A program made the translations under genes and the position numbers. From Candidatus Poribacteria bacterium (GTDB taxonomy: Bacteria > Poribacteria > WGA-4E > WGA-3G), in the NCBI GenBank assembly GCA_965205025.1, contig CBDBFU010000032.1, forward strand, positions 64,001 through 128,000: a DNA stretch of 64,000 bases, given 5' to 3'. The notes under the pieces are model-generated. The model ran no database searches and was not told where the DNA came from. It was given only the letters and a program-made list of their open reading frames with translations. Every line of letters starts with the position of its first letter. The stretch's first letter is position 1. This document shows positions 1 to 64,000 of the stretch, one piece after another.

Positions 1-1
1 A

Positions 2-1240
2 ACTGAACAACTCGCTGAAGTTCGAGTACTTACACAGGTTTCACAAGCAAGTGCACAACTACAGGCGGCTGAAATATCATTGAATCAGGTTAAAGATCTT
101 GCAGAAATACGAACTGTGACCCAGATAGACCAAGCTGAGGCTGGATTAAAGTCTCTTGAAGCAAATTTAGAAAAAATTAAATCGGGTGCAAGAGATGAAG
201 ACCGTAGACAAGCTGAAGCTGGTTTGAACCAAGCAAAATCAAATCTATTAAATGCAGAAAACAACTATGCTCGCATAGAAAATCTATATAAAAATGGGGC
301 AATTAGTCAGCAATCCTATGAAAATACGAAAACACAATTAGACATTGTATCAGCACAACATAAGATCGCTACAGAACAGCTTCAACTCATTACAACAGGC
401 GCGCGTGAAGAGGATATCACTGCAATGGAAGCACAGGTCGAACAGGCTGTCGCAGCTTTAAAACTTGCACAAACACAAGCAGAAACAAAAACATGGCAAA
501 AGGACATCGCACTCGCACAATCACAAGTTGAATCCGCACAAGCAGGATTGACTTCCGCACAATCCTTAGTTAAAGCAAGAAGTTGGAATGCAGAAATTAC
601 ATCTGCCAAAACATCCCTCACACAAGCAGAGATTGCTCTCAAACTTGCGATAAAGAAACTTAAAGACGCAACCATAGAAGCACCAATATCAGGGATTATC
701 TCACAACGTTTCTTAGATTTAGGGGGAATGGCAGCACCTACTGCCCCCTTATTTGAAATCGTAGATGTTGGCACAGTGAAGGCTACTGTAGATTTGATTG
801 AATCACAACTTAGTCGTATTAAATTAGAACAACAAGCGGAAATTAAAATTGATGGTATTAACACACCAATTACCGGGGCAATTTCATACATCAGTCCTAC
901 TTTACAACCTGTTAGACGAACTGCTACAGTAGAATTTTCTATTCAAAACACTGAAGGAATTCTGAAACCAGGTATGTTTGCAAAAGTCACATTACCTGTT
1001 GAAATACGTCCCGATGCTGTTCTTATCCCACGTGTATCACTCATTGAAGATACAGTAACAAAAAAACGAAATGTCTTCATCGTAGAAGCAGGTGTCTCAA
1101 AACAACTTCCAGTCGAAATTGGGCTCACAAGTGGTGGAGAGGTAGAAATTCGTAAAGGCTTAAATGGTGGTGAATCTGTTATTGTTGCTGGACAACATTC
1201 CCTAAAAGTTGGGGAAAATGTTACTGTGGTAAACCCATAG
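2..1240 (+). CDS. RND efflux periplasmic adaptor (HlyD/AcrA-type membrane fusion protein), 5'-truncated by the window edge
   Basis: Frame is open from base 2. Long coiled-coil, then IEAPISGII, LKPGMFAKV and VEIRKGLNGGESVIVAG, the typical MFP C-terminal motifs. Confidence 0.9.
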   Translation, partial: TEQLAEVRVLTQVSQASAQLQAAEISLNQVKDLAEIRTVTQIDQAEAGLKSLEANLEKIKSGARDEDRRQAEAGLNQAKSNLLNAENNYARIENLYKNGAISQQSYENTKTQLDIVSAQHKIATEQLQLITTGAREEDITAMEAQVEQAVAALKLAQTQAETKTWQKDIALAQSQVESAQAGLTSAQSLVKARSWNAEITSAKTSLTQAEIALKLAIKKLKDATIEAPISGIISQRFLDLGGMAAPTAPLFEIVDVGTVKATVDLIESQLSRIKLEQQAEIKIDGINTPITGAISYISPTLQPVRRTATVEFSIQNTEGILKPGMFAKVTLPVEIRPDAVLIPRVSLIEDTVTKKRNVFIVEAGVSKQLPVEIGLTSGGEVEIRKGLNGGESVIVAGQHSLKVGENVTVVNP

Positions 1241-1269
1241 AGGATATATGCGATAATCCTTATTTCATA

Positions 1270-1355
1270 CATTCTGTAGGAGGGAACTCCGATTCCCGAC
1301 TATATTGGACTTACGAATCGTTGATCCATTCTGTAGGAGGGAACTCCGATTCCCG
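1270..1355 (+). repeat. Tandem pair of GTAG-type REP-like hairpins
   Basis: CATTCTGTAGGAGGGAACTCCGATTCCCG is identical at 1270-1298 and 1327-1355 (GTAG followed by a GGGAA/TTCCC stem). Related copies lie on the minus strand at 57953-57973 and 63673-63695. Confidence 0.85.
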
Positions 1356-1424
1356 TATATATATATAACCTAAGTTGCTACTAACGGATTTTGATCGTTT
1401 CAACACAGTTTTCAAACACTTTCC

Positions 1425-1530
1425 TCACCCCGGTGAATGACCTAATGTCATTCATACCGTTGATTCGAGGGGTGATATGTCTATAGAAAAAGGTATATCA
1501 ACATCCTGCACTCCAGCGGAGTGCTATGTA
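1425..1530 (+). repeat. Composite repeat: TCACCCC/GGGGTGA hairpin interrupted by the ~35-bp module, followed by a GCACTCCAGCGGAGTGC hairpin
   Basis: Module GGTGAATGACCTAATGTCATTCATACCGTTGATTC at 1432-1466. Block 1479-1530 is identical to 3261-3312. Confidence 0.85.
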
Positions 1531-1549
1531 GCATAACATACCGTAAAAT

Positions 1550-3016
1550 ATGAAAGTGGAACAACTGCATGGACCTGCAGTAAAACCGTCTCAAGTTGTT
1601 GAACTGGAATATCTTATACAATGCGATTCCCCTGAAATTTTTGGAATACATGGATTACAGAAAGAGGGGAGTATCATAGTAACACGAGCACCCGCGCGAC
1701 TTGACATTATGGGCGGGATAGCAGATTATTCTGGGTCAAATGTCTTTGAGATGACATTAAACCGAGCAGCTGTCGTCGCTTGTCAATCAAGAGAGGATAA
1801 TAATCTAAGAGCATTAACAATTCAACAAGTAGGTCTATTAAGACCATATTTTCAAATTACACTTGATGATTTTTACACTGATGGTTCATTGAAATCTTAT
1901 TCTGAAATTCGTAGTTTATTTAATGATGATCCTAAAACATCTTGGAGCGGGTACATACTTGGTTGCTTCTTCACTTTACTTAAAGAAAATAAAATTCAGA
2001 ATTTTCCACATGGCGCTGCTATTGCAATCAAAAGTGATATCCCAATGGGAGCAGGAATAGCATCTTCAGCAGCAATTGAAGTTGCAACCTTATGTGCTAT
2101 AAATCACCTTTACAATCTAAAATTAGAGGGAATTGAGATAGCCAGACTCGCTCAAATTGTCGAAAATAGAATTGTAGGTGCACCTTGTGGAATAATGGAT
2201 CAATTGACATCTGCTATTGGAACTCAAGGGAAGATTCTATCTATTCTTTGTCAACCTGATAAGATACTCGAATCCATAGAAATACCACATCAAGTTAGTT
2301 TTATAGGTATTCATACAAAAGTTCCTCGTAGTACAAAAAGTTCTGCCTATATTGACACACGAACAGCAGCCTTCATGGGATTACGTATTTTAAAAGAAAA
2401 ACTTAACTGGGATAAATTAGATGATAATTATCTATGTCATATAACTGTTCAAGAATTTCAGCAACACTGTTTGCCATTATTACCTAATGAAATGAAGGGG
2501 GTTGATTTTCTGGAGAAATATAACGGGACAGACGATAAGGTAACAGAAGTAGACCCTGATAAGGTTTATGCAGTTAAGGACAGGGTTAAACACCCGGTAT
2601 ATGAAAATGAACGTGTTAAACAATTTATCCATGCCATAAAAAATACTATAAAATATCCCAATAATGCCACGGAGTATTTATCAGAAGCTGGAACATTAAT
2701 GTATGAATCAAATGATAGTTATCGTGATTTAGCTGGACTGGGTTCACAGGAAATTGATGGACTTGTAAACATTGCAAGAAAAATTGGTGAAGATGCAGGA
2801 ATATATGGAGCAAAAATTACTGGTGGAGGCGGTGGTGGCACTGTTGCTATATTATGCTATGGAGATGTATCTATGGCATTGACACAGATCATCTCTGCGT
2901 ATAAATTGGCATGGGGAATCGAAACAGAAATCTTTGCCGGATCTACATACGGAGCATGTGAATTTGGACATATATTATGGGAGTTAAAAGAAAGTGAACC
3001 ACCAACTCATTTCTAA
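1550..3016 (+). CDS. GHMP-family sugar kinase (galactokinase / L-arabinokinase-like)
   Basis: RAPARLDIMGGIADYSG, PMGAGIASSAA (GHMP motif), CGIMDQ and GAKITGGGGGGTV. Confidence 0.85.
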   Translation: MKVEQLHGPAVKPSQVVELEYLIQCDSPEIFGIHGLQKEGSIIVTRAPARLDIMGGIADYSGSNVFEMTLNRAAVVACQSREDNNLRALTIQQVGLLRPYFQITLDDFYTDGSLKSYSEIRSLFNDDPKTSWSGYILGCFFTLLKENKIQNFPHGAAIAIKSDIPMGAGIASSAAIEVATLCAINHLYNLKLEGIEIARLAQIVENRIVGAPCGIMDQLTSAIGTQGKILSILCQPDKILESIEIPHQVSFIGIHTKVPRSTKSSAYIDTRTAAFMGLRILKEKLNWDKLDDNYLCHITVQEFQQHCLPLLPNEMKGVDFLEKYNGTDDKVTEVDPDKVYAVKDRVKHPVYENERVKQFIHAIKNTIKYPNNATEYLSEAGTLMYESNDSYRDLAGLGSQEIDGLVNIARKIGEDAGIYGAKITGGGGGGTVAILCYGDVSMALTQIISAYKLAWGIETEIFAGSTYGACEFGHILWELKESEPPTHF

Positions 3017-3131
3017 CATGTTTTACACACTACCCTGGTGCCTCTGGTCTCTAATACCATATTCAATTGATACTCTTACATTATGATTTAAGTGAAACAA
3101 AAACAATCATATACAGATTTATTAGTCCCGT

Positions 3132-3248
3132 ATGAAGTTAAAAAAATAAAATAGGTAATTTGGACCCAGAGCTGGTAGGTGCGGTTTCCTAACCGCACCG
3201 GATTCTACAAGAAACTGGAAATTACCCGAATAAATTCTTTAACTTCAT
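3132..3248. mobile_element. 117-bp non-autonomous element with bipartite TIRs (ATGAAGTTAAA-N11-GGTAATTT) and an internal GTAG REP hairpin
   Basis: Identical except for 1 nt to 28540-28656. Interrupts GTCCC-GTA-GGGA with the T duplicated. Confidence 0.9.
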
Positions 3249-3312
3249 TAGGGAGGAAAGGTCTATAGAAAAAGGTATATCAACATCCTGCACTCCAGCG
3301 GAGTGCTATGTA

Positions 3313-3428
3313 ATACCATTTCTATTTAAATAGTTCACATTATGAATACTCTTAGTAGTCCCCCTGATAAGGGGGATTTAGGGGGTCTCTTTAAGTTAAT
3401 AATGGGCGATAATTATTTAGAATGGTAT
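3313..3428. mobile_element. MITE with ATACCATT(T)CTA TIRs carrying a CCCCCTGATAAGGGGGATTTAGGGGG repeat
   Basis: ATACCATTTCTA at 3313 and TAGAATGGTAT ending at 3428. The same ends occur at 27131/27562, 27591/27705 and 57767/57878. Confidence 0.7.
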
Positions 3429-3539
3429 AAGTAGATAGGTGGCAACTTCAGTTAAATTAAGAGCAGCTATACAGAAGTACATCAGGATATCATAACAAAA
3501 GCATCCATGATGAACATAAAAAATTCAATTCAACTATAG

Positions 3540-5513
3540 ATGGAATCCTCAGTAGATAATTTTACACAACAAAATAGAATAAGAGATTTTGGCGTCACAT
3601 GGCGTGCCATAGTAATCGCTATCTTCCTAATTCCACCAAATGTGTTTTGGGTAATTGAAGTAGAGTGTGTTTGGCATTCAGGACATCCTACCACGATTTC
3701 TCTGTTTTGGAACGTTGTCCTGAATATATTTTTCCTTATCCTCATCAATCTTTTCATAAAGAAAGTAGCCCCAAACTCCGCATTAAAACAGGGAGAGTTG
3801 ATTACTATTTATGCCATGCTATCAATCGCATCTGGTTTAGCCGGACACGATATGTTAGCACTAACTATCCCTGCCCTCCCACATGCATTTTGGTTTGCAA
3901 CCATAGAAAATGACTGGGCGGATACTTTTCATGCATACATTCCACAACATCTTGTCGTTTCCGATAAAGAGATTATTCGAGGCTTCTATGAGGGAGATAC
4001 ACCCTTTTATAACCTACAAGTAGGTGGGGCATGGATCATGCCAACCTTATGGTGGACATCCTTTATTTTGGCTTTGGGTGTAATCATGATCTGTATCAAT
4101 GTGCTTGTTCGAAAACAGTGGACTGAACATGAAAAACTGGCATATCCTATCATCCAACTCCCTATGGCAATTACTGAAGGAGGTGGCAGAGCACAACTCT
4201 TTAAGAATCGGATCTTGTGGTACGGTTTTATCATTGCAGCAGTCGTGAATATATGGCACGGATTAGCACACTTCTTTCCAATATTACCAGACTTTAGTGT
4301 CCGGCATAATTCCCGAAATTGGGGAGCATTCTTCACAGAAAAACCGTGGAATGCTGTTGGAAATATACCTGTTCCACTCTACCCTTTTGTCATCGGGTTA
4401 GGATTCTTATTACCACTTGATCTCTCATTCTCATTATGGTTCTTTTATCTGTTTGAAAAGATACAACGGGTTATGGGGAGTGCTCTTGGAATACCTGCTC
4501 CCTTCCCATATAGTAGCGAACAATCCATTGGTGGATGGATGGCTATCTTTCTCATTGCATTAATCGTCACACGCAAACATATTATGAATGTCATACGGAC
4601 GATCTTCGGGATGAAGGGCGGAATTGACGATTCCGATGAACCAATTCGGTACAGAACAGCATTCTTGTTAATTGCCATTGCCAGCCTATACATAATATGG
4701 TTCTGCATAAAAGCGGGGATGACATTACCCATAATCCTTCCGTTTTTCGGTTTCTTCTATGCAATTTCTATCGCTATAACCCGTGTCAGGGCAGAACTGG
4801 GTCCACCGGCTCATGAAATGGCTGGTATGTGTAACGCTCAACAATTCTTAGTTAATATACTGGGTACACGCCGTATCGGTCCTAACAATCTTACTGTATT
4901 CCCATATTTTTGGTTCTTTAGTGGTAGAGGATACCGTGAACATATAATGCCACATCAACTTGAGGCATTTAAGATGGCTGAGCGAGCAAATATGAATACA
5001 AAGAGATTGGTATTTGCTATGATTATTGCCGTCGTTCTCGGTTCACTTTCCGCTTTTTGGGCAACTCTATCTGAACTCTATCGTCTTGGTGGCGCGGTAA
5101 CGGGGGCAGGGGGTGGAATCGGACCCTCAGTTGGACATATCGGTCAATTTGGTTGGTTAGCAGGATTATTTGCTTTCCCACGAGACCCAAATGTACCGGC
5201 TATGAGTTTTATGGCTGGAGGAATGGGAGTTACATTCCTCCTAATGTTTATGAGAATGCGCTTTATTTGGTGGCCCCTACACCCAGCCGGATACCCTATA
5301 TCAATGACATTTGGGGTAGGATATTTTTGGAGTTGTTTGGTAATTAGTACTTTTCTTAAATGGATGGCGTTAAGATTTGGTGGTCCTACAACATATCGAA
5401 AGATGGTATTCTTCTTCTTTGGTGTAATTCTGGGAGAATATTGTGTAGGAGCATTCTGGAGTGTCTTAAGTGTTATTATACGCGAACCTATATACGATTT
5501 TGCACCGGGGTAA
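3540..5513 (+). CDS. Polytopic membrane protein, DUF6785/DUF6784-type (putative OPT-like transporter)
   Basis: 657 aa with many TM segments and motifs RKQWTEHEKLAYP, RVRAELG and WWPLHPAGY. The family assignment is by recognition, not a search. Confidence 0.7.
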   Translation: MESSVDNFTQQNRIRDFGVTWRAIVIAIFLIPPNVFWVIEVECVWHSGHPTTISLFWNVVLNIFFLILINLFIKKVAPNSALKQGELITIYAMLSIASGLAGHDMLALTIPALPHAFWFATIENDWADTFHAYIPQHLVVSDKEIIRGFYEGDTPFYNLQVGGAWIMPTLWWTSFILALGVIMICINVLVRKQWTEHEKLAYPIIQLPMAITEGGGRAQLFKNRILWYGFIIAAVVNIWHGLAHFFPILPDFSVRHNSRNWGAFFTEKPWNAVGNIPVPLYPFVIGLGFLLPLDLSFSLWFFYLFEKIQRVMGSALGIPAPFPYSSEQSIGGWMAIFLIALIVTRKHIMNVIRTIFGMKGGIDDSDEPIRYRTAFLLIAIASLYIIWFCIKAGMTLPIILPFFGFFYAISIAITRVRAELGPPAHEMAGMCNAQQFLVNILGTRRIGPNNLTVFPYFWFFSGRGYREHIMPHQLEAFKMAERANMNTKRLVFAMIIAVVLGSLSAFWATLSELYRLGGAVTGAGGGIGPSVGHIGQFGWLAGLFAFPRDPNVPAMSFMAGGMGVTFLLMFMRMRFIWWPLHPAGYPISMTFGVGYFWSCLVISTFLKWMALRFGGPTTYRKMVFFFFGVILGEYCVGAFWSVLSVIIREPIYDFAPG

Positions 5514-5519
5514 AACAAA

Positions 5520-6578
5520 ATGAAATTGACTTACTTCTTTCTATCTATATTGATGATTAGTTTAATCCTATCACATACAACTTTTGCTGCGGATGAAGGA
5601 GCACATGCAGCAGAATTCCTCAGCCACGGTGTCGGGGCAAGAGCACTCGGTATGGGAAGTGCATTTGTTGCTATCGCAGATGATTCCACCGCAACATACT
5701 GGAATCCTGCTGGACTGACAGATGTCGAAAACCACAGTTTTTCAGCTATGTATTCCGATACATTTGGATCCAGTGATGGCAGTTTTATTACAAATGGTCT
5801 CGTCAATTATAACTTTGTAAACTACGTTCACCAAATTGAAGATATAGGGAGTCTCGGCATTAGTTGGATTCGACTCGGTGTCGATGATATTCCACGGACA
5901 ACATTTATTGATATCGACAACAACGGAAAACTCGGGGATTATCAGGATATTAATGGAAATGGAGTAAAAGATACAGGTGAGCCTTACATTGATAGACCTA
6001 CAGTTGCAGGATATTTCAGTAATACAGATAACGCTCTTTTGATCTCTTATGCACGCAATATACAATCTGCAATCTCCGTTGGTGGAAGCGTGAAACTTCT
6101 AAAACAATCAATATTCGATTATAGTGGCAGCGGCTTCGGTATCGACTTAGGTTTTATATTTACCCCATATAAAGGACTAAGATTGGGGACAATGTTACTC
6201 GATGCAACTGGAACTCAAATTCGATGGGATACTGCTGACAATCCAATTTTCACACGCGGAAGAAGAATTAGAGTCGGTGGAGCATATCAATTTGCTTTCA
6301 ATCGATTGGGGAACGGATCTATCAGTGCTGATATCGAAACTGACCAAGCTGATTATACTGAAGGTACAGACTCAGGGGGTGGCATTATCTATCGAACTGG
6401 TGCGGAATTTTGGTTGTTTAACACCCTCGCATTACGGACTGGCTGGAACGGACAAGGTCTATCAATAGGATCTGGTTTACAGTTAAGAATCAGTAGTATG
6501 ACCTTCTTTGTAGATTATGCCTTTAATTCACATACCCTCGGCGGGTCACAACGCATCTCAGTCTCTGGACAATTCTAA
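5520..6578 (+). CDS. PorV/PorQ-like (FadL superfamily) outer-membrane beta-barrel protein
   Basis: Signal peptide, GARALGMGSAFVAIADDSTATYWNPAGL motif and C-terminal Phe. Confidence 0.8.
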   Translation: MKLTYFFLSILMISLILSHTTFAADEGAHAAEFLSHGVGARALGMGSAFVAIADDSTATYWNPAGLTDVENHSFSAMYSDTFGSSDGSFITNGLVNYNFVNYVHQIEDIGSLGISWIRLGVDDIPRTTFIDIDNNGKLGDYQDINGNGVKDTGEPYIDRPTVAGYFSNTDNALLISYARNIQSAISVGGSVKLLKQSIFDYSGSGFGIDLGFIFTPYKGLRLGTMLLDATGTQIRWDTADNPIFTRGRRIRVGGAYQFAFNRLGNGSISADIETDQADYTEGTDSGGGIIYRTGAEFWLFNTLALRTGWNGQGLSIGSGLQLRISSMTFFVDYAFNSHTLGGSQRISVSGQF

Positions 6579-6580
6579 TT

Positions 6581-6880
6581 GAGTCCCGTAGGGACGGAAT
6601 GTTTATAGAATAACTTGAAAATAAATAACTATTTCCTAATGCCAATAATGTAAACTAATCAATTAGAGTTGGTAATAGTTACATTTCTGTCTGTAATACA
6701 CACATAATTTACTTAAAGAAAATATTTCAATGTTAAGTATTAGAAGCCCCAGCGGGGCGAAATGTTTGTAGAAAACGTACTGAACCACTAAACCTAAGCC
6801 CAGGTGAATGCCATAAGGCATTCATACCGTTGATTTGCGGGGCGACATGTGTATCGCTCAAACTATCCAAACTATAGTTT
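6581..6880 (+). repeat. Intergenic cluster of REP-like hairpins (GTCCCGTAGGGAC, GCCCCAGCGGGGC x2, one interrupted by the 35-bp module)
   Basis: Hairpins at about 6581, 6746 and 6798. Region 6624-6672 recurs at 46022-46070. The tail TATCCAAACTATAGT matches the end of the 63745-63966 element. Confidence 0.85.
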
Positions 6881-6975
6881 AATTATCAAACTCACGTTAA
6901 AAATATATAGAATGGTATCAAATGAAAACAAAAGATGCATTTCTTCCACACTTAAGTTATATGTATATTAATATA

Positions 6976-7119
6976 TGTGATTCACGGAGAATTGGTATAA
7001 TTAAAATTATAAATCCTTATAGAATAAGGGTTCGTAAAATTGCTCCGTGAAGGTTTCCGTGAAAGTGCAATCATCTCACAACAATAAATATTAACACTTT
7101 TTACATTCACAACGCACCC
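6976..7119. repeat. ~145-bp dispersed repeat, second copy at 28737-28883
   Basis: Both copies share TGTGATTCACGGAGAA...CTTATAGAATAAGG.TTCGTAAAATTGCTCCGTGAAGGTTTCCGTGAAAGTG...ACCC. Confidence 0.85.
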
Positions 7120-7135
7120 AGGTAGTTAAATTAAC

Positions 7136-7164
7136 TTGACTATTACTGTTAGATTCTATATACT
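7136..7164 (+). promoter_or_regulatory. Putative sigma70 promoter for the reductase gene
   Basis: TTGACT-N17-TATACT about 130 bp upstream of the ATG at 7293. Confidence 0.6.
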
Positions 7165-7292
7165 TTTCTATTTAATGATACTATTCATAAATTATTTAGA
7201 AACTAACCGTATTAAGCAGTTAATTATCAATTAAGACAAAGAAACTTTCCTATACAACCTTAACTGAATATTAAGGCAATAAGGAGTAAAGA

Positions 7293-9741
7293 ATGGCTAT
7301 TGAGAGCGCGGGAGCTTATGATGTATCTGTTATCCCACCAGATGTTGCTCGCGAAATTGAAATATATGAAATCAGACTTGGCCGCGCACAAGCAGGTCAA
7401 GGAGAGGAAAAAATCTGGACGGAATTTAGACTTCGTCATGGGGTCTATGGGCAACGTGATGATAGATCACAGATGATACGGGTAAAAATTCCATTCGGTG
7501 GACTTACCGCAGACCAACTTGAAATGTTAGCCGATGTCGCTGAAGAATTTTCCGATAATATCATTCACATTACAACACGACAAGATGTTCAATACCATTA
7601 TGTAGATATCAATCACACACCAGAACTCATGAGACGCCTGGCAAGTGTAGGTATTACAACCAAGGAAGCCTGTGGAAATGTCGTACGAAACGTTACAGCA
7701 TGTCCATTAAGTGGTGTGTGTCATGATGAATCTTTCGATGTCACCCCTTATTCAAAAGCTCTTTCCGCATTTCTATTGGGACATGAGGATGCAAAAGATT
7801 TTGGACGTAAATTCAAAATTGCATTTTCCGGTTGTGAAGAACACCCTTGCGGATTGGCAAATATGCACGACATCGGGGCAGTTGCAGCTGTAAAAGAGGT
7901 TGATGGGGAAGTTAAGAAGGGCTTTAAACTTTATGTTGGTGGTGGTCTTGGCGCTGTCCCACATCAAGCTAAAATCTTTGATGAATTTCTTCCAGCAGAA
8001 GAACTCCTTCCTATTTCTCAATCCATTTGTAGAGTTTTCACAAGATTAGGTGAACGAAAAAATCGGAATAAGGCACGTTTGAAATTTGTCATTGCTAAAT
8101 ACGGTATTGAAGAATTCCGTAAACTTGTCCTCGAAGATAGAGAAACATTAAGATATGACCCCGCTTGGACAGAATACCTTGATAATCTGGATGCCTATGA
8201 TGAAACACCCCTTAAACCACCTACACAACTCAACGGCGCATCAAATCCTGAAGGGTTTGATGAGTGGTATCAATCAAATGTTCGTTTACAACGTCAACCC
8301 GGTTATGCCTATGTAACGATTACACTTCCCCTGGGGGATCTAACTGCAGACCAAACCAGATCTTTAGCTGACATTTCACGTAAGTATGTAAAAGATACAA
8401 TACGTGCTACTGTTGAACAGAACATTGTACTACGATGGGTTACAATGACAGATCTACCCGCACTTTATAAAGAACTAACAGAGGTTGGTTTGGGTGATCC
8501 GGGGGCTGAATCCCTTGTGGATATTACCGCATGTCCCGGGACTGATTCATGTAAACTTGGAGTATCTTCTTCTCGTGGATTGGCTGGCACACCTCCGTGG
8601 ACATTTCATTGAAACTGGACATAAAGAAGATATAAAAGATTTCCGTATTAAGATAAGTGGATGTCCTAATTCCTGCGGACAACACCATATCGCAAATATT
8701 GGTTTCTTCGGTTCATCAAGGCGAATTGGTGAACATATTGCTCCGTACTATCAAGTTCTACTCGGTGGACACATGATTGAGAATGCCAGTTCCTATGGAC
8801 TTGCCACAGGAAAAATACACGGGAAGTATATTCCAGATTTCATTGAAGAATTAACAGGTAAATATTCTGATGAGAAGAATGGAGAAGAAACCTTTACTGA
8901 TTACGTCGCACGTCTCGGTAAAGCCGAAATCAAGCAAATCTTATCAAAGTATGATAAAATTCCTACTTATGAAGAAGCACCTGAATTCTATGTAGACACC
9001 GGTGACACCAAAGATTACCAACTCAAAACAGGTGTCGGTGAGTGTGCAGGAGAAGTCGTCGCACTTGTCTCTATGAAGTTAGATGAAGCCGATCGGTTAA
9101 TATATGAATCCGGTTTAGACTTAGAAAAAGGTGATTATCAAAAATCCGCTGAACTGGCTTTTAGTGCAATGATTAGAGCTGCAGATGGACTGCTAACGAC
9201 GGTTGGATTGCAATATATTGATGATGGAACAACCGTGAATGAATTCCGCACACACTTCTTTGAAGCTGGTAACTTCTTCCCAGGTTATGGGGGCACATAT
9301 ATTCAAGGCAACGGAAGAGGATGCATCTACATTTAACCAAGAATTGTCACACCGTCGTGTTGAGGAAGCCACTCTCTTTGTGGAAGAATCGCATAACGTG
9401 TACAATCGTATGCGGATTAAACAGGAAGAAGAGGAAGCAAGTCGGAAAAAGTCACGAAAATCCCGTACTGCAGCTAAACCGAAAGTCGTTAAAGAAACAA
9501 AGAAGGTTGAAGAAATCACTGACAGCCTTGATCTCAAAGGTGTTGCCTGTCCCTTCAACTATGTTTCAGGCTAAGGTACGGTTAGAGACTATGGATGTCG
9601 GTCAACTATTAGAAATCACCATTGACGATGGTGAACCAATTGAGAATGTACCCGTCAGTCTCTCTAATGACGGTCATGAAAATACTTGATACAAAGAAAA
9701 TTGGAAAACACTATCGTCTGACAATTAAAAAAGGTGAATAG
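7293..9741 (+). CDS. Siroheme [4Fe-4S] nitrite/sulfite reductase with a C-terminal TusA/SirA-like domain; four apparent +1 frameshifts
   Basis: HITTRQDVQ, RKFKIAFSGC, TACPGTDSCKLG, KISGCPNSCGQH and the TusA motif LDLKGVACPFNYV. One continuous protein is restored by removing single bases near 8586, 9290, 9565 and 9680. Confidence 0.85.
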
Positions 9742-9777
9742 TTCACTTTTGTTGGAGATTTATTCTAAACCAATTTC

Positions 9778-9820
9778 AAGCGATTACCTACTAATGAAAT
9801 AGATAGGTAATCGCTTTCTT
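9778..9820 (+). terminator. Putative intrinsic terminator
   Basis: AAGCGATTACCTA...TAGGTAATCGCTT 13-bp stem followed by TCTT, just after the reductase stop. Confidence 0.65.
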
Positions 9821-9976
9821 CATGAAAATACGAAATGCTAAAAAGCGTTGGATTTCCAGAATAACAAATTCCTAATGCATGAATTATTCATTCATGTCTT
9901 ATATAGTTTCTCTCCCTTGAAATATATCTATATATAAGATAAACTAATACTTAATACAAAACAAACTGAGGAAATT

Positions 9977-10852
9977 ATGCAAGATAACCAAGATTCAATC
10001 ACTCAGAATAATAATGAAACACCAACACTGAATTTGCAACCGATGCAATTATCAGACATACTTGACGGAATGTTTACGTTGTATAGGAATCATATTCGTC
10101 TCTATATTCATATTGTTGTCGTATTCTTCGCAATATCTTATGTTACAGATAAATTGTTAGTGTTTTCTCTACTAAACTCCGTGTCAGCAGGGAATTTTGG
10201 CGCGGTATTTTTATTATCCACCGTATCCATATTGTTATCCTTATATATCGTTGCGGTCTTGTCTTATGCGACAGCACATGTCTTTTTAGGACAAAACATC
10301 TCCACTGGAAATGCATTTTTACATACTTTGCGTCTATTTGCAAAATACCTTGTATGTGGTATAATCTATTTCTTAGTACTTGGTGGATTATCTATTACTA
10401 TAATCGGTATTCCTTTTGCTATTTATTTCTTTATTCGATGGGGATACTATACACTACCTCTTTTGTTAGAAGAAAAAACGATTATGGGTTCATTAAAACG
10501 GAGTTCGGAATTGGTAAAAGGAACTTGGTTACGAGTATTTGGTATTACGATTCTTATTATTCTTATTGTTCAAATGATTCAGACCATATTTTCTACATCT
10601 ATAGGTATGGTCTTCTCCTTAATTCCTGCAGCTTATGAAATACAGGACGTTAGCATTATTGAAAACTTAAGAAGATTATTCGCTCCATCACCTGTAGATA
10701 TCGGTTGGCCAATTTATTTGATACGAAGCTTTATTACAATGGGAATTCATTCAATCCTATTGCCAATTGCCTCAATCGGTGGAACGTTACTATATTTCGA
10801 CTTACGTATCCGAAAAGATGCGTATGACCTTGAAATGCAGGTTACAAATTAG
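9977..10852 (+). CDS. Integral membrane protein of MoxR-associated operons (GDPD membrane-domain-like)
   Basis: Multiple TM segments with SLKRSSELVKGTWLR and LLYFDLRIRKDAYDLE. First gene of the DUF4129-DUF4350-MoxR-DUF58 cluster. Confidence 0.7.
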   Translation: MQDNQDSITQNNNETPTLNLQPMQLSDILDGMFTLYRNHIRLYIHIVVVFFAISYVTDKLLVFSLLNSVSAGNFGAVFLLSTVSILLSLYIVAVLSYATAHVFLGQNISTGNAFLHTLRLFAKYLVCGIIYFLVLGGLSITIIGIPFAIYFFIRWGYYTLPLLLEEKTIMGSLKRSSELVKGTWLRVFGITILIILIVQMIQTIFSTSIGMVFSLIPAAYEIQDVSIIENLRRLFAPSPVDIGWPIYLIRSFITMGIHSILLPIASIGGTLLYFDLRIRKDAYDLEMQVTN

Positions 10853-10883
10853 GAAGTTATCTCACAGGACATTATTACTAAGA

Positions 10884-12070
10884 ATGGAAAACCCTAAACC
10901 CACCAAACTTCCTTCTTTAATCCTTTCCCTCTATAAGGATAATATTGGCTTGTTTCTACGAATCATGCTACCTGTCGTTATCATAGCAATTATCCTTAAT
11001 ATCTTCGTATATTACTTGCATGTCAGTATGGTTGAACAGATTAACCCAGTACTACAAAGAACTATTGGGAATAGTCCTTCTCAATCTGATGAAAATAATC
11101 TTGATCAACAAGAAAACAGTGTATCAGTAAGGTTAAATACCAATGGAGGAATATCTCCTTTTCCTTCCGCACTCTACAAAGAATTCTCTTCTAACAAAGT
11201 AAAATATAATTGGACTCCTAATCATATAGAATCAACTGATCGCACACCTATATTTTGGCAAATATTACCTTATCCCATTGATAGGAAATATGAATGATTC
11301 AGTTGGTTGGAGTTGGTCAATCTCCTTTAGAACAATAGAATACACCCCTCTAATTCTTCTCATCTTCACCTTATGTCCACTATCAATCGTTGTAGCTTTT
11401 CAAATACAGACTTCAAATATAGATCAACCTGCAGGAATATCTCCACTGACAGCGCGTTCTGTATGGAAATATACAAGTAGTAGAGCACTGAAAGTATTAA
11501 TTATACCAATACTATTTATAGTAATTACCGAATTAAGTCGACATATCTATTTGTTGATTTCATTATTATTTCCAAGGCTACCCGTCTCTTACGATGGAAT
11601 ACCACTTGTACTTTTACACATGTTTGTTAATATCTATTTTCTGGTAACTCTAAGTCTTTATAATCAATGTATAATGTTCGAGAATAGGTCAATAATAGAT
11701 ATCTTCAAGAGGAGTCATTCACTTGTCAGAGGTGTGAGATTGAAGTATCTATCAATTTACTTACTGACTGCAGGGGGTAGCTGCCATCGTATCCTCAGTT
11801 CTTATGGGTTCTGCATTATTTGTTCTGTCTTTCTTCTTTACCGAACTTGCTCCAATTCAAGATGCATTAACACCACTCAAATTTCTGTCTCTCTTTACTG
11901 GTGGTGATGTCGCGGTAATGCTACCGGATAAGCTGGATATACTTCCTACAGTTTCAATTCTAATAGTTAGTGGCATTATTTCTACACTAATAGTTCCACT
12001 CTGGGCGATAGTTACCACACATTTATATAATGAGAGAATAGGTATGAAACCAAAGGTTATTGATGCATAA
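10884..12070 (+). CDS. Paralogous membrane protein, split by two apparent +1 frameshifts
   Basis: Three overlapping ORF pieces. IFKRSHSLVRG and HLYNER parallel motifs in the upstream gene. Joins are near 11280 and 11775. Confidence 0.6.
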
Positions 12071-12708
12071 TGAGAGTAAGATTTCAGTATACAAGCTATG
12101 TTATAATAATTCTTCTAAGCTTACACTTTAATATTCACGCTGTTTCTCAAGAAAAAACACAGTATGATGAATTTAGATATACACAATCAAATCATAAAGT
12201 ATCCTATGATAAATACCATAAGGAACTAATGAAAATTCTGGAACCTGATCCAGGATTTTCTTTTAACATTGATTACATCATCCTCCCAATTGCAGTTATA
12301 GCCATAGGTATAGTTGTACTATATTTTGTAAGACAGATTCGGATGAATTATATCTTTGAAGCAAGAAACGAGGAAACCGATCCACAGGATGACAATGTGG
12401 AGACAGAAAAGAGTGCACTTGATCGTGCAGAAACAGCAATTGAAGCAAACGATTTTCGAGGAGCACTGAGATTCCTATATATCTCTGCTGTTCTACACTT
12501 ACAGGAATGTGGTATTCTCCCGTATGACAAGAGTATTACAAATCGTGAATACTTACAATTGGCACACACAGATCTTGATCTACAAGAGACATTAGCACCT
12601 ATAATAACAATCTTTGATGAGGTCTGGTACGGATATAAACATTGCGATGAACACACGGTAGAGAATTTTCGTGATACTTTGAAAGCAGTTTATGCAAGAA
12701 GTTCATAA
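12070..12708 (+). CDS. DUF4129 domain protein
   Basis: AIEANDFRGALRFLY...SITNREY...FDEVWYG pattern and operon context. Confidence 0.8.
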   Translation: MRVRFQYTSYVIIILLSLHFNIHAVSQEKTQYDEFRYTQSNHKVSYDKYHKELMKILEPDPGFSFNIDYIILPIAVIAIGIVVLYFVRQIRMNYIFEARNEETDPQDDNVETEKSALDRAETAIEANDFRGALRFLYISAVLHLQECGILPYDKSITNREYLQLAHTDLDLQETLAPIITIFDEVWYGYKHCDEHTVENFRDTLKAVYARSS

Positions 12709-12750
12709 CAAAGTTCTTATGCACATAATACACAAGCCAGCATCCTATTT

Positions 12751-13869
12751 ATGAAACTGATTCTACGAAATTTTGCCACTATTATAATTATACTGTTCAT
12801 CACAAGCTTTCTTAATTCATGTGATTATTTAGAGACTGGTGATACACTTACTCGTATCTTAAGGAAACTAAAGTTTCGAGTTACTGAAATATCTAATAAT
12901 TATCCTTCTCGACTAAAGAAATATGATGTATTGTTCATACAAGATCTCAACACTCCACCGACAGAAAACGAAATCATAAAAATACAAGACTTTGTAAAAA
13001 ATGGCGGCATCTTAGTCGTATGTAGTGGAAATGATAAAGCGATAAATGGACTGATTGAAACATACGGTTTGAAACTACATAATTTACCCAATAGCTTAGA
13101 ATTCGTCCATAGAATGAATCCTTACCCCAATTTCCACGACCAACCTCTGGATGAAATCCGTCCACGTACATACTATGTTATTGATTCTTTAGGAAGAGAT
13201 ATTACCATACTCTACGGTTCAGAAGATAAAGGAGTAGTTGTGACTTTCGAAGATGGTGAAGGTAAGGTGTTTTTTATAACATCCTCCTATATTTTTCATC
13301 AGAATGGTCTTTGGACAGAAGAAAATGCAACGCTTCTATACAATCTAACCTCTACATTTCCTAGATCTGCACAAATCGGATTAGCAGTTGAACGTTATGT
13401 CTCTCTTGAAACGAAACCGCCAAATACATTTGTGACATTAGTGCTAAAAACCCCTGTTGGACTCGCAGGTGTTTATCTTTGTATCTTATTTTTCCTATTC
13501 ATAGCTCTACAAGGTAGACGATTTGGTAAGCCATTGGATATATATGAGGAAAACAGACGTTTGAGTTCTGAATATGTTAATGCAATGACTGCACTCTATC
13601 AAAAAAACAATACTCGAATGGATATATTACAACATATAAGAGACAAGTTCAGATATGATTTAGGTATACGATGGCGTGTAAATCCAAATTTAGATACTGC
13701 TACTTATATCGAGGAGTTAAACTCACATGGGTTGGTAGACGAGGAAGGTGTTCTTTCAAATTTATTAATCAATTTGGATTCAACCAATGTATCAGAATCA
13801 CAACTACTTGACATCGCAAAAAAAGTTGATGCATTTCGCGAGTTATCTAATTTGACAACCAAAAACTGA
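12751..13869 (+). CDS. DUF4350-type (GATase-like) membrane-anchored protein
   Basis: FVKNGGILV, GEGKV...IFHQNGL and C-terminal GRRFGKP...SEYVNAMTALY, in MoxR operon context. Confidence 0.7.
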   Translation: MKLILRNFATIIIILFITSFLNSCDYLETGDTLTRILRKLKFRVTEISNNYPSRLKKYDVLFIQDLNTPPTENEIIKIQDFVKNGGILVVCSGNDKAINGLIETYGLKLHNLPNSLEFVHRMNPYPNFHDQPLDEIRPRTYYVIDSLGRDITILYGSEDKGVVVTFEDGEGKVFFITSSYIFHQNGLWTEENATLLYNLTSTFPRSAQIGLAVERYVSLETKPPNTFVTLVLKTPVGLAGVYLCILFFLFIALQGRRFGKPLDIYEENRRLSSEYVNAMTALYQKNNTRMDILQHIRDKFRYDLGIRWRVNPNLDTATYIEELNSHGLVDEEGVLSNLLINLDSTNVSESQLLDIAKKVDAFRELSNLTTKN

Positions 13870-13934
13870 AATCCTATAGGAATAATCCATACAATTGGCC
13901 ATACTTTAACTATTGCAAAGAGAAATAATAAATA

Positions 13935-14888
13935 ATGGAAAATATAGTACAATCAATTTTTGATAGAATGAAAACAGAAGTGCAAAAAGCTGTTGTTGGT
14001 CAAACCGAGCTTTTTGAATTAATAGTCGTCGGTCTATTTTCCGGTGGACATATTCTTCTGGAAGGTGTACCGGGTACAGCCAAAACACTAATTGCCAAGA
14101 CTTTAGCCAAATTAGTCTCAGGAGAATTTAGTCGTGTACAGTTTACACCTGATTTGATGCCATCCGATATAGTAGGTACAAGTGTATATGACTCAAATAC
14201 AAACCAGTTTAATTTGAAACGGGGTCCTGTATTCACGAATGTATTGCTGGCAGATGAAATTAATCGAGCACCCGCAAAAACTCAATCCGCACTCTTAGAA
14301 TGTATGGAAGAACGACAGGTAAGTATAGATGGTGTGCGTCATGAACTTCAATCTCCATTTATTGTCATAGCAACACAAAACCCAATTGAATATGAGGGAA
14401 CATATCCATTACCCGAAGCTCAACTTGACCGTTTCATTTTTAAATTACTCGTTGATTATCCTGGAAAAGAGGTAGAAAACCAGATTTTGCTGAATTACCA
14501 TGAAGGGTTTGATGCTACACAGTTAGAATCAATAGGAATACAAGGTGTTTTTGACAATACCTCACTACAAGAGTATAAATCTGCGATTAAGCAAGTCACC
14601 GTGGAATCTTCAATTATCAACTATATTGTCAGTTTAGCTGAGGCATCCCGTACTTCCAATGAGCTAATATTAGGTGGAAGTCCACGCGCTTCAGTAGCTC
14701 TCCTATTAACAAGCAAATCCTTTGCAGCACTAAAAGGTAGGGATTATATTATACCTGACGACATAAAATATCTAATGCCGCATGTCTATCGTCATAGAAT
14801 AATATTGAAACCTGAAGCTGAAATCGAAGGTCTAACCCCAGATGATGTGGTGGATCGATTGCTCGCGGAAGTAGAAATCCCACGATAA
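13935..14888 (+). CDS. moxR: MoxR-family AAA+ ATPase
   Basis: GHILLEGVPGTAKT, RVQFTPDLMPSD, LLADEINRAPAKTQSALLE and EGTYPLPEAQLDRF. Confidence 0.95.
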   Translation: MENIVQSIFDRMKTEVQKAVVGQTELFELIVVGLFSGGHILLEGVPGTAKTLIAKTLAKLVSGEFSRVQFTPDLMPSDIVGTSVYDSNTNQFNLKRGPVFTNVLLADEINRAPAKTQSALLECMEERQVSIDGVRHELQSPFIVIATQNPIEYEGTYPLPEAQLDRFIFKLLVDYPGKEVENQILLNYHEGFDATQLESIGIQGVFDNTSLQEYKSAIKQVTVESSIINYIVSLAEASRTSNELILGGSPRASVALLLTSKSFAALKGRDYIIPDDIKYLMPHVYRHRIILKPEAEIEGLTPDDVVDRLLAEVEIPR

Positions 14889-14892
14889 AATC

Positions 14893-16247
14893 ATGCATCT
14901 TAGCAAACGACTGCTCTATTTTCTCATTCCTTTAGCTATTCCAATCATACTCGTCACAACCGTACCAATTTTATTATATATTGGTTGTTTTTATTTCCTT
15001 TTATTATTATGTGTTAGTGTGGTTGATTATGTGACGAATCCGTTTATCAAAGGAATTGAAATCAATCGTGAGGTTAACTCAAAATTTTCATTAGGTGTTG
15101 AAAACAGTGTTGTATTAAATATAATCAACCGAACCGAACAAACTGTGAATTTAACCATAAAGGATGATTTTCCTGACGAATTCATTTATAAGAATATAAT
15201 ACATAAATCTTCTGTACAGTCATCAGATTCAGCTCAGTTAACATATCATCTCACACCCATACGACGGGGATTTACGAATTTGGAAATATACATGTTCGCT
15301 GTTTGGGAAAATTAGGATTAGTACTTCGTCAGTTTAAAGTTATAGCAACAACAGAGATAAAGGTTTACCCTAATCTGCAAGCAATACGGGAATATGAGCT
15401 ATTAATAAAACGAGGAATGCTACAACAGATTGGTCTAAAAAGTTCACGCCTGTTCGGAGAAGGTACGGAAATGGAAAGATTAAGAGATTATACACCTGAT
15501 GATGACTATAGACGGATAGATTGGAAAGCTACTGCAAGGCATAGAAAACCCATCGTTAGAGAATATGAGACTGAAAAAAGTCAAGATGTGATAATAATGT
15601 TAGATACAGGCAGATTGATGGCTACACCAGTTAGGTTATCTAAACCTGATTTGCTGACCGATGAGGACAGTTTGAAATATTACATGTTGAAGTTGGATTA
15701 TGCTATAAACACAACACTAATGACAGCTTATGTCTCTACCCTCAGAGGTGATAAAGTCGGTTTACTTGCTTTTGCTGATAATGTTCACCAATACTTATCC
15801 CCTAAACCTGGGAAAAAGCAGTTCTTAACGATGTTAGAATCTACATACGCATTACCTGTGATTCCTGTAGAACCGGATTTTGAATCTGCATTTACATACC
15901 TTTCTACAAAACAGCGTAAACGGGCACTAATCATACTATTCACTGATATATTGGATAAAGATTCCGCTGAAGGTATCGCAAAATATGTTGCACAATTTTC
16001 CAAACACCATCTTGTTGTATGTGTAACATTGGCTGATTCGGGTATCATAGAATTATCAGAGAAAAAAGCCACAGATTCTAAATCTGTTTATCAAAAGGCA
16101 ATCGCAGAACGACTGTTACAAGAAAAATATGTTATATTAGAAGTGTTAAAACGTCAGGGCGTAATTGCAATTGATGTTCCTGCACATCAATTAACAATGG
16201 CAGTTATAAATAAGTATATGGAGTTAAAGGCGAAGTCTATGATTTAA
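14893..16247 (+). CDS. DUF58 (vWA-like) protein; apparent -1 frameshift near 15268
   Basis: EMERLRDYTPDDDYRRIDWKATAR and LDTGRLM. The two ORFs join at a G run. Confidence 0.85.
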
Positions 16248-16290
16248 CCTTAATTGTCAATTATCAGAATGAAGACTTTTGCTATTTTCT

Positions 16291-16319
16291 TTGACACTCC
16301 AGAGAATAAACCTTATAAT
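16291..16319 (+). promoter_or_regulatory. Consensus sigma70 promoter of nusB
   Basis: Exact TTGACA-N17-TATAAT, 41 bp upstream of the ATG. Confidence 0.85.
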
Positions 16320-16360
16320 ACTGTTGATAAAAATACAGAACACCTTATATATAGATCAAA

Positions 16361-16781
16361 ATGTCATCACGTAGAAAATCGCGCATCTTGGCGATGCAAA
16401 TCCTATATCAATCTCATCTCATAAAAACTCCTATCAATACAATTATCGAAGATTTTTTGAAAACTCAAGAGACCGAAGAAACACTCCATCCTTTTAGCGA
16501 AAAACTCGTAAAAGGAACAACTCAAAATCTTGAGAATATTGATGCTGAAATCAATGCTTCTTCAAAAAAATTGGAAAATGCATCGATTACCGATAGTTGA
16601 TTTGACTATTCTTAGGATTGCTACCTATGAAATACTCTATGTAGAAGAAATTGATGCTGCCACTTCTATCAATGAAGCCATAGAGATATCCAAATCATAT
16701 AGTACACAAGATTCACCAAAGTTTATTAACGGTGTCCTTGATAACATCCGAAAAACACACGAGAATACCACAAAGGACTGA
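16361..16781 (+). CDS. nusB: Transcription antitermination factor NusB; apparent +1 frameshift in the A7 run near 16565
   Basis: RRKSRILAMQILYQ...NWKMHRLPIVDLTILR...SINEAIEISKSY...KFINGVLD. Confidence 0.9.
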
Positions 16782-16829
16782 CATTTCTATAGTCCAAATA
16801 TACAACTCAATATTTCTCCACCAGACAAA

Positions 16830-18617
16830 ATGTCAAATCTCAAATCGTCCATTATCGTTTTTCTTTTTATACTTCCTTTCAATCTATTTGCTGCACAAGA
16901 ATACACATTCTTATATGAATTCGGTGAAAAAGGGGAAGGTGAAGGACAGTTTGCTAAGAAGTTATTCACAGCATTTGATAACGAGGGTGGAATTTATATT
17001 ACGGATACCGAGAATTATAAGATTCTAAAGTTTAATGAAACTGGAAGATTCATATCTGAGATCAAGGTTACAAAATCCTCTGATTTTCGATTCATAAATC
17101 CAACATCTATAACTATAGGTCTTGACAAATCAATTTATGTAATGGATTGGACTCTCATACACATTATAGGAACAAATTCCCCTAAGATATTTAACTACGG
17201 ACCATGCATACATAAATTCGATGAAAATGGTCTTTATATTACTACTATTACACTACAGGATTTAAGCAAACGACTTGATAAGCTTGAGTCTGCTTCTCCA
17301 GGATTAGATGGTGAAGGGAAATATGCACTTATAATCCCAAATGGCAACACAAAACGGAACTTTTTACTCACGATTGATTCTCAAGATAACCTATATATTT
17401 GTGATGATGGTACTATTTACAAACTTGATTCAGAAGGCGGACTGATAAGGAAATTCCCTATTTCTCAACCAGCGGTTGGACAGGTAAGAAAACCTACCGA
17501 TCTGACTGTAGATAAATCCGAGAATTTATATATTGTGGATGAAGATGGACACAGAGTCATCAAGTTTGATCCATCAGGAAAATTCAGTAAGTCAATCGGG
17601 GAATCTGGGGATAAAATTGGACAGTTTATTAAACCGTTTAAGATTGCAACCTTACATGATGGTTCACTACTTATTGCTGACAAAGCAAAATACCTAAAGG
17701 ACTTTTTATCTTCTTTACCTAAACGACTACATGATCCAACACCCCGATATGACGGGTTTTCAAGGTCGTTTCGATACCGCATTCGTAGAATACAACGAAT
17801 TAACACAAATGGTGAATTCACCCAACAGATTTTGATTCCATTTCAAAGAGAATCTGAAGAAGATGTCGGACTTAAACTGAAAGGTATTGATTATGATGGA
17901 AACTTATATTACTTAAACACAGAAAAATTACACTTCAGGAAATATACACCAAAATCCTCTTTGTTTTCTTCTATGTTTCAAACAGAACTAAAACTACGAT
18001 ATACACGTGATATTCAGGATGTTGAAATAGACAATCAAGACGATCTGGATGCTGATCTATATACAAAGTCTGATTTTGACGAAAAGATAATTCAGGATGC
18101 TGCAGATGCACATCTTACCTTTTCTTACGACTTTAATGAGAACTTTCGACTTGGAGTCTCCAACCAACTGACATTACTTAGAATGACAGATACCAGCTAT
18201 TATAGATCACGAGATTTTGAAGATTTTCGAGGTACATTCAATCAAGATGATGAGTCCACAGAAACCTCCTTAGATAACAGAATTCAGTTTGAATTAGTAT
18301 GGGTAAGAGACCACAGCATCTACAGATATCGTGAAGCTCGTTTATACGGTTATTTCAGTACAATCCGCCTTGATTTTATCAATGACGCATTAGACCGTAG
18401 TAATTATAGGTATTTCGATTTCTTCGCAAAACTGTCCGATTGGGGTGGTGGGATCAAATATGATCTAAACAGAACATTTAGATTAAATTTCGAAATTACA
18501 CATTTCTTTGGTAAGAATAGATACACTTATCATGACGAAACCAACGAACTTTATGCCACAGGAATGCAGCAGGCAGACACAATTCGAGCAGTTCTATATT
18601 TGTATGGTTTCTTCTAA
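16830..18617 (+). CDS. Secreted NHL-repeat beta-propeller protein with a C-terminal beta-strand-rich domain
   Basis: Signal peptide, then FGEKGEGEGQF, IYITDTENYKI and PTDLTVDKSENLYIVDEDGHRVIKFD. Ends in Phe. Confidence 0.75.
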   Translation: MSNLKSSIIVFLFILPFNLFAAQEYTFLYEFGEKGEGEGQFAKKLFTAFDNEGGIYITDTENYKILKFNETGRFISEIKVTKSSDFRFINPTSITIGLDKSIYVMDWTLIHIIGTNSPKIFNYGPCIHKFDENGLYITTITLQDLSKRLDKLESASPGLDGEGKYALIIPNGNTKRNFLLTIDSQDNLYICDDGTIYKLDSEGGLIRKFPISQPAVGQVRKPTDLTVDKSENLYIVDEDGHRVIKFDPSGKFSKSIGESGDKIGQFIKPFKIATLHDGSLLIADKAKYLKDFLSSLPKRLHDPTPRYDGFSRSFRYRIRRIQRINTNGEFTQQILIPFQRESEEDVGLKLKGIDYDGNLYYLNTEKLHFRKYTPKSSLFSSMFQTELKLRYTRDIQDVEIDNQDDLDADLYTKSDFDEKIIQDAADAHLTFSYDFNENFRLGVSNQLTLLRMTDTSYYRSRDFEDFRGTFNQDDESTETSLDNRIQFELVWVRDHSIYRYREARLYGYFSTIRLDFINDALDRSNYRYFDFFAKLSDWGGGIKYDLNRTFRLNFEITHFFGKNRYTYHDETNELYATGMQQADTIRAVLYLYGFF

Positions 18618-18767
18618 TATGGATTTCCTTGGATATGGAATCTGCAGCCTTACTATCAGGTGTGACACCATCCGTCAGATCAAAGTGATGAAAAGTGCCT
18701 GTCAAAACATCAAAGCAAAGTTGGAGTTTCAAGTGGTGTGAATGCTTCGTCTCTGTGAGATTAATTG

Positions 18768-19682
18768 TTATAATGGGAGTGGAATCTGATCTGTATAAGC
18801 ACTGATACGTTCATTAGCTAAGTCAATATATTTTTTCTCAATATCGTAGCCAATATAATGTCGTCCAGCTTTGAGCGCAGATAGACATGTTGTCCCACTT
18901 CCACAAAATGGGTCCAACACAACATCACCTTCAAAGGTATAGAGTTGAATGAGTCGATAAGGTAGTTCTTCAGGAAACGGAGCTGGATGTCCGATACGTT
19001 TCGCTGAAACGGATGGAAATGTCCAGATACTTTTTGTCCACGCTAAGAAATCTTCTTTATTTATAGTATTCTCTTTATCATTACGTTTTCGTGAAAATGT
19101 GTCTTTTGAAAAAACAAGAATATATTCGTGGACATCTCTTAGTACTGGATTTGTAGCAGACAACCAACTTCCCCATGCAGTAGAACTTCCTGCACTGGAC
19201 GCTTTATCCCAGATGATTTCGCCGCGCATATAGTAGCCTATTTCTAACATATCTTCTATGATGAAACTATGCAGCGGGATATACGGTTTTCGTCCTAAAT
19301 TTGCGATATTAATGCATGCCCTACCCCCTGTAACTAATTTCTTGTAGGTTTCTGAAAAAACAGAACGCAGAAGTTCTCTATATTCCTCTAAGGATAAATC
19401 ATCGTCGTATTCCTTTTTAGCATTATAGGGTGGAGATGTAACCATGAGATGGATGCTACTATCTGGAATATCAGACATATTCTCACTGGATGTACAATAG
19501 AGTTGGTTCAGGTTTTCATCAGGAATTGTGTTTTCTATCCACTCATCAGGTTCGGGTAGTTCCTGATCTGCATAGAGTTTCCCTCTATAGAATTCACTGG
19601 AATCGTGATTGATTCTTCCAGTTGTTCCGAATGCACTTGTCTGTGTTCCTTTTTTTTGAGTGTCAGAATCTGTTTTATCCAT
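18768..19682 (-). CDS. Orphan N4-cytosine/N6-adenine DNA methyltransferase (beta class)
   Basis: VTSPPYN precedes HPAPFP and VLDPFCGSGTT. The start is placed at ATG 19682 to avoid overlap with the upstream gene. No adjacent nuclease. Confidence 0.9.
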   Translation of the reverse strand: MDKTDSDTQKKGTQTSAFGTTGRINHDSSEFYRGKLYADQELPEPDEWIENTIPDENLNQLYCTSSENMSDIPDSSIHLMVTSPPYNAKKEYDDDLSLEEYRELLRSVFSETYKKLVTGGRACINIANLGRKPYIPLHSFIIEDMLEIGYYMRGEIIWDKASSAGSSTAWGSWLSATNPVLRDVHEYILVFSKDTFSRKRNDKENTINKEDFLAWTKSIWTFPSVSAKRIGHPAPFPEELPYRLIQLYTFEGDVVLDPFCGSGTTCLSALKAGRHYIGYDIEKKYIDLANERISAYTDQIPLPL

Positions 19683-19696
19683 TACTTCTATCCACC

Positions 19697-20908
19697 CTAA
19701 TACCTGTCTGGATACCAATAAATCACATCACGTTTTGGAAACAATAAACCTAAAAACGCAGAGACTTCATCTGGAACTGATTCACCTGTATTCGCCTGTT
19801 CCCAGCTAATATCCCCAAATAAGAGTCGCCAGAAATCCTCTTCACTCATGTCTAATTGAATAGCATCCGAATCATTTTCTACAATCTGAATCGTTTCATT
19901 CCCATCATAACGCAACACTGCTTGTTGACCGTTAACAGTGGAAAATACGACTGCAAGTTGGGGGATCGATTTATCAGAATCCACAATTTTAGATTCCCAA
20001 TCTACCACGAAACGTCTCAGTAGTGTAGTAAGGCTAATCGCATAAAGCATCATATTTGTATGTATCGTAGTGTTGACCTCATTTCCAACTTCTACTATCA
20101 GACGTTCTACAAAAGGATGTTTAGGTGTAAACATGCCTCTGATAGCTTCTATCTTCTCTTGTTCACATACTTGTAAGAGATGGTTTATAAGTGAGTCTAT
20201 TGCATTTGGATATTCAGGTAAATATCCTACTTCACGAATATCCATACCTGTTTCATCAATTTCATAGTTTAAATATCCAACTGGGTTTCCATTTTGATGT
20301 GCCACAACGGTTGGAAGGATATTGCGTATTCGGGAGGGTTCCATATTCCAGTAGGAACGTGTTCGAGAAATAGCTCCACTCTGGTGTGCGTTGGAGATAT
20401 CGTAAATTGATGCCACAGCATCTAAATCAGTCTCTAAATTAAAATCACTTATCTGATACGTTGATTCCTCAATATTCCTCTCTGTTGAGTTGATCAGTAA
20501 ATTGAAACCTTCTATGGGTAAGGAAGTCCATCCAAATCGTTCGTAGAATTCCTCTGGAATGATAGTAAACAGGATACCAAGGTCGTATCCTTCCGTTTTA
20601 AAATATTCTACGGTCTGACGCATGAGGGCAGATGCATAACCTACACCTTGATATTTAGGATGTGTACATACACCACCGATACCTCCCATGGTTACGAGGG
20701 AATCACCCATCCTCATCCTACGTTCCCAGATACGCAATGTTGAAACAACAACATCGTTCACAACAACGACCCTTGTCTGTTGAAGTCTGTAGCTGCTATC
20801 CCCTTTTACATACTGCCAGTATCGTTCCTGTTGATTTGGATTGAAGGCTATACAGTTTAGTTCAACTACCTGTTCTAATTCTGATTCGCGTGCTGCTCTA
20901 ATTTCCAT
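19697..20908 (-). CDS. Eis-like GNAT acetyltransferase
   Basis: GGIGGVCTHPKYQGVGYASALM and FYERFGW, with tandem GNAT plus an SCP2-like C-terminus. Confidence 0.8.
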   Translation of the reverse strand: MEIRAARESELEQVVELNCIAFNPNQQERYWQYVKGDSSYRLQQTRVVVVNDVVVSTLRIWERRMRMGDSLVTMGGIGGVCTHPKYQGVGYASALMRQTVEYFKTEGYDLGILFTIIPEEFYERFGWTSLPIEGFNLLINSTERNIEESTYQISDFNLETDLDAVASIYDISNAHQSGAISRTRSYWNMEPSRIRNILPTVVAHQNGNPVGYLNYEIDETGMDIREVGYLPEYPNAIDSLINHLLQVCEQEKIEAIRGMFTPKHPFVERLIVEVGNEVNTTIHTNMMLYAISLTTLLRRFVVDWESKIVDSDKSIPQLAVVFSTVNGQQAVLRYDGNETIQIVENDSDAIQLDMSEEDFWRLLFGDISWEQANTGESVPDEVSAFLGLLFPKRDVIYWYPDRY

Positions 20909-20927
20909 TAATATTCCTTGTAACATC

Positions 20928-21977
20928 TTACTTCATTGTAAAAACAACGCCTAAAGCATCAGCGGGTGTTTCAATCAATTTGTCACACCCATCTGCAGCG
21001 TTGTCAATTGGAAGTAAATCAGTAATTAAATGTCCAACATTGATTTTACCTTCAGACATCAATCTAAGGGATAATTCTAAGTTGCGTTGAGTTGGCCACG
21101 GCACAAAAACCGGTGGATAGTCAGCGCCGTGTTCATAATCCTCATCGTGATATCCTGGACCTGTGCGTGCAGCACTGATAACATCAACGTTTCCAAGTCC
21201 TGCTGCAAACCCGTGTGTAATACTGGCACCACCGACAATGACGATTCGACCCATTTTGTGTGTATCGGGTGCTGTCTTTAACATTGCACGAATCTGTTGA
21301 AATGCACCGCTGGCATCTCCCCCGAAGGCGATGATTCCACAATCCATGCCGTATCCTCTCGTGAATTCAGCTGCAATTGGAATCGGATCTGTTTCAGACA
21401 CATTTATTGCTTTGTCTACACCTGCATTTTTGGCAATCTCTAACCGTAATGCAAAATTATCTAAACCGATGACATACGCACCTGCAATTTTTGCGATCTG
21501 ACATGCGAATTGTCCAACGATACCCAAACCTGCTACCACAACATTCTCTCCGATCCGTATCCGTCCACGTTGAACTGCATGGAGTGCTGTTGCTGCAAGG
21601 TGGATGGATGCGGCGTGTTCGTCCTTAACGTTTTCTGGAATCTTCGCACAAAGGTTATGGGGAACACACGCATAGGTTGCATGTAATGCGTAACCTCCTC
21701 CCATGCCTGCCACTCTGTCCCCGATCTCAAATTCATCACAATCTCCCTCTTTACCGATAACAACCCCCGCATTAGTATATCCGAAGGGTCGCTTATTTTC
21801 AGGAGATCCCGGGTTCTCTCGTCTTCTTTTCATCCCACCCAATTCCGTCCCTGGACTCACCATCGATGCGTGGACTTCAATTAGTAATTGTCCCGGTTTT
21901 GGATTAGGTGTTTCCTGTTCCTCTGTTGTAATATAACCGGCATCGTTCCGCATCACAACTTTTCTGATTTTACTCAT
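20928..21977 (-). CDS. MDR-family (zinc-binding type) dehydrogenase
   Basis: SPGTE, GYTNAGVV...GDRV and Rossmann motif VAGLGIVG. Confidence 0.85.
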   Translation of the reverse strand: MSKIRKVVMRNDAGYITTEEQETPNPKPGQLLIEVHASMVSPGTELGGMKRRRENPGSPENKRPFGYTNAGVVIGKEGDCDEFEIGDRVAGMGGGYALHATYACVPHNLCAKIPENVKDEHAASIHLAATALHAVQRGRIRIGENVVVAGLGIVGQFACQIAKIAGAYVIGLDNFALRLEIAKNAGVDKAINVSETDPIPIAAEFTRGYGMDCGIIAFGGDASGAFQQIRAMLKTAPDTHKMGRIVIVGGASITHGFAAGLGNVDVISAARTGPGYHDEDYEHGADYPPVFVPWPTQRNLELSLRLMSEGKINVGHLITDLLPIDNAADGCDKLIETPADALGVVFTMK

Positions 21978-22016
21978 TTCTGTTACCTTTATAGCAGTAG
22001 TATCAATTCTTATCGT

Positions 22017-22045
22017 ATTTTATTCTATTTCTGATTTAGTGTCAA
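22017..22045 (-). promoter_or_regulatory. Putative sigma70 promoter
   Basis: TTGACA-N17-TAAAAT on the minus strand, 40 bp upstream of 21977. Confidence 0.65.
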
Positions 22046-22061
22046 ATCATGAAGGTGGTAA

Positions 22062-22362
22062 GGGTGTGTAAAGTAATTGTCACTTTATTTAACACCAATG
22101 ATATCTCAATTCCAATTCATCCAGTCTGAATTTCGAGATTTACAGCTTATTCTTTGCTACTATAATTTTGACAATTCTATTTCAAGGGTAACTGAGAATC
22201 TAATGATAAGTCTATTTTTTGGAGTTTTCTATATCAAAAATACCGTACTCCAGCGGGGTACTATGTGTCTATAGAAAACAATATCGGAACAATCTGGCAC
22301 TCCAGCGGAGTGCTATGTCCTAATCCACTATGAATGTTTAGTGACAAATACTATACATACCC
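22062..22362. mobile_element. 301-bp MITE with GGGTGTGTAAAGT...TACATACCC TIRs and a 9-bp TSD (IS256-like ends)
   Basis: Imperfect ~23-bp TIRs. AGGTGGTAA is duplicated at 22053-22061 and 22363-22371. Contains two GYACTCCAGCGG hairpins. Confidence 0.85.
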
Positions 22363-22436
22363 AGGTGGTAAGTTTAAAATTAGTCCCTCATTGTTCCAAC
22401 GGAATGTTTATAGCAAAAGTGTCTATCCCAATAATT

Positions 22437-22630
22437 GAGTCGCGGGGAATGCCAAAAGGCATTCCCCGGTGAATGTCTAATGAGGATTAAGTAAATATTT
22501 CGGTAATCCAGTCCATAAACTTATCGTAGGGGCGGGGTTAACCCGCCCGTATATTACCGAATTAATAAATTAATCTTCATATGTCATTCATTCCGTTGAT
22601 TTCTTGATTTGGTAGGGACGAAATGTCTAT
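22437..22630. mobile_element. Nested composite: GTCCC/GGGAC-type hairpin > 35-bp modules > 101-bp ATGAGG-TIR element (22480-22580) > GTAG REP
   Basis: TIRs ATGAGGATTAA-N11-GGTAAT and ATTACC-N11-TTAATCTTCAT. Internal GTAGGGGCGGGGTTAACCCGCCC at 22526. Confidence 0.85.
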
Positions 22631-22942
22631 AATATAATATCAAAATCCGTGAAAACAACAAATACAATCCGTTAACTAGCGCAAGTCGTTAATTAGTTTT
22701 GTTAAAGTTGCACCGAAGATAGTATATGATATATGAGTATCCACTTATTTGGTGTTTTTTGTGTGATAATTATGAGAAAGGTGATACAATTAACAACTAC
22801 AATTATCTTGATATATTGTAGGTTTTCTATAGTACATCACATCGTATATGTAGTCCGGCACACTCAAATATCGACGCATTTATGTTCTTTTCCCAGTTGA
22901 AAAGGACTGAAATCAGTCCAACCTATAAGGAAGATAGCATCA

Positions 22943-23134
22943 GTGAGATTTTTAGAGAAAAAAGCTGCTTTGCGTAAGCAAAGGACATTCTGGCGCATGA
23001 TTAGACTAATTCTGTTTATTGTGTGCGTATTTTTTGCAATCTATCTGACTATAACTCTAAACAAGTTAAAAATAGAGCATAAAGATTACACAGATATCCC
23101 TACACCAACACACGAATTCATCCCTGACCGTTAA
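22943..23134 (+). CDS. Small hypothetical single-TM protein
   Basis: 63 aa, AAGGAAG upstream, basic N-terminus followed by a hydrophobic helix. Confidence 0.45.
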   Translation: MRFLEKKAALRKQRTFWRMIRLILFIVCVFFAIYLTITLNKLKIEHKDYTDIPTPTHEFIPDR

Positions 23135-23286
23135 CGTTATAATTTTGACGAGGTTGAAATGAAAAAAGTTTCTGTTCACTCACAATTTAGACAAACTGAT
23201 CAACAATCATCCACTTGCAAAAGACTACCACATAAATGAGATCAGTATCACCCTCAATAACATAAAGTTTGAAATAAGGAGGACAA

Positions 23287-23418
23287 ATGGATTTACGTAA
23301 GTTACGGGAAAACTCAGATTCGGAACTCCAGCAGTTTAAAAGAAATATGAAAGCTTATGCTCGGTTCTTTAGCACTTTGCTTACCATATTTTCTATCGCT
23401 ATGCTAATTTTCCTATAG
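23287..23418 (+). CDS. Small hypothetical 43-aa protein with a C-terminal TM helix (below the ORF-track cutoff)
   Basis: Strong AAGGAGG RBS 4 nt before the ATG. Translation MDLRKLRENSDSELQQFKRNMKAYARFFSTLLTIFSIAMLIFL. Confidence 0.55.
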   Translation: MDLRKLRENSDSELQQFKRNMKAYARFFSTLLTIFSIAMLIFL

Positions 23419-23460
23419 TTTTGAAAGAGAACACATCAAATTTATACAAAATTTAGGAGA

Positions 23461-24168
23461 TTGATCCTGATGAAAAATCAACGAAACGTACCAAGACATA
23501 TTGTGATAGGAACAATTTGCCTTGTAATGATGGGTTGCTTAACATTGTACTTTGTTTTTTATCGATCTCAGCTAAACGTTGATCCAATAAAAAAGTATAA
23601 CACTATTACCATTACACAAAAAGATTCTGTTGAAACAATTGAAAAATCTGTATCATCAGCATCGGATACTGCAGATACAGAAGGTATCAAGGAAACTTTG
23701 AGTAAAGCAGAAACTGTCGTCATGTCAACTTCCGAAAACTCCAGTAATGTAGCCTTTCCAGTTGATGAGAACCGACAGATTAAGTCCGAACAAGATTCAC
23801 AGAAAAGCGTAGCAGTCTCTACTAAATATGCAGAAAATATGAGGATCCTGATGGAAGCAATGGAGACTCTAAAGAAGGCAGATGACACCCTAGCACGACA
23901 TAAACAATTCATGGAAATTCTAGACACGGTACCTATCTCCCAACACCAAGGAAAATTACCTGAGAATGTAGTCGAAGATCTACTTAATCAACTTGTCCCC
24001 AATTTGGTTGAGGAATTGAACACACTTTCTGCAACAGAACAACGCGAACTTATTACCCAGTTGCGACCATTGATGAAAACAATGGTTGAAGCGCAAACCC
24101 AGGAGTCCGATTCAGCCGATGTTCTCTTAAAAATGCTTCGTGCTCATGGGTTTGAACCGAAGTTTTGA
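23461..24168 (+). CDS. Hypothetical N-terminally anchored helical protein
   Basis: AGGAG RBS, one TM segment, a low-complexity linker and a helical C-terminus. Confidence 0.65.
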   Translation: MILMKNQRNVPRHIVIGTICLVMMGCLTLYFVFYRSQLNVDPIKKYNTITITQKDSVETIEKSVSSASDTADTEGIKETLSKAETVVMSTSENSSNVAFPVDENRQIKSEQDSQKSVAVSTKYAENMRILMEAMETLKKADDTLARHKQFMEILDTVPISQHQGKLPENVVEDLLNQLVPNLVEELNTLSATEQRELITQLRPLMKTMVEAQTQESDSADVLLKMLRAHGFEPKF

Positions 24169-24346
24169 GAATGGAGGTTGCTTGAAAATATGACTGAAGA
24201 TCCAGAGTTCAAGAAAGAAGTACAATCCTTGCTGTCAGATACATTTCGTGAGTAGTTGTTTGTTTTTACAAAGTTTACGGCGTGAAGGTTTCTCATTCCT
24301 TCACACCACTCTCAATATATTAGGCATTATAACGGAGTAAATTGTA

Positions 24347-24620
24347 ATACCATTTCCAATTGATTAATTTACATTATGACTTAAGTAAAACTGGGATAAT
24401 CATATACAGATATATGAGTCCCGGGGTAGGTATTGAGTCCCATAGGGACGGAATGTTTATAGCAAAGGTGTATAGCCCCATAATTGAGTCCCGGGGAATA
24501 CCTAAATAGCATTCATACCGTTGATTCCTTGATTCGAGGGACGGAATGTTTATAGAAATCGTTATCACCATTATACCAAGCCTAGCGGGGCAAAAGGTGT
24601 ATCCCTAAATTGACGCCTAT
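24347..24620 (+). repeat. Composite hairpin-repeat cluster homologous to 27131-27389 and 3054-3130
   Basis: Shared ATACCATTT.CAATTGA start, GAGTCCC...GGGACGGAATGTTTATAG units and AAAGGTGTATCCCTAAATTGACGCCTATA end. Confidence 0.85.
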
Positions 24621-24654
24621 ATCTATTATTGAAACAACCCAACCAAGTCGTAAT

Positions 24655-27119
24655 TTATCTTTTATCGTTAGATATAACAGTTTCCCTAAACCAACACCGC
24701 CTCCCATCAGTTTTCAAAATAATCGCACCGAGTTGGTCCGTACGGAGTTGAATACAGTTCCGATCCTGATACCGAGAAACAACATCTGCATGTGGAAATT
24801 GATACCGATTCCCTTTACCCAGAGAATAGATAGCATAACGTGGTTGAACCGCATCCAAAAATTCTGCAGTACTTGACGTCCTACTTCCATGATGCGGAAC
24901 CTTTATTATTTCTGACCTTAGATCTTGTTGAGATGTCAATATACGTTTTTCAGCATTGGCTTCTATATCTCCACTAAACAATATATCCACCAAACCGTAG
25001 CTAACTTTCAACACCAATGAATCGTCATTCTTATCATCATCTATAAGATTTGTCTCATCTGCATCTATTGGGTGGAGTAGAGAAAGCGTTGCAGAAGGCG
25101 TGAATTCTATTTTCCCAGCATAGGGATAGGAATACGGTAGTTTTTGGGTTTTTGCAATGTTCCGTAGACGATTATGTGTTGATGAATCCAGTTCCATATC
25201 CGGAATTCCAATGAAATGTTTAACATTATAGTTTTGTAGTATGTAAGCAAGGCCACCACCATGGTCTAAATCCGGAATGTGTTAGCATAACCATATCAAC
25301 ACGTCTGATATTCTCAGAATCAAGATAGGGTTCAATTATCCGTTTACCTACATCATACTCCACTTCACGTTTCTTCTTTTCATTATAATAGGCATGTTGG
25401 ATACCCCCATCTACCAGCATAACCTGTTTATCAGGAAACCTGATAACTGCGGCATCACCTTGACCAACATCCAAAGTGGTTATTTCTAAGAGTCTACCCT
25501 CTTCTTTAAATCCTCTATCCCACACCCAGATTGTCAGAATTGATAATCCGATAAGACTCGCTATCCTCCACTGTTCATATAGATAACGCCACTGTGTAGC
25601 ACATATACATATCACGATGTAAATAAAGATAAGACCTATCGTTGGTGGAGCAATCTTTACTATCCCCCAATCTTGTCCAAATAGACTTATGAGTTTGAGG
25701 AATATATGCATAATAATCTGATTTATTATCCCTAACAATTTCGCTAATGGTAGCCAAATAAACCCAACACACACAGATGCCATTCCAACACCAACAATTA
25801 ATGACACAAGACCAACAGCAAACGGACCGACAATTATACCTAAGGGGTATGTTCTATAAAAATGGTAAGCGATAAGAGGAGAAGTGCCAATTTGTGCTGC
25901 CAAGGTTACCAGATAGGACAATACCAACCATTTTACTGCCGATCTTCTCATTTTTTGAAAATGGGTATACTCCACAGACTCCTCTGTATCCCAGAACTTT
26001 CGGAACGGTTTCTCCATTTTAGATACAAAGAATACAATTGCAGCAACCGCAACAAAAGAGAGTTGAAAACCTACATCCCATAACTGAGTAGGATTAATTA
26101 AAAGCAATACCAGTGCAGCAACCGCAAGTAAATTGTAAATATCCGCGTCCCTGTCAATAATTGTTGCAAACAGAAACAAGATCGCCATTAACGATGCACG
26201 AAATACTGAAGGACGAAAACCGACTAAACTCGCATAGAGAATTACACCTAAAATTGTTAGAAGACATACCATCTTTTTCGGCATCCGAAATATTGACAGT
26301 CCAAGGTAACAAAACAGTGCTATAAGACCTACATGTAATCCTGACACTGCAAGAACATGGAATGTTCCACTGTTCCGAAACATATCCAATGTTTCTGTCG
26401 GTACATCTCCTCGTTTTCCAAGTAGAATGCCTTTTAAGAGTTGAGCATGGAGTGATATTTCATTTTTAGGTGATGTATCCTGTTTTGAATAAGCATAATC
26501 AATAATCCGTTCTGTTCGAAAACGTAGTGATTCTATCCATCGTAATGGTAGGAATCCCGATTGTTTTCCAATTTGTAGTAATCCTTGGTGTTGGATAATT
26601 CCAGTTACATTTTGGCGTTCGAGATATGCTCGGTAATCAAACCCTCCAGGATTCCGTTTTGATTGGGGTTGCTGTAATACACCTGTTATAGTCAGATGTT
26701 TCCCGTATCGTAGTGAAACCAGATCTTGAAATCTTATTAAGCACTTAGCAGACACAGATTTGGTAGGATCAGATAATAGCTGAATCTTACCTACAGCATA
26801 GCATGCATCCCATGATTCTCCCCGTTCAGGTTGATAAACAGTTTTCCCTGTAAAACTGATCGGTTGTTCATAGAAGTTATCTGGTATTGATGGAACTGTT
26901 GCAACATCTAAACGCAACATACCACTGGCAAACACAGCAATATGTAAAAGTGTATAACAGATGTATTTTGATCGTTTTCTGGTGAAGATGCAACCCATCA
27001 GAAGTATCAGTACGGAAACCCAAATCCATAATAATGGAATTGATGTATACTCACCAGTGATGATACCTAAAATGAATGGAATAAGAAAAAAATAAGGCAG
27101 GACGAGACTTGAATGTCAT
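24655..27119 (-). CDS. comEC: DNA internalization competence protein ComEC/Rec2; two apparent +1 frameshifts (near 27090 and 25276)
   Basis: RNPGGFDY, HVLAVSGLHVG, GFQLSF, LDVGQGDA, restored THPDLDHGGG and KVPHHGSRTSS. Confidence 0.9.
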
Positions 27120-27130
27120 TGATAAATGTA

Positions 27131-27562
27131 ATACCATTTTCAATTGATACACTTACGATTTAAGTGAAATAGGAACAATCATATATAGATTTATGAGTCC
27201 CGTAGGGACGAAATGTCTATAGAAAACGGGTTTATCCACTATCTTGAGTCCCATAGGGACGGAATGTTTATAGAAGTCAATATCACCAATACCCTAAGCC
27301 CCAGAGGGGCGAAAGGTTTGTAGAAAACGGTGAACCCACCAAACAAGCCCCAGCGGGGCGAAAGGTGTATCCCTAAATTGACGCCTATAGTGCGGTGAAT
27401 CAACGGTATGAATGCCATAAGGCATTCCCCGGGAAACCGCACCTACCGGGTTTGGGAAAAATAGAATTACCGAAATATTTACTTAATCCTCATCCAGTTT
27501 GTGCGGTATTTCAAGACATGTTTAACAACTGTTCATGAGATAAACATTTATAGAAATGGTAT
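27131..27562. mobile_element. 432-bp ATACCA-TIR composite MITE loaded with hairpin repeats, a module-interrupted REP and one end of an ATGAGG element
   Basis: ATACCATTTTCA...TAGAAATGGTAT ends. Hairpins at ~50-bp period (27195, 27246, 27298, 27347). 27466-27493 is the exact reverse complement of 22480-22507. Confidence 0.75.
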
Positions 27563-27590
27563 AAGTAAATAGGTGGCAACCTGAGTTATT

Positions 27591-27705
27591 ATACCATTTC
27601 TAATTGAAAATGTCTCTTTTTTGTACCACAAACTTTCAGTTTGTGACCTGAAAAATGACTACCATAATAACCGGTTAATGAGACAATAATCTATAGAAAT
27701 GGTAT
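27591..27705. mobile_element. 115-bp MITE with perfect 12-bp TIR ATACCATTTCTA
   Basis: ATACCATTTCTA...TAGAAATGGTAT with an internal CACAAACT-TTC-AGTTTGTG hairpin. Confidence 0.8.
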
Positions 27706-27748
27706 TATATTATTTGATATGATAAATATCAACTTTAACCTTGTAATA

Positions 27749-28998
27749 GGGTGTGTAAAGTTATTGGCATTAAAAGACATTAAATGAAACGGATCAAACA
27801 TTTTAATTAAAAAAATGAAGAAAACACCCATTTCTAACAACTAACATATATATATCACAATAATATAAAAATATTTGTCAAAATGAAAATAAAATTGTAT
27901 ACTACTATATCGTTCAATATTTGTAAACAAAAAATAAAGAACAAAGAACTAAAAACTAATGGCTATCTATAAAAACGATCCTAATTACGAAATATTATAT
28001 ACGTCAAAAAAGCATACCTTTATAACCGTTAGGAATGCCAAATTCAGAAAGTACAACAAAAACACAAAATCACACTTTTTCGAATTTCTTATAAATCAAG
28101 TTCAAACTGGAATAAAGCCAGTCTATGACAGGGGTTACAGGGGTAATTTACACCAATTTCAATGTCACACCGTGTGACAAAAAGTGTAACTTTTTTCATT
28201 TTTTCGACGCATAGAGAAATGCAATAACAACACGATCTACTGTCTGAGTATTTAGGATTAAATAGCTGATTTTACACGTTATTTTATGTCTGTATATTAG
28301 GATTAAATGTCCGTTTTTATACCTTTTTGACAATCAGAAATATCAGTTATTAAAGAGTATTCTCAAGACAAATATATGCCAATTATATATAAAGACTAAA
28401 TTGGACAATTCTAATTCAGAGGAAACTGAGTATCTAATGATAAATCTATTTTTTATTCAGTTTTGTATATCAAAAATACCGTACTCCAGCGGAGTACTAT
28501 GTCTATAGAAAACAATATGGGAACAGTCTGGCACTCCAGATGAAGTTAAAAAAATAAAATAGGTAATTTGGACCCAGAGCTGGTAGGTGCGGTTTCCTAA
28601 CCGCACCAGATTCTACAAGAAACTGGAAATTACCCGAATAAATTCTTTAACTTCATGCGGAGTGCTATGTGCCAATACACTTCGTATGAAAAACATATAA
28701 GTACTTAATACACACCTAAGTTATAGTGTAATTAACGGGTGTGATTCACGGAGAACTGGTCTACTTTAAATTATAAACCCTTATAGAATAAGGCTTCGTA
28801 AAATTGCTCCGTGAAGGTTTCCGTGAAAGTGTAAAAAATTCAAGACGACAAATATTAACAGTTTTTTACAATACACAGTACCCATAGATCTAACATATAT
28901 GGAATTGAGAGAAATACTAAAGATGCTACTTGAGATAAATATTAGTATTCCAAGTACGATAGCAGCGTAATGTTTAGTGACAAAAACTTTACATACCC
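27749..28998. mobile_element. ~1.25-kb non-coding element with the same GGGTGTGTAAAGT/ACTTTACATACCC ends as the 22062 MITE, containing nested elements
   Basis: Terminal matches are present and 28421-28670 is homologous to 22186-22320. Contains the 117-bp element and the 145-bp repeat. The TSD is only degenerate. Confidence 0.65.
28540..28656. mobile_element. Second copy of the 117-bp ATGAAG-TIR element
   Basis: Interrupts GCACTCC-AGC-GGAGTGC with the G duplicated. The empty homologous site is at 22297-22313. Confidence 0.9.
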
Positions 28999-29107
28999 CG
29001 TTTTAATAAACGGCTTGAATCATAATCTTAAGCATGCTAAATTTATACTGTCTAACTTGATTTAAAGTAATATTCATTCGACAAATATTCGTATAGGTAA
29101 GTATGAT

Positions 29108-30250
29108 ATGGGAACACTTTTTATAAAGGGATTCGTTAGAGATGTCAAATACACTCCGTGTTTTAATCCAGAAGAATTTAAAGTTTACAACCTGTCAGAT
29201 TTTGATGTGAACAATGTTAATTCCTATGGCTTAGTAAATTTAGGTATTTCTGAGAATAATCTAGCATATTCGAAATGGGTTTCTCCGAAAAGAACAAGGA
29301 CCTATCCTTTTGCAAGAATCTATAATACTTACCATCTTAATACAAAGAAAGTTACGATAATTCCAATTATAAAGGATGAAGGGGCTGGTACTCAAAATAA
29401 TGACCGAATTAATTTTATCACATTTTCATGGATGAACCTTCTTAATGTCTATATCATTCTGTCATGGTATGAAGATGCGTATAAAAAAGAAGGTACTACA
29501 GATAGAATTACCAATCAATTACTTAATACTGATAGTATCAGAGAGAAATTAGATCAAGTTAGCCGTTATCAGGCAAGTGCTTTACACTGGAATACAAACC
29601 ATTTTATAGACAATTTTGAAGAAATCTATTTGAATGCTGTTAACAGTTATAAGAAAATATCTGTAAATAGGAAAGTCGGAATGCACTCTTCGGAAGACCA
29701 TTTAAAGAAACTTGAAACATTTAAGAAAGATGGTGTTTTTTGTATAGAGACTTTCAAAGAGTCTACTCTTCCAGCTTCCTATTCTGCTGCTATAAGAGAA
29801 TCAGTCACTGTTCATGAGTTAGAATCTTTGAGTGAAAATACTAAAGGAGTTTTTTCAATTACTAATTATCAAGGTGGAGAATATCATCTTACTGCTGATG
29901 AGGTATATTGGGAAAATGACAAATTTGTAATACAAGAATCTAAGAATAGTAGTAGGAAAAAATTCCCATCTGATAATGACATTAAGGACGGACTATTTAA
30001 GCTAATCTTGTTCTCAAATTTAGAACAATTAACATTTAGTAATAGAACAAACGTTGATTATATTGTCCGATTAAAGTTAACTGGAGATTTTACTGATACG
30101 CTTTTTCTGCCCAATGATACGAATTCAATCAATCAATTTAGTGCAACAAACCGTTTGACAACTTCACAAAAAAGAATCCTCACTCTTCTAAACCGAGAAT
30201 CAATTGAAAACGAAAAATTACAGGTTTGGATAACAAAATACAATTATTGA
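29108..30250 (+). CDS. Putative type II restriction endonuclease
   Basis: AT-rich 380-aa ORF directly upstream of a Dam-type MTase, with a possible PD-(D/E)xK motif ADEV...QESKN. The function is inferred. Confidence 0.55.
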   Translation: MGTLFIKGFVRDVKYTPCFNPEEFKVYNLSDFDVNNVNSYGLVNLGISENNLAYSKWVSPKRTRTYPFARIYNTYHLNTKKVTIIPIIKDEGAGTQNNDRINFITFSWMNLLNVYIILSWYEDAYKKEGTTDRITNQLLNTDSIREKLDQVSRYQASALHWNTNHFIDNFEEIYLNAVNSYKKISVNRKVGMHSSEDHLKKLETFKKDGVFCIETFKESTLPASYSAAIRESVTVHELESLSENTKGVFSITNYQGGEYHLTADEVYWENDKFVIQESKNSSRKKFPSDNDIKDGLFKLILFSNLEQLTFSNRTNVDYIVRLKLTGDFTDTLFLPNDTNSINQFSATNRLTTSQKRILTLLNRESIENEKLQVWITKYNY

Positions 30251-30262
30251 TTATAGGACATT

Positions 30263-31099
30263 ATGCAAAAGTTAGCAAAAAGTCCGTTGCGTTACCCAGG
30301 AGGTAAATCAAGGGCTTTAAAACAGATTCTTCCTCTAATCCCTCATAATATTAAAGAATATCGTGAGCCTTTTGTTGGCGGGGGTTCTGTCTTTTTTGCA
30401 ATCCGAAGTATTTTTCAAAAATTAATTCATTCTTACTGGATTAATGATCTTAATTACGATTTATACTGTTTTTGGAAACAGACGCGGGACAATGTCACCA
30501 AATTAGTAGATACGCTAATAGATACAAAAATAAAATATGATAACGATGGTAAATTACTTTTTGATGAATTAGCATCTATGAAAGATTCGCTATGCGAGAA
30601 TAAACAGATACTTCCTGAATTTGAACGGGCGGTAAGGTTTTTTATACTCAATAGAATCACTTTTTCTGGGATTGTTGATTCGGGAGGGTATTCTCAGGCA
30701 GCCTATGAAAGTCGTTTTACAGACTCATCAATTTCACGAATTAACATGATTTCACCATACCTGTCTGGGGTCAATATAACCTGTGATGACTACGTTGATG
30801 CATTATTCCAAAAAGGAGAAGATGTCTATATTTTTCTCGATCCTCCATATTGGAAGGCTAAGGATTCTAAACTGTATGGTACGAGAGGATCTTTACATAC
30901 ATCATTTGATCATATAGAATTTGCAGAAAATATGAAAAAATGTCCTCATAAGTGGCTAATTACTTATGACGATTCTCCCAAAATTCGTGAACTCTTTAAT
31001 TTTGCAGATATACAGGAATGGACTTTACAATATGGTATGAACAATTATAAAAAAGATACAGCTGCAAAAGGGAATGAGTTATTCATCAAGAATTATTGA
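30263..31099 (+). CDS. Dam/D12-class N6-adenine DNA methyltransferase
   Basis: SPLRYPGGKS, YREPFVGGGSV, INDLN and FLDPPY. Confidence 0.92.
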   Translation: MQKLAKSPLRYPGGKSRALKQILPLIPHNIKEYREPFVGGGSVFFAIRSIFQKLIHSYWINDLNYDLYCFWKQTRDNVTKLVDTLIDTKIKYDNDGKLLFDELASMKDSLCENKQILPEFERAVRFFILNRITFSGIVDSGGYSQAAYESRFTDSSISRINMISPYLSGVNITCDDYVDALFQKGEDVYIFLDPPYWKAKDSKLYGTRGSLHTSFDHIEFAENMKKCPHKWLITYDDSPKIRELFNFADIQEWTLQYGMNNYKKDTAAKGNELFIKNY

Positions 31100-31114
31100 T
31101 AGGGAGGAATCAGT

Positions 31115-32296
31115 GTGAGCAAAGATATACTTAACTATTTTTTACCACCACAGATAGAATTTGGTGAAGGTGCAATCGCAAATTTACCAAACCATGTCCA
31201 AACACTTGCCGGTAAAAAACCATTTATCGTAAGTGATGTTGGGATAACCAATGCTGGAATATTATCACAAGCCACCTCTCCTTTAGATGATGCAAATATC
31301 CCTTATGCAACTTTCATAGACATTGAACCAAACCCAACAGATACAAGTGTTTTAGAAGGTGTAAAAGTCTATATAGAGCAACAGTGTGACATAGTCATTG
31401 CTGTTGGTGGCGGCAGTGTGATGGATGCTGCGAAAGCAATTCGTCTCCTAACAACACATGAACCCCCTTTAGAAACTTACTATGTCGATTCAAATGGTGC
31501 TGATAAAATAAATGCGGATATGCCACCTTTGATATGTGTTCCCACAACAGCAGGAACAGGGAGCGAAGTCTCTCAAGGTGCAATAATTACCGATACTTCT
31601 CTACAAACGACTAACCGTTGGCGTAAACGTGCATTAATTTCTCGGTACAATATGTCAAACGTTGCATTATTAGATCCGACATTGACAGTGAAAATGCCAC
31701 CTGCTTTGACGGCAGCAACTGGGATGGACGCAATCACCCACGGGATTGAAGCTTATGTAGCAACAAAATATCATCCAATTTCTGAAGGTGTAGCACTGCA
31801 AGCAATAAAGATATTAGGAGCGAATATCAGAACAGCATATCATCAAGGTGATAATATGGCTGCAAGAGGAGAGATGTTATTAGCCTCATGTATGGGGGCA
31901 TTTTCATTTCAAAAAGGTCTCGGGGCTGTGCATTCAATTGCACACCAATTATCAACAGATGCACCCATCCCCCACGGTGTTGCAAATGCAATTCTACTAC
32001 CACCTGTTATGGAATTTAACCTACCCCATGTAATTGGCAAATATGCCGAAGTTGCTGAAGCATTAGGGGTGAATGTAGATGGTATGTCCAAAGGTGAGGC
32101 AGCATGCGCTGCAATAGATGAAATCCAAGAACTGAACAAAGAACTGAACATGCCAACAGGACTTGGGGAAGCAGGTTTAGACAGAGAAAAACTACCAAAA
32201 CTCGCAGCAGATTCAATGCTGGATCACTGCCACAAATTGAATCCGCGACCTTGTACCGAAAGCGACATGCTGAATTTGCTTGAGGCAGCCTTTTAA
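31115..32296 (+). CDS. Iron-containing alcohol dehydrogenase
   Basis: AVGGGSVMDAAK, PTTAGTGSE, GMDAITHGIE, HSIAH and PHGVANA. Confidence 0.92.
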   Translation: MSKDILNYFLPPQIEFGEGAIANLPNHVQTLAGKKPFIVSDVGITNAGILSQATSPLDDANIPYATFIDIEPNPTDTSVLEGVKVYIEQQCDIVIAVGGGSVMDAAKAIRLLTTHEPPLETYYVDSNGADKINADMPPLICVPTTAGTGSEVSQGAIITDTSLQTTNRWRKRALISRYNMSNVALLDPTLTVKMPPALTAATGMDAITHGIEAYVATKYHPISEGVALQAIKILGANIRTAYHQGDNMAARGEMLLASCMGAFSFQKGLGAVHSIAHQLSTDAPIPHGVANAILLPPVMEFNLPHVIGKYAEVAEALGVNVDGMSKGEAACAAIDEIQELNKELNMPTGLGEAGLDREKLPKLAADSMLDHCHKLNPRPCTESDMLNLLEAAF

Positions 32297-32360
32297 GAAT
32301 CCTTCTTAAACTCACGTTAAATTAAGAAGGTTTAAATGAACATGAATTAAGGATGATATT

Positions 32361-35300
32361 ATGAAACATATATACACGATTCTGATTATGTTTCTTATAT
32401 TAATAGGTTGTGCATCCCAACCTTCCGAATTTGTAGACATACCAGATGAAAGTTTGGCAAAAATCATTCGCCGTGAATTGGATTTGTATACATACGAACC
32501 TATACCCAAAGATAGACTAAAAGATCTAACCGAATTAACTATTGGCTATGCGAAACCACATGTAAAAAGTCTAAAAGGGTTAGAATCGGCTATAGGTCTA
32601 AAGAAACTAAGGATATATGGTTATTATGAGAAAATAGATATTAGTCCAATACGAAACTTAATAAATCTGACAGAATTAGGTCTATATCAAGTTCCCCTTA
32701 AGAATTTAAAAGCATTAAGGAATTTAACCCATTTGCGTGATTTAGGATTTGGGGATAATCGTATAAAGGACATCTCAGCAATCGTCCATTTGAAGAAACT
32801 AATAGATCTATATATTGGAAATAATCCAATCACAGATATTACACCACTAAGGGAATTAACAAACCTAACCCGATTAAGCTTTGGACAGAATCCAATTACT
32901 GATATCACACCACTAAAGGAATTAACAAACCTGACTCAATTAAGGATGGGAAATAATCAGGTCAGTGATATAAAACCACTTGCTAATCTAAAAAAACTAA
33001 CAACATTAACACTTTATGATAACCATATTAGTGATATAACACCACTATCAGAACTGACAAACCTTACAAAACTAAACATATTTCATAATAAAGTTAAGGA
33101 TATCTCACCACTGGCAGGCTTGACAGAACTAACCGCTTTAGAATTACACAATTCATTCAGTGATATCTCACCCCTTGCCGGTTTAACTAACCTTGTTGAA
33201 CTCGAACTCTATTCCAATGTAATTAGGGATATATCTGCTCTATCAAAATTAACAAAATTGACTGAATTACGTCTTGAGGAAAACTTGATATCCGATATTT
33301 CACCACTATCAGAATTGACTAACCTTACAACGCTTAGACTCCACAACAATCAGATTACTGATATTAAACCCCTGCGTAAATTGACGAATCTCCAATTATT
33401 GGAATTACACAGGAATAAAATCAGTGATGTTTCCCCACTTTCACAGATGAAACAGCTAAAAGGTTTATTCCTGGGTGGTAATCAGATTACAGACGTTACA
33501 CCATTAGTAGGATTATCTCAATTGACCCATTTGGGATTAGAATTCAACAACATTGCTGACATCAGAATTCTTGAAAATTTCAATTCTCTGAAGCAACTGA
33601 ATCTACTACAGAATCCAATACGGGAATTTACACAGATACGGAGATTACGAGAAAATAATCATGGTCTTGATATAAAGGTTCGGAACCCAAACCCAGAAGA
33701 ATGGACGAGAATTTATGGTAGACAGGAAACCCTTGACGGATTACCTTTCGGTGCTGTCCGTCGTCTGGGTAAGGGTGGTATAAATACTATGCTATTCTCA
33801 CCTGATGGCACATTACTTGCTGTCGGTACAGATACTGGTTTGCGTTTATATGAAGTATCTACAGGGAAGGAAATGGATATACCTAAGAAGAATTTTTCAC
33901 AGGTCAATTCCTTAGCATTCTCACATGATGGAAAGATATTAGCAAGTGCGGGTGTATCAAACACAAAAATTCAACTTTGGGATATTCAGAAGCAGATTGC
34001 GTATTATCCTATTCCTGTTCCATCAAATGCGCGGATTAATATGTACCCAATACATACTACACCTACAATGGCTTTTTCAAAAGACAATTCAACCCTCATC
34101 ACCATAAGTCATAATGGACTTATTAATCATTGGGACATACAAACAAGTAATAATATGGCAGCCTTAACTATTAATGCCTATACTCATGAAGGTCCAATGG
34201 CTATAAATTCTGATGGAACTAAATTCGTAAGTGGCCGTTGGGATGGTAAAATTGATCTTTGGAAAACGACAGGTGGTGAGATGGGACATTGGAAGCAGAA
34301 TATTCCTAAACTGAAGAAACCATATAAGACATTAAAAGGACATTCCCGTACCTTTGACAATAATAGTTGGATTGCCAAACTGTTTAAGATTAGAAGGGAT
34401 TCAGATATTATGTCAATCACCTTCTCTCCAGATGGTAAAAAACTTGCTACAGGAAGTATGGACACCGATGTTCAATTGTGGGATGCCGTCAAGAACAAGA
34501 AACTTAAGACATTTCAGGGACATACAGGTTGGGTTACCGCTATAGCAATTTCAAAGGATGGAAAATACCTTGCAAGCGGTGACACAGATAGTGTTGTCCG
34601 AATTTGGGATGCAGATAAAGGTTCTGAATTGGCATTCCTGGAGGAACACAGGAACTGCATTCTATCACTTGCTTTTACACCGGATGGAAAAACACTTGCC
34701 AGTGGAAGCGCGGATGGAACAATACGATTTTGGAATACAAGCACTGGTGAATTAATCTCTGTTTTTGCAAACGATCATACAGAGTCTGTCAGACATGTTG
34801 TATTTTCAGGAAATGGACAAAATATATCGAGGGTTATGTTCAATGGAAAGGTAAAACAAAATGAGATTGAAACAGGAGATGAAATCTATACTTTCACACC
34901 AGATAATAAAGAAATATTGACAGCAACTACAATATCCGCAGACGTTTCACTCTTAGCAACTTATGAGTTAGACCATGTAATAGCATTTAATCATCATGGC
35001 ACAAAGACTAAAATGAGATACCATAGATATGAAATTCCTCGTGGATATACAACCTACAAAAAAGAAAATGAAATTTCATTATGGAATTTACTGAGTGGCG
35101 AGAAACACAGTTCTATCATCGGAGGACGAGGCATGGTCATCTCTCCCGATAACAGTATACTCGCCAGTAGAACATCCGATAAAATACGATTATGGGATAT
35201 TGAGAAAGAAATTGAACGTTCTCCTATAATAACCGATAATGAATCTTTTCTGTTTTCTCCTGATGGTTCACTACTAATAATTGAGGGAGACCCTTTTGAT

Positions 35301-35774
35301 AAATCAGCACAGATATTTGATGTAAAAAAACAGCAAAATATCGCCACAATACATCAACGATGTGAACCTTTAGCATTCTCACCTGACGGTTCGAAGCTTG
35401 TCTGTAAGAGTGGTTTTGGAGGTTATATATTAGACCTTACAATTCCAACCGAACCGCATATTTTCGACGAGATAGATTTATTTATAACCAATATCTATGC
35501 GGCTACATTTTCCCCAGACAATACAATTCTCTTAGATACAGCATATCTGTTATATGACTGGTATAGTCACGCGGAGATTCAATTGTGGGATATGGATACA
35601 GGAGAAAAACTACATAAACTCCACGGACATACAGAACCGATAAATTCTCTTACATTTTCTCCTGATGGAAAAACGCTTGCCAGTGCTTCTGAAGACGGTA
35701 CCGTTCTGCTATGGGATTGGGATGAAATAATGGCAGATGTTATTCTTGAAAATAGATATCCAAATGATCGTTAG
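32361..35774 (+). CDS. Lipoprotein with internalin-like 22-aa LRRs fused to WD40 propellers
   Basis: Lipobox LILIGC, about 15 xLxLxxNxIxDIxPL repeats, then GLPFGAVRRLGKG and FSPDG...LASGS.DGT..LWD repeats. Confidence 0.9.
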   Translation: MKHIYTILIMFLILIGCASQPSEFVDIPDESLAKIIRRELDLYTYEPIPKDRLKDLTELTIGYAKPHVKSLKGLESAIGLKKLRIYGYYEKIDISPIRNLINLTELGLYQVPLKNLKALRNLTHLRDLGFGDNRIKDISAIVHLKKLIDLYIGNNPITDITPLRELTNLTRLSFGQNPITDITPLKELTNLTQLRMGNNQVSDIKPLANLKKLTTLTLYDNHISDITPLSELTNLTKLNIFHNKVKDISPLAGLTELTALELHNSFSDISPLAGLTNLVELELYSNVIRDISALSKLTKLTELRLEENLISDISPLSELTNLTTLRLHNNQITDIKPLRKLTNLQLLELHRNKISDVSPLSQMKQLKGLFLGGNQITDVTPLVGLSQLTHLGLEFNNIADIRILENFNSLKQLNLLQNPIREFTQIRRLRENNHGLDIKVRNPNPEEWTRIYGRQETLDGLPFGAVRRLGKGGINTMLFSPDGTLLAVGTDTGLRLYEVSTGKEMDIPKKNFSQVNSLAFSHDGKILASAGVSNTKIQLWDIQKQIAYYPIPVPSNARINMYPIHTTPTMAFSKDNSTLITISHNGLINHWDIQTSNNMAALTINAYTHEGPMAINSDGTKFVSGRWDGKIDLWKTTGGEMGHWKQNIPKLKKPYKTLKGHSRTFDNNSWIAKLFKIRRDSDIMSITFSPDGKKLATGSMDTDVQLWDAVKNKKLKTFQGHTGWVTAIAISKDGKYLASGDTDSVVRIWDADKGSELAFLEEHRNCILSLAFTPDGKTLASGSADGTIRFWNTSTGELISVFANDHTESVRHVVFSGNGQNISRVMFNGKVKQNEIETGDEIYTFTPDNKEILTATTISADVSLLATYELDHVIAFNHHGTKTKMRYHRYEIPRGYTTYKKENEISLWNLLSGEKHSSIIGGRGMVISPDNSILASRTSDKIRLWDIEKEIERSPIITDNESFLFSPDGSLLIIEGDPFDKSAQIFDVKKQQNIATIHQRCEPLAFSPDGSKLVCKSGFGGYILDLTIPTEPHIFDEIDLFITNIYAATFSPDNTILLDTAYLLYDWYSHAEIQLWDMDTGEKLHKLHGHTEPINSLTFSPDGKTLASASEDGTVLLWDWDEIMADVILENRYPNDR

Positions 35775-35845
35775 TCTTGTTAGGAAGGATCTTATCAAAA
35801 AGTATACTTTGATAGGATTTCATACGTCCTGAAATAGGTAGATCT

Positions 35846-38062
35846 CTATAACGAGTTGAGATTAATTGGAACAATCCAACCCTTGGTATTCGCTGGTTTA
35901 TAGATCTTCCCTTGCAGATAATCGGATGTGTGCCATATACAGAGATGATTTCCATCAGGCATCCATACCATTGATGCAAGTTTCATTGAAGTACGCGCAA
36001 TAGGATATTTCTTACCACTATCCAGATCATAAATCCATACTTTCCATCGCAATCCAAAACAATCTTCTCGTTCTAAATATGCTAACAGATTGCCGTTTGG
36101 TGACCAAGCAGGCATTGTGTGATTGAGAATCTGATGTTTTGATACCTCTTTGTTGACATCAGCAATGTATAGTCGTTTATCGTAAACTGCGTCTGTCTTA
36201 TTACTTCCTGAAAGCACATAAGTAATACGGTTCCCATCAGATGACCATCTAATTTGACGGGCGTTTTGATGACGACTTCCAAAGTGTTTTATATTTTCTC
36301 CATCTACACCTTGTATTCGAACTGCAGCATATTTTACAGGCATGTTGCCAACTCTTGTTTCATGGACACTCTCGAATGCAACCCTATCCCCATCTGGGGA
36401 CCAGGTAGGAGGATGTAGATAAGTATAGTTATAACGAGATGTCTTATATTTACCGCGTGCAATGTTCTTGCCTCCGCTACCATCACTATTTATACGATAA
36501 ACATAATCGGAACCTTTCTCACGTCGTCTAAATGCCAATTGGTTGGCAACAGGTGACCATGCTGGAGCAGCACCTCGGACCAATTTTCTTATCTCTCCTA
36601 ATTTCCAATCTACAGTATAAATATAACCCTCATTATCTACATCTACCTCAAACGCCAATAGTCGACTATCCAATGACCAAGATACATAGGGATTGTAGAA
36701 ATCACCTGAATATAGTTGTTTCGCTTGTTTCCCATTTTTGTCCATTATCCACAGTTCATGTGCTTTCCAATAACTTCCACTTAGATCGTTCCTCTTTAGC
36801 ATTGCAACATATTCACCATTTGGACTCCAAGATGGATATTCTGCCCCATCAATTAGATCTAAAAGTTGAGGTGTTCCACAGAAGTTTGTATTGAACAGTA
36901 TACCTTCAGTTTCTTCGAATTGTCCAAAGGCAAGTTTATCCAACCAAGCGAGTTCTTTATTAGGTAATAAAACCTGATACCAATCCCCTAAAGTGTTGAA
37001 TATTGGTAATTTTCTCCCATCATTGAGAAGAAACAGTGGAGAAGATTCGTCTTTTTTATTATATACAGGTGCGTTATCTTTTGCTACCAGACCATATATA
37101 CGATGACTGTCGATTGAAACAATGCTGTCTGAATCATTGGAAAATGCATAAACCGTTCCATCTAAAGATGTGATATAGAGTATACCGTTTGAAATAGCAG
37201 GTGCAGCATCCACAGGTCCACCGACTTGATGTGTCCATATCTCAGTCTTAGACCTTGCATCAAATGCATGAATCTTCCCTGTTCGGGACCCAATATAGAC
37301 ATAACCATTTGCGATAACAGGAAAACTCTTACTGGCTTCTGTATTACTCCGCCATACATTCGCGTTATATTGAGCATTGATTGGACTAAACTCCGCATTT
37401 GCACAACGATATCCGATCCCATTTATTGAAACAGAGTTCTTCCGTTCCGATGTAATTTTACCCGTAATTGCATCCAATAGATATATATGTGTAGGAAACG
37501 TACCAGCATATACTATTCCATCAAATACAACAGGAGGTGAATCCATCCAACTCTTCGATTTGAATTCCCAAAGTTTGTCTCCTGACATCGCATCAAGGGC
37601 AATTATTCTATGATCCCTTGTATTGAAGAATACCCGTCCACCCCATATAGCGGCCGAATATCTGATTGCACTTTGGGCATTAAATACCCATTTGATTTCC
37701 CACTCTTTGGCATTAAGGGCATAGAGTTTACCATCCTCAGATCCGATATATACGATTCCGTATGCAACTGCCGGGGATGCATTAATTGGACCACCTGTCT
37801 TAAATTTCCATAACTGATTGAGTGGTGGTTTTAAGCTCTTATCTGGACTACGACCTGAAAACTGTAGATCGTTCATGAACATAGACCAATCCAAGGCACC
37901 AGTATGTATAATTGCTGGGGCATGAACTTCAGGAGATTCTGCTTTAGGTGTTTGGGCAGGAGATCGTTCAGGTTTGTCTTGAGGATTACAACTGTGAAAG
38001 AAGTGACAGAGAACAAACAAAAATAGAAGTGATATGACTTTGTTGAAGTGGGACATAGACAC
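35846..38062 (-). CDS. Lipoprotein: PQQ-like/BamB propeller + SH3-like segment + TolB/PD40 propeller
   Basis: FHSC lipobox-like site, VYIGSEDGKLYAL repeats, GDWYQVLLP and PSWSPNG/PTWSPDG repeats. Confidence 0.8.
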   Translation of the reverse strand: MSMSHFNKVISLLFLFVLCHFFHSCNPQDKPERSPAQTPKAESPEVHAPAIIHTGALDWSMFMNDLQFSGRSPDKSLKPPLNQLWKFKTGGPINASPAVAYGIVYIGSEDGKLYALNAKEWEIKWVFNAQSAIRYSAAIWGGRVFFNTRDHRIIALDAMSGDKLWEFKSKSWMDSPPVVFDGIVYAGTFPTHIYLLDAITGKITSERKNSVSINGIGYRCANAEFSPINAQYNANVWRSNTEASKSFPVIANGYVYIGSRTGKIHAFDARSKTEIWTHQVGGPVDAAPAISNGILYITSLDGTVYAFSNDSDSIVSIDSHRIYGLVAKDNAPVYNKKDESSPLFLLNDGRKLPIFNTLGDWYQVLLPNKELAWLDKLAFGQFEETEGILFNTNFCGTPQLLDLIDGAEYPSWSPNGEYVAMLKRNDLSGSYWKAHELWIMDKNGKQAKQLYSGDFYNPYVSWSLDSRLLAFEVDVDNEGYIYTVDWKLGEIRKLVRGAAPAWSPVANQLAFRRREKGSDYVYRINSDGSGGKNIARGKYKTSRYNYTYLHPPTWSPDGDRVAFESVHETRVGNMPVKYAAVRIQGVDGENIKHFGSRHQNARQIRWSSDGNRITYVLSGSNKTDAVYDKRLYIADVNKEVSKHQILNHTMPAWSPNGNLLAYLEREDCFGLRWKVWIYDLDSGKKYPIARTSMKLASMVWMPDGNHLCIWHTSDYLQGKIYKPANTKGWIVPINLNSL

Positions 38063-38112
38063 GGAATTAGCGATGTTGGTAGTAAATTGAGGTAACGAAA
38101 ATCCGTTACACT

Positions 38113-38176
38113 AATATAGCATGTTGGAAATGTTGTGTCAAGTTTACTTGAAAATCGCTAAAAATTGTGGTAAAAT
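38113..38176. promoter_or_regulatory. Back-to-back divergent sigma70 promoters
   Basis: Minus strand: TTGACA-N17-TATATT (38141-38113). Plus strand: TTGAAA-N17-TAAAAT with an extended TG (38148-38176). Confidence 0.6.
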
Positions 38177-38215
38177 TCTTCTTTTATGACAAGAATAGAT
38201 GTCAAGTAATAGACA

Positions 38216-39478
38216 GTGAGTATTATGAATAAATTATTGGCAGAAGTTGATCCACAGGTTGTTGAAATTACCGCCAAGGACTTGGCACGACAACAAAATA
38301 CCTTGATGTTAATTCCATCGGAGAACTATGCCAGCCGCGCAGTGATGGAAATACAGGGGAGTATCCTTGCCAACAAATATGCGGAAGGATATCCAGGTGA
38401 GCGCTACTATAACGGATGCGAGTTTATGGATGATGTCGAATCGCTTGCTATTGAACGTGCTAAAGCACTTTTCGGTGCTGAACATGTCAATGTACAACCC
38501 CACGCTGGGAGTCAAGCGAATATGGCAGTCTACCATGCACTTCTTGAACCGGGAGATACCATTCTTGGTATGTCTCTTAGTCAAGGTGGACATCTCACCC
38601 ATGGTGCCACTGTAAATTTCTCAGGAAACCTATACAACATTGCAGCATACGGTGTGAATGCTGATACCGAACTGATTGACATGGATGAGGTAGGTCGTTT
38701 GGCAAAAGAGCATCACCCCAAACTTATTGTTGTGGGAGCAACAGCCTACCCACGTCATTTTGACTTTGCAGCATGGCGACAGGTTGCCGATTCAGTAGGC
38801 GCATTTTTGTTGACAGATATAGCACATATTGCAGGTCTTATCGCTGGTGGTGCACATCCTGATCCTGTTCCCTATAGCGATGTGGTAACAACAACCACCC
38901 ATAAAACTCTTCGCGGACCTCGCGGGGCAATGATTATGTGTAAGGCTGAATATGCGGATAAAATTGATCGTGCTGTATTTCCCGGATTACAAGGTGGACC
39001 TTTTCTACATACAATCGCTGCAAGAGCTGTTGCATTCAAAGAAGCAAGCGAACCAGAATTCAAAACATATCAAGAACAAATAGTTAAAAACGCAAAAGCA
39101 CTCGCAGCACGGCTCATTGAAAATGGGTTTCGATTAGTTAGTGGGGGAACAGATAATCATCTAATGTTAATAGACCTTACATCGAAATATGAGAAAATGA
39201 GTGGACGACAAGCTGCAGATCATTTGGAAGATGCCGGTATAATTGTCAATAAGAATACAATTCCATTCGATAAAAGGAAACCAAAGACAACCAGTGGACT
39301 ACGACTTGGTACACCAATGGTCACCACACGTGGAATGGAAGAAGATGCTATGGTACAAATTGCAGATTTTATTACTGAGGCACTTGAGGGAAGACAGAAA
39401 AACTCTATTAAACAGCGTATCCAAGATAAGGTTAAGGAATTTTGCGCGCAATTCCCTATTTATGAATATCTGAATTAA
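38216..39478 (+). CDS. glyA: Serine hydroxymethyltransferase
   Basis: [22 protein letters not shown] and [13 protein letters not shown]. Confidence 0.98.
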
Positions 39479-39516
39479 GTACAGTAGGTATACCCAAAAG
39501 GGAAATACTAAAGAAA

Positions 39517-40899
39517 TTGCACTATAACGCTGCACTCGCCTATATTGAGCAGTTCATTGACTATGAAAGAAGTCCTGACTTTTCTCGACAGGCACGATTC
39601 TATAATCTAAATCGTATATCCCAATTACTTGAACTGCTTGGTAACCCACACGAAAAATTGAAAGTTGTCCATGTAGCAGGGAGTAAGGGTAAAGGGTCAA
39701 CTGCTGCAATCATCGCATCTATCCTAACACATGCAGGCTATAAGACAGGTTTATTTACATCACCACATCTTATTACGCCACGTGAACGATGTCGTATTGA
39801 TAATGACCTGATTTCTGAAGAAGAATTTGCACACTATCTTAAAAAAATAAGAACCGCAATTGAAACCGTTTCCAACTCAGAATACGGAAGAGTTTCATTT
39901 TTTGAGATATATACAGCACTCGCTTTTACCTATTTTGTGGATAAAGAAACAGACTTCGCTGTAATTGAAGTTGGGTTAGGCGGTCGACTTGATGCAACAA
40001 ATGTCGTATCACCGGTCATATCTGTCATTACTCCGATAGGGTTAGAACATACGGAGATATTGGGAGAGACTTATTTTGAAATAGCAGGCGAAAAAGCAGA
40101 AATCATCAAGGATGGATGTCCTGTGGCACTTGCCCCCCAACACCCGGATGCTCATAGAGTTTTCGATCAAGTTGCAAATGAGCGAAATTCACCTACAATT
40201 AAAGTAAAGAATATTGATGATCAAGACACTTATAAAATAAATATTAAGCATAAACTCGATTCTGAAAGAATACCTATAGCACAGCAATTTGATATAATAA
40301 CGAATTCGGATAGTTATCAAGGTCTTATATTATCTCTGATCGGATACCATCAGTATGTAAATGCTGCGACTGCAATTGCAGCGATTGAATGTTTAGAATT
40401 ACAAGGATATACAATTAAGAAAGAATCCATGTATGAAGGATTTCGAAATGTACAGTGGGATGGTCGTCTTCAAAGGATGAAATCTTCACCACTTGTAATT
40501 CTGGATGGAGCACATTCTCCTGTTTCGATGGAAGCACTAACACGCTCCATTCGCAATACATACCGTTACGCGCAAGTGGTTTTCATCGTTAGTTTAATGA
40601 GAGATAAAGATATTGCTGAAATTGGAAGAATCATCTCAAAAATTGCGGATTCCGTTGTAATCACACAAGTTTCAGATAACCCACGTGTCATACCAGCAGA
40701 TATTATCAAAAATACTTGGACAGACATTTGCATGAAAGTAGATACATGTCCAAACCCAGAAGAAGCAATAACAATAGAATTAGCAAACGCATCACCGACA
40801 GACTTAATATGTATTACAGGTTCACTCTACCTTGTCGGACAAGCACTTGAATTGTTCAAAACGAAATATGAACTAAAAAGAGAGGTTATTAATGCGTGA
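39517..40899 (+). CDS. folC: Folylpolyglutamate synthase / dihydrofolate synthase
   Basis: HVAGSKGKGS, FTSPHL, EVGLGGRLDATN, LDGAHS and TGSLYLVG. Confidence 0.95.
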   Translation: MHYNAALAYIEQFIDYERSPDFSRQARFYNLNRISQLLELLGNPHEKLKVVHVAGSKGKGSTAAIIASILTHAGYKTGLFTSPHLITPRERCRIDNDLISEEEFAHYLKKIRTAIETVSNSEYGRVSFFEIYTALAFTYFVDKETDFAVIEVGLGGRLDATNVVSPVISVITPIGLEHTEILGETYFEIAGEKAEIIKDGCPVALAPQHPDAHRVFDQVANERNSPTIKVKNIDDQDTYKINIKHKLDSERIPIAQQFDIITNSDSYQGLILSLIGYHQYVNAATAIAAIECLELQGYTIKKESMYEGFRNVQWDGRLQRMKSSPLVILDGAHSPVSMEALTRSIRNTYRYAQVVFIVSLMRDKDIAEIGRIISKIADSVVITQVSDNPRVIPADIIKNTWTDICMKVDTCPNPEEAITIELANASPTDLICITGSLYLVGQALELFKTKYELKREVINA

Positions 40900-43259
40900 A
40901 ATTAATTGCCAAAGAAGGTGGCTAAATTGGAAGTTATTTTTAACATGCTTACCCATATTTAGTTTAGCCACCACGGCTTTTGGCCAAACACCAACAGACC
41001 CTCACCCACCAATTCCAGGTATTTGGTGGATTGCCCCTATTGGGGCACTCATTGCTTTAGTTTTTGCATACTTTTTTTACCGCTCCGTGATGAAACAGGA
41101 CGAAGGTAATGAAACTATGCAGGATATTGCACAATCTGTTCGTGAGGGCGCAATGGCGTATCTCAGACAACAGTATAAAGTCGTAGGAATTGTTTTCGCT
41201 GTTCTCTGCATCATTTTTATCTTCATGGCTTTTATCCTTAAAGCACAAAATGAAGTCATCCCGTTTGCCTTCCTTACAGGAGGGTTTTTCTCTGGTCTAT
41301 GCGGTTTCCTTGGAATGAAAACCGCTACGAATGCTTCCGCACGCACCACAAGTGCTGCTATGCAGGGACTCAACTCCGGTTTAAAGGTGTCGTTCCGGGC
41401 AGGTGCGGTCATGGGATTGATAGTCGTAGGGTTTGCACTCTTGGATATTACTGGATGGTTTTTGATATTATATTACTTATTCCCAAAAATATTACCAAAT
41501 TTCTTAGGGGATAACCCACTACCCCAAATAACAGTTATTATGCTCAGTTTTGGTATGGGTGCTTCAACACAAGCTCTGTTTGCACGTGTAGGAGGTGGAA
41601 TCTATACAAAAGCTGCAGATGTTGGCGCTGATCTTGTCGGAAAGGTTGAAGCAGGGATTCCTGAAGATGATCCTCGAAATCCTGCTACAATTGCTGATAA
41701 TGTTGGCGATAATGTCGGAGATGTCGCAGGTATGGGTGCTGATCTCTACGAATCATACGCAGGCTCAATCCTTGCTACCGCTGCCCTTGGGGTTGCTGCT
41801 ATTGCTGCAAAAGAACATGATAACCTATTACTCCAGTTGAAATATCTATCTGCTCCTATGATTATTGCGGGTATAGGTGTAATCCTATCAATCATTGGTA
41901 TTTATATGGTACGCACAAAAGAAGGTGCAACCATGCGTCAGTTAATGGGTTCACTCAACCTTGGTATAAATGGGAGTGCTTTAGGTATTGCTATAGTTTC
42001 TCTACCTGTCTTGATTTATCTTGATCTTCCGAATAAATGGCAGATTTGGGGTGCAATTGTTACAGGACTTGTAGCAGGAATAATTATCGGTAAAGTTACC
42101 GAGATATTTACCTCACATGAATATAAACCTACACGTGCCATAGCAAAACAGGCACAAACTGGTCCAGCAACAGTTATTATAGAAGGTATTGCTGTCGGCA
42201 TGGAATCAACTGCAATCCCTGTGATAACGATAATCGCTGGTGTTGCCATAAGCTACTATCTGCCGGGGGGAACGAATGAACCATTGATGGGACTTTACGG
42301 TGTCGGTATCGCTGCAGTCGGTATGTTGGCAACCCTGGGGGATCACTCTTGCTACGGATGCTTACGGTCCAATCGCTGATAACGCCGGTGGAAATGCTGA
42401 GATGTCTCAGCTTGACGAGAGTGTTAGAGGACGTACAGATCAATTGGATGCACTCGGAAATACCACTGCCGCAACAGGTAAAGGTTTTGCTATTGGTTCA
42501 GCAGCACTCACTGCCCTGGCACTTCTTGCTGCATATCTTGAAGAGATACGATACGGTCTTATCCATTTAGCAGGAAAAACCCAATTGGAGATTCCAGGTG
42601 AAGGGAGTGTTGATACATTAAAGGTTTCTGTAAGCCAATTTATGGATTACTATAATGTAACTTTGATGAATCCTCAAGTTCTCATAGGATTGTTCATCGG
42701 TGCTGTCATGGCGTTCTACTTCTGTGCATTAACAATGAAAGCTGTTGGACGCGCAGCGGGTGCTATGGTAGAAGAGGTGCGTCGTCAATTCCGTGAAAAA
42801 CCGGGTATTATGGAAGGCACAGAAAAACCGGATTACGCAAGGTGTGTTGAGATCTCCACTGCTGGAGCACAACGCGAGATGATATACCCATCCCTAATTG
42901 CTATTATTGTTCCTGTCGCTGTCGGATTACTCTTCAATGTCGCTGGTGTTCTTGGACTACTTGCAGGTGGATTAGCTTCAGGTTTCGTTTTGGCAATCAT
43001 GATGGCAAATGCTGGCGGTGCTTGGGACAATGCTAAGAAGTTCATTGAAGAAGGTAGTCATGAAGAAGAATACGGTGGAAAAGGATCTGAACAGCACAAA
43101 GCAACTATTGTAGGTGATACTGTTGGTGATCCGTTTAAAGATACTTCCGGTCCTTCTCTAAACATCCTTATCAAGTTAATGTCTATGGTCTCAGTAGTTT
43201 TTGCAGGTCTTATCGCAAAATATGGTCATGTAGTTAGCACTTGGATTGGAATGCAGTAA
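40892..43259 (+). CDS. hppA: K+-dependent membrane pyrophosphatase (Na+,H+-PPase signature); apparent +1 frameshift in the G5 run near 42338
   Basis: [46 protein letters not shown] and [14 protein letters not shown]. Confidence 0.95.
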
Positions 43260-43301
43260 AATTAGTTACCTGTTTCAATTGGATAAAATGGAGAATTAAG
43301 T

Positions 43302-43808
43302 ATGAGAATCAGAAATAATATCAGTATCATTCTATGCTTTTTAGTCTTCTGCACAATTGCATGTGAAAAATCACCGAATGCTATGAAGGATACTCTATCT
43401 GTCTCTAACGACAATACAGAACCTATAGACACAATTTATACTGGTAATGTAGTTATTGGCGAGATGGATAAGAAGTATGGTATTGATCCTTTCGAACTCA
43501 ATTCCGCTGTGATACAAGATGATTTCTTGAAAGTCAACGTGTCCTATAGTGGTGGATGCAAAATCCACGAATTTACTTTGGTTTCATCAGGTGTATTTCT
43601 TGAATCACATCCTGTACAACTCATGGTTTCTATTGCTCATAATGCCAATAACGACTCGTGTGAAGCATACCCCACTGAAGATTACAGTTTTGATCTAACA
43701 CCTATCAAGACAATATATCAGAAAGCTTACCAACAGGATGCAGGTACGATTGTAATTCGTCTCAAAGATTATACCAACGGGGACCTTGTCTACAAATTTG
43801 ACAACTAA
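43302..43808 (+). CDS. Hypothetical lipoprotein
   Basis: Signal peptide ending TIAC, GGAG RBS and YSGGCKIHEF...DSCEA. Confidence 0.7.
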   Translation: MRIRNNISIILCFLVFCTIACEKSPNAMKDTLSVSNDNTEPIDTIYTGNVVIGEMDKKYGIDPFELNSAVIQDDFLKVNVSYSGGCKIHEFTLVSSGVFLESHPVQLMVSIAHNANNDSCEAYPTEDYSFDLTPIKTIYQKAYQQDAGTIVIRLKDYTNGDLVYKFDN

Positions 43809-43917
43809 ACCTATCTTAGAGATAATTATCAACCATTAGAACTATAAGAATTTCAAATTCTACTTTAACAGTCCTATCTCTACACCCGTTTTATAAACTC
43901 TTAGGAGAATACAGAAA

Positions 43918-45597
43918 ATGCCTAATAAACTGAAACCCCGTAGTTATGCGATAACCGACGGACCGGACCGTGCTGCAGCACGTACGATGCTTATGTTCGG
44001 GGATGGGGGTCTGTCCCCAGAAGATCTTGATAAACCGATTGTTGGGGTCGCCAATACTTGGATCGAAATTGGTCCCTGTAATTTCCATTTAAGACGACTG
44101 GCAGCAAAAGTAAAACAGGGAATTCGTGATGCAGGTGGTACACCCCTTGAATTCAACACCGTTAGCATATCGGATGGTATTACCATGGGAACAGAAGGCA
44201 TGAAAACATCATTGATTAGCCGAGAAGTTATCGCCGATTCTATTGAATTGGTTTCTATCGGTAATATGTTTGATGCCGTTGTGACCCTTTGTGGATGTGA
44301 TAAAACCGTCCCGGGTACAGTTATGGCATTGTCCAGAATAGATATTCCATCTCTCACTCTATATGGTGGATCTATCATGCCGGGAAATTTCCAAGGACGC
44401 GATGTTACAATCCAAGATGTGTTTGAAGCAGTTGGACAACATGCCGAAGGTACAATCACTGTTGAAGAATTGGACGATCTGATTAGTAAAGGATGTCCAG
44501 GCCCCGGGGCATGTGGTGGTCAGTTCACTGCGAATACCATGGCAACTGCTGTTGAAATGTTAGGTATTGCTCCTATGGGTAGCGGTAGTGTTCCTGCTGT
44601 TGCAGAAGAGAAGGATGAAGAAGCATACAAGACGGGTAAGCTTGTTATGGATATGTTGGCTGCCGATAGACGACCCAGTCAGATTATTACACGCAAGTCT
44701 ATTGAAAATGCAATCACTTCTGTTGCTGCAACGGGTGGATCTACCAATGGAATTCTTCATCTCCTCGCCATTGCTTATGAGGCACAAATCCCGTTGACAA
44801 TTGAAGACTTTGATGTGATTAGCAAGAGGACTCCTGTATTGGCAGATTTGAAACCAGGTGGTCAGTTTGTTGCAACTGATTTGTATGAAGCAGGTGGTAT
44901 TCAATTTTTAGCCAAACGTTTAGCAGAAGCTGGATTGCTCCATACCGATGAACTTACTGTCACTGGTAAAACGATTGGTGAAGAGGCAAACGCAGCCGAT
45001 GAGACAGAAGGACAGGTAGTTGTTAGACCTTTAAATGAACCTTTGAAACCCACTGGAGGGTTTGCTATATTGAAGGGTAATTTAGCACCGGATGGATGTG
45101 TCATCAAATTAGCCGGTCAAGAGAAAACTTTACATCGTGGTCCTGCGCGTATTTTTGAACGAGAAGAGGATACATTCGCAGCGATTAAAGGGGGTGAAAT
45201 CAACCCCGGAGATGTTGTGGTTATCCGTTATGAAGGCCCAAATGGTGGTCCCGGTATGCGTGAAATGTTAGGGGTTACCGCTGCCTTGGTCGGTGCAGGA
45301 TTAAGTGAAGATGTTGCACTTCTAACCGATGGTAGATTCTCAGGAGCAACTCATGGATTTATGATATGCCATGTCGCACCAGAAGCATCTATAGGGGGTC
45401 CTATAGCAATACTGGAAGAGGGAGATGAAATCGTAATTGACGCTGAAACGAGACGGCTTGATGTATCACTTTCTGAAGATGAAATCAAGACACGTTTTGA
45501 GAAGTGGACGCCTCCTGAACCCCGCTATACCCGTGGTGTGATGGCAAAATATGCAAAGTCTGTTTCTTCTGCCTCTGAAGGTGCTGTGACAGGATAG
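43918..45597 (+). CDS. ilvD: Dihydroxy-acid dehydratase
   Basis: [40 protein letters not shown] and TDGRFSG. Confidence 0.97.
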
Positions 45598-45629
45598 ACC
45601 TATCGTTTACTAACAAGATTCTCTTATAT

Positions 45630-45658
45630 GGGACAGATGGTTCATCTGTCCCTTATTT
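45630..45658 (+). terminator. Putative intrinsic terminator
   Basis: GGGACAGATG-GTT-CATCTGTCCC followed by TTATTT, after ilvD. Confidence 0.7.
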
Positions 45659-45907
45659 CGTTAATCCTTAAACAGAAAAACCTTGTCAGATTAATTTGAA
45701 TTATGTAGAATATACTTAGTCGTGATAGAGAATTTTGTCATATTTGAAATGTCTAAGCAATATACATACTTCTGGATTTTAGAAAGTTATACTGTTTTCA
45801 ATTGAAATATCTACATTACGATTTTTCATCTAAATAGACTAATTAGTTGTAAAATTAGAGTGCTGTAAAAACGGTATGTATATAGAATATACGTCTTAAC
45901 ATATTCT

Positions 45908-46070
45908 GAGTCCCGTAGGGACGGAATGTCTATAGAAAAACTATGAAAACCTAAACTGAGTCCCGGGGAATGCCTAAATGGCATTCATACCGTTGATTTG
46001 GTAGGGACGGAATGTTTATAGAAATAACTATTTCCTAATGCCAATAATGTAAACTAATCAATTAGAGTTG
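45908..46070 (+). repeat. Two GAGTCCCGTAGGGACGGAATGT units, the second interrupted by the 35-bp module
   Basis: Empty unit at 45908 and filled unit at 45958-46020, side by side. Confidence 0.88.
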
Positions 46071-46132
46071 GAAATAATAACTTATGAAGTATATAGATAT
46101 AACGTGTATATGTAAATATCTGCTGTATTAGA

Positions 46133-47236
46133 ATGGAGATACTCATGGATTTGAATAAAGAACTTAATGACCTATCTGAAAGAATTCAAGGATATATAGA
46201 CAATAATCAGGTAAAAGGAGAACAAGCAACGATAAATTATTTGATTAAACCTTTTTTACGTCTTTTAGGATTTGACGATTCTAACCCAGCGGAAGTTGTA
46301 CCAGAATTTACAGCTGATATTGGAACAAAAAAGGGTGAAAAGGTTGATCTTGCAATTTATAAAGAAAGTAAAGTTATTATGTTGATAGAGTGTAAAGATT
46401 GTAATACAGAATTATCCCAAGAAGAATTTTCTCAACTTTATCGTTACTTTGGAGTTGTAACAGAAGCACGAATTGGAGTCTTGACCAATGGTATACAATA
46501 TAGGTTTTATACAGACTTAATAAGACTGAATGTGATGGATACAGATCCATTTTTCGAGTTTAATATATTGGATATGCATCCATCAGTAGTAAATGTCCTT
46601 AATTATCTTACCAAAGATAAATTTGATTTGGATATTACTCGTTCTACTGCAATAGACTTAAAGGAACGAAGAGATATAAAGCAAATTCTGATGAAACAAT
46701 TAGAGACACCTACAAATGATATTGTTGAGTTCTTTCATAAAGCCATAAACTCACAGGTTGAAAAACAAGATTTTACAGACATTGTTAAACGGGCGTTTAA
46801 TGAGTTTATGGATGAACAAAATACGTTACAGTCAAATGTGATTTATGAAGAGATACGGTCTAATGATAATGATGGAGATAAGGTGTCTAATGGAGTAGAT
46901 GAAGAAACTGGCAATAAAGATACGGGTATTCGAAGATTAACGAACATAAGAGTTACTATGCCTGATGGGAGTGTGATATACCATCATAACGCCAAGGAAA
47001 CATATCTTGAAGTTCTGGAAAAATTAGGATTGGAAAAAGTAAGTCGTGTTCGTCCTAATATTGTATCAACTGAGCAATTTTCATATTCAGACAAATGTGA
47101 AAAACGAGGCGAGTTTTGGGTGAGAGGTCTAGAATTTAATACGTATGATAGAATCGTGGAACTCAAAAGGATTTCTAATCAGCTCAATGTATCATTAAAA
47201 ATAGAACAAGTTGAGAAAAATTCAAAATCCGATTGA
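46133..47236 (+). CDS. HsdR N-terminal (PD-(D/E)xK) nuclease-domain protein
   Basis: EVVPEFTADIGTKKGEKVDLAI...LIECK...QLYRYF...GVLTNGIQYRFY. No helicase domain. Confidence 0.85.
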   Translation: MEILMDLNKELNDLSERIQGYIDNNQVKGEQATINYLIKPFLRLLGFDDSNPAEVVPEFTADIGTKKGEKVDLAIYKESKVIMLIECKDCNTELSQEEFSQLYRYFGVVTEARIGVLTNGIQYRFYTDLIRLNVMDTDPFFEFNILDMHPSVVNVLNYLTKDKFDLDITRSTAIDLKERRDIKQILMKQLETPTNDIVEFFHKAINSQVEKQDFTDIVKRAFNEFMDEQNTLQSNVIYEEIRSNDNDGDKVSNGVDEETGNKDTGIRRLTNIRVTMPDGSVIYHHNAKETYLEVLEKLGLEKVSRVRPNIVSTEQFSYSDKCEKRGEFWVRGLEFNTYDRIVELKRISNQLNVSLKIEQVEKNSKSD

Positions 47237-47273
47237 TTTATTGAAATCTACTTAAGTGAATTAGTGATGAAAA

Positions 47274-47600
47274 GTGATTAGAATAGAGAAAGGTAGTAGT
47301 AACATATACAGTGATTTGGGATACACAAATCCTGATGAAATGCAGACTAAGGCACATCTCGTTTTCAGAATTGAAGACAGTATAACTGAACGGAAACTTA
47401 GCTTAGACGAAGCATCTCAAATTATGAATATTACTGAATCTGAGCTATCAGATATTTTAGACGGTCTGTTTCGTAATTTATCTCTCAAACAGTTAGAATT
47501 ATTATTTGCTAAACTGGAACATGGTATTGAGAATATCCATCAGAATAAACCATCCAAATCAACGACTCAAGAACGACGTATAACTTCATCAGCAAATTAA
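47274..47600 (+). CDS. XRE-family HTH protein (HTH_37, antitoxin-like)
   Basis: GSSNIYSDLG...TKAHL...LSLDEASQIM...SDILDG. Confidence 0.75.
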   Translation: MIRIEKGSSNIYSDLGYTNPDEMQTKAHLVFRIEDSITERKLSLDEASQIMNITESELSDILDGLFRNLSLKQLELLFAKLEHGIENIHQNKPSKSTTQERRITSSAN

Positions 47601-47649
47601 TTCTAAATCTATATTCCTGTTCAAATAATCTCATAAATTATCCATCAAA

Positions 47650-48630
47650 ATGGAAACCAAATCCTATTCCTTTCACATCAACCCAGAACAGAATGGAGAA
47701 CGACTGGATAGGTTTCTAATCAAACAGACTGATGACATATCGCGAACCTATCTACAGAAACTGATCCGTGATGGTGCTGTCACCGTTAATGATAAGATTT
47801 CAAAACAACCAAGTTATACACTTCGTTCTGGTGATCAAGTTTGTCTAACACTTCCTGATTCCCAACCTTTAGAAACCTTACAACCTGAAGATATACCCCT
47901 TGACATTCTATATGAAGATAGTCATCTGATTGTTCTAAACAAATCAGCAGGAATGCTTGTTCATCCTGCAAGTGGTGTGAATTCTGGTACGCTTGTAAAT
48001 GCATTGCTTTCACACTGTACCGATTTGTCTGGTATTGGTGGTGTGGAAAGACCGGGGATCGTCCATAGATTAGACAAAGATACATCAGGGATTCTTGTTG
48101 TTGCCAAGTCGGATGTTGTGCATCGCAACTTATCTAAGCAGTTTGAAGAACATACGATTACCCGTCAATATGTTGCAATCGTCTGTGGTATACCAGAGGA
48201 AATAACAGGCACAATTGATGCTCAAATAGCAAGAAGTCGACGTGACAGAAGAAGAATGACAACGGTCAAATCTGATGGACGAGATGCAATTACACATTAT
48301 CAGGTTTTGGAGATATATAGCAGATTTGCCTTGGTTCAATTGACTTTAGAAACAGGTCGACTACATCAAATACGAGTACATCTTCAACACATTGGACACC
48401 CTGTTGCTGCGGATCCAATTTATGGTGGTGAGCAACGTGCCTTAGGTGATGCTGAAACAAATCCGCTGAAGCATGCGCTATTATCCCTTAAACGACAAGC
48501 ACTACACGCACGCACACTCAAATTTGAGCATCCTGTCACCCAAGAACAGATGCATTTTTCAGCACCTAAACCTGCAGATCTTTACAGACTTGTAAATGAA
48601 TTGCGCAGGTCTATTCGGTCATATTCCTAA
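47650..48630 (+). CDS. rluD: RluA-family 23S rRNA pseudouridine synthase (RluD-like)
   Basis: S4 domain, RPGIVHRLDKDTSG and TGRLHQIRVH. Confidence 0.9.
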   Translation: METKSYSFHINPEQNGERLDRFLIKQTDDISRTYLQKLIRDGAVTVNDKISKQPSYTLRSGDQVCLTLPDSQPLETLQPEDIPLDILYEDSHLIVLNKSAGMLVHPASGVNSGTLVNALLSHCTDLSGIGGVERPGIVHRLDKDTSGILVVAKSDVVHRNLSKQFEEHTITRQYVAIVCGIPEEITGTIDAQIARSRRDRRRMTTVKSDGRDAITHYQVLEIYSRFALVQLTLETGRLHQIRVHLQHIGHPVAADPIYGGEQRALGDAETNPLKHALLSLKRQALHARTLKFEHPVTQEQMHFSAPKPADLYRLVNELRRSIRSYS

Positions 48631-48718
48631 CAAATTAGAAGCATCATCTAAAACTGTAGGAAAACAATCGGATATTATGATATTATGTAACCATCAACAG
48701 ATGTGATAGGAGAAGGAT

Positions 48719-49705
48719 ATGGAATATGTCAATTTTGGTAAAGCGGGTGTAAAGGTGAGTCCGCTTGCTTTAGGGTTAGGATTTCGTGGACAAGGTGATG
48801 AAAACGATGCACAACGTTTGATTGAACATGCTATTGATTCAGGTATTAATCTTATTGATTGTGCTAATATATACGGTCCAATGGATGACCGTGCCAATAT
48901 TGGACGTTCCGAGGTTATTCTTGGGAAAGCGATTAAGGGTAAACGGGATGATGTGGTGATAACATCTAAAGTATGTAGCCACATTGGTCAAGGTCCGAAC
49001 GATTATGGGTTATCTCGATACCATATCATGCGGGAGATTGATCGATCCTTGAAACGTTTGGACACCGATCATATTGATGTTTATCTAATACATGTTACGG
49101 ATGATACTACTCCGCAGGAAGAGACAATTCGTGCATTAGACGATCTGGTTCGTTCTGGTAAAGTGCGATATCTTGGGTGTTGTAACCATCAGGCATGGGA
49201 GGTATGCAAAGCACTTTGGATTGCAGATAGCATTAACGCTACACCTTATATGTGCGTTCAGAATATGTATAACCTGCTGAATCGTGATTTAGAAACAGAG
49301 ATGTTCGGATTAGTTCGAGAAGAAGGACTTGGGGTGATGTGTTATAGTCCACTATCTGTGGGTTTATTGAGTGGTGTCTATTCTCCAGATGAATCACCAC
49401 CTGAAGGAACGCTTTGGGCAACACGATACAGAGAGGAATTTAACCGACGCATGAGTGGTGCTACGGGGAAGGTAATCAGCACACTTAAACGTCTTGCGGA
49501 TGAGATTGGAAAAACTCCTGCGCAACTCGCTGTGGCATGGGTAATTTCACATCCAGAAGTGTCTGTCGCTATAAGCGGAAGTGATACTATAGAACAGTTA
49601 GATGACACCCTCGGCGGGGTTGGCTGGGAATTGGATGCTGAGATACGTGAAGCATTGGATGAAGTGTCACGATCGTTTGTTAGGTTAACCGCTCCACCAT
49701 TTTAA
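48719..49705 (+). CDS. Aldo/keto reductase
   Basis: IDCANIYG, SLKRLDTDHIDVYLIH, GKVRYLG and YSPL. Confidence 0.92.
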   Translation: MEYVNFGKAGVKVSPLALGLGFRGQGDENDAQRLIEHAIDSGINLIDCANIYGPMDDRANIGRSEVILGKAIKGKRDDVVITSKVCSHIGQGPNDYGLSRYHIMREIDRSLKRLDTDHIDVYLIHVTDDTTPQEETIRALDDLVRSGKVRYLGCCNHQAWEVCKALWIADSINATPYMCVQNMYNLLNRDLETEMFGLVREEGLGVMCYSPLSVGLLSGVYSPDESPPEGTLWATRYREEFNRRMSGATGKVISTLKRLADEIGKTPAQLAVAWVISHPEVSVAISGSDTIEQLDDTLGGVGWELDAEIREALDEVSRSFVRLTAPPF

Positions 49706-49726
49706 TTAAGCTATGATAATATCTAA

Positions 49727-49848
49727 CAGGACTTACGCATTTCATCTTAAAGTCCCCCTGATAAGGGGGATTTAGGGGGTTAAAACAATGAAATGACGGC
49801 TTTTTAAGTCAAATTTTACCTATTTCTACTTAAGTTGCGTAAGTCCTG
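49727..49848. mobile_element. 122-bp MITE with 13-bp TIR CAGGACTTACGCA and 5-bp TSD TCTAA
   Basis: Perfect TIRs. TCTAA at 49722-49726 and 49849-49853. Carries AGTCCCCCTGATAAGGGGGATTTAGGGGGT, also found at ~3357. Confidence 0.88.
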
Positions 49849-49849
49849 T

Positions 49850-51724
49850 CTAATTTGATTCCTCAGCTGCGAGTTCCCATATTAATACGGTTCCGTCTGA
49901 ACTTCCACTTACAAGGGTTTTTCCATCAGGACTAAACACTACACTGTTTACACCTCCTGTATGTCCAGTTAATCTTAAGAGGAATGTGTTTGACCTTATA
50001 TCCCACAGACATATTGTATCATCCCAACTTCCACTTGCGAGAGTTCTTCCATCAGGACTAAAAGATACACACAAGACGTTATCTGAATGTAGAGGCAGCA
50101 TCTGAAGAGATTTACCTGTCTCTACATCCCACAGATGCACAGTATCATCCCATCCACCACTGGCAAGGATTTTACCATCTGGACTGAACGCAACGCTACT
50201 TACTCTATCTGTATGCTTAGTCAATATATGTTTCGTATCACCTGTCTGAGAATCCCATAATCGTATTGTATTATCCCAACTTGCACTTGCCAGAATCTCC
50301 CCGTCCGGACTAAAATCAAGATCTGAAATATTTTCCTGATGTCCCATAAAAGAATTGAGGTTATCTCCGGTCTGTATACTCCATAAATGGATGACTTTAT
50401 CTTCACTTGATCCTGCAAGAATTGTTCCTTCAGGATTAAATGTAAGAGTATTAAACCCATCCGTAGGAACTGTGATCGTATGTATAGATGTTCCTGTCTT
50501 GATATCTCGCACAAGTACGGTCTCGTCATCATGGCTGGCACTTGCGATTGTTTTACCATCTGGACTAAATACTATACTGGCGACAAACCAGGTATGTCCA
50601 GGTAATTCCTGTAGAAGTGTGCCTGTTAGTCTATCCCACAATAACACATATCCTCTTTTACTGCTATCAGTTGCTATTATCTCACCATTCGGACTCAACG
50701 TAATATCACCGCCTATACCCCTTGATCCATTAAAATCCAAAATGTGTTTTCTGGACTTAGTATCCCATAGACATACTGTTTCCCCACCACTTCCAGTTGC
50801 GAATGTTTTACCATCAGGACTAAAGGCAATACTTTTAAAATCATCCGTATGTCCTTTGATAATTCGTAGAGATTCCCCGGTTTCCACATCCCAAAAACAA
50901 ATTCTCTTATCCCAGACTCCTATACTGACGAGAGTATTTCCATCTGGACTGAATACGACATCAATCACTCCACCGGCTGTATGTCCTTTGAGGATATGTA
51001 TGGATTCACCTGTTTCAATATCCCACAATCGTACTGTTCTATCCCAGCTTGTAGTTGCTATTGTTTTTCCTCTTGGACTGAATGCTACCGCTATAAGGTT
51101 TTTCTGATGTCCGATGAATGTATTAAGATGTTTACCTGTTTCGACATTCCAAATACGTGCAGTTTGATCAAAACTTGCGGTTACAAGAGTTTCTCCATCA
51201 GGACTAAACGCTACATCCCCTATTTTATTCGTATGTCCATAGAGCGCCCGTAACGATACACCTTTTCGAACATCCCATATACGTGCAGAATTATCGACAC
51301 TCCCACTTGCTAATAAATCACCATTCGGACTGAATACCACACTGAGGATACTGTTAGTATGTCCTGTCATCGTACCAAGTAGTGTTCCTGTTCTCACATC
51401 CCATAGTCGAATGATCTTATCTTTACTTCCAGTTGCCAACGTTAATCCGTTCGGACTAAATGCCACGCTATTAACCTCAGAAATATGTGGCATAAACAGA
51501 TTGAGTTTTTCACCAGTGTTTGCATCGTGTATCCAAACACCTATTGTAGTCGCAACTGCTAATAGTTTTCCATTAGGGGAGTAAGTTATTTGTCTGAGTG
51601 GTCCTTTACCCAAACGTAATATCGCACCATCGGGTAAACCCCATTTTCTGTAGTCGTCGGCAATAGTGTTTGTAGCTAATACAACTATCAATATCAAATA
51701 TAAGAATACCAGTATTTTCTTCAA
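49850..51724 (-). CDS. Secreted WD40-repeat protein (array gene 1)
   Basis: TTG start at 51724 after AGGAG, signal peptide, WGLPDGAILRLGKG and ~14 WD40 repeats. Confidence 0.92.
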   Translation of the reverse strand: MKKILVFLYLILIVVLATNTIADDYRKWGLPDGAILRLGKGPLRQITYSPNGKLLAVATTIGVWIHDANTGEKLNLFMPHISEVNSVAFSPNGLTLATGSKDKIIRLWDVRTGTLLGTMTGHTNSILSVVFSPNGDLLASGSVDNSARIWDVRKGVSLRALYGHTNKIGDVAFSPDGETLVTASFDQTARIWNVETGKHLNTFIGHQKNLIAVAFSPRGKTIATTSWDRTVRLWDIETGESIHILKGHTAGGVIDVVFSPDGNTLVSIGVWDKRICFWDVETGESLRIIKGHTDDFKSIAFSPDGKTFATGSGGETVCLWDTKSRKHILDFNGSRGIGGDITLSPNGEIIATDSSKRGYVLLWDRLTGTLLQELPGHTWFVASIVFSPDGKTIASASHDDETVLVRDIKTGTSIHTITVPTDGFNTLTFNPEGTILAGSSEDKVIHLWSIQTGDNLNSFMGHQENISDLDFSPDGEILASASWDNTIRLWDSQTGDTKHILTKHTDRVSSVAFSPDGKILASGGWDDTVHLWDVETGKSLQMLPLHSDNVLCVSFSPDGRTLASGSWDDTICLWDIRSNTFLLRLTGHTGGVNSVVFSPDGKTLVSGSSDGTVLIWELAAEESN

Positions 51725-51868
51725 TAATAAGTCTCCTATACATATAGGTTGTTGGGGATAATAAGTCAAAGGTTGTTTAGTTACACAGGAGGGGATGCAC
51801 AAATTGGTATGTGCTATCGTAAGAATTACTGGACTATATCTAAGAAATAGAGGAGGGGAATTATCAAC

Positions 51869-53713
51869 TTATTCAGATGTGAGGTCCCATAGAAGTACAG
51901 TACCATTGAAACATCCACTGGCAACTGTTCTTCCGTCTGGACTGTAAGCAATGCTATCAATACCAGCCGTATGTCCAGATAGAATACCGTGGAGTGTACC
52001 GGTTTGCGTATTCCACAATCGTACCGTAGTGTCCCTACTGCCACTTGCAAGAATATTACCATCAGGACTGAAAACGATACTTCTTACATCATTTCCATGT
52101 CCTTTTAATATGTATAATACCTTACCTGTTTTCACATCCCATAGACGTATAGTGTTGTCCTTACCTGAACTTGCTAACATATTTCCATTCGAACTAAAAG
52201 CAACACTAAAAACCCAATTCGTATGTTCGTCTAACACCTTTAGTTGTTTATGTGTTTCCACATCCCACAAACGGACAGTCATGTCTCTACTGGCACTTGC
52301 TAATGTCTTGCCATCCGGACTGAACGCAAGACTATAGACACTTCCATCATGTTCATTAAACGTAAAAAGATGTTCACTTGATTCTACATCCCACAAACAA
52401 ATAGTATTGTCCAAATCTCCACTCGCGAGCAATTTTCCATCTGGACTAAAGGCAACAGTCATGATATCATCTGTATGTCCAGCGTAGATGCTTAGAAGTT
52501 CACCTGTTTTCACATCGGACAAACGCAAAGTAGTATCTATTCCGCCACTTGCGATGGTATTTCCATCCGGACTGAAGACAGCACTATATACATACATCGT
52601 GTGTCCAAGAAACCTACGAACCAGTTTACCCGTTTGTACTTCCCACAAACGCACTGTTAAATCTCTTCCACCCGTTAATAGTGTCTTTCCATTAGGACTA
52701 AAAGCAACGGTTTTGACAGATCCCGAATGTCCTGTCAACGTTTGCTGTAAGTTCATTGTTTCCGAATCATACAAACGAATTGTACCCTTTAAACTCCAAC
52801 CGACAAATGTCTTCCCATCTGGACTAAATACCAGATACGAGCCATGTCCTTCTTTTTTTCGAATTGTTAGACCTGTTTGTAAATTCCATAGGAATAAGAC
52901 ATCGGAATAATCTGCACTATACAGAATCTTACCATTTGTACTAAACACAACACAACTTACCGAATTTATATGTCCAGTAAGTACTTTAAGATGTGTACCT
53001 GTTTTCACATCCCATAAACGAATAGTTTTATCCCATCCCCCACTTGCGATCGTTTTTCCATCAGGACTAAACGCTACTGTCAATACATTATTATCATGTT
53101 CAGTTAATGTTTGAAGTTCATCACCTGATGCTACGTTCCATAAACGAACAGTCTTGTCCCAACTCGAACTCGCAATCATCGACCCGTCAGGACTAAATGT
53201 CACCTTTGTAATCCTTTCTTTATGTCCGGTCATTGACCGAAGCAAGTCACTCGAAGGTACATCCCATAGATTGATAACATGGTCATCCCCGGTACTTGCG
53301 AGGATTTTACTATCAGGACTGAATACCATACTAAAGATTGTTCTCGTATGTTCTTTTAATGATATTAGATGTGTCCCCGTTCGCGCATCCCATAAACGGA
53401 TTGTTCTGTCATATCCACCACTTGCTAACAATGAACCATCCCTACTAAAAGTTATGATGTTTACCTCAGAATTATGCCCAGTGAGTAGATCGAGTTCTTT
53501 ACCTGTTTGTGCATCATAAATCCAAATACCTATACCACCTGCTACTGCAAGTAGTTTGCCATCTGAGGAATAAGCTATATCACCTATACTACCTTTACCC
53601 AGACGTAATTTCGCACCATCAGGTAAACCCCATTTTACGTAATCTTGGGAAAAAGTGTTTGTGATTAAAGTAAAAATTGAGAGCCAAACAGTTAAAAATA
53701 GTATCCTCTTCAA
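51869..53713 (-). CDS. Secreted WD40-repeat protein (array gene 2)
   Basis: TTG start after AAGGAG, signal peptide, WGLPDGAKLRLGKG and ~14 WD40 repeats. Confidence 0.92.
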   Translation of the reverse strand: MKRILFLTVWLSIFTLITNTFSQDYVKWGLPDGAKLRLGKGSIGDIAYSSDGKLLAVAGGIGIWIYDAQTGKELDLLTGHNSEVNIITFSRDGSLLASGGYDRTIRLWDARTGTHLISLKEHTRTIFSMVFSPDSKILASTGDDHVINLWDVPSSDLLRSMTGHKERITKVTFSPDGSMIASSSWDKTVRLWNVASGDELQTLTEHDNNVLTVAFSPDGKTIASGGWDKTIRLWDVKTGTHLKVLTGHINSVSCVVFSTNGKILYSADYSDVLFLWNLQTGLTIRKKEGHGSYLVFSPDGKTFVGWSLKGTIRLYDSETMNLQQTLTGHSGSVKTVAFSPNGKTLLTGGRDLTVRLWEVQTGKLVRRFLGHTMYVYSAVFSPDGNTIASGGIDTTLRLSDVKTGELLSIYAGHTDDIMTVAFSPDGKLLASGDLDNTICLWDVESSEHLFTFNEHDGSVYSLAFSPDGKTLASASRDMTVRLWDVETHKQLKVLDEHTNWVFSVAFSSNGNMLASSGKDNTIRLWDVKTGKVLYILKGHGNDVRSIVFSPDGNILASGSRDTTVRLWNTQTGTLHGILSGHTAGIDSIAYSPDGRTVASGCFNGTVLLWDLTSE

Positions 53714-53813
53714 TACAGAATTCTCCTTTTATTGCGAATTATATGATGAATTTAAACTAACGGTTGTACTGTTACACAGAAGTGGATGCAGGATATACAT
53801 TCTGTTAATTTGG

Positions 53814-55718
53814 TTATTCTTCCAATTTAGGAGCAAGTTCCCAGAGGAGTACAGTACCATCAAGACTTCCGCTGGCAATGGTTTTTCCATCTGGACTGAA
53901 CGTAATACTATAAATACTTTCTGTATGTCCAGTAAAAGCTAAAAGGTGTGTGTTTGATTTTACATCCCACAGATGTATGGTCTTATCCCATCCACCACTG
54001 GCAAGGATCTTTCCATCCGGACTAAATGAAACACTGCTGACATTATTTGTATGTAAAGGTAAAGTCAGTAAAGATTTACCTGTCTCTACATCCCACAAAC
54101 GCACGGTATCATCCCATCCACCACTGGCAAGGATCTTTCCATCCGGACTGAATGAGACGCTACTAACTCTGTGTGTATGTTCATCAAGTGTATGAATTGT
54201 GTTTCCTGACTGCACATCCCACAGGCGTATGGTATTATCCCAACTTCCACTGGCGAGGATTTGTCCATCAGGACTAAAAGCAAGACCCATAACATTTTCC
54301 TCATGTCCCTTAAGTGTATTGAGATGCTCACCAGTATTCGGATGCCATAGATGTATTATTTTCTCATCACTTCCACCTGCAAGTATGCTACCATTGAAAT
54401 TAAATGCAATACTGTTGATACCACCCGCATGTCCTGTGAATGTCTGAAGTTCTGTACCTGTCGCTACATCCCAAAGACGCATTATTTCATCGTTATAGCT
54501 GCCAGTTGCGAGTGTTTTACCATCCGGACTGAATACTACGCTGGATACTGTCCATGAATGTCCTGGTAACTCTTTAAGAAGTGTTCCTGTTTGCCTATTC
54601 CACAAACATACTCTATCGTCTCTACTCCCCCCAGTAGCGATTATCTTACCATCAGAGTTGAACGCTACACTTCTGACCCCACCCGTAAATCCGGTAAATT
54701 CCCGACCATGTATACCTGTTTTAACATCCCATAGACATATAGTTTCAGCACCACTTGCGGCTGCGAGTGTTGTTCCATCTGGACTATAATCAATGGATTT
54801 GAAATTATCAATAAGTCCATTTAGCATATGTCCTTTTAGGGTTCGTTGTATATCACCTGTATTAACATCCCAGAAACGAATGGTGTTATCCCAAACACCT
54901 GCACTGGCGATTGTTTTTCCATCCGGACTGAAAACTGCACTAATAACACCTCCCGCTGTATGTCCTTTAAGCACATGTAGGGATGTGCCTGTCTCTGTCT
55001 CCCACAACCGTACGGTTCTGTCCCAACTCGTACTGGCGATTGTTTTTCCATCCGGACTGAAGGTAACTACTAAGAGATGTTTTTCATGTCCTATAAGTGT
55101 TTGAAGAAGTGTACCGGTCTGCACATCCCATACACGAACAGTATTATCCCAACTTCCAGTTGCGAGTATCTTACCATCCGGACTGAAGTCAACAGTCCAA
55201 ATTCTTTCTGTATGTTTTTGGAGTGTACGTAAAGAACGTCCTGTACGCACATCCCATATACGTGCGGTTCTGTCATCACTCCCACTTGCTAATAGTTCTC
55301 CATTTGGACTAAATGCAACACTCCAGACAGGTCTAGTGTGACCTATCATTGTTCTAAGTAGTGTTCCGGTTCTCCCATCCCATAAACGGATAGTATTATC
55401 CATACTTGCACTTGCCAATGTTAATCCATCCGGACTGAATGCAACGCTTCTGACAGTAGATGTATGCCCAACGAGTAGATCAAGTTCTTCACCTGTCTGT
55501 ACATCGTATATCCAAATACCGATTGAACCTGCTACTGCTAAAAGTTTTCCATTTGGCGAGTATGCTATTTGACTTATCAAACCTTTACCCAGACGTAATT
55601 TCGCACCATCGGGTAAACCCCATTTTACGTGCCCTTCTGCAAATGTGTGTGGTATTAAGAACTGTATCGAAATATAAATCATATAAATTGTTGTAACTGA
55701 GAACAGTATTTTGTACAA
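53814..55718 (-). CDS. Secreted WD40-repeat protein (array gene 3)
   Basis: TTG start at 55718 after AGGAG, WGLPDGAKLRLGKG and ~14 WD40 repeats. Confidence 0.92.
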   Translation of the reverse strand: MYKILFSVTTIYMIYISIQFLIPHTFAEGHVKWGLPDGAKLRLGKGLISQIAYSPNGKLLAVAGSIGIWIYDVQTGEELDLLVGHTSTVRSVAFSPDGLTLASASMDNTIRLWDGRTGTLLRTMIGHTRPVWSVAFSPNGELLASGSDDRTARIWDVRTGRSLRTLQKHTERIWTVDFSPDGKILATGSWDNTVRVWDVQTGTLLQTLIGHEKHLLVVTFSPDGKTIASTSWDRTVRLWETETGTSLHVLKGHTAGGVISAVFSPDGKTIASAGVWDNTIRFWDVNTGDIQRTLKGHMLNGLIDNFKSIDYSPDGTTLAAASGAETICLWDVKTGIHGREFTGFTGGVRSVAFNSDGKIIATGGSRDDRVCLWNRQTGTLLKELPGHSWTVSSVVFSPDGKTLATGSYNDEIMRLWDVATGTELQTFTGHAGGINSIAFNFNGSILAGGSDEKIIHLWHPNTGEHLNTLKGHEENVMGLAFSPDGQILASGSWDNTIRLWDVQSGNTIHTLDEHTHRVSSVSFSPDGKILASGGWDDTVRLWDVETGKSLLTLPLHTNNVSSVSFSPDGKILASGGWDKTIHLWDVKSNTHLLAFTGHTESIYSITFSPDGKTIASGSLDGTVLLWELAPKLEE

Positions 55719-55863
55719 TATGTGTCTCCTTTGATTAGGGTTTTGTAATGTTCCTAACAATCATTCTATAGTTACTGGAATATGGATGCACATTTTTACA
55801 GTATGTTGAAAAGGCAATTATCGGTATGGATTGGGGTTATGAGTTAAGAATACTTGAAGATTG

Positions 55864-57732
55864 CTATTCCTGCCATTCTGATGCAAGTTCCCAGAGTAGG
55901 ATGGTACCGTCCGTACTCCCACTTGCAAGTGACTTACCATCCGGACTAAACATTAGACTAATTACAACATGAGTATGTCCATTCAACGTTGTAATATGGG
56001 TTTTTGTAGGTATATCCCATAGTCGTATTGTTTTGTCCCAACTTCCACTTGCCAGAATTCTCCCATTCGTACTGAAGGTAACGCAATAGACCCATAACCA
56101 ATGCCCGTCAAAAGTGTGTAAATGTTTACCAGTCTGTACATCCCATAGACGCACGCTTTCGTCCCTACTTCCGCTTGCTAATAAGTTCCCATCGGGACTA
56201 AATGCAACACTAAATATCCAGTTAGTATGTCCAACCAGTGACCGTATATGTTTGCCTGTTTGTACATCCCATAGATGTATGTTTTTATCAAAACCACCAC
56301 TCGCTAAAATCTTTCCATCAGGACTAAACGCTAATGCAGCTTTTATAGTTGCTTGTTTATTGAATGTTTTCAAAGATTCGCCTGTTTGTACATCCCATAA
56401 ACGTATATTCTTATCTAAATCTGCACCTGCCAACAACTGTCCATCCGGACTCAAAGTTACAGGAGAATAGTATTCTGTATGACCAGGAAATGTCCTCAGA
56501 ATCGTGCCTGTTTTCACATCCCATAGTTGAGTTGATTTGTCCAAACCTCCACTTGCCAATAACAAGCCATCCGGACTGAATGAAATGGAAAATACTCTGT
56601 GAGAATGTCCTGTTAGTGCTTTAATAGATTTTGTTTTATTAACATCCCATAGATAAATAGTATTATCTAATCCACCTCCACTCGCTAAAATCTTTCCATC
56701 AGGACTATACATAATACCTCTTACAGAAGCATGATGACCACTAATGGTTTGGACATTTTCTCCTGTTTCCGGATTCCAAAAGCGTATAGTTCCATCATTA
56801 CTACTACTTATCAGTGTATTACGTTCTGGATTAAATAGGATTGAGGAAATCGGTGCAGTATGCTTTACCAAAGTCCGTATTGATTTACCTGTCTGTAAAT
56901 CCCATTGATGTATGTCTGAATCAGCACTCCCTGTGAAGAGTGTCTTACCATCTGGACTGAAAACCAAATTATACACATCGTTTGTATGTCCTTTCAGTGT
57001 TATGATATGTGTACCAGTATGCACATCCCACAAACAGATAGTATCGTCATTACTCCCACTTGCGAGTGTCTTACCATCTGGACTAAAGGCTACTGTCAAG
57101 ACATGTTCTTTATGGTGTGTCAACGTATGAAGAGTTTTACCAGTTTTTGCGTTCCACAATCGAACGGTTTTGTCTCTGCTTCCACTTGCTATTATAGTAT
57201 CATCTGGACTCAAGGTTGTCTTTGTAATCTTATCCGTATGTCCAGTCATCTCTAAAATTGAATTACCTGTATCTATATCCCACAGATGGATTTTAGATTC
57301 ATCACTACTCACGATAGTTTTTTCATCGGAACTGAATTTTAGACTCAAGATCGCATTTTTATGTCTTCCAATTGATCGAAGATGGATGCCTGTCCGTGCA
57401 TCCCAAAAATTGATAATAGGGTTCCAGCCAGATGTTGCCAGAATTGAACCGTCAGGATTAAATGCAACACTATGGTGTTTAGAGGTATTACCAGTGAATA
57501 GTGCCAGTTCTTCAACTGTGTTTGCATTGTAGATCCAAATACCAATATCAGTAGCTACAGCCAAGAATTTTCCATCTGGTGTATAGGCTAAATCAACAAT
57601 TTTTCCTTTTCCCAACCGTGCTGTTGCGCCTTTTGGTAGGTTCCATTTTGTATAGTCTTCGGCAGTGGAATATGGAGTTAATGTCAGGAATATAAGGTAA
57701 AAAGTTGTTATTATGAGTAGTACTTTTTTCAA
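55864..57732 (-). CDS. Secreted WD40-repeat protein (array gene 4)
   Basis: TTG start after GAGGA, WNLPKGATARLGKG and ~14 WD40 repeats. Confidence 0.92.
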   Translation of the reverse strand: MKKVLLIITTFYLIFLTLTPYSTAEDYTKWNLPKGATARLGKGKIVDLAYTPDGKFLAVATDIGIWIYNANTVEELALFTGNTSKHHSVAFNPDGSILATSGWNPIINFWDARTGIHLRSIGRHKNAILSLKFSSDEKTIVSSDESKIHLWDIDTGNSILEMTGHTDKITKTTLSPDDTIIASGSRDKTVRLWNAKTGKTLHTLTHHKEHVLTVAFSPDGKTLASGSNDDTICLWDVHTGTHIITLKGHTNDVYNLVFSPDGKTLFTGSADSDIHQWDLQTGKSIRTLVKHTAPISSILFNPERNTLISSSNDGTIRFWNPETGENVQTISGHHASVRGIMYSPDGKILASGGGLDNTIYLWDVNKTKSIKALTGHSHRVFSISFSPDGLLLASGGLDKSTQLWDVKTGTILRTFPGHTEYYSPVTLSPDGQLLAGADLDKNIRLWDVQTGESLKTFNKQATIKAALAFSPDGKILASGGFDKNIHLWDVQTGKHIRSLVGHTNWIFSVAFSPDGNLLASGSRDESVRLWDVQTGKHLHTFDGHWLWVYCVTFSTNGRILASGSWDKTIRLWDIPTKTHITTLNGHTHVVISLMFSPDGKSLASGSTDGTILLWELASEWQE

Positions 57733-57766
57733 TTATTTATCCTCTAATTTGATTGTTGAAGTGTTT

Positions 57767-57878
57767 ATACCAATCTAAAAATGTTTATCCCAGAAAAGTT
57801 GTTAAGTAGGTCTTGAAATACCGCACAAACTGGAAGTTTATGCTACATTAAAGAGGCTTTAATTATCAGAAATGGTAT
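57767..57878. mobile_element. ATACCA-TIR MITE with a GCACAAACT/AGTTTATGC hairpin
   Basis: ATACCAATCT...AGAAATGGTAT ends. 57810-57833 is the reverse complement of 27494-27517. Confidence 0.65.
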
Positions 57879-58039
57879 TAGAATTAAAGATATTACAGTT
57901 AGACGAAAGTTGATACATTAATGTGATTAATGGTGAATGCTTATTCCTATAACGGGAAGCGGAGTTCCTCTACCAAGAGGCTTGAATGGTTTGGTTAAGG
58001 TATGAAAGGGTGTATATCTAAGTGAAATTGTAGAATTGG

Positions 58040-59923
58040 CTAATCAGTTGAGTCAGATGCTAATTCCCATAACAATACAGTTCCATCGAAACTACCGGAC
58101 GCAAGAGTTTTACTATCCGGACTGAATACCAGACTATCTATACTACTTGTATGTCCATTCAGAGTAGTAATATGTAGTCCTGTCTTTGCATCCCACAAAC
58201 GGATAGTACTGTCCCAACACCCACTTGCAAGTATTCTACCATCAGGACTAAAGGCGATAGTATGCACATCATCTGCATGTCCAGATAAGGTTTGTATAGC
58301 ATCACCTGTTTCTATATCCCATAAAATGATTGTGTCATCCCAACTACTGCTGGTAAGTTTACTACCATCTGGCGTGAAGGTTATACTACTCACCCTATTC
58401 ATGTGATTAGTTAGTGTATGTATTGTCTCACCTGTATTCACATCCCATAGACGTATTGTGTTATCCCAACTTCCACTTGCTAATATATCTCCATCTGGAC
58501 TGAAGGCAAGACTCACGATATGTTTTGTATGACCTTCAAGTGATGTAAGTTGATGTCCTGTATGTGGATTCCAAAGAATTATGGATGGTTCGTCACTGCC
58601 AGCAGCCAGTATGATACCATCTGGACTAAGTGCTATACTGCTGACTCCATCAGTATGTCCTGAGAACGTTCGAATTAAATTACCTGTCTGGATATCCCAT
58701 AACCGTATTGTTTCATCAGAATAACTACAACTAACGAGTGTCTTACCATCTGGACTAAATACTACTCCTGAAACCCTACCTGTGTGTCCTGAGAGTTCAT
58801 TAAGTAGGTTTCCTGTTTGCACATCCCACAAACTGACTGTCACACTCCCACTACCACCAGTTGCGATGATGTTCCCGTCTATACTGAATGCAACAGCTCG
58901 GACTCTATTGGTATATCCTGTGAGTTCCTGAATCTGTTCTAATGTCTTTACATCTAATACCTGAAGTGTATCACCTCGTCCGCCAGTTACATAGGTTTTT
59001 CCATCTGAACCAAAATCTATACTAATTAGGTTATCTGTATTATCACTAAATGCTGGTTGGGTTTCACCTGTCATGGCATCTTTTAAAGTAAATGAATTAT
59101 CCCATAACCCTACACTTATAATCTTCTTAATATCTGGATTGTATTGGACACTTACAATCTCTTCTGGTCTATACCACCCTGTTAGTGTTTGTAGGGATGC
59201 TCCTGTGTCTACATCCCACATACGGACTGTTCTATCAGAACTATTAGTAATTAGAAATTTATCGTCTTGACTGAATGCAACACCCCTTATTCGTTTCTCA
59301 TGTCCTTTGAGCGTGTGAAGTATGTTTCTTGTCGTTATATCCCATAGATATATTACATATTCTCGATTTGTTATAGCGAGTGTTGTACCATCTGTACTGA
59401 ATACTACTGTTCCAAATCGATCCGTATATCCTTCGATAGTATCCTGTAACGTCCCAGTCTGTACATCCCATAACCGTACAGTTGTATCGTGGCTACCACT
59501 TACCACCATTTTCCCATCAGGACTGAAAGCCACACTATTGACACTCATTGTGTGTCCTGTCATCGATCTGAGTTCTGTACCTGTTCGTACATCCCACAAA
59601 AGAACAATGTTATCTGTACCACCACTTGCTAAAGTTAATCCGTCTGGACTGAATGCCACACAGAATACATAAGCGTTTTGCTCCTTAAGTAAGTAAAGTT
59701 CTTTACCTGTCAGAGCATCGTGAATCCAAACCCCAGTAGAACTTGCTACAGCAATTAGTTTTCCATCTGGAGAGGATATGACCCGCGATGCAATGCCTTT
59801 ACCGAGTCGTACTTTGGCACCATCGGGTAATCCCCATTTTGGGTAGTCTTGGGCAGAAACTTTTGAGGTTATAATTTGAATTGAAAATAGAAAGGTGAGA
59901 ATCAATAACGGTATTCGTGACAT
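58040..59923 (-). CDS. Secreted WD40-repeat protein (array gene 5)
   Basis: Signal peptide, WGLPDGAKVRLGKG and ~14 WD40 repeats. Confidence 0.92.
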   Translation of the reverse strand: MSRIPLLILTFLFSIQIITSKVSAQDYPKWGLPDGAKVRLGKGIASRVISSPDGKLIAVASSTGVWIHDALTGKELYLLKEQNAYVFCVAFSPDGLTLASGGTDNIVLLWDVRTGTELRSMTGHTMSVNSVAFSPDGKMVVSGSHDTTVRLWDVQTGTLQDTIEGYTDRFGTVVFSTDGTTLAITNREYVIYLWDITTRNILHTLKGHEKRIRGVAFSQDDKFLITNSSDRTVRMWDVDTGASLQTLTGWYRPEEIVSVQYNPDIKKIISVGLWDNSFTLKDAMTGETQPAFSDNTDNLISIDFGSDGKTYVTGGRGDTLQVLDVKTLEQIQELTGYTNRVRAVAFSIDGNIIATGGSGSVTVSLWDVQTGNLLNELSGHTGRVSGVVFSPDGKTLVSCSYSDETIRLWDIQTGNLIRTFSGHTDGVSSIALSPDGIILAAGSDEPSIILWNPHTGHQLTSLEGHTKHIVSLAFSPDGDILASGSWDNTIRLWDVNTGETIHTLTNHMNRVSSITFTPDGSKLTSSSWDDTIILWDIETGDAIQTLSGHADDVHTIAFSPDGRILASGCWDSTIRLWDAKTGLHITTLNGHTSSIDSLVFSPDSKTLASGSFDGTVLLWELASDSTD

Positions 59924-60019
59924 TATGAGGATGTCTTGGGGTGTGGATTGGTGTGCTAATCCATAAATTGATGCTTATAGTACGGAATATATATACACAC
60001 TTATGTAGATAGTCGATTT

Positions 60020-61051
60020 CTAATGCATGTCTATAGAGAAAATGTAACTAAGTATTGTTACCAGAATATATGTTCCAACCAAGACAAAACCAAAGGGACG
60101 TTTCAACTGACTACCCGATACAAAAATACCAATTCGAAAGACGATTAGTATGAATACCATTGCTGGGAACAGGAATAGAAAGAATCCAGCAGAGGCATGC
60201 AGACCGGTAGGTGTGGCGGATGCTGAGACACCTGCAACAAAAAGCACATTTAGAATATCTGCCCCAATTATATTTCCGACTGCTAACTCCCCGTGTCCCC
60301 GCCGGACAGCTGTGATGGCTGTTACAAGTTCAGGTAGGGATGTGCCAAATGCGACTAATGTTGCTGCGATAATAGCTTTTGGAACTTTAAATCTTACTGC
60401 CAATTCACTTACTGCTGGAATCAATATTTGTGCGGAGATGACAACAATCGCTATTGAACCGATGAGTTTTAGCAGGGTTACAAAGGCACTTGACCCGTTT
60501 TGTTCGGATTCCTCTTCATCTTCAGTTGGTGTTAAACTTGCCCATCGGATAGATTGCCACACATACAACCCTAATAGAACAACGAAGATGAACCCCATTA
60601 TTTGAGGTAGGTTTCCACCTTGAGTGAAGACTACTGCAGGAGAAGACCATGGAAAACAAGCAAGGACCATGAGAATTCCAGCCCCTACCTGAACATTGGA
60701 TAAACGAGATGCCAGCTGTCGGTTAAAGGATAAAGGTGCAATTAATGATGCTAATCCAAGGATAAGTCCTGTATCACATATAATCGAACCAACAGCATTA
60801 CCGAGAGCCAGATCAGGTTTTCCTTGTATTGCTGAAAATACGGATACTGCTGCTTCAGGGGTTGTCGTTCCGATACTTACGATTGTTGCTCCGATAACTG
60901 CTTTTCCTAATCCCCAACGTGTAGATAAGACAACTGCTTCATCAACAAGCCAATCGGCTCCTTTGCCAAGGGTGTATAGCATAACCGCTACTATCATAAG
61001 CAGTCCTATACTTGGAATATCTACAATTAGATGTTCAAGCCACTGTTCCAT
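60020..61051 (-). CDS. Ca2+/Na+ antiporter (CaCA, YrbG-like)
   Basis: Alpha repeats GTTTPE...GNAVGS and GTSLPE...GNIIGAD. Confidence 0.9.
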   Translation of the reverse strand: MEQWLEHLIVDIPSIGLLMIVAVMLYTLGKGADWLVDEAVVLSTRWGLGKAVIGATIVSIGTTTPEAAVSVFSAIQGKPDLALGNAVGSIICDTGLILGLASLIAPLSFNRQLASRLSNVQVGAGILMVLACFPWSSPAVVFTQGGNLPQIMGFIFVVLLGLYVWQSIRWASLTPTEDEEESEQNGSSAFVTLLKLIGSIAIVVISAQILIPAVSELAVRFKVPKAIIAATLVAFGTSLPELVTAITAVRRGHGELAVGNIIGADILNVLFVAGVSASATPTGLHASAGFFLFLFPAMVFILIVFRIGIFVSGSQLKRPFGFVLVGTYILVTILSYIFSIDMH

Positions 61052-61197
61052 TAACTATAAAATACCTTCCAGATGTGTGTTTAATATGTAAATACTTTAC
61101 CATACAAAATTAGCTAAGTCAATCTAATTGAGGTATGAACCACGGTTATTTAGTATTAAGAATCTTTCGTTGATGTGTGTTACTTAGAGTTTATCTT

Positions 61198-61271
61198 GTA
61201 GATCGGGTTGAGTTTGCGTAACCTGACAGGAACCAAAGATATCGGGTTTCGCTCCGCTCTACCCGACCTAC
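61198..61271. repeat. Inverted GTAG-REP doublet (REPIN-like)
   Basis: GTAGATCGGGTTGAG... faces ...TCGGGTTTCGCTCCGCTCTACCCGACCTAC. Confidence 0.7.
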
Positions 61272-61346
61272 GAATATTATTCACGAATGTGAACATAGTA
61301 GCTAAAATATCGAAAACTAAATAACCCTGTTCGTTCTGTTATCATA

Positions 61347-61375
61347 TTGACACTATGAAATATATAGGATAAACT
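61347..61375 (+). promoter_or_regulatory. Putative sigma70 promoter abutting the start codon
   Basis: TTGACA-N17-TAAACT, with the ATG at 61383 seven bases after the -10 box. Confidence 0.5.
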
Positions 61376-61379
61376 TATA

Positions 61380-62441
61380 GTGATGGATGTCCAATCAATT
61401 TCAACACTCATTAAAGAGAAAATCACCGAAGGGATATTTCCTGGTGCTGTTGTTGCTCTCCTGGAAAGAGATAATGTCATCTATCACGCAGCGTTTGGAC
61501 AACGTATGATAAAACCTAATCCGGGACCAATGTTCCATGACACGTTGTTTGACCTTGCCTCCCTTACAAAACCTATTGTTATCGGAACTCTTACTATGCA
61601 GATGGTTGCTTCTGGTGACTTATCTTTAGATACCCCTGCACAGACATATCTTCCTGAGTTCAAACAGGCACCGATTACATGTCGTCATCTGCTGATACAT
61701 ACATCTGGTTTACCTGCATGGAAACCGCTATATATTGAAGTCGTTTGTCCTGAAACAGTTATAGAACATCTAAGTAGCATACCACTTGAATCTACTCCGG
61801 GAGAGAAGGTTACCTATAGTTGCTTAGGGTATATTCTTATGGGTATTCTTATCTCTACTATCGCTGGAGAATCGTTAGACACTCTTGCAGTAAACCGTAT
61901 TTTTAAACCGCTTGGTATGAAACGCACCTTCTATAATCCTCCTTCACAGCTGCACGATAACTGTGCTGCAACAGAGGATTCAAATAGTTTTGAACGTAGG
62001 ATGGTTAACTCCGGTAACCATGGTCGTTATTATCGTGGGCACACCTGGCGTGAAGGCGTCATCTTAGGGGAGGTACACGATGAGAATGCAAATTTTCTGG
62101 GTGGGGTATCTGGTAATGCGGGTTTATTTTCAAATGCAAGAGATCTAATCACTTACTGTCAAATGGTTTTGAAAGATGATGGTTCGTATCTTTCTCATGA
62201 CAGCTTGATGGGATTGGCAACACCGTATACACCGAATGATGCGTCGGAACAACGGAGTATAGCATGGCACATCCTTGATGATGGATCGCTATATCATACT
62301 GGTTTTACTGGTACTTCAATTCGGATTGACATTGAGAAAGGTATAGCAGCCATTCTCTTGACAAATCGCGTTCATCCGGATGCACAACGTACAGGTATCA
62401 TTGAATGTCGTAATCAATTCCATAGGTTAGTATTCGGATGA
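61380..62441 (+). CDS. Beta-lactamase-family serine hydrolase (AmiE-like by context)
   Basis: FDLASLTK (SxxK), LLIHTSGL, YSCLGY, GEVHDENA and HTGFTG. Confidence 0.85.
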   Translation: MMDVQSISTLIKEKITEGIFPGAVVALLERDNVIYHAAFGQRMIKPNPGPMFHDTLFDLASLTKPIVIGTLTMQMVASGDLSLDTPAQTYLPEFKQAPITCRHLLIHTSGLPAWKPLYIEVVCPETVIEHLSSIPLESTPGEKVTYSCLGYILMGILISTIAGESLDTLAVNRIFKPLGMKRTFYNPPSQLHDNCAATEDSNSFERRMVNSGNHGRYYRGHTWREGVILGEVHDENANFLGGVSGNAGLFSNARDLITYCQMVLKDDGSYLSHDSLMGLATPYTPNDASEQRSIAWHILDDGSLYHTGFTGTSIRIDIEKGIAAILLTNRVHPDAQRTGIIECRNQFHRLVFG

Positions 62442-63604
62442 TTCAACTCGGCATAACCCATCTTCTTACAGAGAAAAATGAATGGCTTAAAGGCAAATCT
62501 ATCGGTTTGTTGACGAATCATACTGGTGTCGATGAAAATCTGGTACATACAATTGAGTTGTTAAAGAACTTCAATTTAGTATCGCTTTTTTCACCTGAGC
62601 ATGGTTTGTGGGGTGCAGCACAAGATGGCGTTAAAATCTCAGATTCGAAATATAGGGAATCTGATGGTGGAAATGCAGAAAATCAACCACTTCAAATCTA
62701 TAGTCTGTATGGAACAACACGATTTGCTTGGGGAAAGGCAATCCAAGATTTAGATGTGCTGATATACGATATACAAGATGTTGGAGTTCGATATTATACC
62801 TATCTTGGAACGTTGTTTGAAACAATGAAGGCACTTGAATGGTCAATGGAATCAGATAAGAGTGTTGAATGTATTGTTGCTGATCGTCCGAATCCCATTG
62901 GTGGTCTTCATATAGAAGGTCCGATGTTAGAATCTGATTACACGTCCTTAGTTGGTCCCTATACTATTCCTGTCCGATACGGTATGACGATTGGTGAGGT
63001 GGCAAGATTATTTCATGCAGAACAAGGTTTTAATTTTCCACTTAAGGTGGCACGATTGGATGGATGGTCACGTGGTGATTGGTATAATGAAACAGGTTTG
63101 CATTGGGTGCTGCCTTCTCCGAATATGCCTACTCTTGAGACTGCTACTCTATACCCTGGCACATGCCTATTTGAAGGGACGAATGTAAGTGAAGGAAGGG
63201 GGACGACAAAACCGTTTGAGTATATTGGAGCACCGTGGATAGATAAGAATAAATTGGCATCACGTTTGAATGAACAACAGTTTCCTGGAGTTTGTTTTCG
63301 ACCGGTTGTGTTTACACCGCAGTTTTCCAAATTTGAAGGAGAAGTGTGTCATGGTGTTGCAATACATATCATTGACCAAGAACAGGTTACCTCTGTTGAA
63401 ATTGCTGTATGGATGTTATGTTTCTTAATGGAAGAACATTCCAATAGATTAGAATTTAAGGAGACACATTTTGATAGATTAGCGGGAAGTTCTATTCTCC
63501 GAGAAGGGTTATTGGTTGGATTTTCTTGTGATGAAATTGTTGAAGGATGGGAAACAGACATAGAACAATTTCGTAAACGACGAGAACCGTATTTGTTGTA
63601 TTAG
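62438..63604 (+). CDS. namZ: Exo-beta-N-acetylmuramidase NamZ (DUF1343/YbbC)
   Basis: LFSPEHG, YDIQDVGVRYYTY, DRPNP, PSPNMP and EGTNVSEGRGT. Confidence 0.9.
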   Translation: MIQLGITHLLTEKNEWLKGKSIGLLTNHTGVDENLVHTIELLKNFNLVSLFSPEHGLWGAAQDGVKISDSKYRESDGGNAENQPLQIYSLYGTTRFAWGKAIQDLDVLIYDIQDVGVRYYTYLGTLFETMKALEWSMESDKSVECIVADRPNPIGGLHIEGPMLESDYTSLVGPYTIPVRYGMTIGEVARLFHAEQGFNFPLKVARLDGWSRGDWYNETGLHWVLPSPNMPTLETATLYPGTCLFEGTNVSEGRGTTKPFEYIGAPWIDKNKLASRLNEQQFPGVCFRPVVFTPQFSKFEGEVCHGVAIHIIDQEQVTSVEIAVWMLCFLMEEHSNRLEFKETHFDRLAGSSILREGLLVGFSCDEIVEGWETDIEQFRKRREPYLLY

Positions 63605-63744
63605 CTGATGGCTCTTGGCTATCAGCATTCAGTTTTGGCTATAAGTATTCACATGCACATGTTCCTATGATAGTTGGGATAGGAGTTCCATCTACTTGGG
63701 AAGTATGTAAGTCCTAAATATATTAACGGAACTCACAATATAAT

Positions 63745-63966
63745 ACTATAATTTGGACAGTTTTAAGCGATACACATTTCGCCCCGCTGGGGCTTGGATC
63801 TTGGGGAAGTATGGCGTTTCTACAAACATTTCGCCCCGCTGGGGCTATGCTTTGGTTCATCCGAGTTTATTTTCTCAGAGGTGAATTGGCGTGAGAAATG
63901 TGACGAAAAACCAGAAACACTTTGAAAATAGGTGAATCACCTTTCAGAAATTATCCAAACTATAGT
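63745..63966. mobile_element. MITE with ACTATA(A/G)TTTGGA TIRs carrying two GCCCCGCTGGGGC hairpins
   Basis: ACTATAATTTGGACA...TATCCAAACTATAGT (13/15 match). The interior is the reverse-complement homolog of 6746-6878. Confidence 0.75.
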
Positions 63967-64000
63967 TATACTAAGTATGAAGCAATTTATTGATTTATTG

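Follow-up and report, generated by a model that had tools for sequence, protein, structure and literature searches.

The closest described parallels to the repeat analyzed here are scattered over several systems. SDR1-8 of the Nostocaceae, 21 to 27 nt long, are reportedly very small repeats that share a hairpin and nest in other sequences, and copying through an RNA intermediate is said to have been proposed for them. REP and REPIN elements are mobilized by RAYT transposases, which are Y1 HUH enzymes. IS200/IS605 elements insert strand-specifically into single-stranded DNA targets, that of ISDra2 being TTGAT, and integron attC sites have the core GTTRRRY. SDR5 has been found between the third and fourth bases of HIP1 (PMC4390886; PMC5861425), and one report found no SDR-like repeats outside the Nostocaceae (PMC5861425). 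Another notes that the IS608 transposase recognizes two REP-like palindromes (PMC3116915).

The 64-kb stretch of DNA analyzed here, referred to as the window, carries an intergenic hairpin repeat of 35 to 37 nt. It is best read as a non-autonomous dispersed repeat of Candidatus Poribacteria and looks to be among the smallest mobile DNA elements known. The genes adjoining its copies are housekeeping genes (e.g., rpoB/C, rpsA, dnaE, and those for ribosomal proteins), which counts for non-autonomy.

Anatomy and window copies

The window copies share the consensus CGG(G/T)-GAATGCC-loop-GGCATTC-ATACC-GTTGATT(Y), that is, a hairpin followed by a 3' tail. Its parts are (i) a 3-bp foot (CGG/CCG), (ii) an asymmetric internal loop, with G or T opposite ATA, (iii) a 7-bp stem, GAATGCC/GGCATTC or compensated variants of it, (iv) a free loop of 4 to 6 nt, and (v) a single-stranded tail with the near-invariant core GTTGATT. 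The tail looks more invariant than it is because loci were picked by an exact 17-mer. The element has neither terminal inverted repeats nor target duplications, and no Rfam family matches it. Eight of 10 pairs have changed on both sides and 97.5% of cells are paired; none of 500 shuffles matches these values, and slid controls are 16 to 48% paired. Stem variants that keep the tail unchanged include GAACGCC/GGCGTTC, TTCATGCC/GGCATGAA, TAAAGCC/GGCTTTA, and GAAGCCC/GGGCTTC. The hairpin is constrained in structure and the tail in sequence. Mispairs of the G.T (9) and A.C (7) kinds do not indicate which strand folds.

In the window there are five complete copies, plus a palindrome that lacks the tail and a copy that a MITE-like insert interrupts (Table 1), every one of them intergenic and splitting a host palindrome. 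The 17-mer CATTCATACCGTTGATT matches exactly at 1449, 6819, 24510, and 45982 on the plus strand and at 27398 on the minus strand, and with one mismatch at 22585. These six real matches compare with 0.43 expected from shuffles, and seven were reached in 0 of 100 shuffles. A seventh match, at 35960 with three mismatches, lies inside an open reading frame (ORF) without a hairpin and is put down to chance. A covariance model, a check proposed in the initial annotation, was built from 46 distinct copies and recovers the five full-length window copies at 44 to 61 bits, together with the tail-less palindrome.

Table 1. Copies of the element, their hosts, and associated features in the window
Feature	Position	Strand	Remarks
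Complete copy	1431-1466	+	Exact 17-mer; 54.7 bits; stem GAATGAC/GTCATTC; host stem closed around it in DNA fold, z -4.3
Its host arms	CTCACCC 1424-1430, GGGGTGA 1469-1475	+	Then host tail TATGTCTATAGAAAA
Complete copy	6802-6836	+	Exact 17-mer; 56.0 bits
Its host arms, imperfect	AAGCCC 6796-6801, GGGGCG 6839-6844		
Empty host AAGCCCC-AGC-GGGGCGAAATGTTTGTAGAAAA	6740-6775	+	Family D12; 60 nt upstream of filled host
Tail-less perfect palindrome CGGGGAATGCC-AAAA-GGCATTCCCCG	22443-22468	+	22.3 bits; 11-nt arms 100% complementary; hairpin part of element without ATACCGTTGATT tail
Interrupted copy CGGTGAATGTC ... GTCATTCATTCCGTTGATTT	22467-22602	+	17-mer with 1 mismatch; ~97-nt insert in loop
MITE-like insert, ~26-nt terminal inverted repeats	22482-22578	+	In loop of interrupted copy; different repeat family; same end recurs at 27466-27488 (-), 0 expected by chance
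Extra CTTGATTT	22603-22610	+	Directly 3' of interrupted copy
Host arms of whole 22443-22610 cluster, imperfect	GAGTCGC 22437-22443, GGGAC 22615-22619		
Copy plus extra CTTGATTC	24492-24527, extra to 24535	+	Exact 17-mer; 43.9 bits; two stem mismatches, GAATACC/AGCATTC
Its host arms	GAGTCCC 24486-24492, GGGAC 24538-24542		
Empty host GAGTCCC-ATA-GGGACGGAATGTTTATAGCAAA	24431-24466	+	Family D12; adjoins filled host
Complete copy	27397-27431	-	Exact 17-mer; 60.4 bits; fold z -4.4
Its host arms, plus-strand reading	GTGCGGT 27390-27396, ACCGCAC 27436-27442		
Complete copy, commonest variant (loop TAAAT)	45964-45999	+	Exact 17-mer; 61.3 bits
Its host arms	GAGTCCC 45958-45964, GGGAC 46004-46008		
Empty host GAGTCCC-GTA-GGGACGGAATGTCTATAGAAAA	45904-45939	+	Family D12; 94% to reference copy; 50 nt upstream of filled host 45958-46008

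The initial annotation had described an oriented repeat without terminal inverted repeats, and this is confirmed. Both of the compensatory stems it contrasted, GAATGAC/GTCATTC and GAATGCC/GGCATTC, are present in the window; its near-invariant 3' tail holds for the core, with the inflation just described; and empty hosts do lie beside filled ones, at three places. Where it saw two nested copies, at 22444-22610, the cluster is real but is made up of the palindrome, the interrupted copy, and the extra CTTGATTT.

Insertion sites and distribution

Where does the element insert? The earlier claim that copies lie only inside hairpin loops stands for all those in the window but gives way elsewhere. 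In 77 to 89 distinct contexts from Poribacteria genomes beyond the window, 21 of 89 (about 24%, vs 4.4% in a mismatched-flank control) are flanked by a perfect stem of 5 bp or more, and in 31 of 77 (about 40%, vs 11.8%; Mann-Whitney p 2e-5) the flanks form a duplex at -10 kcal/mol or better. A count of inverted arms had been suggested in the initial annotation. Some insertions fall within a stem arm or next to a hairpin, and for about one-fifth of contexts the site is the element's own tail, which is not a loop. Nesting sites comprise the loops of REP-like palindromes, the loops of related hairpins, and these tails. Nested copies, also claimed earlier, form arrays in which n hairpin-ATACC units are matched by n TTGATT tails; among the loci retrieved (L001 to L088, described below), L001 reads H1(H2()H3(H4())) and L016 has five units and five tails. 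Tandem TTGATTTC or CTGATT units occur at L034 and L016, and a perfect palindrome with 35-nt arms at L065.

Insertion into REP-like palindromes is borne out by paralogous hosts, some filled and others empty, in several families, and the hosts resemble classical REPs that have GTAG heads. The element keeps a fixed orientation to its asymmetric hosts, agreeing with the host motif 37 times out of 41. In three host families (GAGTCCC^GTAGGGAC, ..CATAC^GCGTATTC, and ..AACTCC^GATTCCC) GGGG..GATTTG has been inserted cleanly at C^G, and comparison of the 45904 empty host with the 45958 filled one puts the insert between loop C and G. In several other families 1 to 5 host nt are replaced at the junction (GCGACC-T-TT, GGCGAGG-T-TT, AAGGGG-GA-TTT, GCGCA-AA-CTG, and the element's own tail, ATACC-G-TTGATT). 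The boundaries agree to within 1 to 3 nt across unrelated hosts. Orthologous intergenic regions differ in whether they hold the element (L079 vs window 48593-48706; L007 vs L030), a presence/absence comparison that had also been proposed. Part of the spread is passive, inside host repeats, because host+element composites are themselves repeated; one, CCCCTGATAAGGGG-element-CTTTAGGGGG, is found in several genomes with an unchanged loop. Such amplification, rather than independent insertion, may account for much of the copy number.

A scan of public genomes with the exact 17-mer returned at least 88 stretches (L001 to L088), 80 of them tabulated. Among these 80 matches, 77 come from 32 assemblies, 31 labeled Poribacteria and one labeled "uncultured bacterium," and three come from other phyla, all without a hairpin. 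The 17-mer is thus found in at least 32 species-level assemblies and, among the matches listed, is nearly confined to Candidatus Poribacteria, which are sponge symbionts. The window and two Poribacteria loci are 77 to 81% identical in DNA, and the organism of the window belongs to Candidatus Poribacteria, not to the cyanobacteria. Also among the matches listed, one 34-nt variant, unconstrained loop included, is identical in 15 contexts from 12 assemblies, its core being that of the 45964-45999 window copy, and close pairs of copies are direct in 11 cases and inverted in 4. ComEC and ComF genes occur in element-bearing genomes.

How the element may spread

The account we favor, to which we give about an even chance, casts the element as a mobile hairpin of very small size, SDR/REP-like and non-autonomous, that probably travels as single-stranded DNA. 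It would be copied in trans, now or recently, as a folded DNA single strand by a hairpin-recognizing enzyme, for which RAYT-like or IS200/IS605-like Y1 HUH transposases would be the leading candidates. The hairpin would serve as the protein's handle and the tail as a cleavage or joining site. Preferred targets would be loops and edges, DNA that becomes single stranded when small palindromes extrude, with the cleanest joining at C^G, and once inside a host repeat the element would also be carried passively with composites.

Against this account, no enzyme was identified in the ORFs scanned. About 100 copies, a sample hardly expected to catch a single-copy gene, have no Y1/RAYT gene within 2 kb. 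Y1/RAYT/IS200 families are absent from the 40 window ORFs, from 133 of 150 flank ORFs of L001 to L044 (NCBIfam; the other 17 were known GFO/IDH/MocA or WD40 cluster members or belonged to two chance-hit loci), and from 98 of 141 ORFs of L045 to L088, all 98 at most 330 amino acids long (Pfam). A phmmer search of 2,668 six-frame ORFs with E. coli RayT gave a best E-value of 0.44. Further points against the favored account are the single hairpin, where IS200/IS605 has two different ends, the lack of inverted doublets, and the non-uniform junctions, since precise HUH cutting and joining does not predict 1 to 5 replaced nucleotides. The mispair counts are silent on the folding strand, and copy number is perhaps largely composite amplification.

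Is a dedicated transposase needed at all? Palindrome loops could be cut (e.g., by SbcCD-type hairpin nucleases) or could stall replication, after which repair or template switching would copy the element in from another locus by way of short G/C-rich microhomologies, so that a few nucleotides of the loop are replaced. We think this unlikely. Most host families do have 1 to 5 loop nucleotides replaced, so insertion is not clean; junctions fall at G/C runs (..CCC|GGGG.., ..GGGG|CGGGG), and the tandem units and L065 palindrome resemble slippage or strand-switch products. However, constant boundaries in unrelated hosts and the fixed orientation to them argue otherwise, as does the "capture" of only the element and its close kin when other repeat families adjoin. 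A route through RNA, in which the transcribed hairpin is reverse-transcribed or reverse-spliced into exposed loops, strikes us as quite unlikely. In co-directional gene pairs the element is sense in 41 cases and antisense in 17, so most copies would be co-transcribed, but replication-strand bias could explain this equally well. Oriented insertion without target duplication also fits, and the covariation suits RNA as well as single-stranded DNA. On the other hand, G.U wobbles are not favored over A.C (9 vs 7), Rfam holds no matching family, and the flank ORFs scanned (in the second half, those of up to 330 amino acids) include neither a reverse transcriptase nor a group II intron ORF.

The same sense bias would suit a selected cis-acting site (a site bound by a DNA- or RNA-binding protein, a hairpin that stabilizes mRNA, or a signal of the uptake type) copied chiefly by mobile REP/MITE carriers, an explanation we regard as improbable. 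It would account for the recurring composites and for the presence of the same 17-mer in at least 32 species-level genomes despite coding DNA that is just 66 to 84% identical, and the ComEC and ComF genes would fit. Self-nesting in arrays of as many as five copies, however, is unlike a selected site, and so are copies that have been interrupted or have decayed. There is no association with any gene class, no enrichment at gene 3' ends (11 convergent vs 19 divergent spacers), no U-run after the stem, and no enrichment of a -10-like box downstream of TTGATT at the spacing of a promoter (13/100 vs 32/200). One variant in 15 different hosts means that the element moves independently of any single carrier.

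Comparison with described systems

Like integron attC sites, the element would be a hairpin of a folded single strand with extrahelical bases, of the structure-recognized kind, and close to where its copies are interrupted it has a box that contains GTT (GTTGATT). The box departs from the attC core, and the copies have neither cassettes nor an integrase context, being dispersed beside housekeeping genes. It resembles the subterminal hairpins of IS200/IS605, and PATEs, which are miniature derivatives of these elements, in several respects: the hairpin is imperfect and has unpaired bases, a short conserved stretch of single strand runs from hairpin to element end, terminal inverted repeats and target duplication are lacking, and insertion is strand-specific and oriented, probably with single-stranded targets. 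It differs in that a single hairpin takes the place of separate left and right ends, the left flank has no fixed 4- to 5-nt target (only C in clean cases), and several junctions replace host bases. The TTGATT tail resembles the ISDra2 target but here belongs to the element's own 3' end, and the likeness is a lead only.

REPs and REPINs are likewise short, imperfect extragenic palindromes in hundreds of copies, non-autonomous, with compensatory stem changes, and they form clusters when new copies insert into existing ones or beside them (PMC3116915). The element, in contrast, lacks the 5' GTAG (its first bases are CGGGG, and GGTAT occurs in its complement), has a conserved 3' tail, occurs as oriented singlets and direct arrays rather than inverted doublets, and has no RAYT beside any sampled copy. 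The initial annotation was apt in naming the SDRs as a parallel. They differ in host phylum (cyanobacteria rather than Poribacteria), in their shorter length, and in lacking the element's conserved 12-nt single-stranded tail. Going by their descriptions, SDR targets are HIP1 or heptamer arrays, whereas the element targets REP-like hairpin loops; HIP1 (GCGATCGC) occurs 0 times in the window. The two otherwise agree in very small size without terminal inverted repeats, a common hairpin backed by compensatory changes, self-nesting with short tandem repeats nearby, and precise insertion inside other repeats and palindromes.

Anatomy of the element and its copies in the window

The element, a hairpin with a 3' tail spanning about 35 to 37 nt in all, was traced through an exact 17-mer, CATTCATACCGTTGATT, for which the window holds five exact matches and one with a single mismatch, against 0.43 expected from window shuffles. 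A seventh match at 35960, with three mismatches, lies inside a gene, has no hairpin, and was discarded as chance. As read from the sites, the unit is C-GG-(G/T)-GAATGCC-(4-6 nt)-GGCATTC-ATA-CCG-TTGATT-(T/C). Its consensus start is CGG(G/T)GAATG (the complementary strand reads ..CGGTATGAATG), and its ends, CGGGG.. and ..TTGATTY, are not inverted repeats. Full copies were delimited with a covariance model for which 46 distinct copies served as input. All window copies are intergenic. Of 105 copies, 4 overlap stop-to-stop open reading frames (ORFs) of at least 120 aa, and the three of these ORFs that were scanned (L037:1757-2146, L076:1922-2323, and L084:2-370, where L numbers denote stretches around 17-mer matches in species-representative public genomes) have no family match.

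Does the element really sit inside other hairpins, as the initial annotation held? In the window, every copy lies between inverted arms, three filled hosts (small REP-like palindromes with the element between their arms) have empty hosts beside them, and in single-strand DNA folds the host stem closes around the element hairpin (z -3.9 to -4.4), so the observation is confirmed there. The repeat was also found where it had been annotated, the 22.4-kb cluster included, with small corrections to the coordinates and to the description of that cluster.

Element copies, hosts, and insertion junctions (^ marks the point of insertion)
Feature	Position	Strand	Basis or remark
Full element copy	1431-1466	+	covariance model
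Full element copy	6802-6836	+	covariance model
Full element copy	24492-24527	+	covariance model
Full element copy	45964-45999	+	covariance model
Full element copy	27397-27431	-	covariance model
Tail-less palindrome	22443-22468		covariance model
Element copy with interrupted loop	22467-22602		insert is an ~97-nt element with terminal inverted repeats
Empty host beside a filled one	45904-45939		D12 family
Empty host beside a filled one	6740-6775		D12 family
Empty host beside a filled one	24431-24466		D12 family
Host repeat	6577-6612		D12 family
Host repeat	27191-27226		D12 family
Host repeat	27242-27277		D12 family
Host repeat	27292-27327		D12 family
Clean C^G host family 1			GAGTCCC^GTAGGGAC
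Clean C^G host family 2			..CATAC^GCGTATTC; loop of a related hairpin
Clean C^G host family 3			..GGGAACTCC^GATTCCCGAC
One host family with CGGGG...GATT inserted			GGTAGG^TGCGG

The insert in the 22.4-kb copy is MITE-like and occupies 22482-22578 (+), inside the element loop, with ~26-nt terminal inverted repeats that begin GAGGATTAAGTAAATATTTCGGTAAT. One of its ends recurs at 27466-27488 (-), adjoining the 27.4-kb element copy, and related ends are found in L034, L040, and L073. In the REP-like host family D12, with 11 copies in the window by repeat search (those in the table and others), the conserved tail G(G/A)AATGT(C/T)TATAGAAA comes after a short GC hairpin (GAGTCCC-NNN-GGGAC or AAGCCCC-AGC-GGGGC), a plan of hairpin plus 3' tail that the element shares.

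Which parts of the unit are under constraint? Among 95 distinct model matches, in an alignment that was itself fitted to the covariance model, both sides have changed in 8 of the 10 pairs and 97.5% of cells are paired; none of 500 shuffles reaches these values, and slid registers are 16-48% paired. Copies that the model detects outside the 17-mer selection have exchanged the whole stem with the tail kept (GAACGCC/GGCGTTC, TTCATGCC/GGCATGAA, TAAAGCC/GGCTTTA, and GAAGCCC/GGGCTTC), and a further swap outside that selection pairs the stem CAAATGCC/GGCATTTG with the tail TAGCGTTGATT. Covariation and stem swaps alongside a constant tail indicate a structural constraint on the stem and a sequence constraint on the tail. 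The most constant stretch is GTTGATT, although choosing loci by an exact 17-mer exaggerates its invariance. Mispairs (nine G.T versus seven A.C) do not reveal which strand folds.

Regulatory roles were also considered and rejected. As a portable promoter, the element would supply TTGATT as the -35 box and the host TATAGA as the -10 box, an arrangement that is plausible in four window copies, but -10-like hexamers 16-18 nt after TTGATT are not enriched (13 of 100, versus 32 of 200 at shifted spacings). An intrinsic terminator would be a GC-rich hairpin at a gene's 3' end with a U-run directly after it; here, the stem is followed by ATACCG, and copies lie in 11 convergent spacers against 19 divergent ones.

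Filled and empty hosts, nesting, and target choice

Four lines of evidence speak for movement of the element: filled and empty hosts, nesting, one variant recurring in many contexts, and differing orthologous spacers. Paralogous hosts occur both filled and empty in several families. An automatic search for such pairs yielded candidates in 56 of 83 contexts, some of them trivial matches to the element's own tail and some spurious (e.g., L003, L069, L070, and L088); only recurrent host families were relied on. In three host families, GGGG...GATTTG is inserted cleanly between C and G, and these clean junctions have nothing but C^G in common. Junctions in other families replace 1-5 host bases: GCGACC-T-TT-GGTCGC, GGCGAGG-T-TT-CCTAACC, AAGGGG-GA-TTTAGGGGG, and GCGCA-AA-CTGTTAG. 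The filled/empty comparisons contain neither target duplications nor terminal inverted repeats. A single uniform insertion rule was rejected, since insertions into the tail, in which the outer G is replaced (..ATACC[element]CTTGATT), clash with the C^G of the three families.

How strict is the preference for hairpins? Among 89 distinct contexts, 21 are flanked within 8 nt by a perfect stem of 5 bp or longer, against 4.4% when left and right flanks of different copies are paired. Flank duplexes reach -10 kcal/mol or better in 31 of 77 contexts, compared with 11.8% of controls (Mann-Whitney p = 2e-5). The element's own tail accounts for roughly a fifth of contexts and the loop of a related hairpin for about a ninth, and in at least one host family the element is inserted in a stem arm. 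Hairpins are thus preferred targets, yet the original claim that the element is found only in loops was too strong. Relative to asymmetric hosts, the element keeps one orientation in 37 of 41 cases, which are partly nonindependent because composites of the form CCCCTGATAAGGGG[element]CTTTAGGGGG turn up in several genomes with an identical loop. Between co-directional genes, the element lies in the sense orientation 41 times versus 17 antisense.

Copies nest in their own tail to give n x (hairpin-ATACC), G-TTGATT, and then more (C/T)-TTGATT units; L001 takes the form H1(H2()H3(H4())), and in L016 five hairpins are matched by five tails. The commonest exact 34-nt variant, its free loop TAAAT included, recurs in at least 15 flanking contexts and at least 12 assemblies, including that of the window. 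Orthologous spacers differ as well, with a copy in L079 and none at window 48593-48706, and L007 and L030 each have copies missing from the other. Such comparisons give coarse presence/absence; no exact empty site was found at orthologous loci of other species, where intergenic DNA is too diverged.

More elaborate arrangements were noted in individual stretches. Short tandem arrays lie 3' of the element in L034 (~2011-2050, 5 x TTGATTTC) and L016 (~1930-2000, minus strand, 3-4 x CTGATT), and since tail units outnumber hairpins in L034, slippage appears to add to nesting. A perfect long palindrome in L065 (~1985-2060), with element tail and stem on both sides of the loop (GGCGAGGTTAGGAAGAAATCAACGGTATGAATGCC and its complement), looks like a strand-switch or hairpin-completion product. 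At the centre of L010, L017, L021, L046, L058, and L076, an outer variant hairpin with the stem GAATCATG/CATGATTC surrounds a second hairpin, GCGAATAC...GTATTCGC, and a canonical element copy occupies the loop CATAC^GC of the latter; three-level composites of this kind recur in several genomes. Another host repeat (..CCCCTGATAAGGGGGATTTAGGGGG..) is empty at window ~3363 and ~49757 and in L012 and L064, and carries the element in 11 sampled contexts. Most of these have the same loop, CATAAG, so host and element are repeated together as one composite.

Distribution and neighboring genes

At least 88 stretches in the scan of species-representative genomes carry the 17-mer, and 80 were tabulated. 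Among the matches listed, 77 of the 80 fall in 32 assemblies, 31 of them Candidatus Poribacteria and one an "uncultured bacterium." L020, L031, and L054, from other phyla, contain the 17-mer without the hairpin and were dismissed as chance matches. Parts of the window are syntenic with the Poribacteria loci L079 and L038 at 77-81% DNA identity, which places it in a Poribacteria genome and not in a cyanobacterial one. Within the window, Rfam 15 has 0 matches at the gathering score and HIP1 is absent, and the element together with its host arms is unmatched in the phage and plasmid collections. A literature search that lay outside most subscription journals found no description of repeats of this type in Poribacteria; searching with the motif letters returned unrelated primers only, and palindromes in the Poribacteria literature, among the matches listed, appear only in mentions of CRISPR.

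Is a mobilizing enzyme encoded nearby? No RAYT gene flanked by the repeat is present in ~380 kb around ~100 copies. This negative is weak, because RAYT genes are single-copy (PMC3116915), and such a gene would rarely fall in a ~100-copy sample from 32 genomes. There is no transposase among the 40 window proteins scanned, which are housekeeping proteins, repeat proteins, and two DNA methyltransferases. When 837 flank ORFs were clustered all against all, the only neighbors that recurred were GFO/IDH/MocA oxidoreductases, WD40 proteins, and short-chain dehydrogenases, which are simply large gene families of these genomes. NCBIfam searches of the L001-L044 flank ORFs (133 of the 150 selected) returned housekeeping functions, an IS3 fragment (L029), and a weak IscB/HNH-like ORF (L036). 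Pfam searches of 98 of 141 ORFs of L045-L088 (those of up to 330 aa) returned housekeeping genes and nothing mobile, and a phmmer search with E. coli RayT against 2,668 six-frame ORFs had a best E-value of 0.44.

The comEC gene of the window (25226-26998, -) and ComEC in L004 and L013 (with ComF in L013) adjoin element copies. The spacer upstream of comEC has a copy both in the window and in L004, in opposite orientations, so that spacer was entered twice independently. A tandem run of five paralogous WD40-repeat genes (614-650 aa, 126-nt periodicity) lies at 49850-59923 (-), and an 1137-aa LRR+WD40 protein is encoded at 32361-35774 (+); eukaryote-like repeat proteins of this type are typical of sponge symbionts. 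An H+-pyrophosphatase gene is split into overlapping ORFs (40892-42379 and 42300-43259), as is a NirA-like sulfite/nitrite reductase gene (7293-8612 and 8485-9336) whose L038 orthologue is a single 656-aa ORF; frameshift, pseudogene formation, or sequencing error could be the cause. Between ilvD and a pseudouridine synthase gene, ~2 kb (45597-47684) contain an HSDR_N-like ORF (46133-47236), an HTH ORF (47274-47600), one element copy, and two host repeats, where the syntenic L079 gap is only 54 nt. This stretch looks like a small insertion island.

Proposed mode of movement and comparison with known systems

How might so small a unit move? As a nonautonomous element, it would depend on a Y1 HUH enzyme (RAYT or IS200/IS605 kind) that acts in trans and moves it in the form of folded single-stranded DNA, and its targets would be DNA that becomes single-stranded when palindromes extrude. 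A hairpin with an internal loop, a conserved single-stranded tail, oriented insertion without terminal inverted repeats or duplication, and GTAG-bearing hosts fit this reading best, and we infer it with about even confidence. Counting against a simple version of it are (i) the single hairpin of the element, (ii) the absence of a fixed target word, and (iii) the replacement of host bases at several junctions. Repair or template switching at cut or stalled hairpins would copy the element with no dedicated transposase, which we regard as unlikely, and there is a similarly small chance that the element is a cis-site under selection that rides passively on other repeats. Copying through an RNA intermediate, which Elhai and colleagues reportedly proposed in 2008 for the small dispersed repeats (SDRs) of cyanobacteria, is slightly less likely still.

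A more far-reaching and tentative view is one that we hold to be possible at somewhat less than even odds. The element may be an active, phylum-wide, ~35-nt single-hairpin transposable unit, a second, independent lineage of very small mobile elements after the SDRs, that enters extruded REP loops and its own tail strand-specifically and whose master sequence is conserved across many Poribacteria species. If so, the mobilizing enzyme could be traced by phyletic correlation, because dozens of closed Poribacteria chromosomes exist, and it might also explain how SDRs move. Because its anatomy is clear, its sites are seen both filled and empty, its arrays are nested, and complete genomes are plentiful, the mechanism is open to comparative genomics and simple biochemistry. 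Those genomes also make a search for the enzyme feasible. The nested palindromes account for some of the repeat-rich DNA between Poribacteria genes and likely affect assembly, small-ORF annotation, and strain typing.

Like REPs and REPINs, the element is short, repeated, extragenic, and palindromic. In RAYT-associated REPs, the palindrome carries a conserved GTAG tetranucleotide at its 5' foot. This tetranucleotide is absent from the element and present in the hosts, which, judged by sequence, look like classical GTAG-headed REPs. The replicative unit of REPINs is an inverted doublet (PMC3116915); most copies of the element, in contrast, are singlets, and of the 15 close exact-match pairs among the matches listed, 11 are direct and 4 inverted, so REPIN-type inverted doublets are not its rule. 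The element thus fails two defining features of REPs and REPINs, the GTAG head and inverted doublets. IS200/IS605 miniatures (PATEs) resemble it in oriented insertion without terminal inverted repeats or target-site duplication. However, they have distinct left and right subterminal hairpins, whereas the element has one per unit. PATEs insert 3' of a fixed tetra- or pentanucleotide; clean junctions of the element share C^G, and others replace 1-5 nt. MITEs differ in having the terminal inverted repeats and target-site duplication that the element lacks.

The closest parallel is the SDR family of the Nostocaceae. To our knowledge, very small mobile repeats without terminal inverted repeats have been described essentially only in that one cyanobacterial family. 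Tiny size, a hairpin with compensatory changes, precise insertion into palindromes, and occurrence inside other repeats and nested inside itself are traits that the element has in common with SDRs, which, according to Elhai and colleagues in 2008, are said to nest in themselves. The element differs in its length of 35-37 nt (the SDR unit in that work is reportedly 21-27 nt), its conserved tail, its targets, and its residence in Poribacteria, not Nostocaceae. For SDR5, precise insertion into the HIP1 palindrome is reported (PMC4390886 and PMC5861425). An SDR-comparable element is thus found here in an uncultivated sponge-symbiont phylum. It is a real, apparently undescribed repeat family, best filed in the SDR/REP-like class of very small nonautonomous hairpin elements.

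Follow-up and report, generated by a model that had tools for sequence, protein, structure and literature searches.

According to PMC2170065, IS630/Tc1-mariner elements insert almost exclusively at TA dinucleotides and duplicate the TA, and TA targeting is treated there as universal in the IS630/Tc1/mariner superfamily. Insertion inside repetitive palindromes has been documented for five IS families, IS3, IS110, IS4, IS256 and IS5 (Tobes and Pareja, PMC1525189), a survey that contains no mention of IS630. Within this group of elements, IS1397 inserts specifically into REPs (PMC3184786). In vitro, RAG1/2 directs strand transfer preferentially to a few nucleotides at hairpin or cruciform tips, with an efficiency that depends on the tip sequence (PMC1618415).

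Here we analyze a group of short elements in a 64,000-nucleotide stretch of the genome of a sponge symbiont, a Candidatus Poribacteria bacterium (contig CBDBFU010000032.1, positions 64,001 to 128,000; the window). A sequence-only reading of the window had described four copies, lying in hairpin loops and accompanied by an apparent 1-bp duplication. All four are present, and a BLAST search with five subfamily representatives found no further copies in the window. The elements are very probably MITEs (see below) and are listed as such with their sites, where a caret marks the insertion point.

3126 to 3131, no strand: left half of a target hairpin, with the TCCC arm at 3126-3129, loop base G at 3130 and the duplicated T at 3131
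3132 to 3248, no strand: MITE of 117 bp with 28-bp bipartite TIRs and an internal GTAG-tagged hairpin, GTGCGGTT-TCCT-AACCGCAC
3249 to 3254, no strand: right half of the target hairpin, with the duplicated T at 3249, loop base A at 3250 and the GGGA arm at 3251-3254
22297 to 22313, no strand: related empty site GCACTCC-AGC-GGAGTGC, in about 50 nt of similar context
22480 to 22580, no strand: MITE of 101 bp, of a subfamily with the internal hairpin GGGCGGGGTTAACCCGCCC; its host site GAATGTC-TA^AT-GTCATTC is the hairpin of the 35-bp module
27392 to 27493 (left limit approximate), minus strand: truncated MITE with one 28-bp TIR at 27466-27493, adjoining CCAGTTTGTGC
28540 to 28656, no strand: MITE of 117 bp in GCACTCC-A[G]C-GGAGTGC, with G at 28539 and 28657 and arms at 28531-28537 and 28659-28665
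57823 to 57843, no strand: related empty hairpin GCACAAACT-GGA-AGTTTATGC

The two 117-bp copies are 99% identical. The copy at 3132-3248 has T at 3131 and 3249 within TCCC-GTA-GGGA, and its target half at 3126-3131 is a degenerate version of GAGTCCC-GTA-GGGAC, a REP associated with RAYT. For the copy at 28540-28656, the empty homologue at 22297-22313 that the sequence-only reading had pointed out is real: when the two are aligned, the empty site is shorter by 118 bases, that is 117 + 1, and the genome has 21 occurrences of the restored site and none of the unrestored form. At 22480-22580 an A stands on either side, and a 1-bp duplication there is unproven because it is ambiguous for the TA^AT hairpin class. 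The CCAGTTTGTGC beside the truncated MITE is half of a CACAAACT hairpin, and the internal hairpin of this MITE holds a 35-bp module; the far side of the MITE is missing, cut off where an IS4-like element ends (AAATTGACGCCTA, 27377-27391). The empty copy reported at 57823-57843 also exists.

The TIRs are 28 bp long and bipartite, and their pattern ATGARGNTNAA-N11-GGTAAT matches seven ends in the window and none in each of 100 shuffles. Searching the whole genome (5.66 Mb) and related assemblies, as had been suggested, we recovered 266 ends here (254 with the strict pattern), which pair into 88 complete elements, and found the elements again in other Poribacteria. The MITEs range from 99 to 150 bp, with length classes of 101, 113, 115, 117 and 144. 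Long copies with the same ends enclosing an ORF were also found: the partner is a 1241-bp IS with 28-bp TIRs and one 384-aa ORF that lies elsewhere in the genome; as stated earlier, the enzyme is absent from the window. Its seven full copies, of which five are identical and the rest have 1-3 differences, each contain an intact 384-385-aa ORF. MITE ends are identical to the IS TIR (ATGAAGATTAATTTTTTAATTCGGTAA) or differ from it by one mismatch, and the 28-bp TIRs are the sole sequence common to the MITEs and the IS. The short elements are small, non-coding and multi-copy, and both their TIRs and their target rule are those of an autonomous IS; we conclude with good confidence that they are MITEs, non-autonomous derivatives of the 1241-bp IS, which presumably mobilizes them.

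The partner enzyme is an IS630/Tc1-mariner-family DDE transposase. It scores 181.7 bits against NCBIfam NF033545 (IS630 family; cut-off 100), Pfam detects DDE_3 (PF13358, E = 1.4e-22) and HTH_32/29/23, and the AF2 model (pLDDT 92.4) finds Mos1 mariner complexes as its best PDB folds, with E about 1e-10. In a 76-sequence alignment, no variation is seen at D191 or D273, and conservation at E334 is 90% or more; based on motif resemblance, we take these three to be the catalytic residues. Like ISY100, IS630 and Mos1, to whose family it is matched by NCBIfam, Pfam and fold, the element combines DDE_3 and HTH domains with a D-D-E/D triad and is a TIR-bounded, single-ORF IS of ~1.2 kb that spawns MITEs, and its two N-terminal HTH regions fit the bipartite TIRs. 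Unlike these relatives, it shows no TA duplication, and the second D is separated from E by 60 residues (DD60E), an atypical spacing compared with the canonical value of about 34-37. The ~28-aa insertion between these two residues is also present in a subfamily of 36-44%-identical relatives. Given its family, the element is an ordinary DDE IS by descent and represents no new enzyme class.

We found identical bases on the two sides of 72 of the 88 elements, with two unpaired nucleotides per side before a perfect stem, so that these insertions fall on the middle base of a 3-nt loop. Stems of at least 6 bp flank 79/88 sites, compared with 0.7% of 20,000 random positions, and stems of at least 5 bp flank 83/88, compared with 2.7% of 20,000. 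Loops of 3 nt receive these 72 of 88 insertions but account for only 901 of the 5071 empty genome hairpins with a stem of at least 7 bp. The 72 sites whose 6-bp stem is perfect have 20 distinct 6-nt arms between them. By class, 43/88 sites are in CRCAAWCT hairpins, 20/88 in GAATGNC modules and 13 in other or unique palindromes; with 63/88 sites in just two hairpin families, some sequence preference is possible. All seven full IS copies are in palindromes, six of them in GAATGNC modules. Three insertions in GGAA/TTCC 4-nt loops are off-centre and have a 1-bp duplication, and one off-centre site, GTGCGGTT-A^GA-AACCGCAC, has none. It is highly probable that insertion occurs on the dyad axis of short palindromes, typically with a 7-9-bp stem and a 3-nt spacer, whatever their sequence. 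This agrees with the earlier view that symmetry rather than sequence unites the targets, as do the different hairpin families used in other genomes. As for the proposal that targets are chosen by their structure, the common dyad symmetry is observed, and on sequence grounds it suggests that structure rather than sequence is being read.

The same base is present on both sides of 83/88 elements, compared with 26% (0.263) by chance, and all four bases are duplicated (A 32, T 27, C 15, G 9). TA..TA flanks were found at 0/88 elements; two other IS630 families in the same genome, which serve as an internal control, end TA...TA as the family rule prescribes. The restored site, with one base removed, was found elsewhere in the genome for 48/88 elements, compared with 8/88 for the unrestored form, and 20 different restored xNy loop triplets are used. 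These results extend to the whole genome the duplication of the central base noticed in the window. We looked for an orthologous empty site in the closest relatives (91% and 86% identity), where the repeat-bearing intergenic regions are absent or rearranged, and found none; the evidence for the duplication therefore comes from related (paralogous) empty sites. In GAATGNC hairpins, 17 sites have the sequence TA^AT or AT^TA. For all 17, the one-base-removed form has 0 occurrences; three flank variants, covering five of these sites, have copies elsewhere in the unrestored form (seven each), and a census of this hairpin class showed no TAT or ATA loops. They may reflect blunt insertion into TAAT, or the loss of one base from a TAAAT loop. 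A better wording of the rule is that the element inserts on the dyad axis: odd spacers yield a 1-bp duplication, and perfect or even palindromes yield none.

In four other Candidatus Poribacteria assemblies, 44/54 IS copies have the same configuration, but in hairpins of other families, among them GTAG-REPs whose 3-nt loops vary and CCCCCCTT-ATC-AAGGGGGG. A genome of the same order but another family has 3/3 copies in palindromes. Among metagenomic distant relatives (39-51% identity to P0125), 10/41 have palindromic flanks of at least 6 bp, and the same flanking base is found in 10/41, no commoner than chance. One relative has many copies within the same wider repeat context. Taken together, the clade very likely departs from the TA rule of characterised IS630/Tc1-mariner members through dyad-axis insertion and 1-bp duplication. 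No such description was found in literature on IS630 with palindrome, stem-loop or REP targeting or with IS1397, as covered by titles and abstract openings with ISfinder and TnCentral outside the scope; phrases for a 1-bp target site duplication gave no occurrence, and no transposon paper, among the matches listed.

The most likely mechanism is that the transpososome would capture the palindrome as a hairpin or cruciform, with each transposon 3'-OH attacking the apex of one hairpin loop. Since the central base of a 3-nt spacer is duplicated, the strand transfers appear to be staggered by one nucleotide, and they would occur 5' of the central base on each strand; in a perfect or even palindrome, the element sits at the centre without duplication. 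The ~28-residue insertion that creates DD60E is a candidate structure reader. An unlikely but serious alternative concerns the form of the target: instead of an extruded cruciform in duplex DNA, it would be a hairpin that folds while the DNA is single-stranded, during transcription or at a replication fork, or else the transposase would melt a duplex and refold it. A 7-9-bp stem is short for a cruciform to extrude spontaneously, and the hairpin-using IS200/IS605 elements and integron attC sites act on single strands, both of which favour this alternative, but the two ends of a DDE cut-and-paste element require two target strands.

We consider it improbable that what the transposase reads is the sequence of a few repeat families, in the manner of IS1397 and IS110-family elements at REPs, and that dyad symmetry is incidental. 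Such recognition would fit the predominance of CRCAAWCT and GAATGNC sites, the latter holding most full IS copies, and the use of GAATGNC hairpins at TA^AT-type loops only, though ATAA/TTAT loops are common (48 copies). Yet the 20 distinct arms, which include the 13 other or unique palindromes, the other hairpin families of other genomes, the junction on the dyad axis in every class and the use of loops with 20 different restored triplets all argue against it.

It is very improbable that insertion is unselective or TA-like and that selection made the pattern, leaving survivors only in harmless intergenic hairpins. All observed copies are indeed intergenic, in repeat-rich regions missing from relatives, but survivorship provides no route to single-nucleotide precision at the loop centre (72/88) and explains neither the one-base duplication nor the lack of TA..TA flanks, and the identity of five of the seven IS copies indicates recent insertions. 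We give just as little weight to the idea that the flanking arms are longer TIRs of the element, or that hairpin and MITE were amplified as composite units from few independent insertions. An automatic TIR finder did run through the flanks in metagenome loci, and the relative with its shared repeat context is as such amplification would have it; however, identical IS copies bear different arms, empty hairpins are abundant (25-53 copies of common ones), both outer flanks are common to another site in just 4/88 cases, and five MITE length classes occur inside the same hairpin type. Least credible is a sequencing or assembly artefact behind the duplicated base. The +1 errors that the sequence-only reading noted elsewhere in this assembly would fit it, as would read data in the form of contigs that break at repeats, but the configuration recurs in at least five independent assemblies (among them OZ242381.1 and OZ251998.1, titled chromosome, and G026, listed as a single contig), the extra base is always the loop's central base, and all four bases occur.

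Beyond dyad-axis insertion by this clade, we tentatively raise a broader reading, which is possible but open to doubt, that the whole IS630/Tc1-mariner subfamily with the ~28-residue insertion, DD(~60)E, has replaced TA recognition by structure-guided integration. Each end would then attack the hairpin tip at a constant spacing from the 3' arm, two nucleotides to its 5' side, giving +1 in 3-nt loops, 0 in 4-nt loops and perfect palindromes, and -1 in 5-nt loops. The habit would extend across phyla, given the palindromic flanks of 10/41 distant metagenomic relatives. The element termini are invariantly A...T, which in the same reading could be a fossil of an ancestral TA duplication. If this reading is true, the elements would naturally report, in vivo, where hairpins or cruciforms form in bacterial chromosomes, and they would bring to the most widely used transposon superfamily a mode of targeting that needs neither TA nor any particular sequence. 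Dyad-axis insertion itself, if true, would mean that target choice in the superfamily can be rewired from a dinucleotide to DNA structure, and would offer a tractable single-protein system for a DDE transpososome engaging non-B DNA. It would also help explain the nested small palindromic repeats in sponge-symbiont genomes, since each hairpin repeat would be a landing pad for the next element and nested layers would accumulate.

IS1397/ISKpn1 (IS3 family) and other REP-targeting IS elements also reside inside repetitive palindromes, but they are specific for one REP type, in contrast to the many unrelated stems used here. IS1397 inserts into the REP loop with a 3-4-bp duplication, and IS3 elements of this kind have a two-ORF frameshifted transposase; an IS3 identity is ruled out by the single-ORF IS630-family protein and the 1-bp duplication. 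IS110/IS1111 (DEDD, with an RNA-guided sequence-specific target) is ruled out by the DDE_3 transposase and the 20 distinct arms. RAG1/2 is likewise a DDE-type transposase drawn to hairpin tips, but it is a domesticated eukaryotic recombinase of another superfamily acting in vitro, whereas insertion into palindromes is here how a bacterial IS and its MITEs behave in nature. IS200/IS605 and REP/RAYT (REPIN) systems also use DNA hairpins; they have no TIRs, no duplication, subterminal hairpins and a Y1 HUH enzyme, and the 28-bp TIRs, 1-bp duplication and DDE partner rule out this identity. A GTAG-tagged REP-like hairpin lies inside the MITEs. Three RAYT-like Y1 transposase genes are also present in the genome, and the REPs on their flanks are different ones, GTCCC-GTA-GGGAC, which form one of the target classes here.

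Across the genome that contains the window, an IS630-family DDE insertion sequence (IS) and its short non-autonomous derivatives (MITEs) occupy the dyad axis of diverse short palindromes and, where the spacer is 3 nt long, duplicate one base. The sequence-only reading had placed four copies in the window, and all of them are present, with the flanking bases and palindromes that it had described:

3132-3248: 117-bp MITE, 99% identical to the copy at 28540-28656
28540-28656: 117-bp MITE, 99% identical to the copy at 3132-3248
22480-22580: 101-bp MITE relative
27466-27493: truncated MITE, one 28-bp end, its other half lost beside the end of a different element (AAATTGACGCCTA at 27377-27391)

The end pattern matches seven times in the window and never in 100 shuffles. 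The empty homologue proposed at 22297-22313 is 118 (117+1) bases shorter than the filled site at 28540. An Rfam scan of window 21500-29500 gave no match at the gathering score.

We interrogated the whole assembly (G000; 5.66 Mb, 33 contigs, ~38% G+C), in which the window is C32:64001-128000, for these ends. The strict pattern finds 254 ends, and a slightly relaxed one 266, which resolve into 88 complete elements (paired ends less than 1.7 kb apart) and 90 unpaired ends. The length classes are 101, 113, 115, 117 and 144 bp. Every class has the 28-bp bipartite TIRs and carries a GTAG-tagged hairpin inside; the 144-bp class corresponds to the 113-bp one with a ~35-bp hairpin module inserted into that hairpin. 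Insertion into palindrome loops, first noticed in the window, is genome-wide: a target stem of at least 5 bp is present at 83/88 sites versus 2.7% of 20,000 random positions, and one of at least 6 bp at 79/88 versus 0.7%. Hairpin-centre insertion is real, its statistical support is overwhelming, and it is seen again in other genomes. Twenty different arm sequences occur among the 72 sites whose 6-bp stem is perfect, and only 4 of the 88 have both outer flanks in common with another site, indicating that the insertions are largely independent.

Target classes of the 88 complete elements
CRCAAWCT hairpins: 43
GAATGNC modules: 20
CACCCC: 6
GTCCC REPs: 3
GTAG-REPs: 2
GCACTCC: 1
Other or unique palindromes: 13

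Three-nucleotide loops are preferred: they received 72/88 insertions, yet just 901 of the genome's 5071 empty hairpins (stem at least 7 bp, loop 0-8 nt) have one; 801 of these hairpins have 4-nt loops. The CRCAAWCT hairpins house 43/81 MITE copies and none of the full IS copies, 6/7 of which are in GAATGNC modules. The MITEs' own internal REP (4-nt loops, ~165 copies) is hit only twice as a target.

The base flanking the element is identical on both sides in 83/88 elements, versus 0.263 expected from base composition, and is variable (A 32, T 27, C 15, G 9). At 72/88 sites, two unpaired nucleotides on each side separate a perfect stem from the element and the flanking base is the same, indicating a 3-nt loop whose central base is duplicated. 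Using a script that rebuilt the empty form of each of the 88 sites and counted it in the genome, we found the form with one base removed elsewhere for 48/88 sites (up to 53 copies), these empty sites being related (paralogous) rather than orthologous; the unreduced form is present elsewhere for 8/88, the form with two bases removed for 3/88 and that with AT added for 2/88. The 1-bp duplication first proposed for the window copies extends to the genome. That the duplicated base is an assembly artefact is excluded because the same pattern recurs in independent assemblies. GAAG...CTTC ends with an AT duplication would call for an AT form of the empty site, which only 2/88 sites have, while neither TG...CA ends with a TA duplication nor a 3-bp duplication fits the variable flanking base.

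We also queried the nearest relatives, G004 and G018 among them, for orthologous empty sites with window 2700-3700, window 21500-29500 and loci L075, L077 and L103. No clean one was found, because in these genomes the intergenic stretches that carry the repeats are missing or have diverged. Between window 21500-29500 and G018:C32:39605-43416 (same genus), for instance, one intergenic region of 2.6 kb corresponds to ~317 bp and another of 1.9 kb to ~200 bp, and the excess consists of nested small repeats. Public sequencing runs were examined as Logan contigs, which break at these repeats; a contig joint from 28538 to 28657, skipping 118 bases, is present in 3/4 runs, but it probably comes from paralogous empty hairpins and so gives no independent support.

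The eight sites whose unreduced empty form exists in the genome (vertical bar, insertion point) help to define the position of the junction:

GAATGCC-TA|AT-GGCATTC and its mirror
GAATGCTAA|ATAGCATTC, unreduced form in 81 copies
GAATGCTAT|ATAGCATTC
One REP, GTGCGGTT-A|GA-AACCGCAC
One ambiguous REP site

Perfectly palindromic flanks with no duplication are also found in 5/42 copies in one relative (...GGTTTG|CAAACC...; L019, L034, L039, L060, L061) and in 2/3 copies in G026, a genome of the same order but another family (...CTGT|ACAG...; L096, L097). Together with the exceptions, these sites indicate that the junction lies on the dyad axis. Odd spacers yield one extra base, and even spacers or perfect palindromes yield none. 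The duplication is ambiguous at 17 sites of the GAATGNC hairpins that read TA|AT or AT|TA; the loops of these hairpins in the genome are TAT in no case, TAAT/ATTA in 7 and TAAAT/ATTTA in 54. In GGAA/TTCC loops, three insertions lie away from the centre and have a 1-bp duplication. The wider context of three perfect-palindrome IS copies is the usual TGG/CCA-loop REP, so that their loop bases look 'perfected'.

As the sequence-only reading held, the presumed mobilizing enzyme lies outside the window, which has no IS630 gene; the anticipated long copies with the same ends around an ORF are found elsewhere in the genome. A search for ATGA[AG]G...C[CT]TCAT pairs with palindromic flanks recovered six copies of a 1241-bp element encoding a 384-aa protein. 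Recent activity is suggested by the identity of five copies; there are also a seventh copy of 1244 bp, another at a contig end and two fragments. The MITE ends match the TIRs of this element, whose 7 full copies are all in palindromic targets. NCBIfam assigns the protein to the IS630 family (181.7 bits, cut-off 100), and Pfam finds DDE_3 and HTH domains. A PDB sequence search gave no match at E ≤1; the closest folds to its AF2 model (pLDDT 92.4) are Mos1 mariner transpososome chains (E ~1e-10). D191 and D273 do not vary, and E334 is almost invariant. [quoted passage not shown] The genome has two further IS630 families, both ending TA...TA. Among rejected partner candidates, two of 1590 bp, at C32:142925-144514 and C26:41879-43468, proved to be 115-bp MITEs with an IS4-like IS (PF01609) inside their internal hairpin, and C13:216409-218648 and C14:328753-331014 are each two solo ends around ordinary genes.

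Reference genomes contain 59 loci of the IS, all titled Candidatus Poribacteria MAGs. We examined 55, leaving out the too-short L048 and the partial matches L064-L066; one lacks recognisable ends, and 44 of the remaining 54 have two unpaired nucleotides on each side and the same flanking base, in hairpin families other than those of G000. The empty REPs of one relative have assorted 3-nt loops. Within the phylum, the IS is present in 28/151 sampled genomes and 3/22 genera, and a search of the 151 genomes with the relative P0125 found the same IS clade only, with no distant relatives. Of the metagenomic relatives with 39-51% identity to P0125, 41 have both ends and flanks; as single copies, they have uncertain boundaries. 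In 10/41 the flanks are palindromic over at least 6 bp (for example AAAGACGCTA|..|TAGCGTCTTT and GCCTGCGGTTG|..|AAACCGCAGGC), and a common flanking base is not enriched among the 41. Several are flanked TA|TA or T|..|A, which would agree with an ordinary TA duplication if the ends are TG...CA. L151, L153, L171, L201, L214 and L216 read T|ATG...CAT|A, and L147, L148, L179, L212 and L218 read TA|ATG...CAT|TA. If the true ends are TG...CA, the former group would represent ordinary TA duplication, and the A...T that always terminates the poribacterial element could be what is left of it.

The TA rule of the IS630 family is documented for ISY100 (PMC2170065); in contrast to that TA target, the present elements use a dyad axis, and 0/88 have TA..TA flanks. 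REP-targeting is on record for the IS3, IS110, IS4, IS256 and IS5 families, and not for IS630, in PMC1525189. The finding is a new way of choosing targets inside a known transposon family. The palindrome would act as a hairpin or cruciform, each 3'-OH would attack the loop apex 5' of the central base, and the ~28-residue inserted loop of the enzyme may read the target structure. Transposition into hairpin or cruciform tips has an in vitro precedent in RAG1/2 (PMC1618415).

Window ~27950-28310 belongs to a dispersed repeat that matches many places in the genome and, at 75-86% identity, dozens in two relatives; it has no Rfam match and only a 72-aa ORF. A second hairpin-targeting family is the IS4-like IS (L001, G000:C32:142000-145500, at 958-2470), which encodes a 463-aa DDE_Tnp_1 protein and has the TIR TAGGCGTCAATTT. 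Short derivatives have the same ends; the family is also seen at window 27377-27391 and in copies of 335, 395 and 510 bp. The IS and its derivatives are located within the GTAG-REP hairpin of the MITEs, with the whole ~20-bp hairpin GTGCGGTTAGGAAACCGCAC repeated on either side. The ~35-bp hairpin module (AATCAACGGTATGAATGC...GCATTCCCCG) is at window 27400-27435, 1449-1468, 24502-24527 and 45964-45998; itself inserted in loops or stems of REP hairpins with a few bases replaced, it resembles a tiny mobile element that lacks TIRs. Three Y1-transposase (PF01797) genes, at G000:C27:72631-72975, 86996-87340 and 53137-53481 (L128-L130), are surrounded by arrays of the GAGTCCC-GTA-GGGACGGAATGTCTATAG repeat, direct upstream and inverted downstream, and look like a RAYT with its REPs. 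The window copy at 3132 is inserted in this REP.
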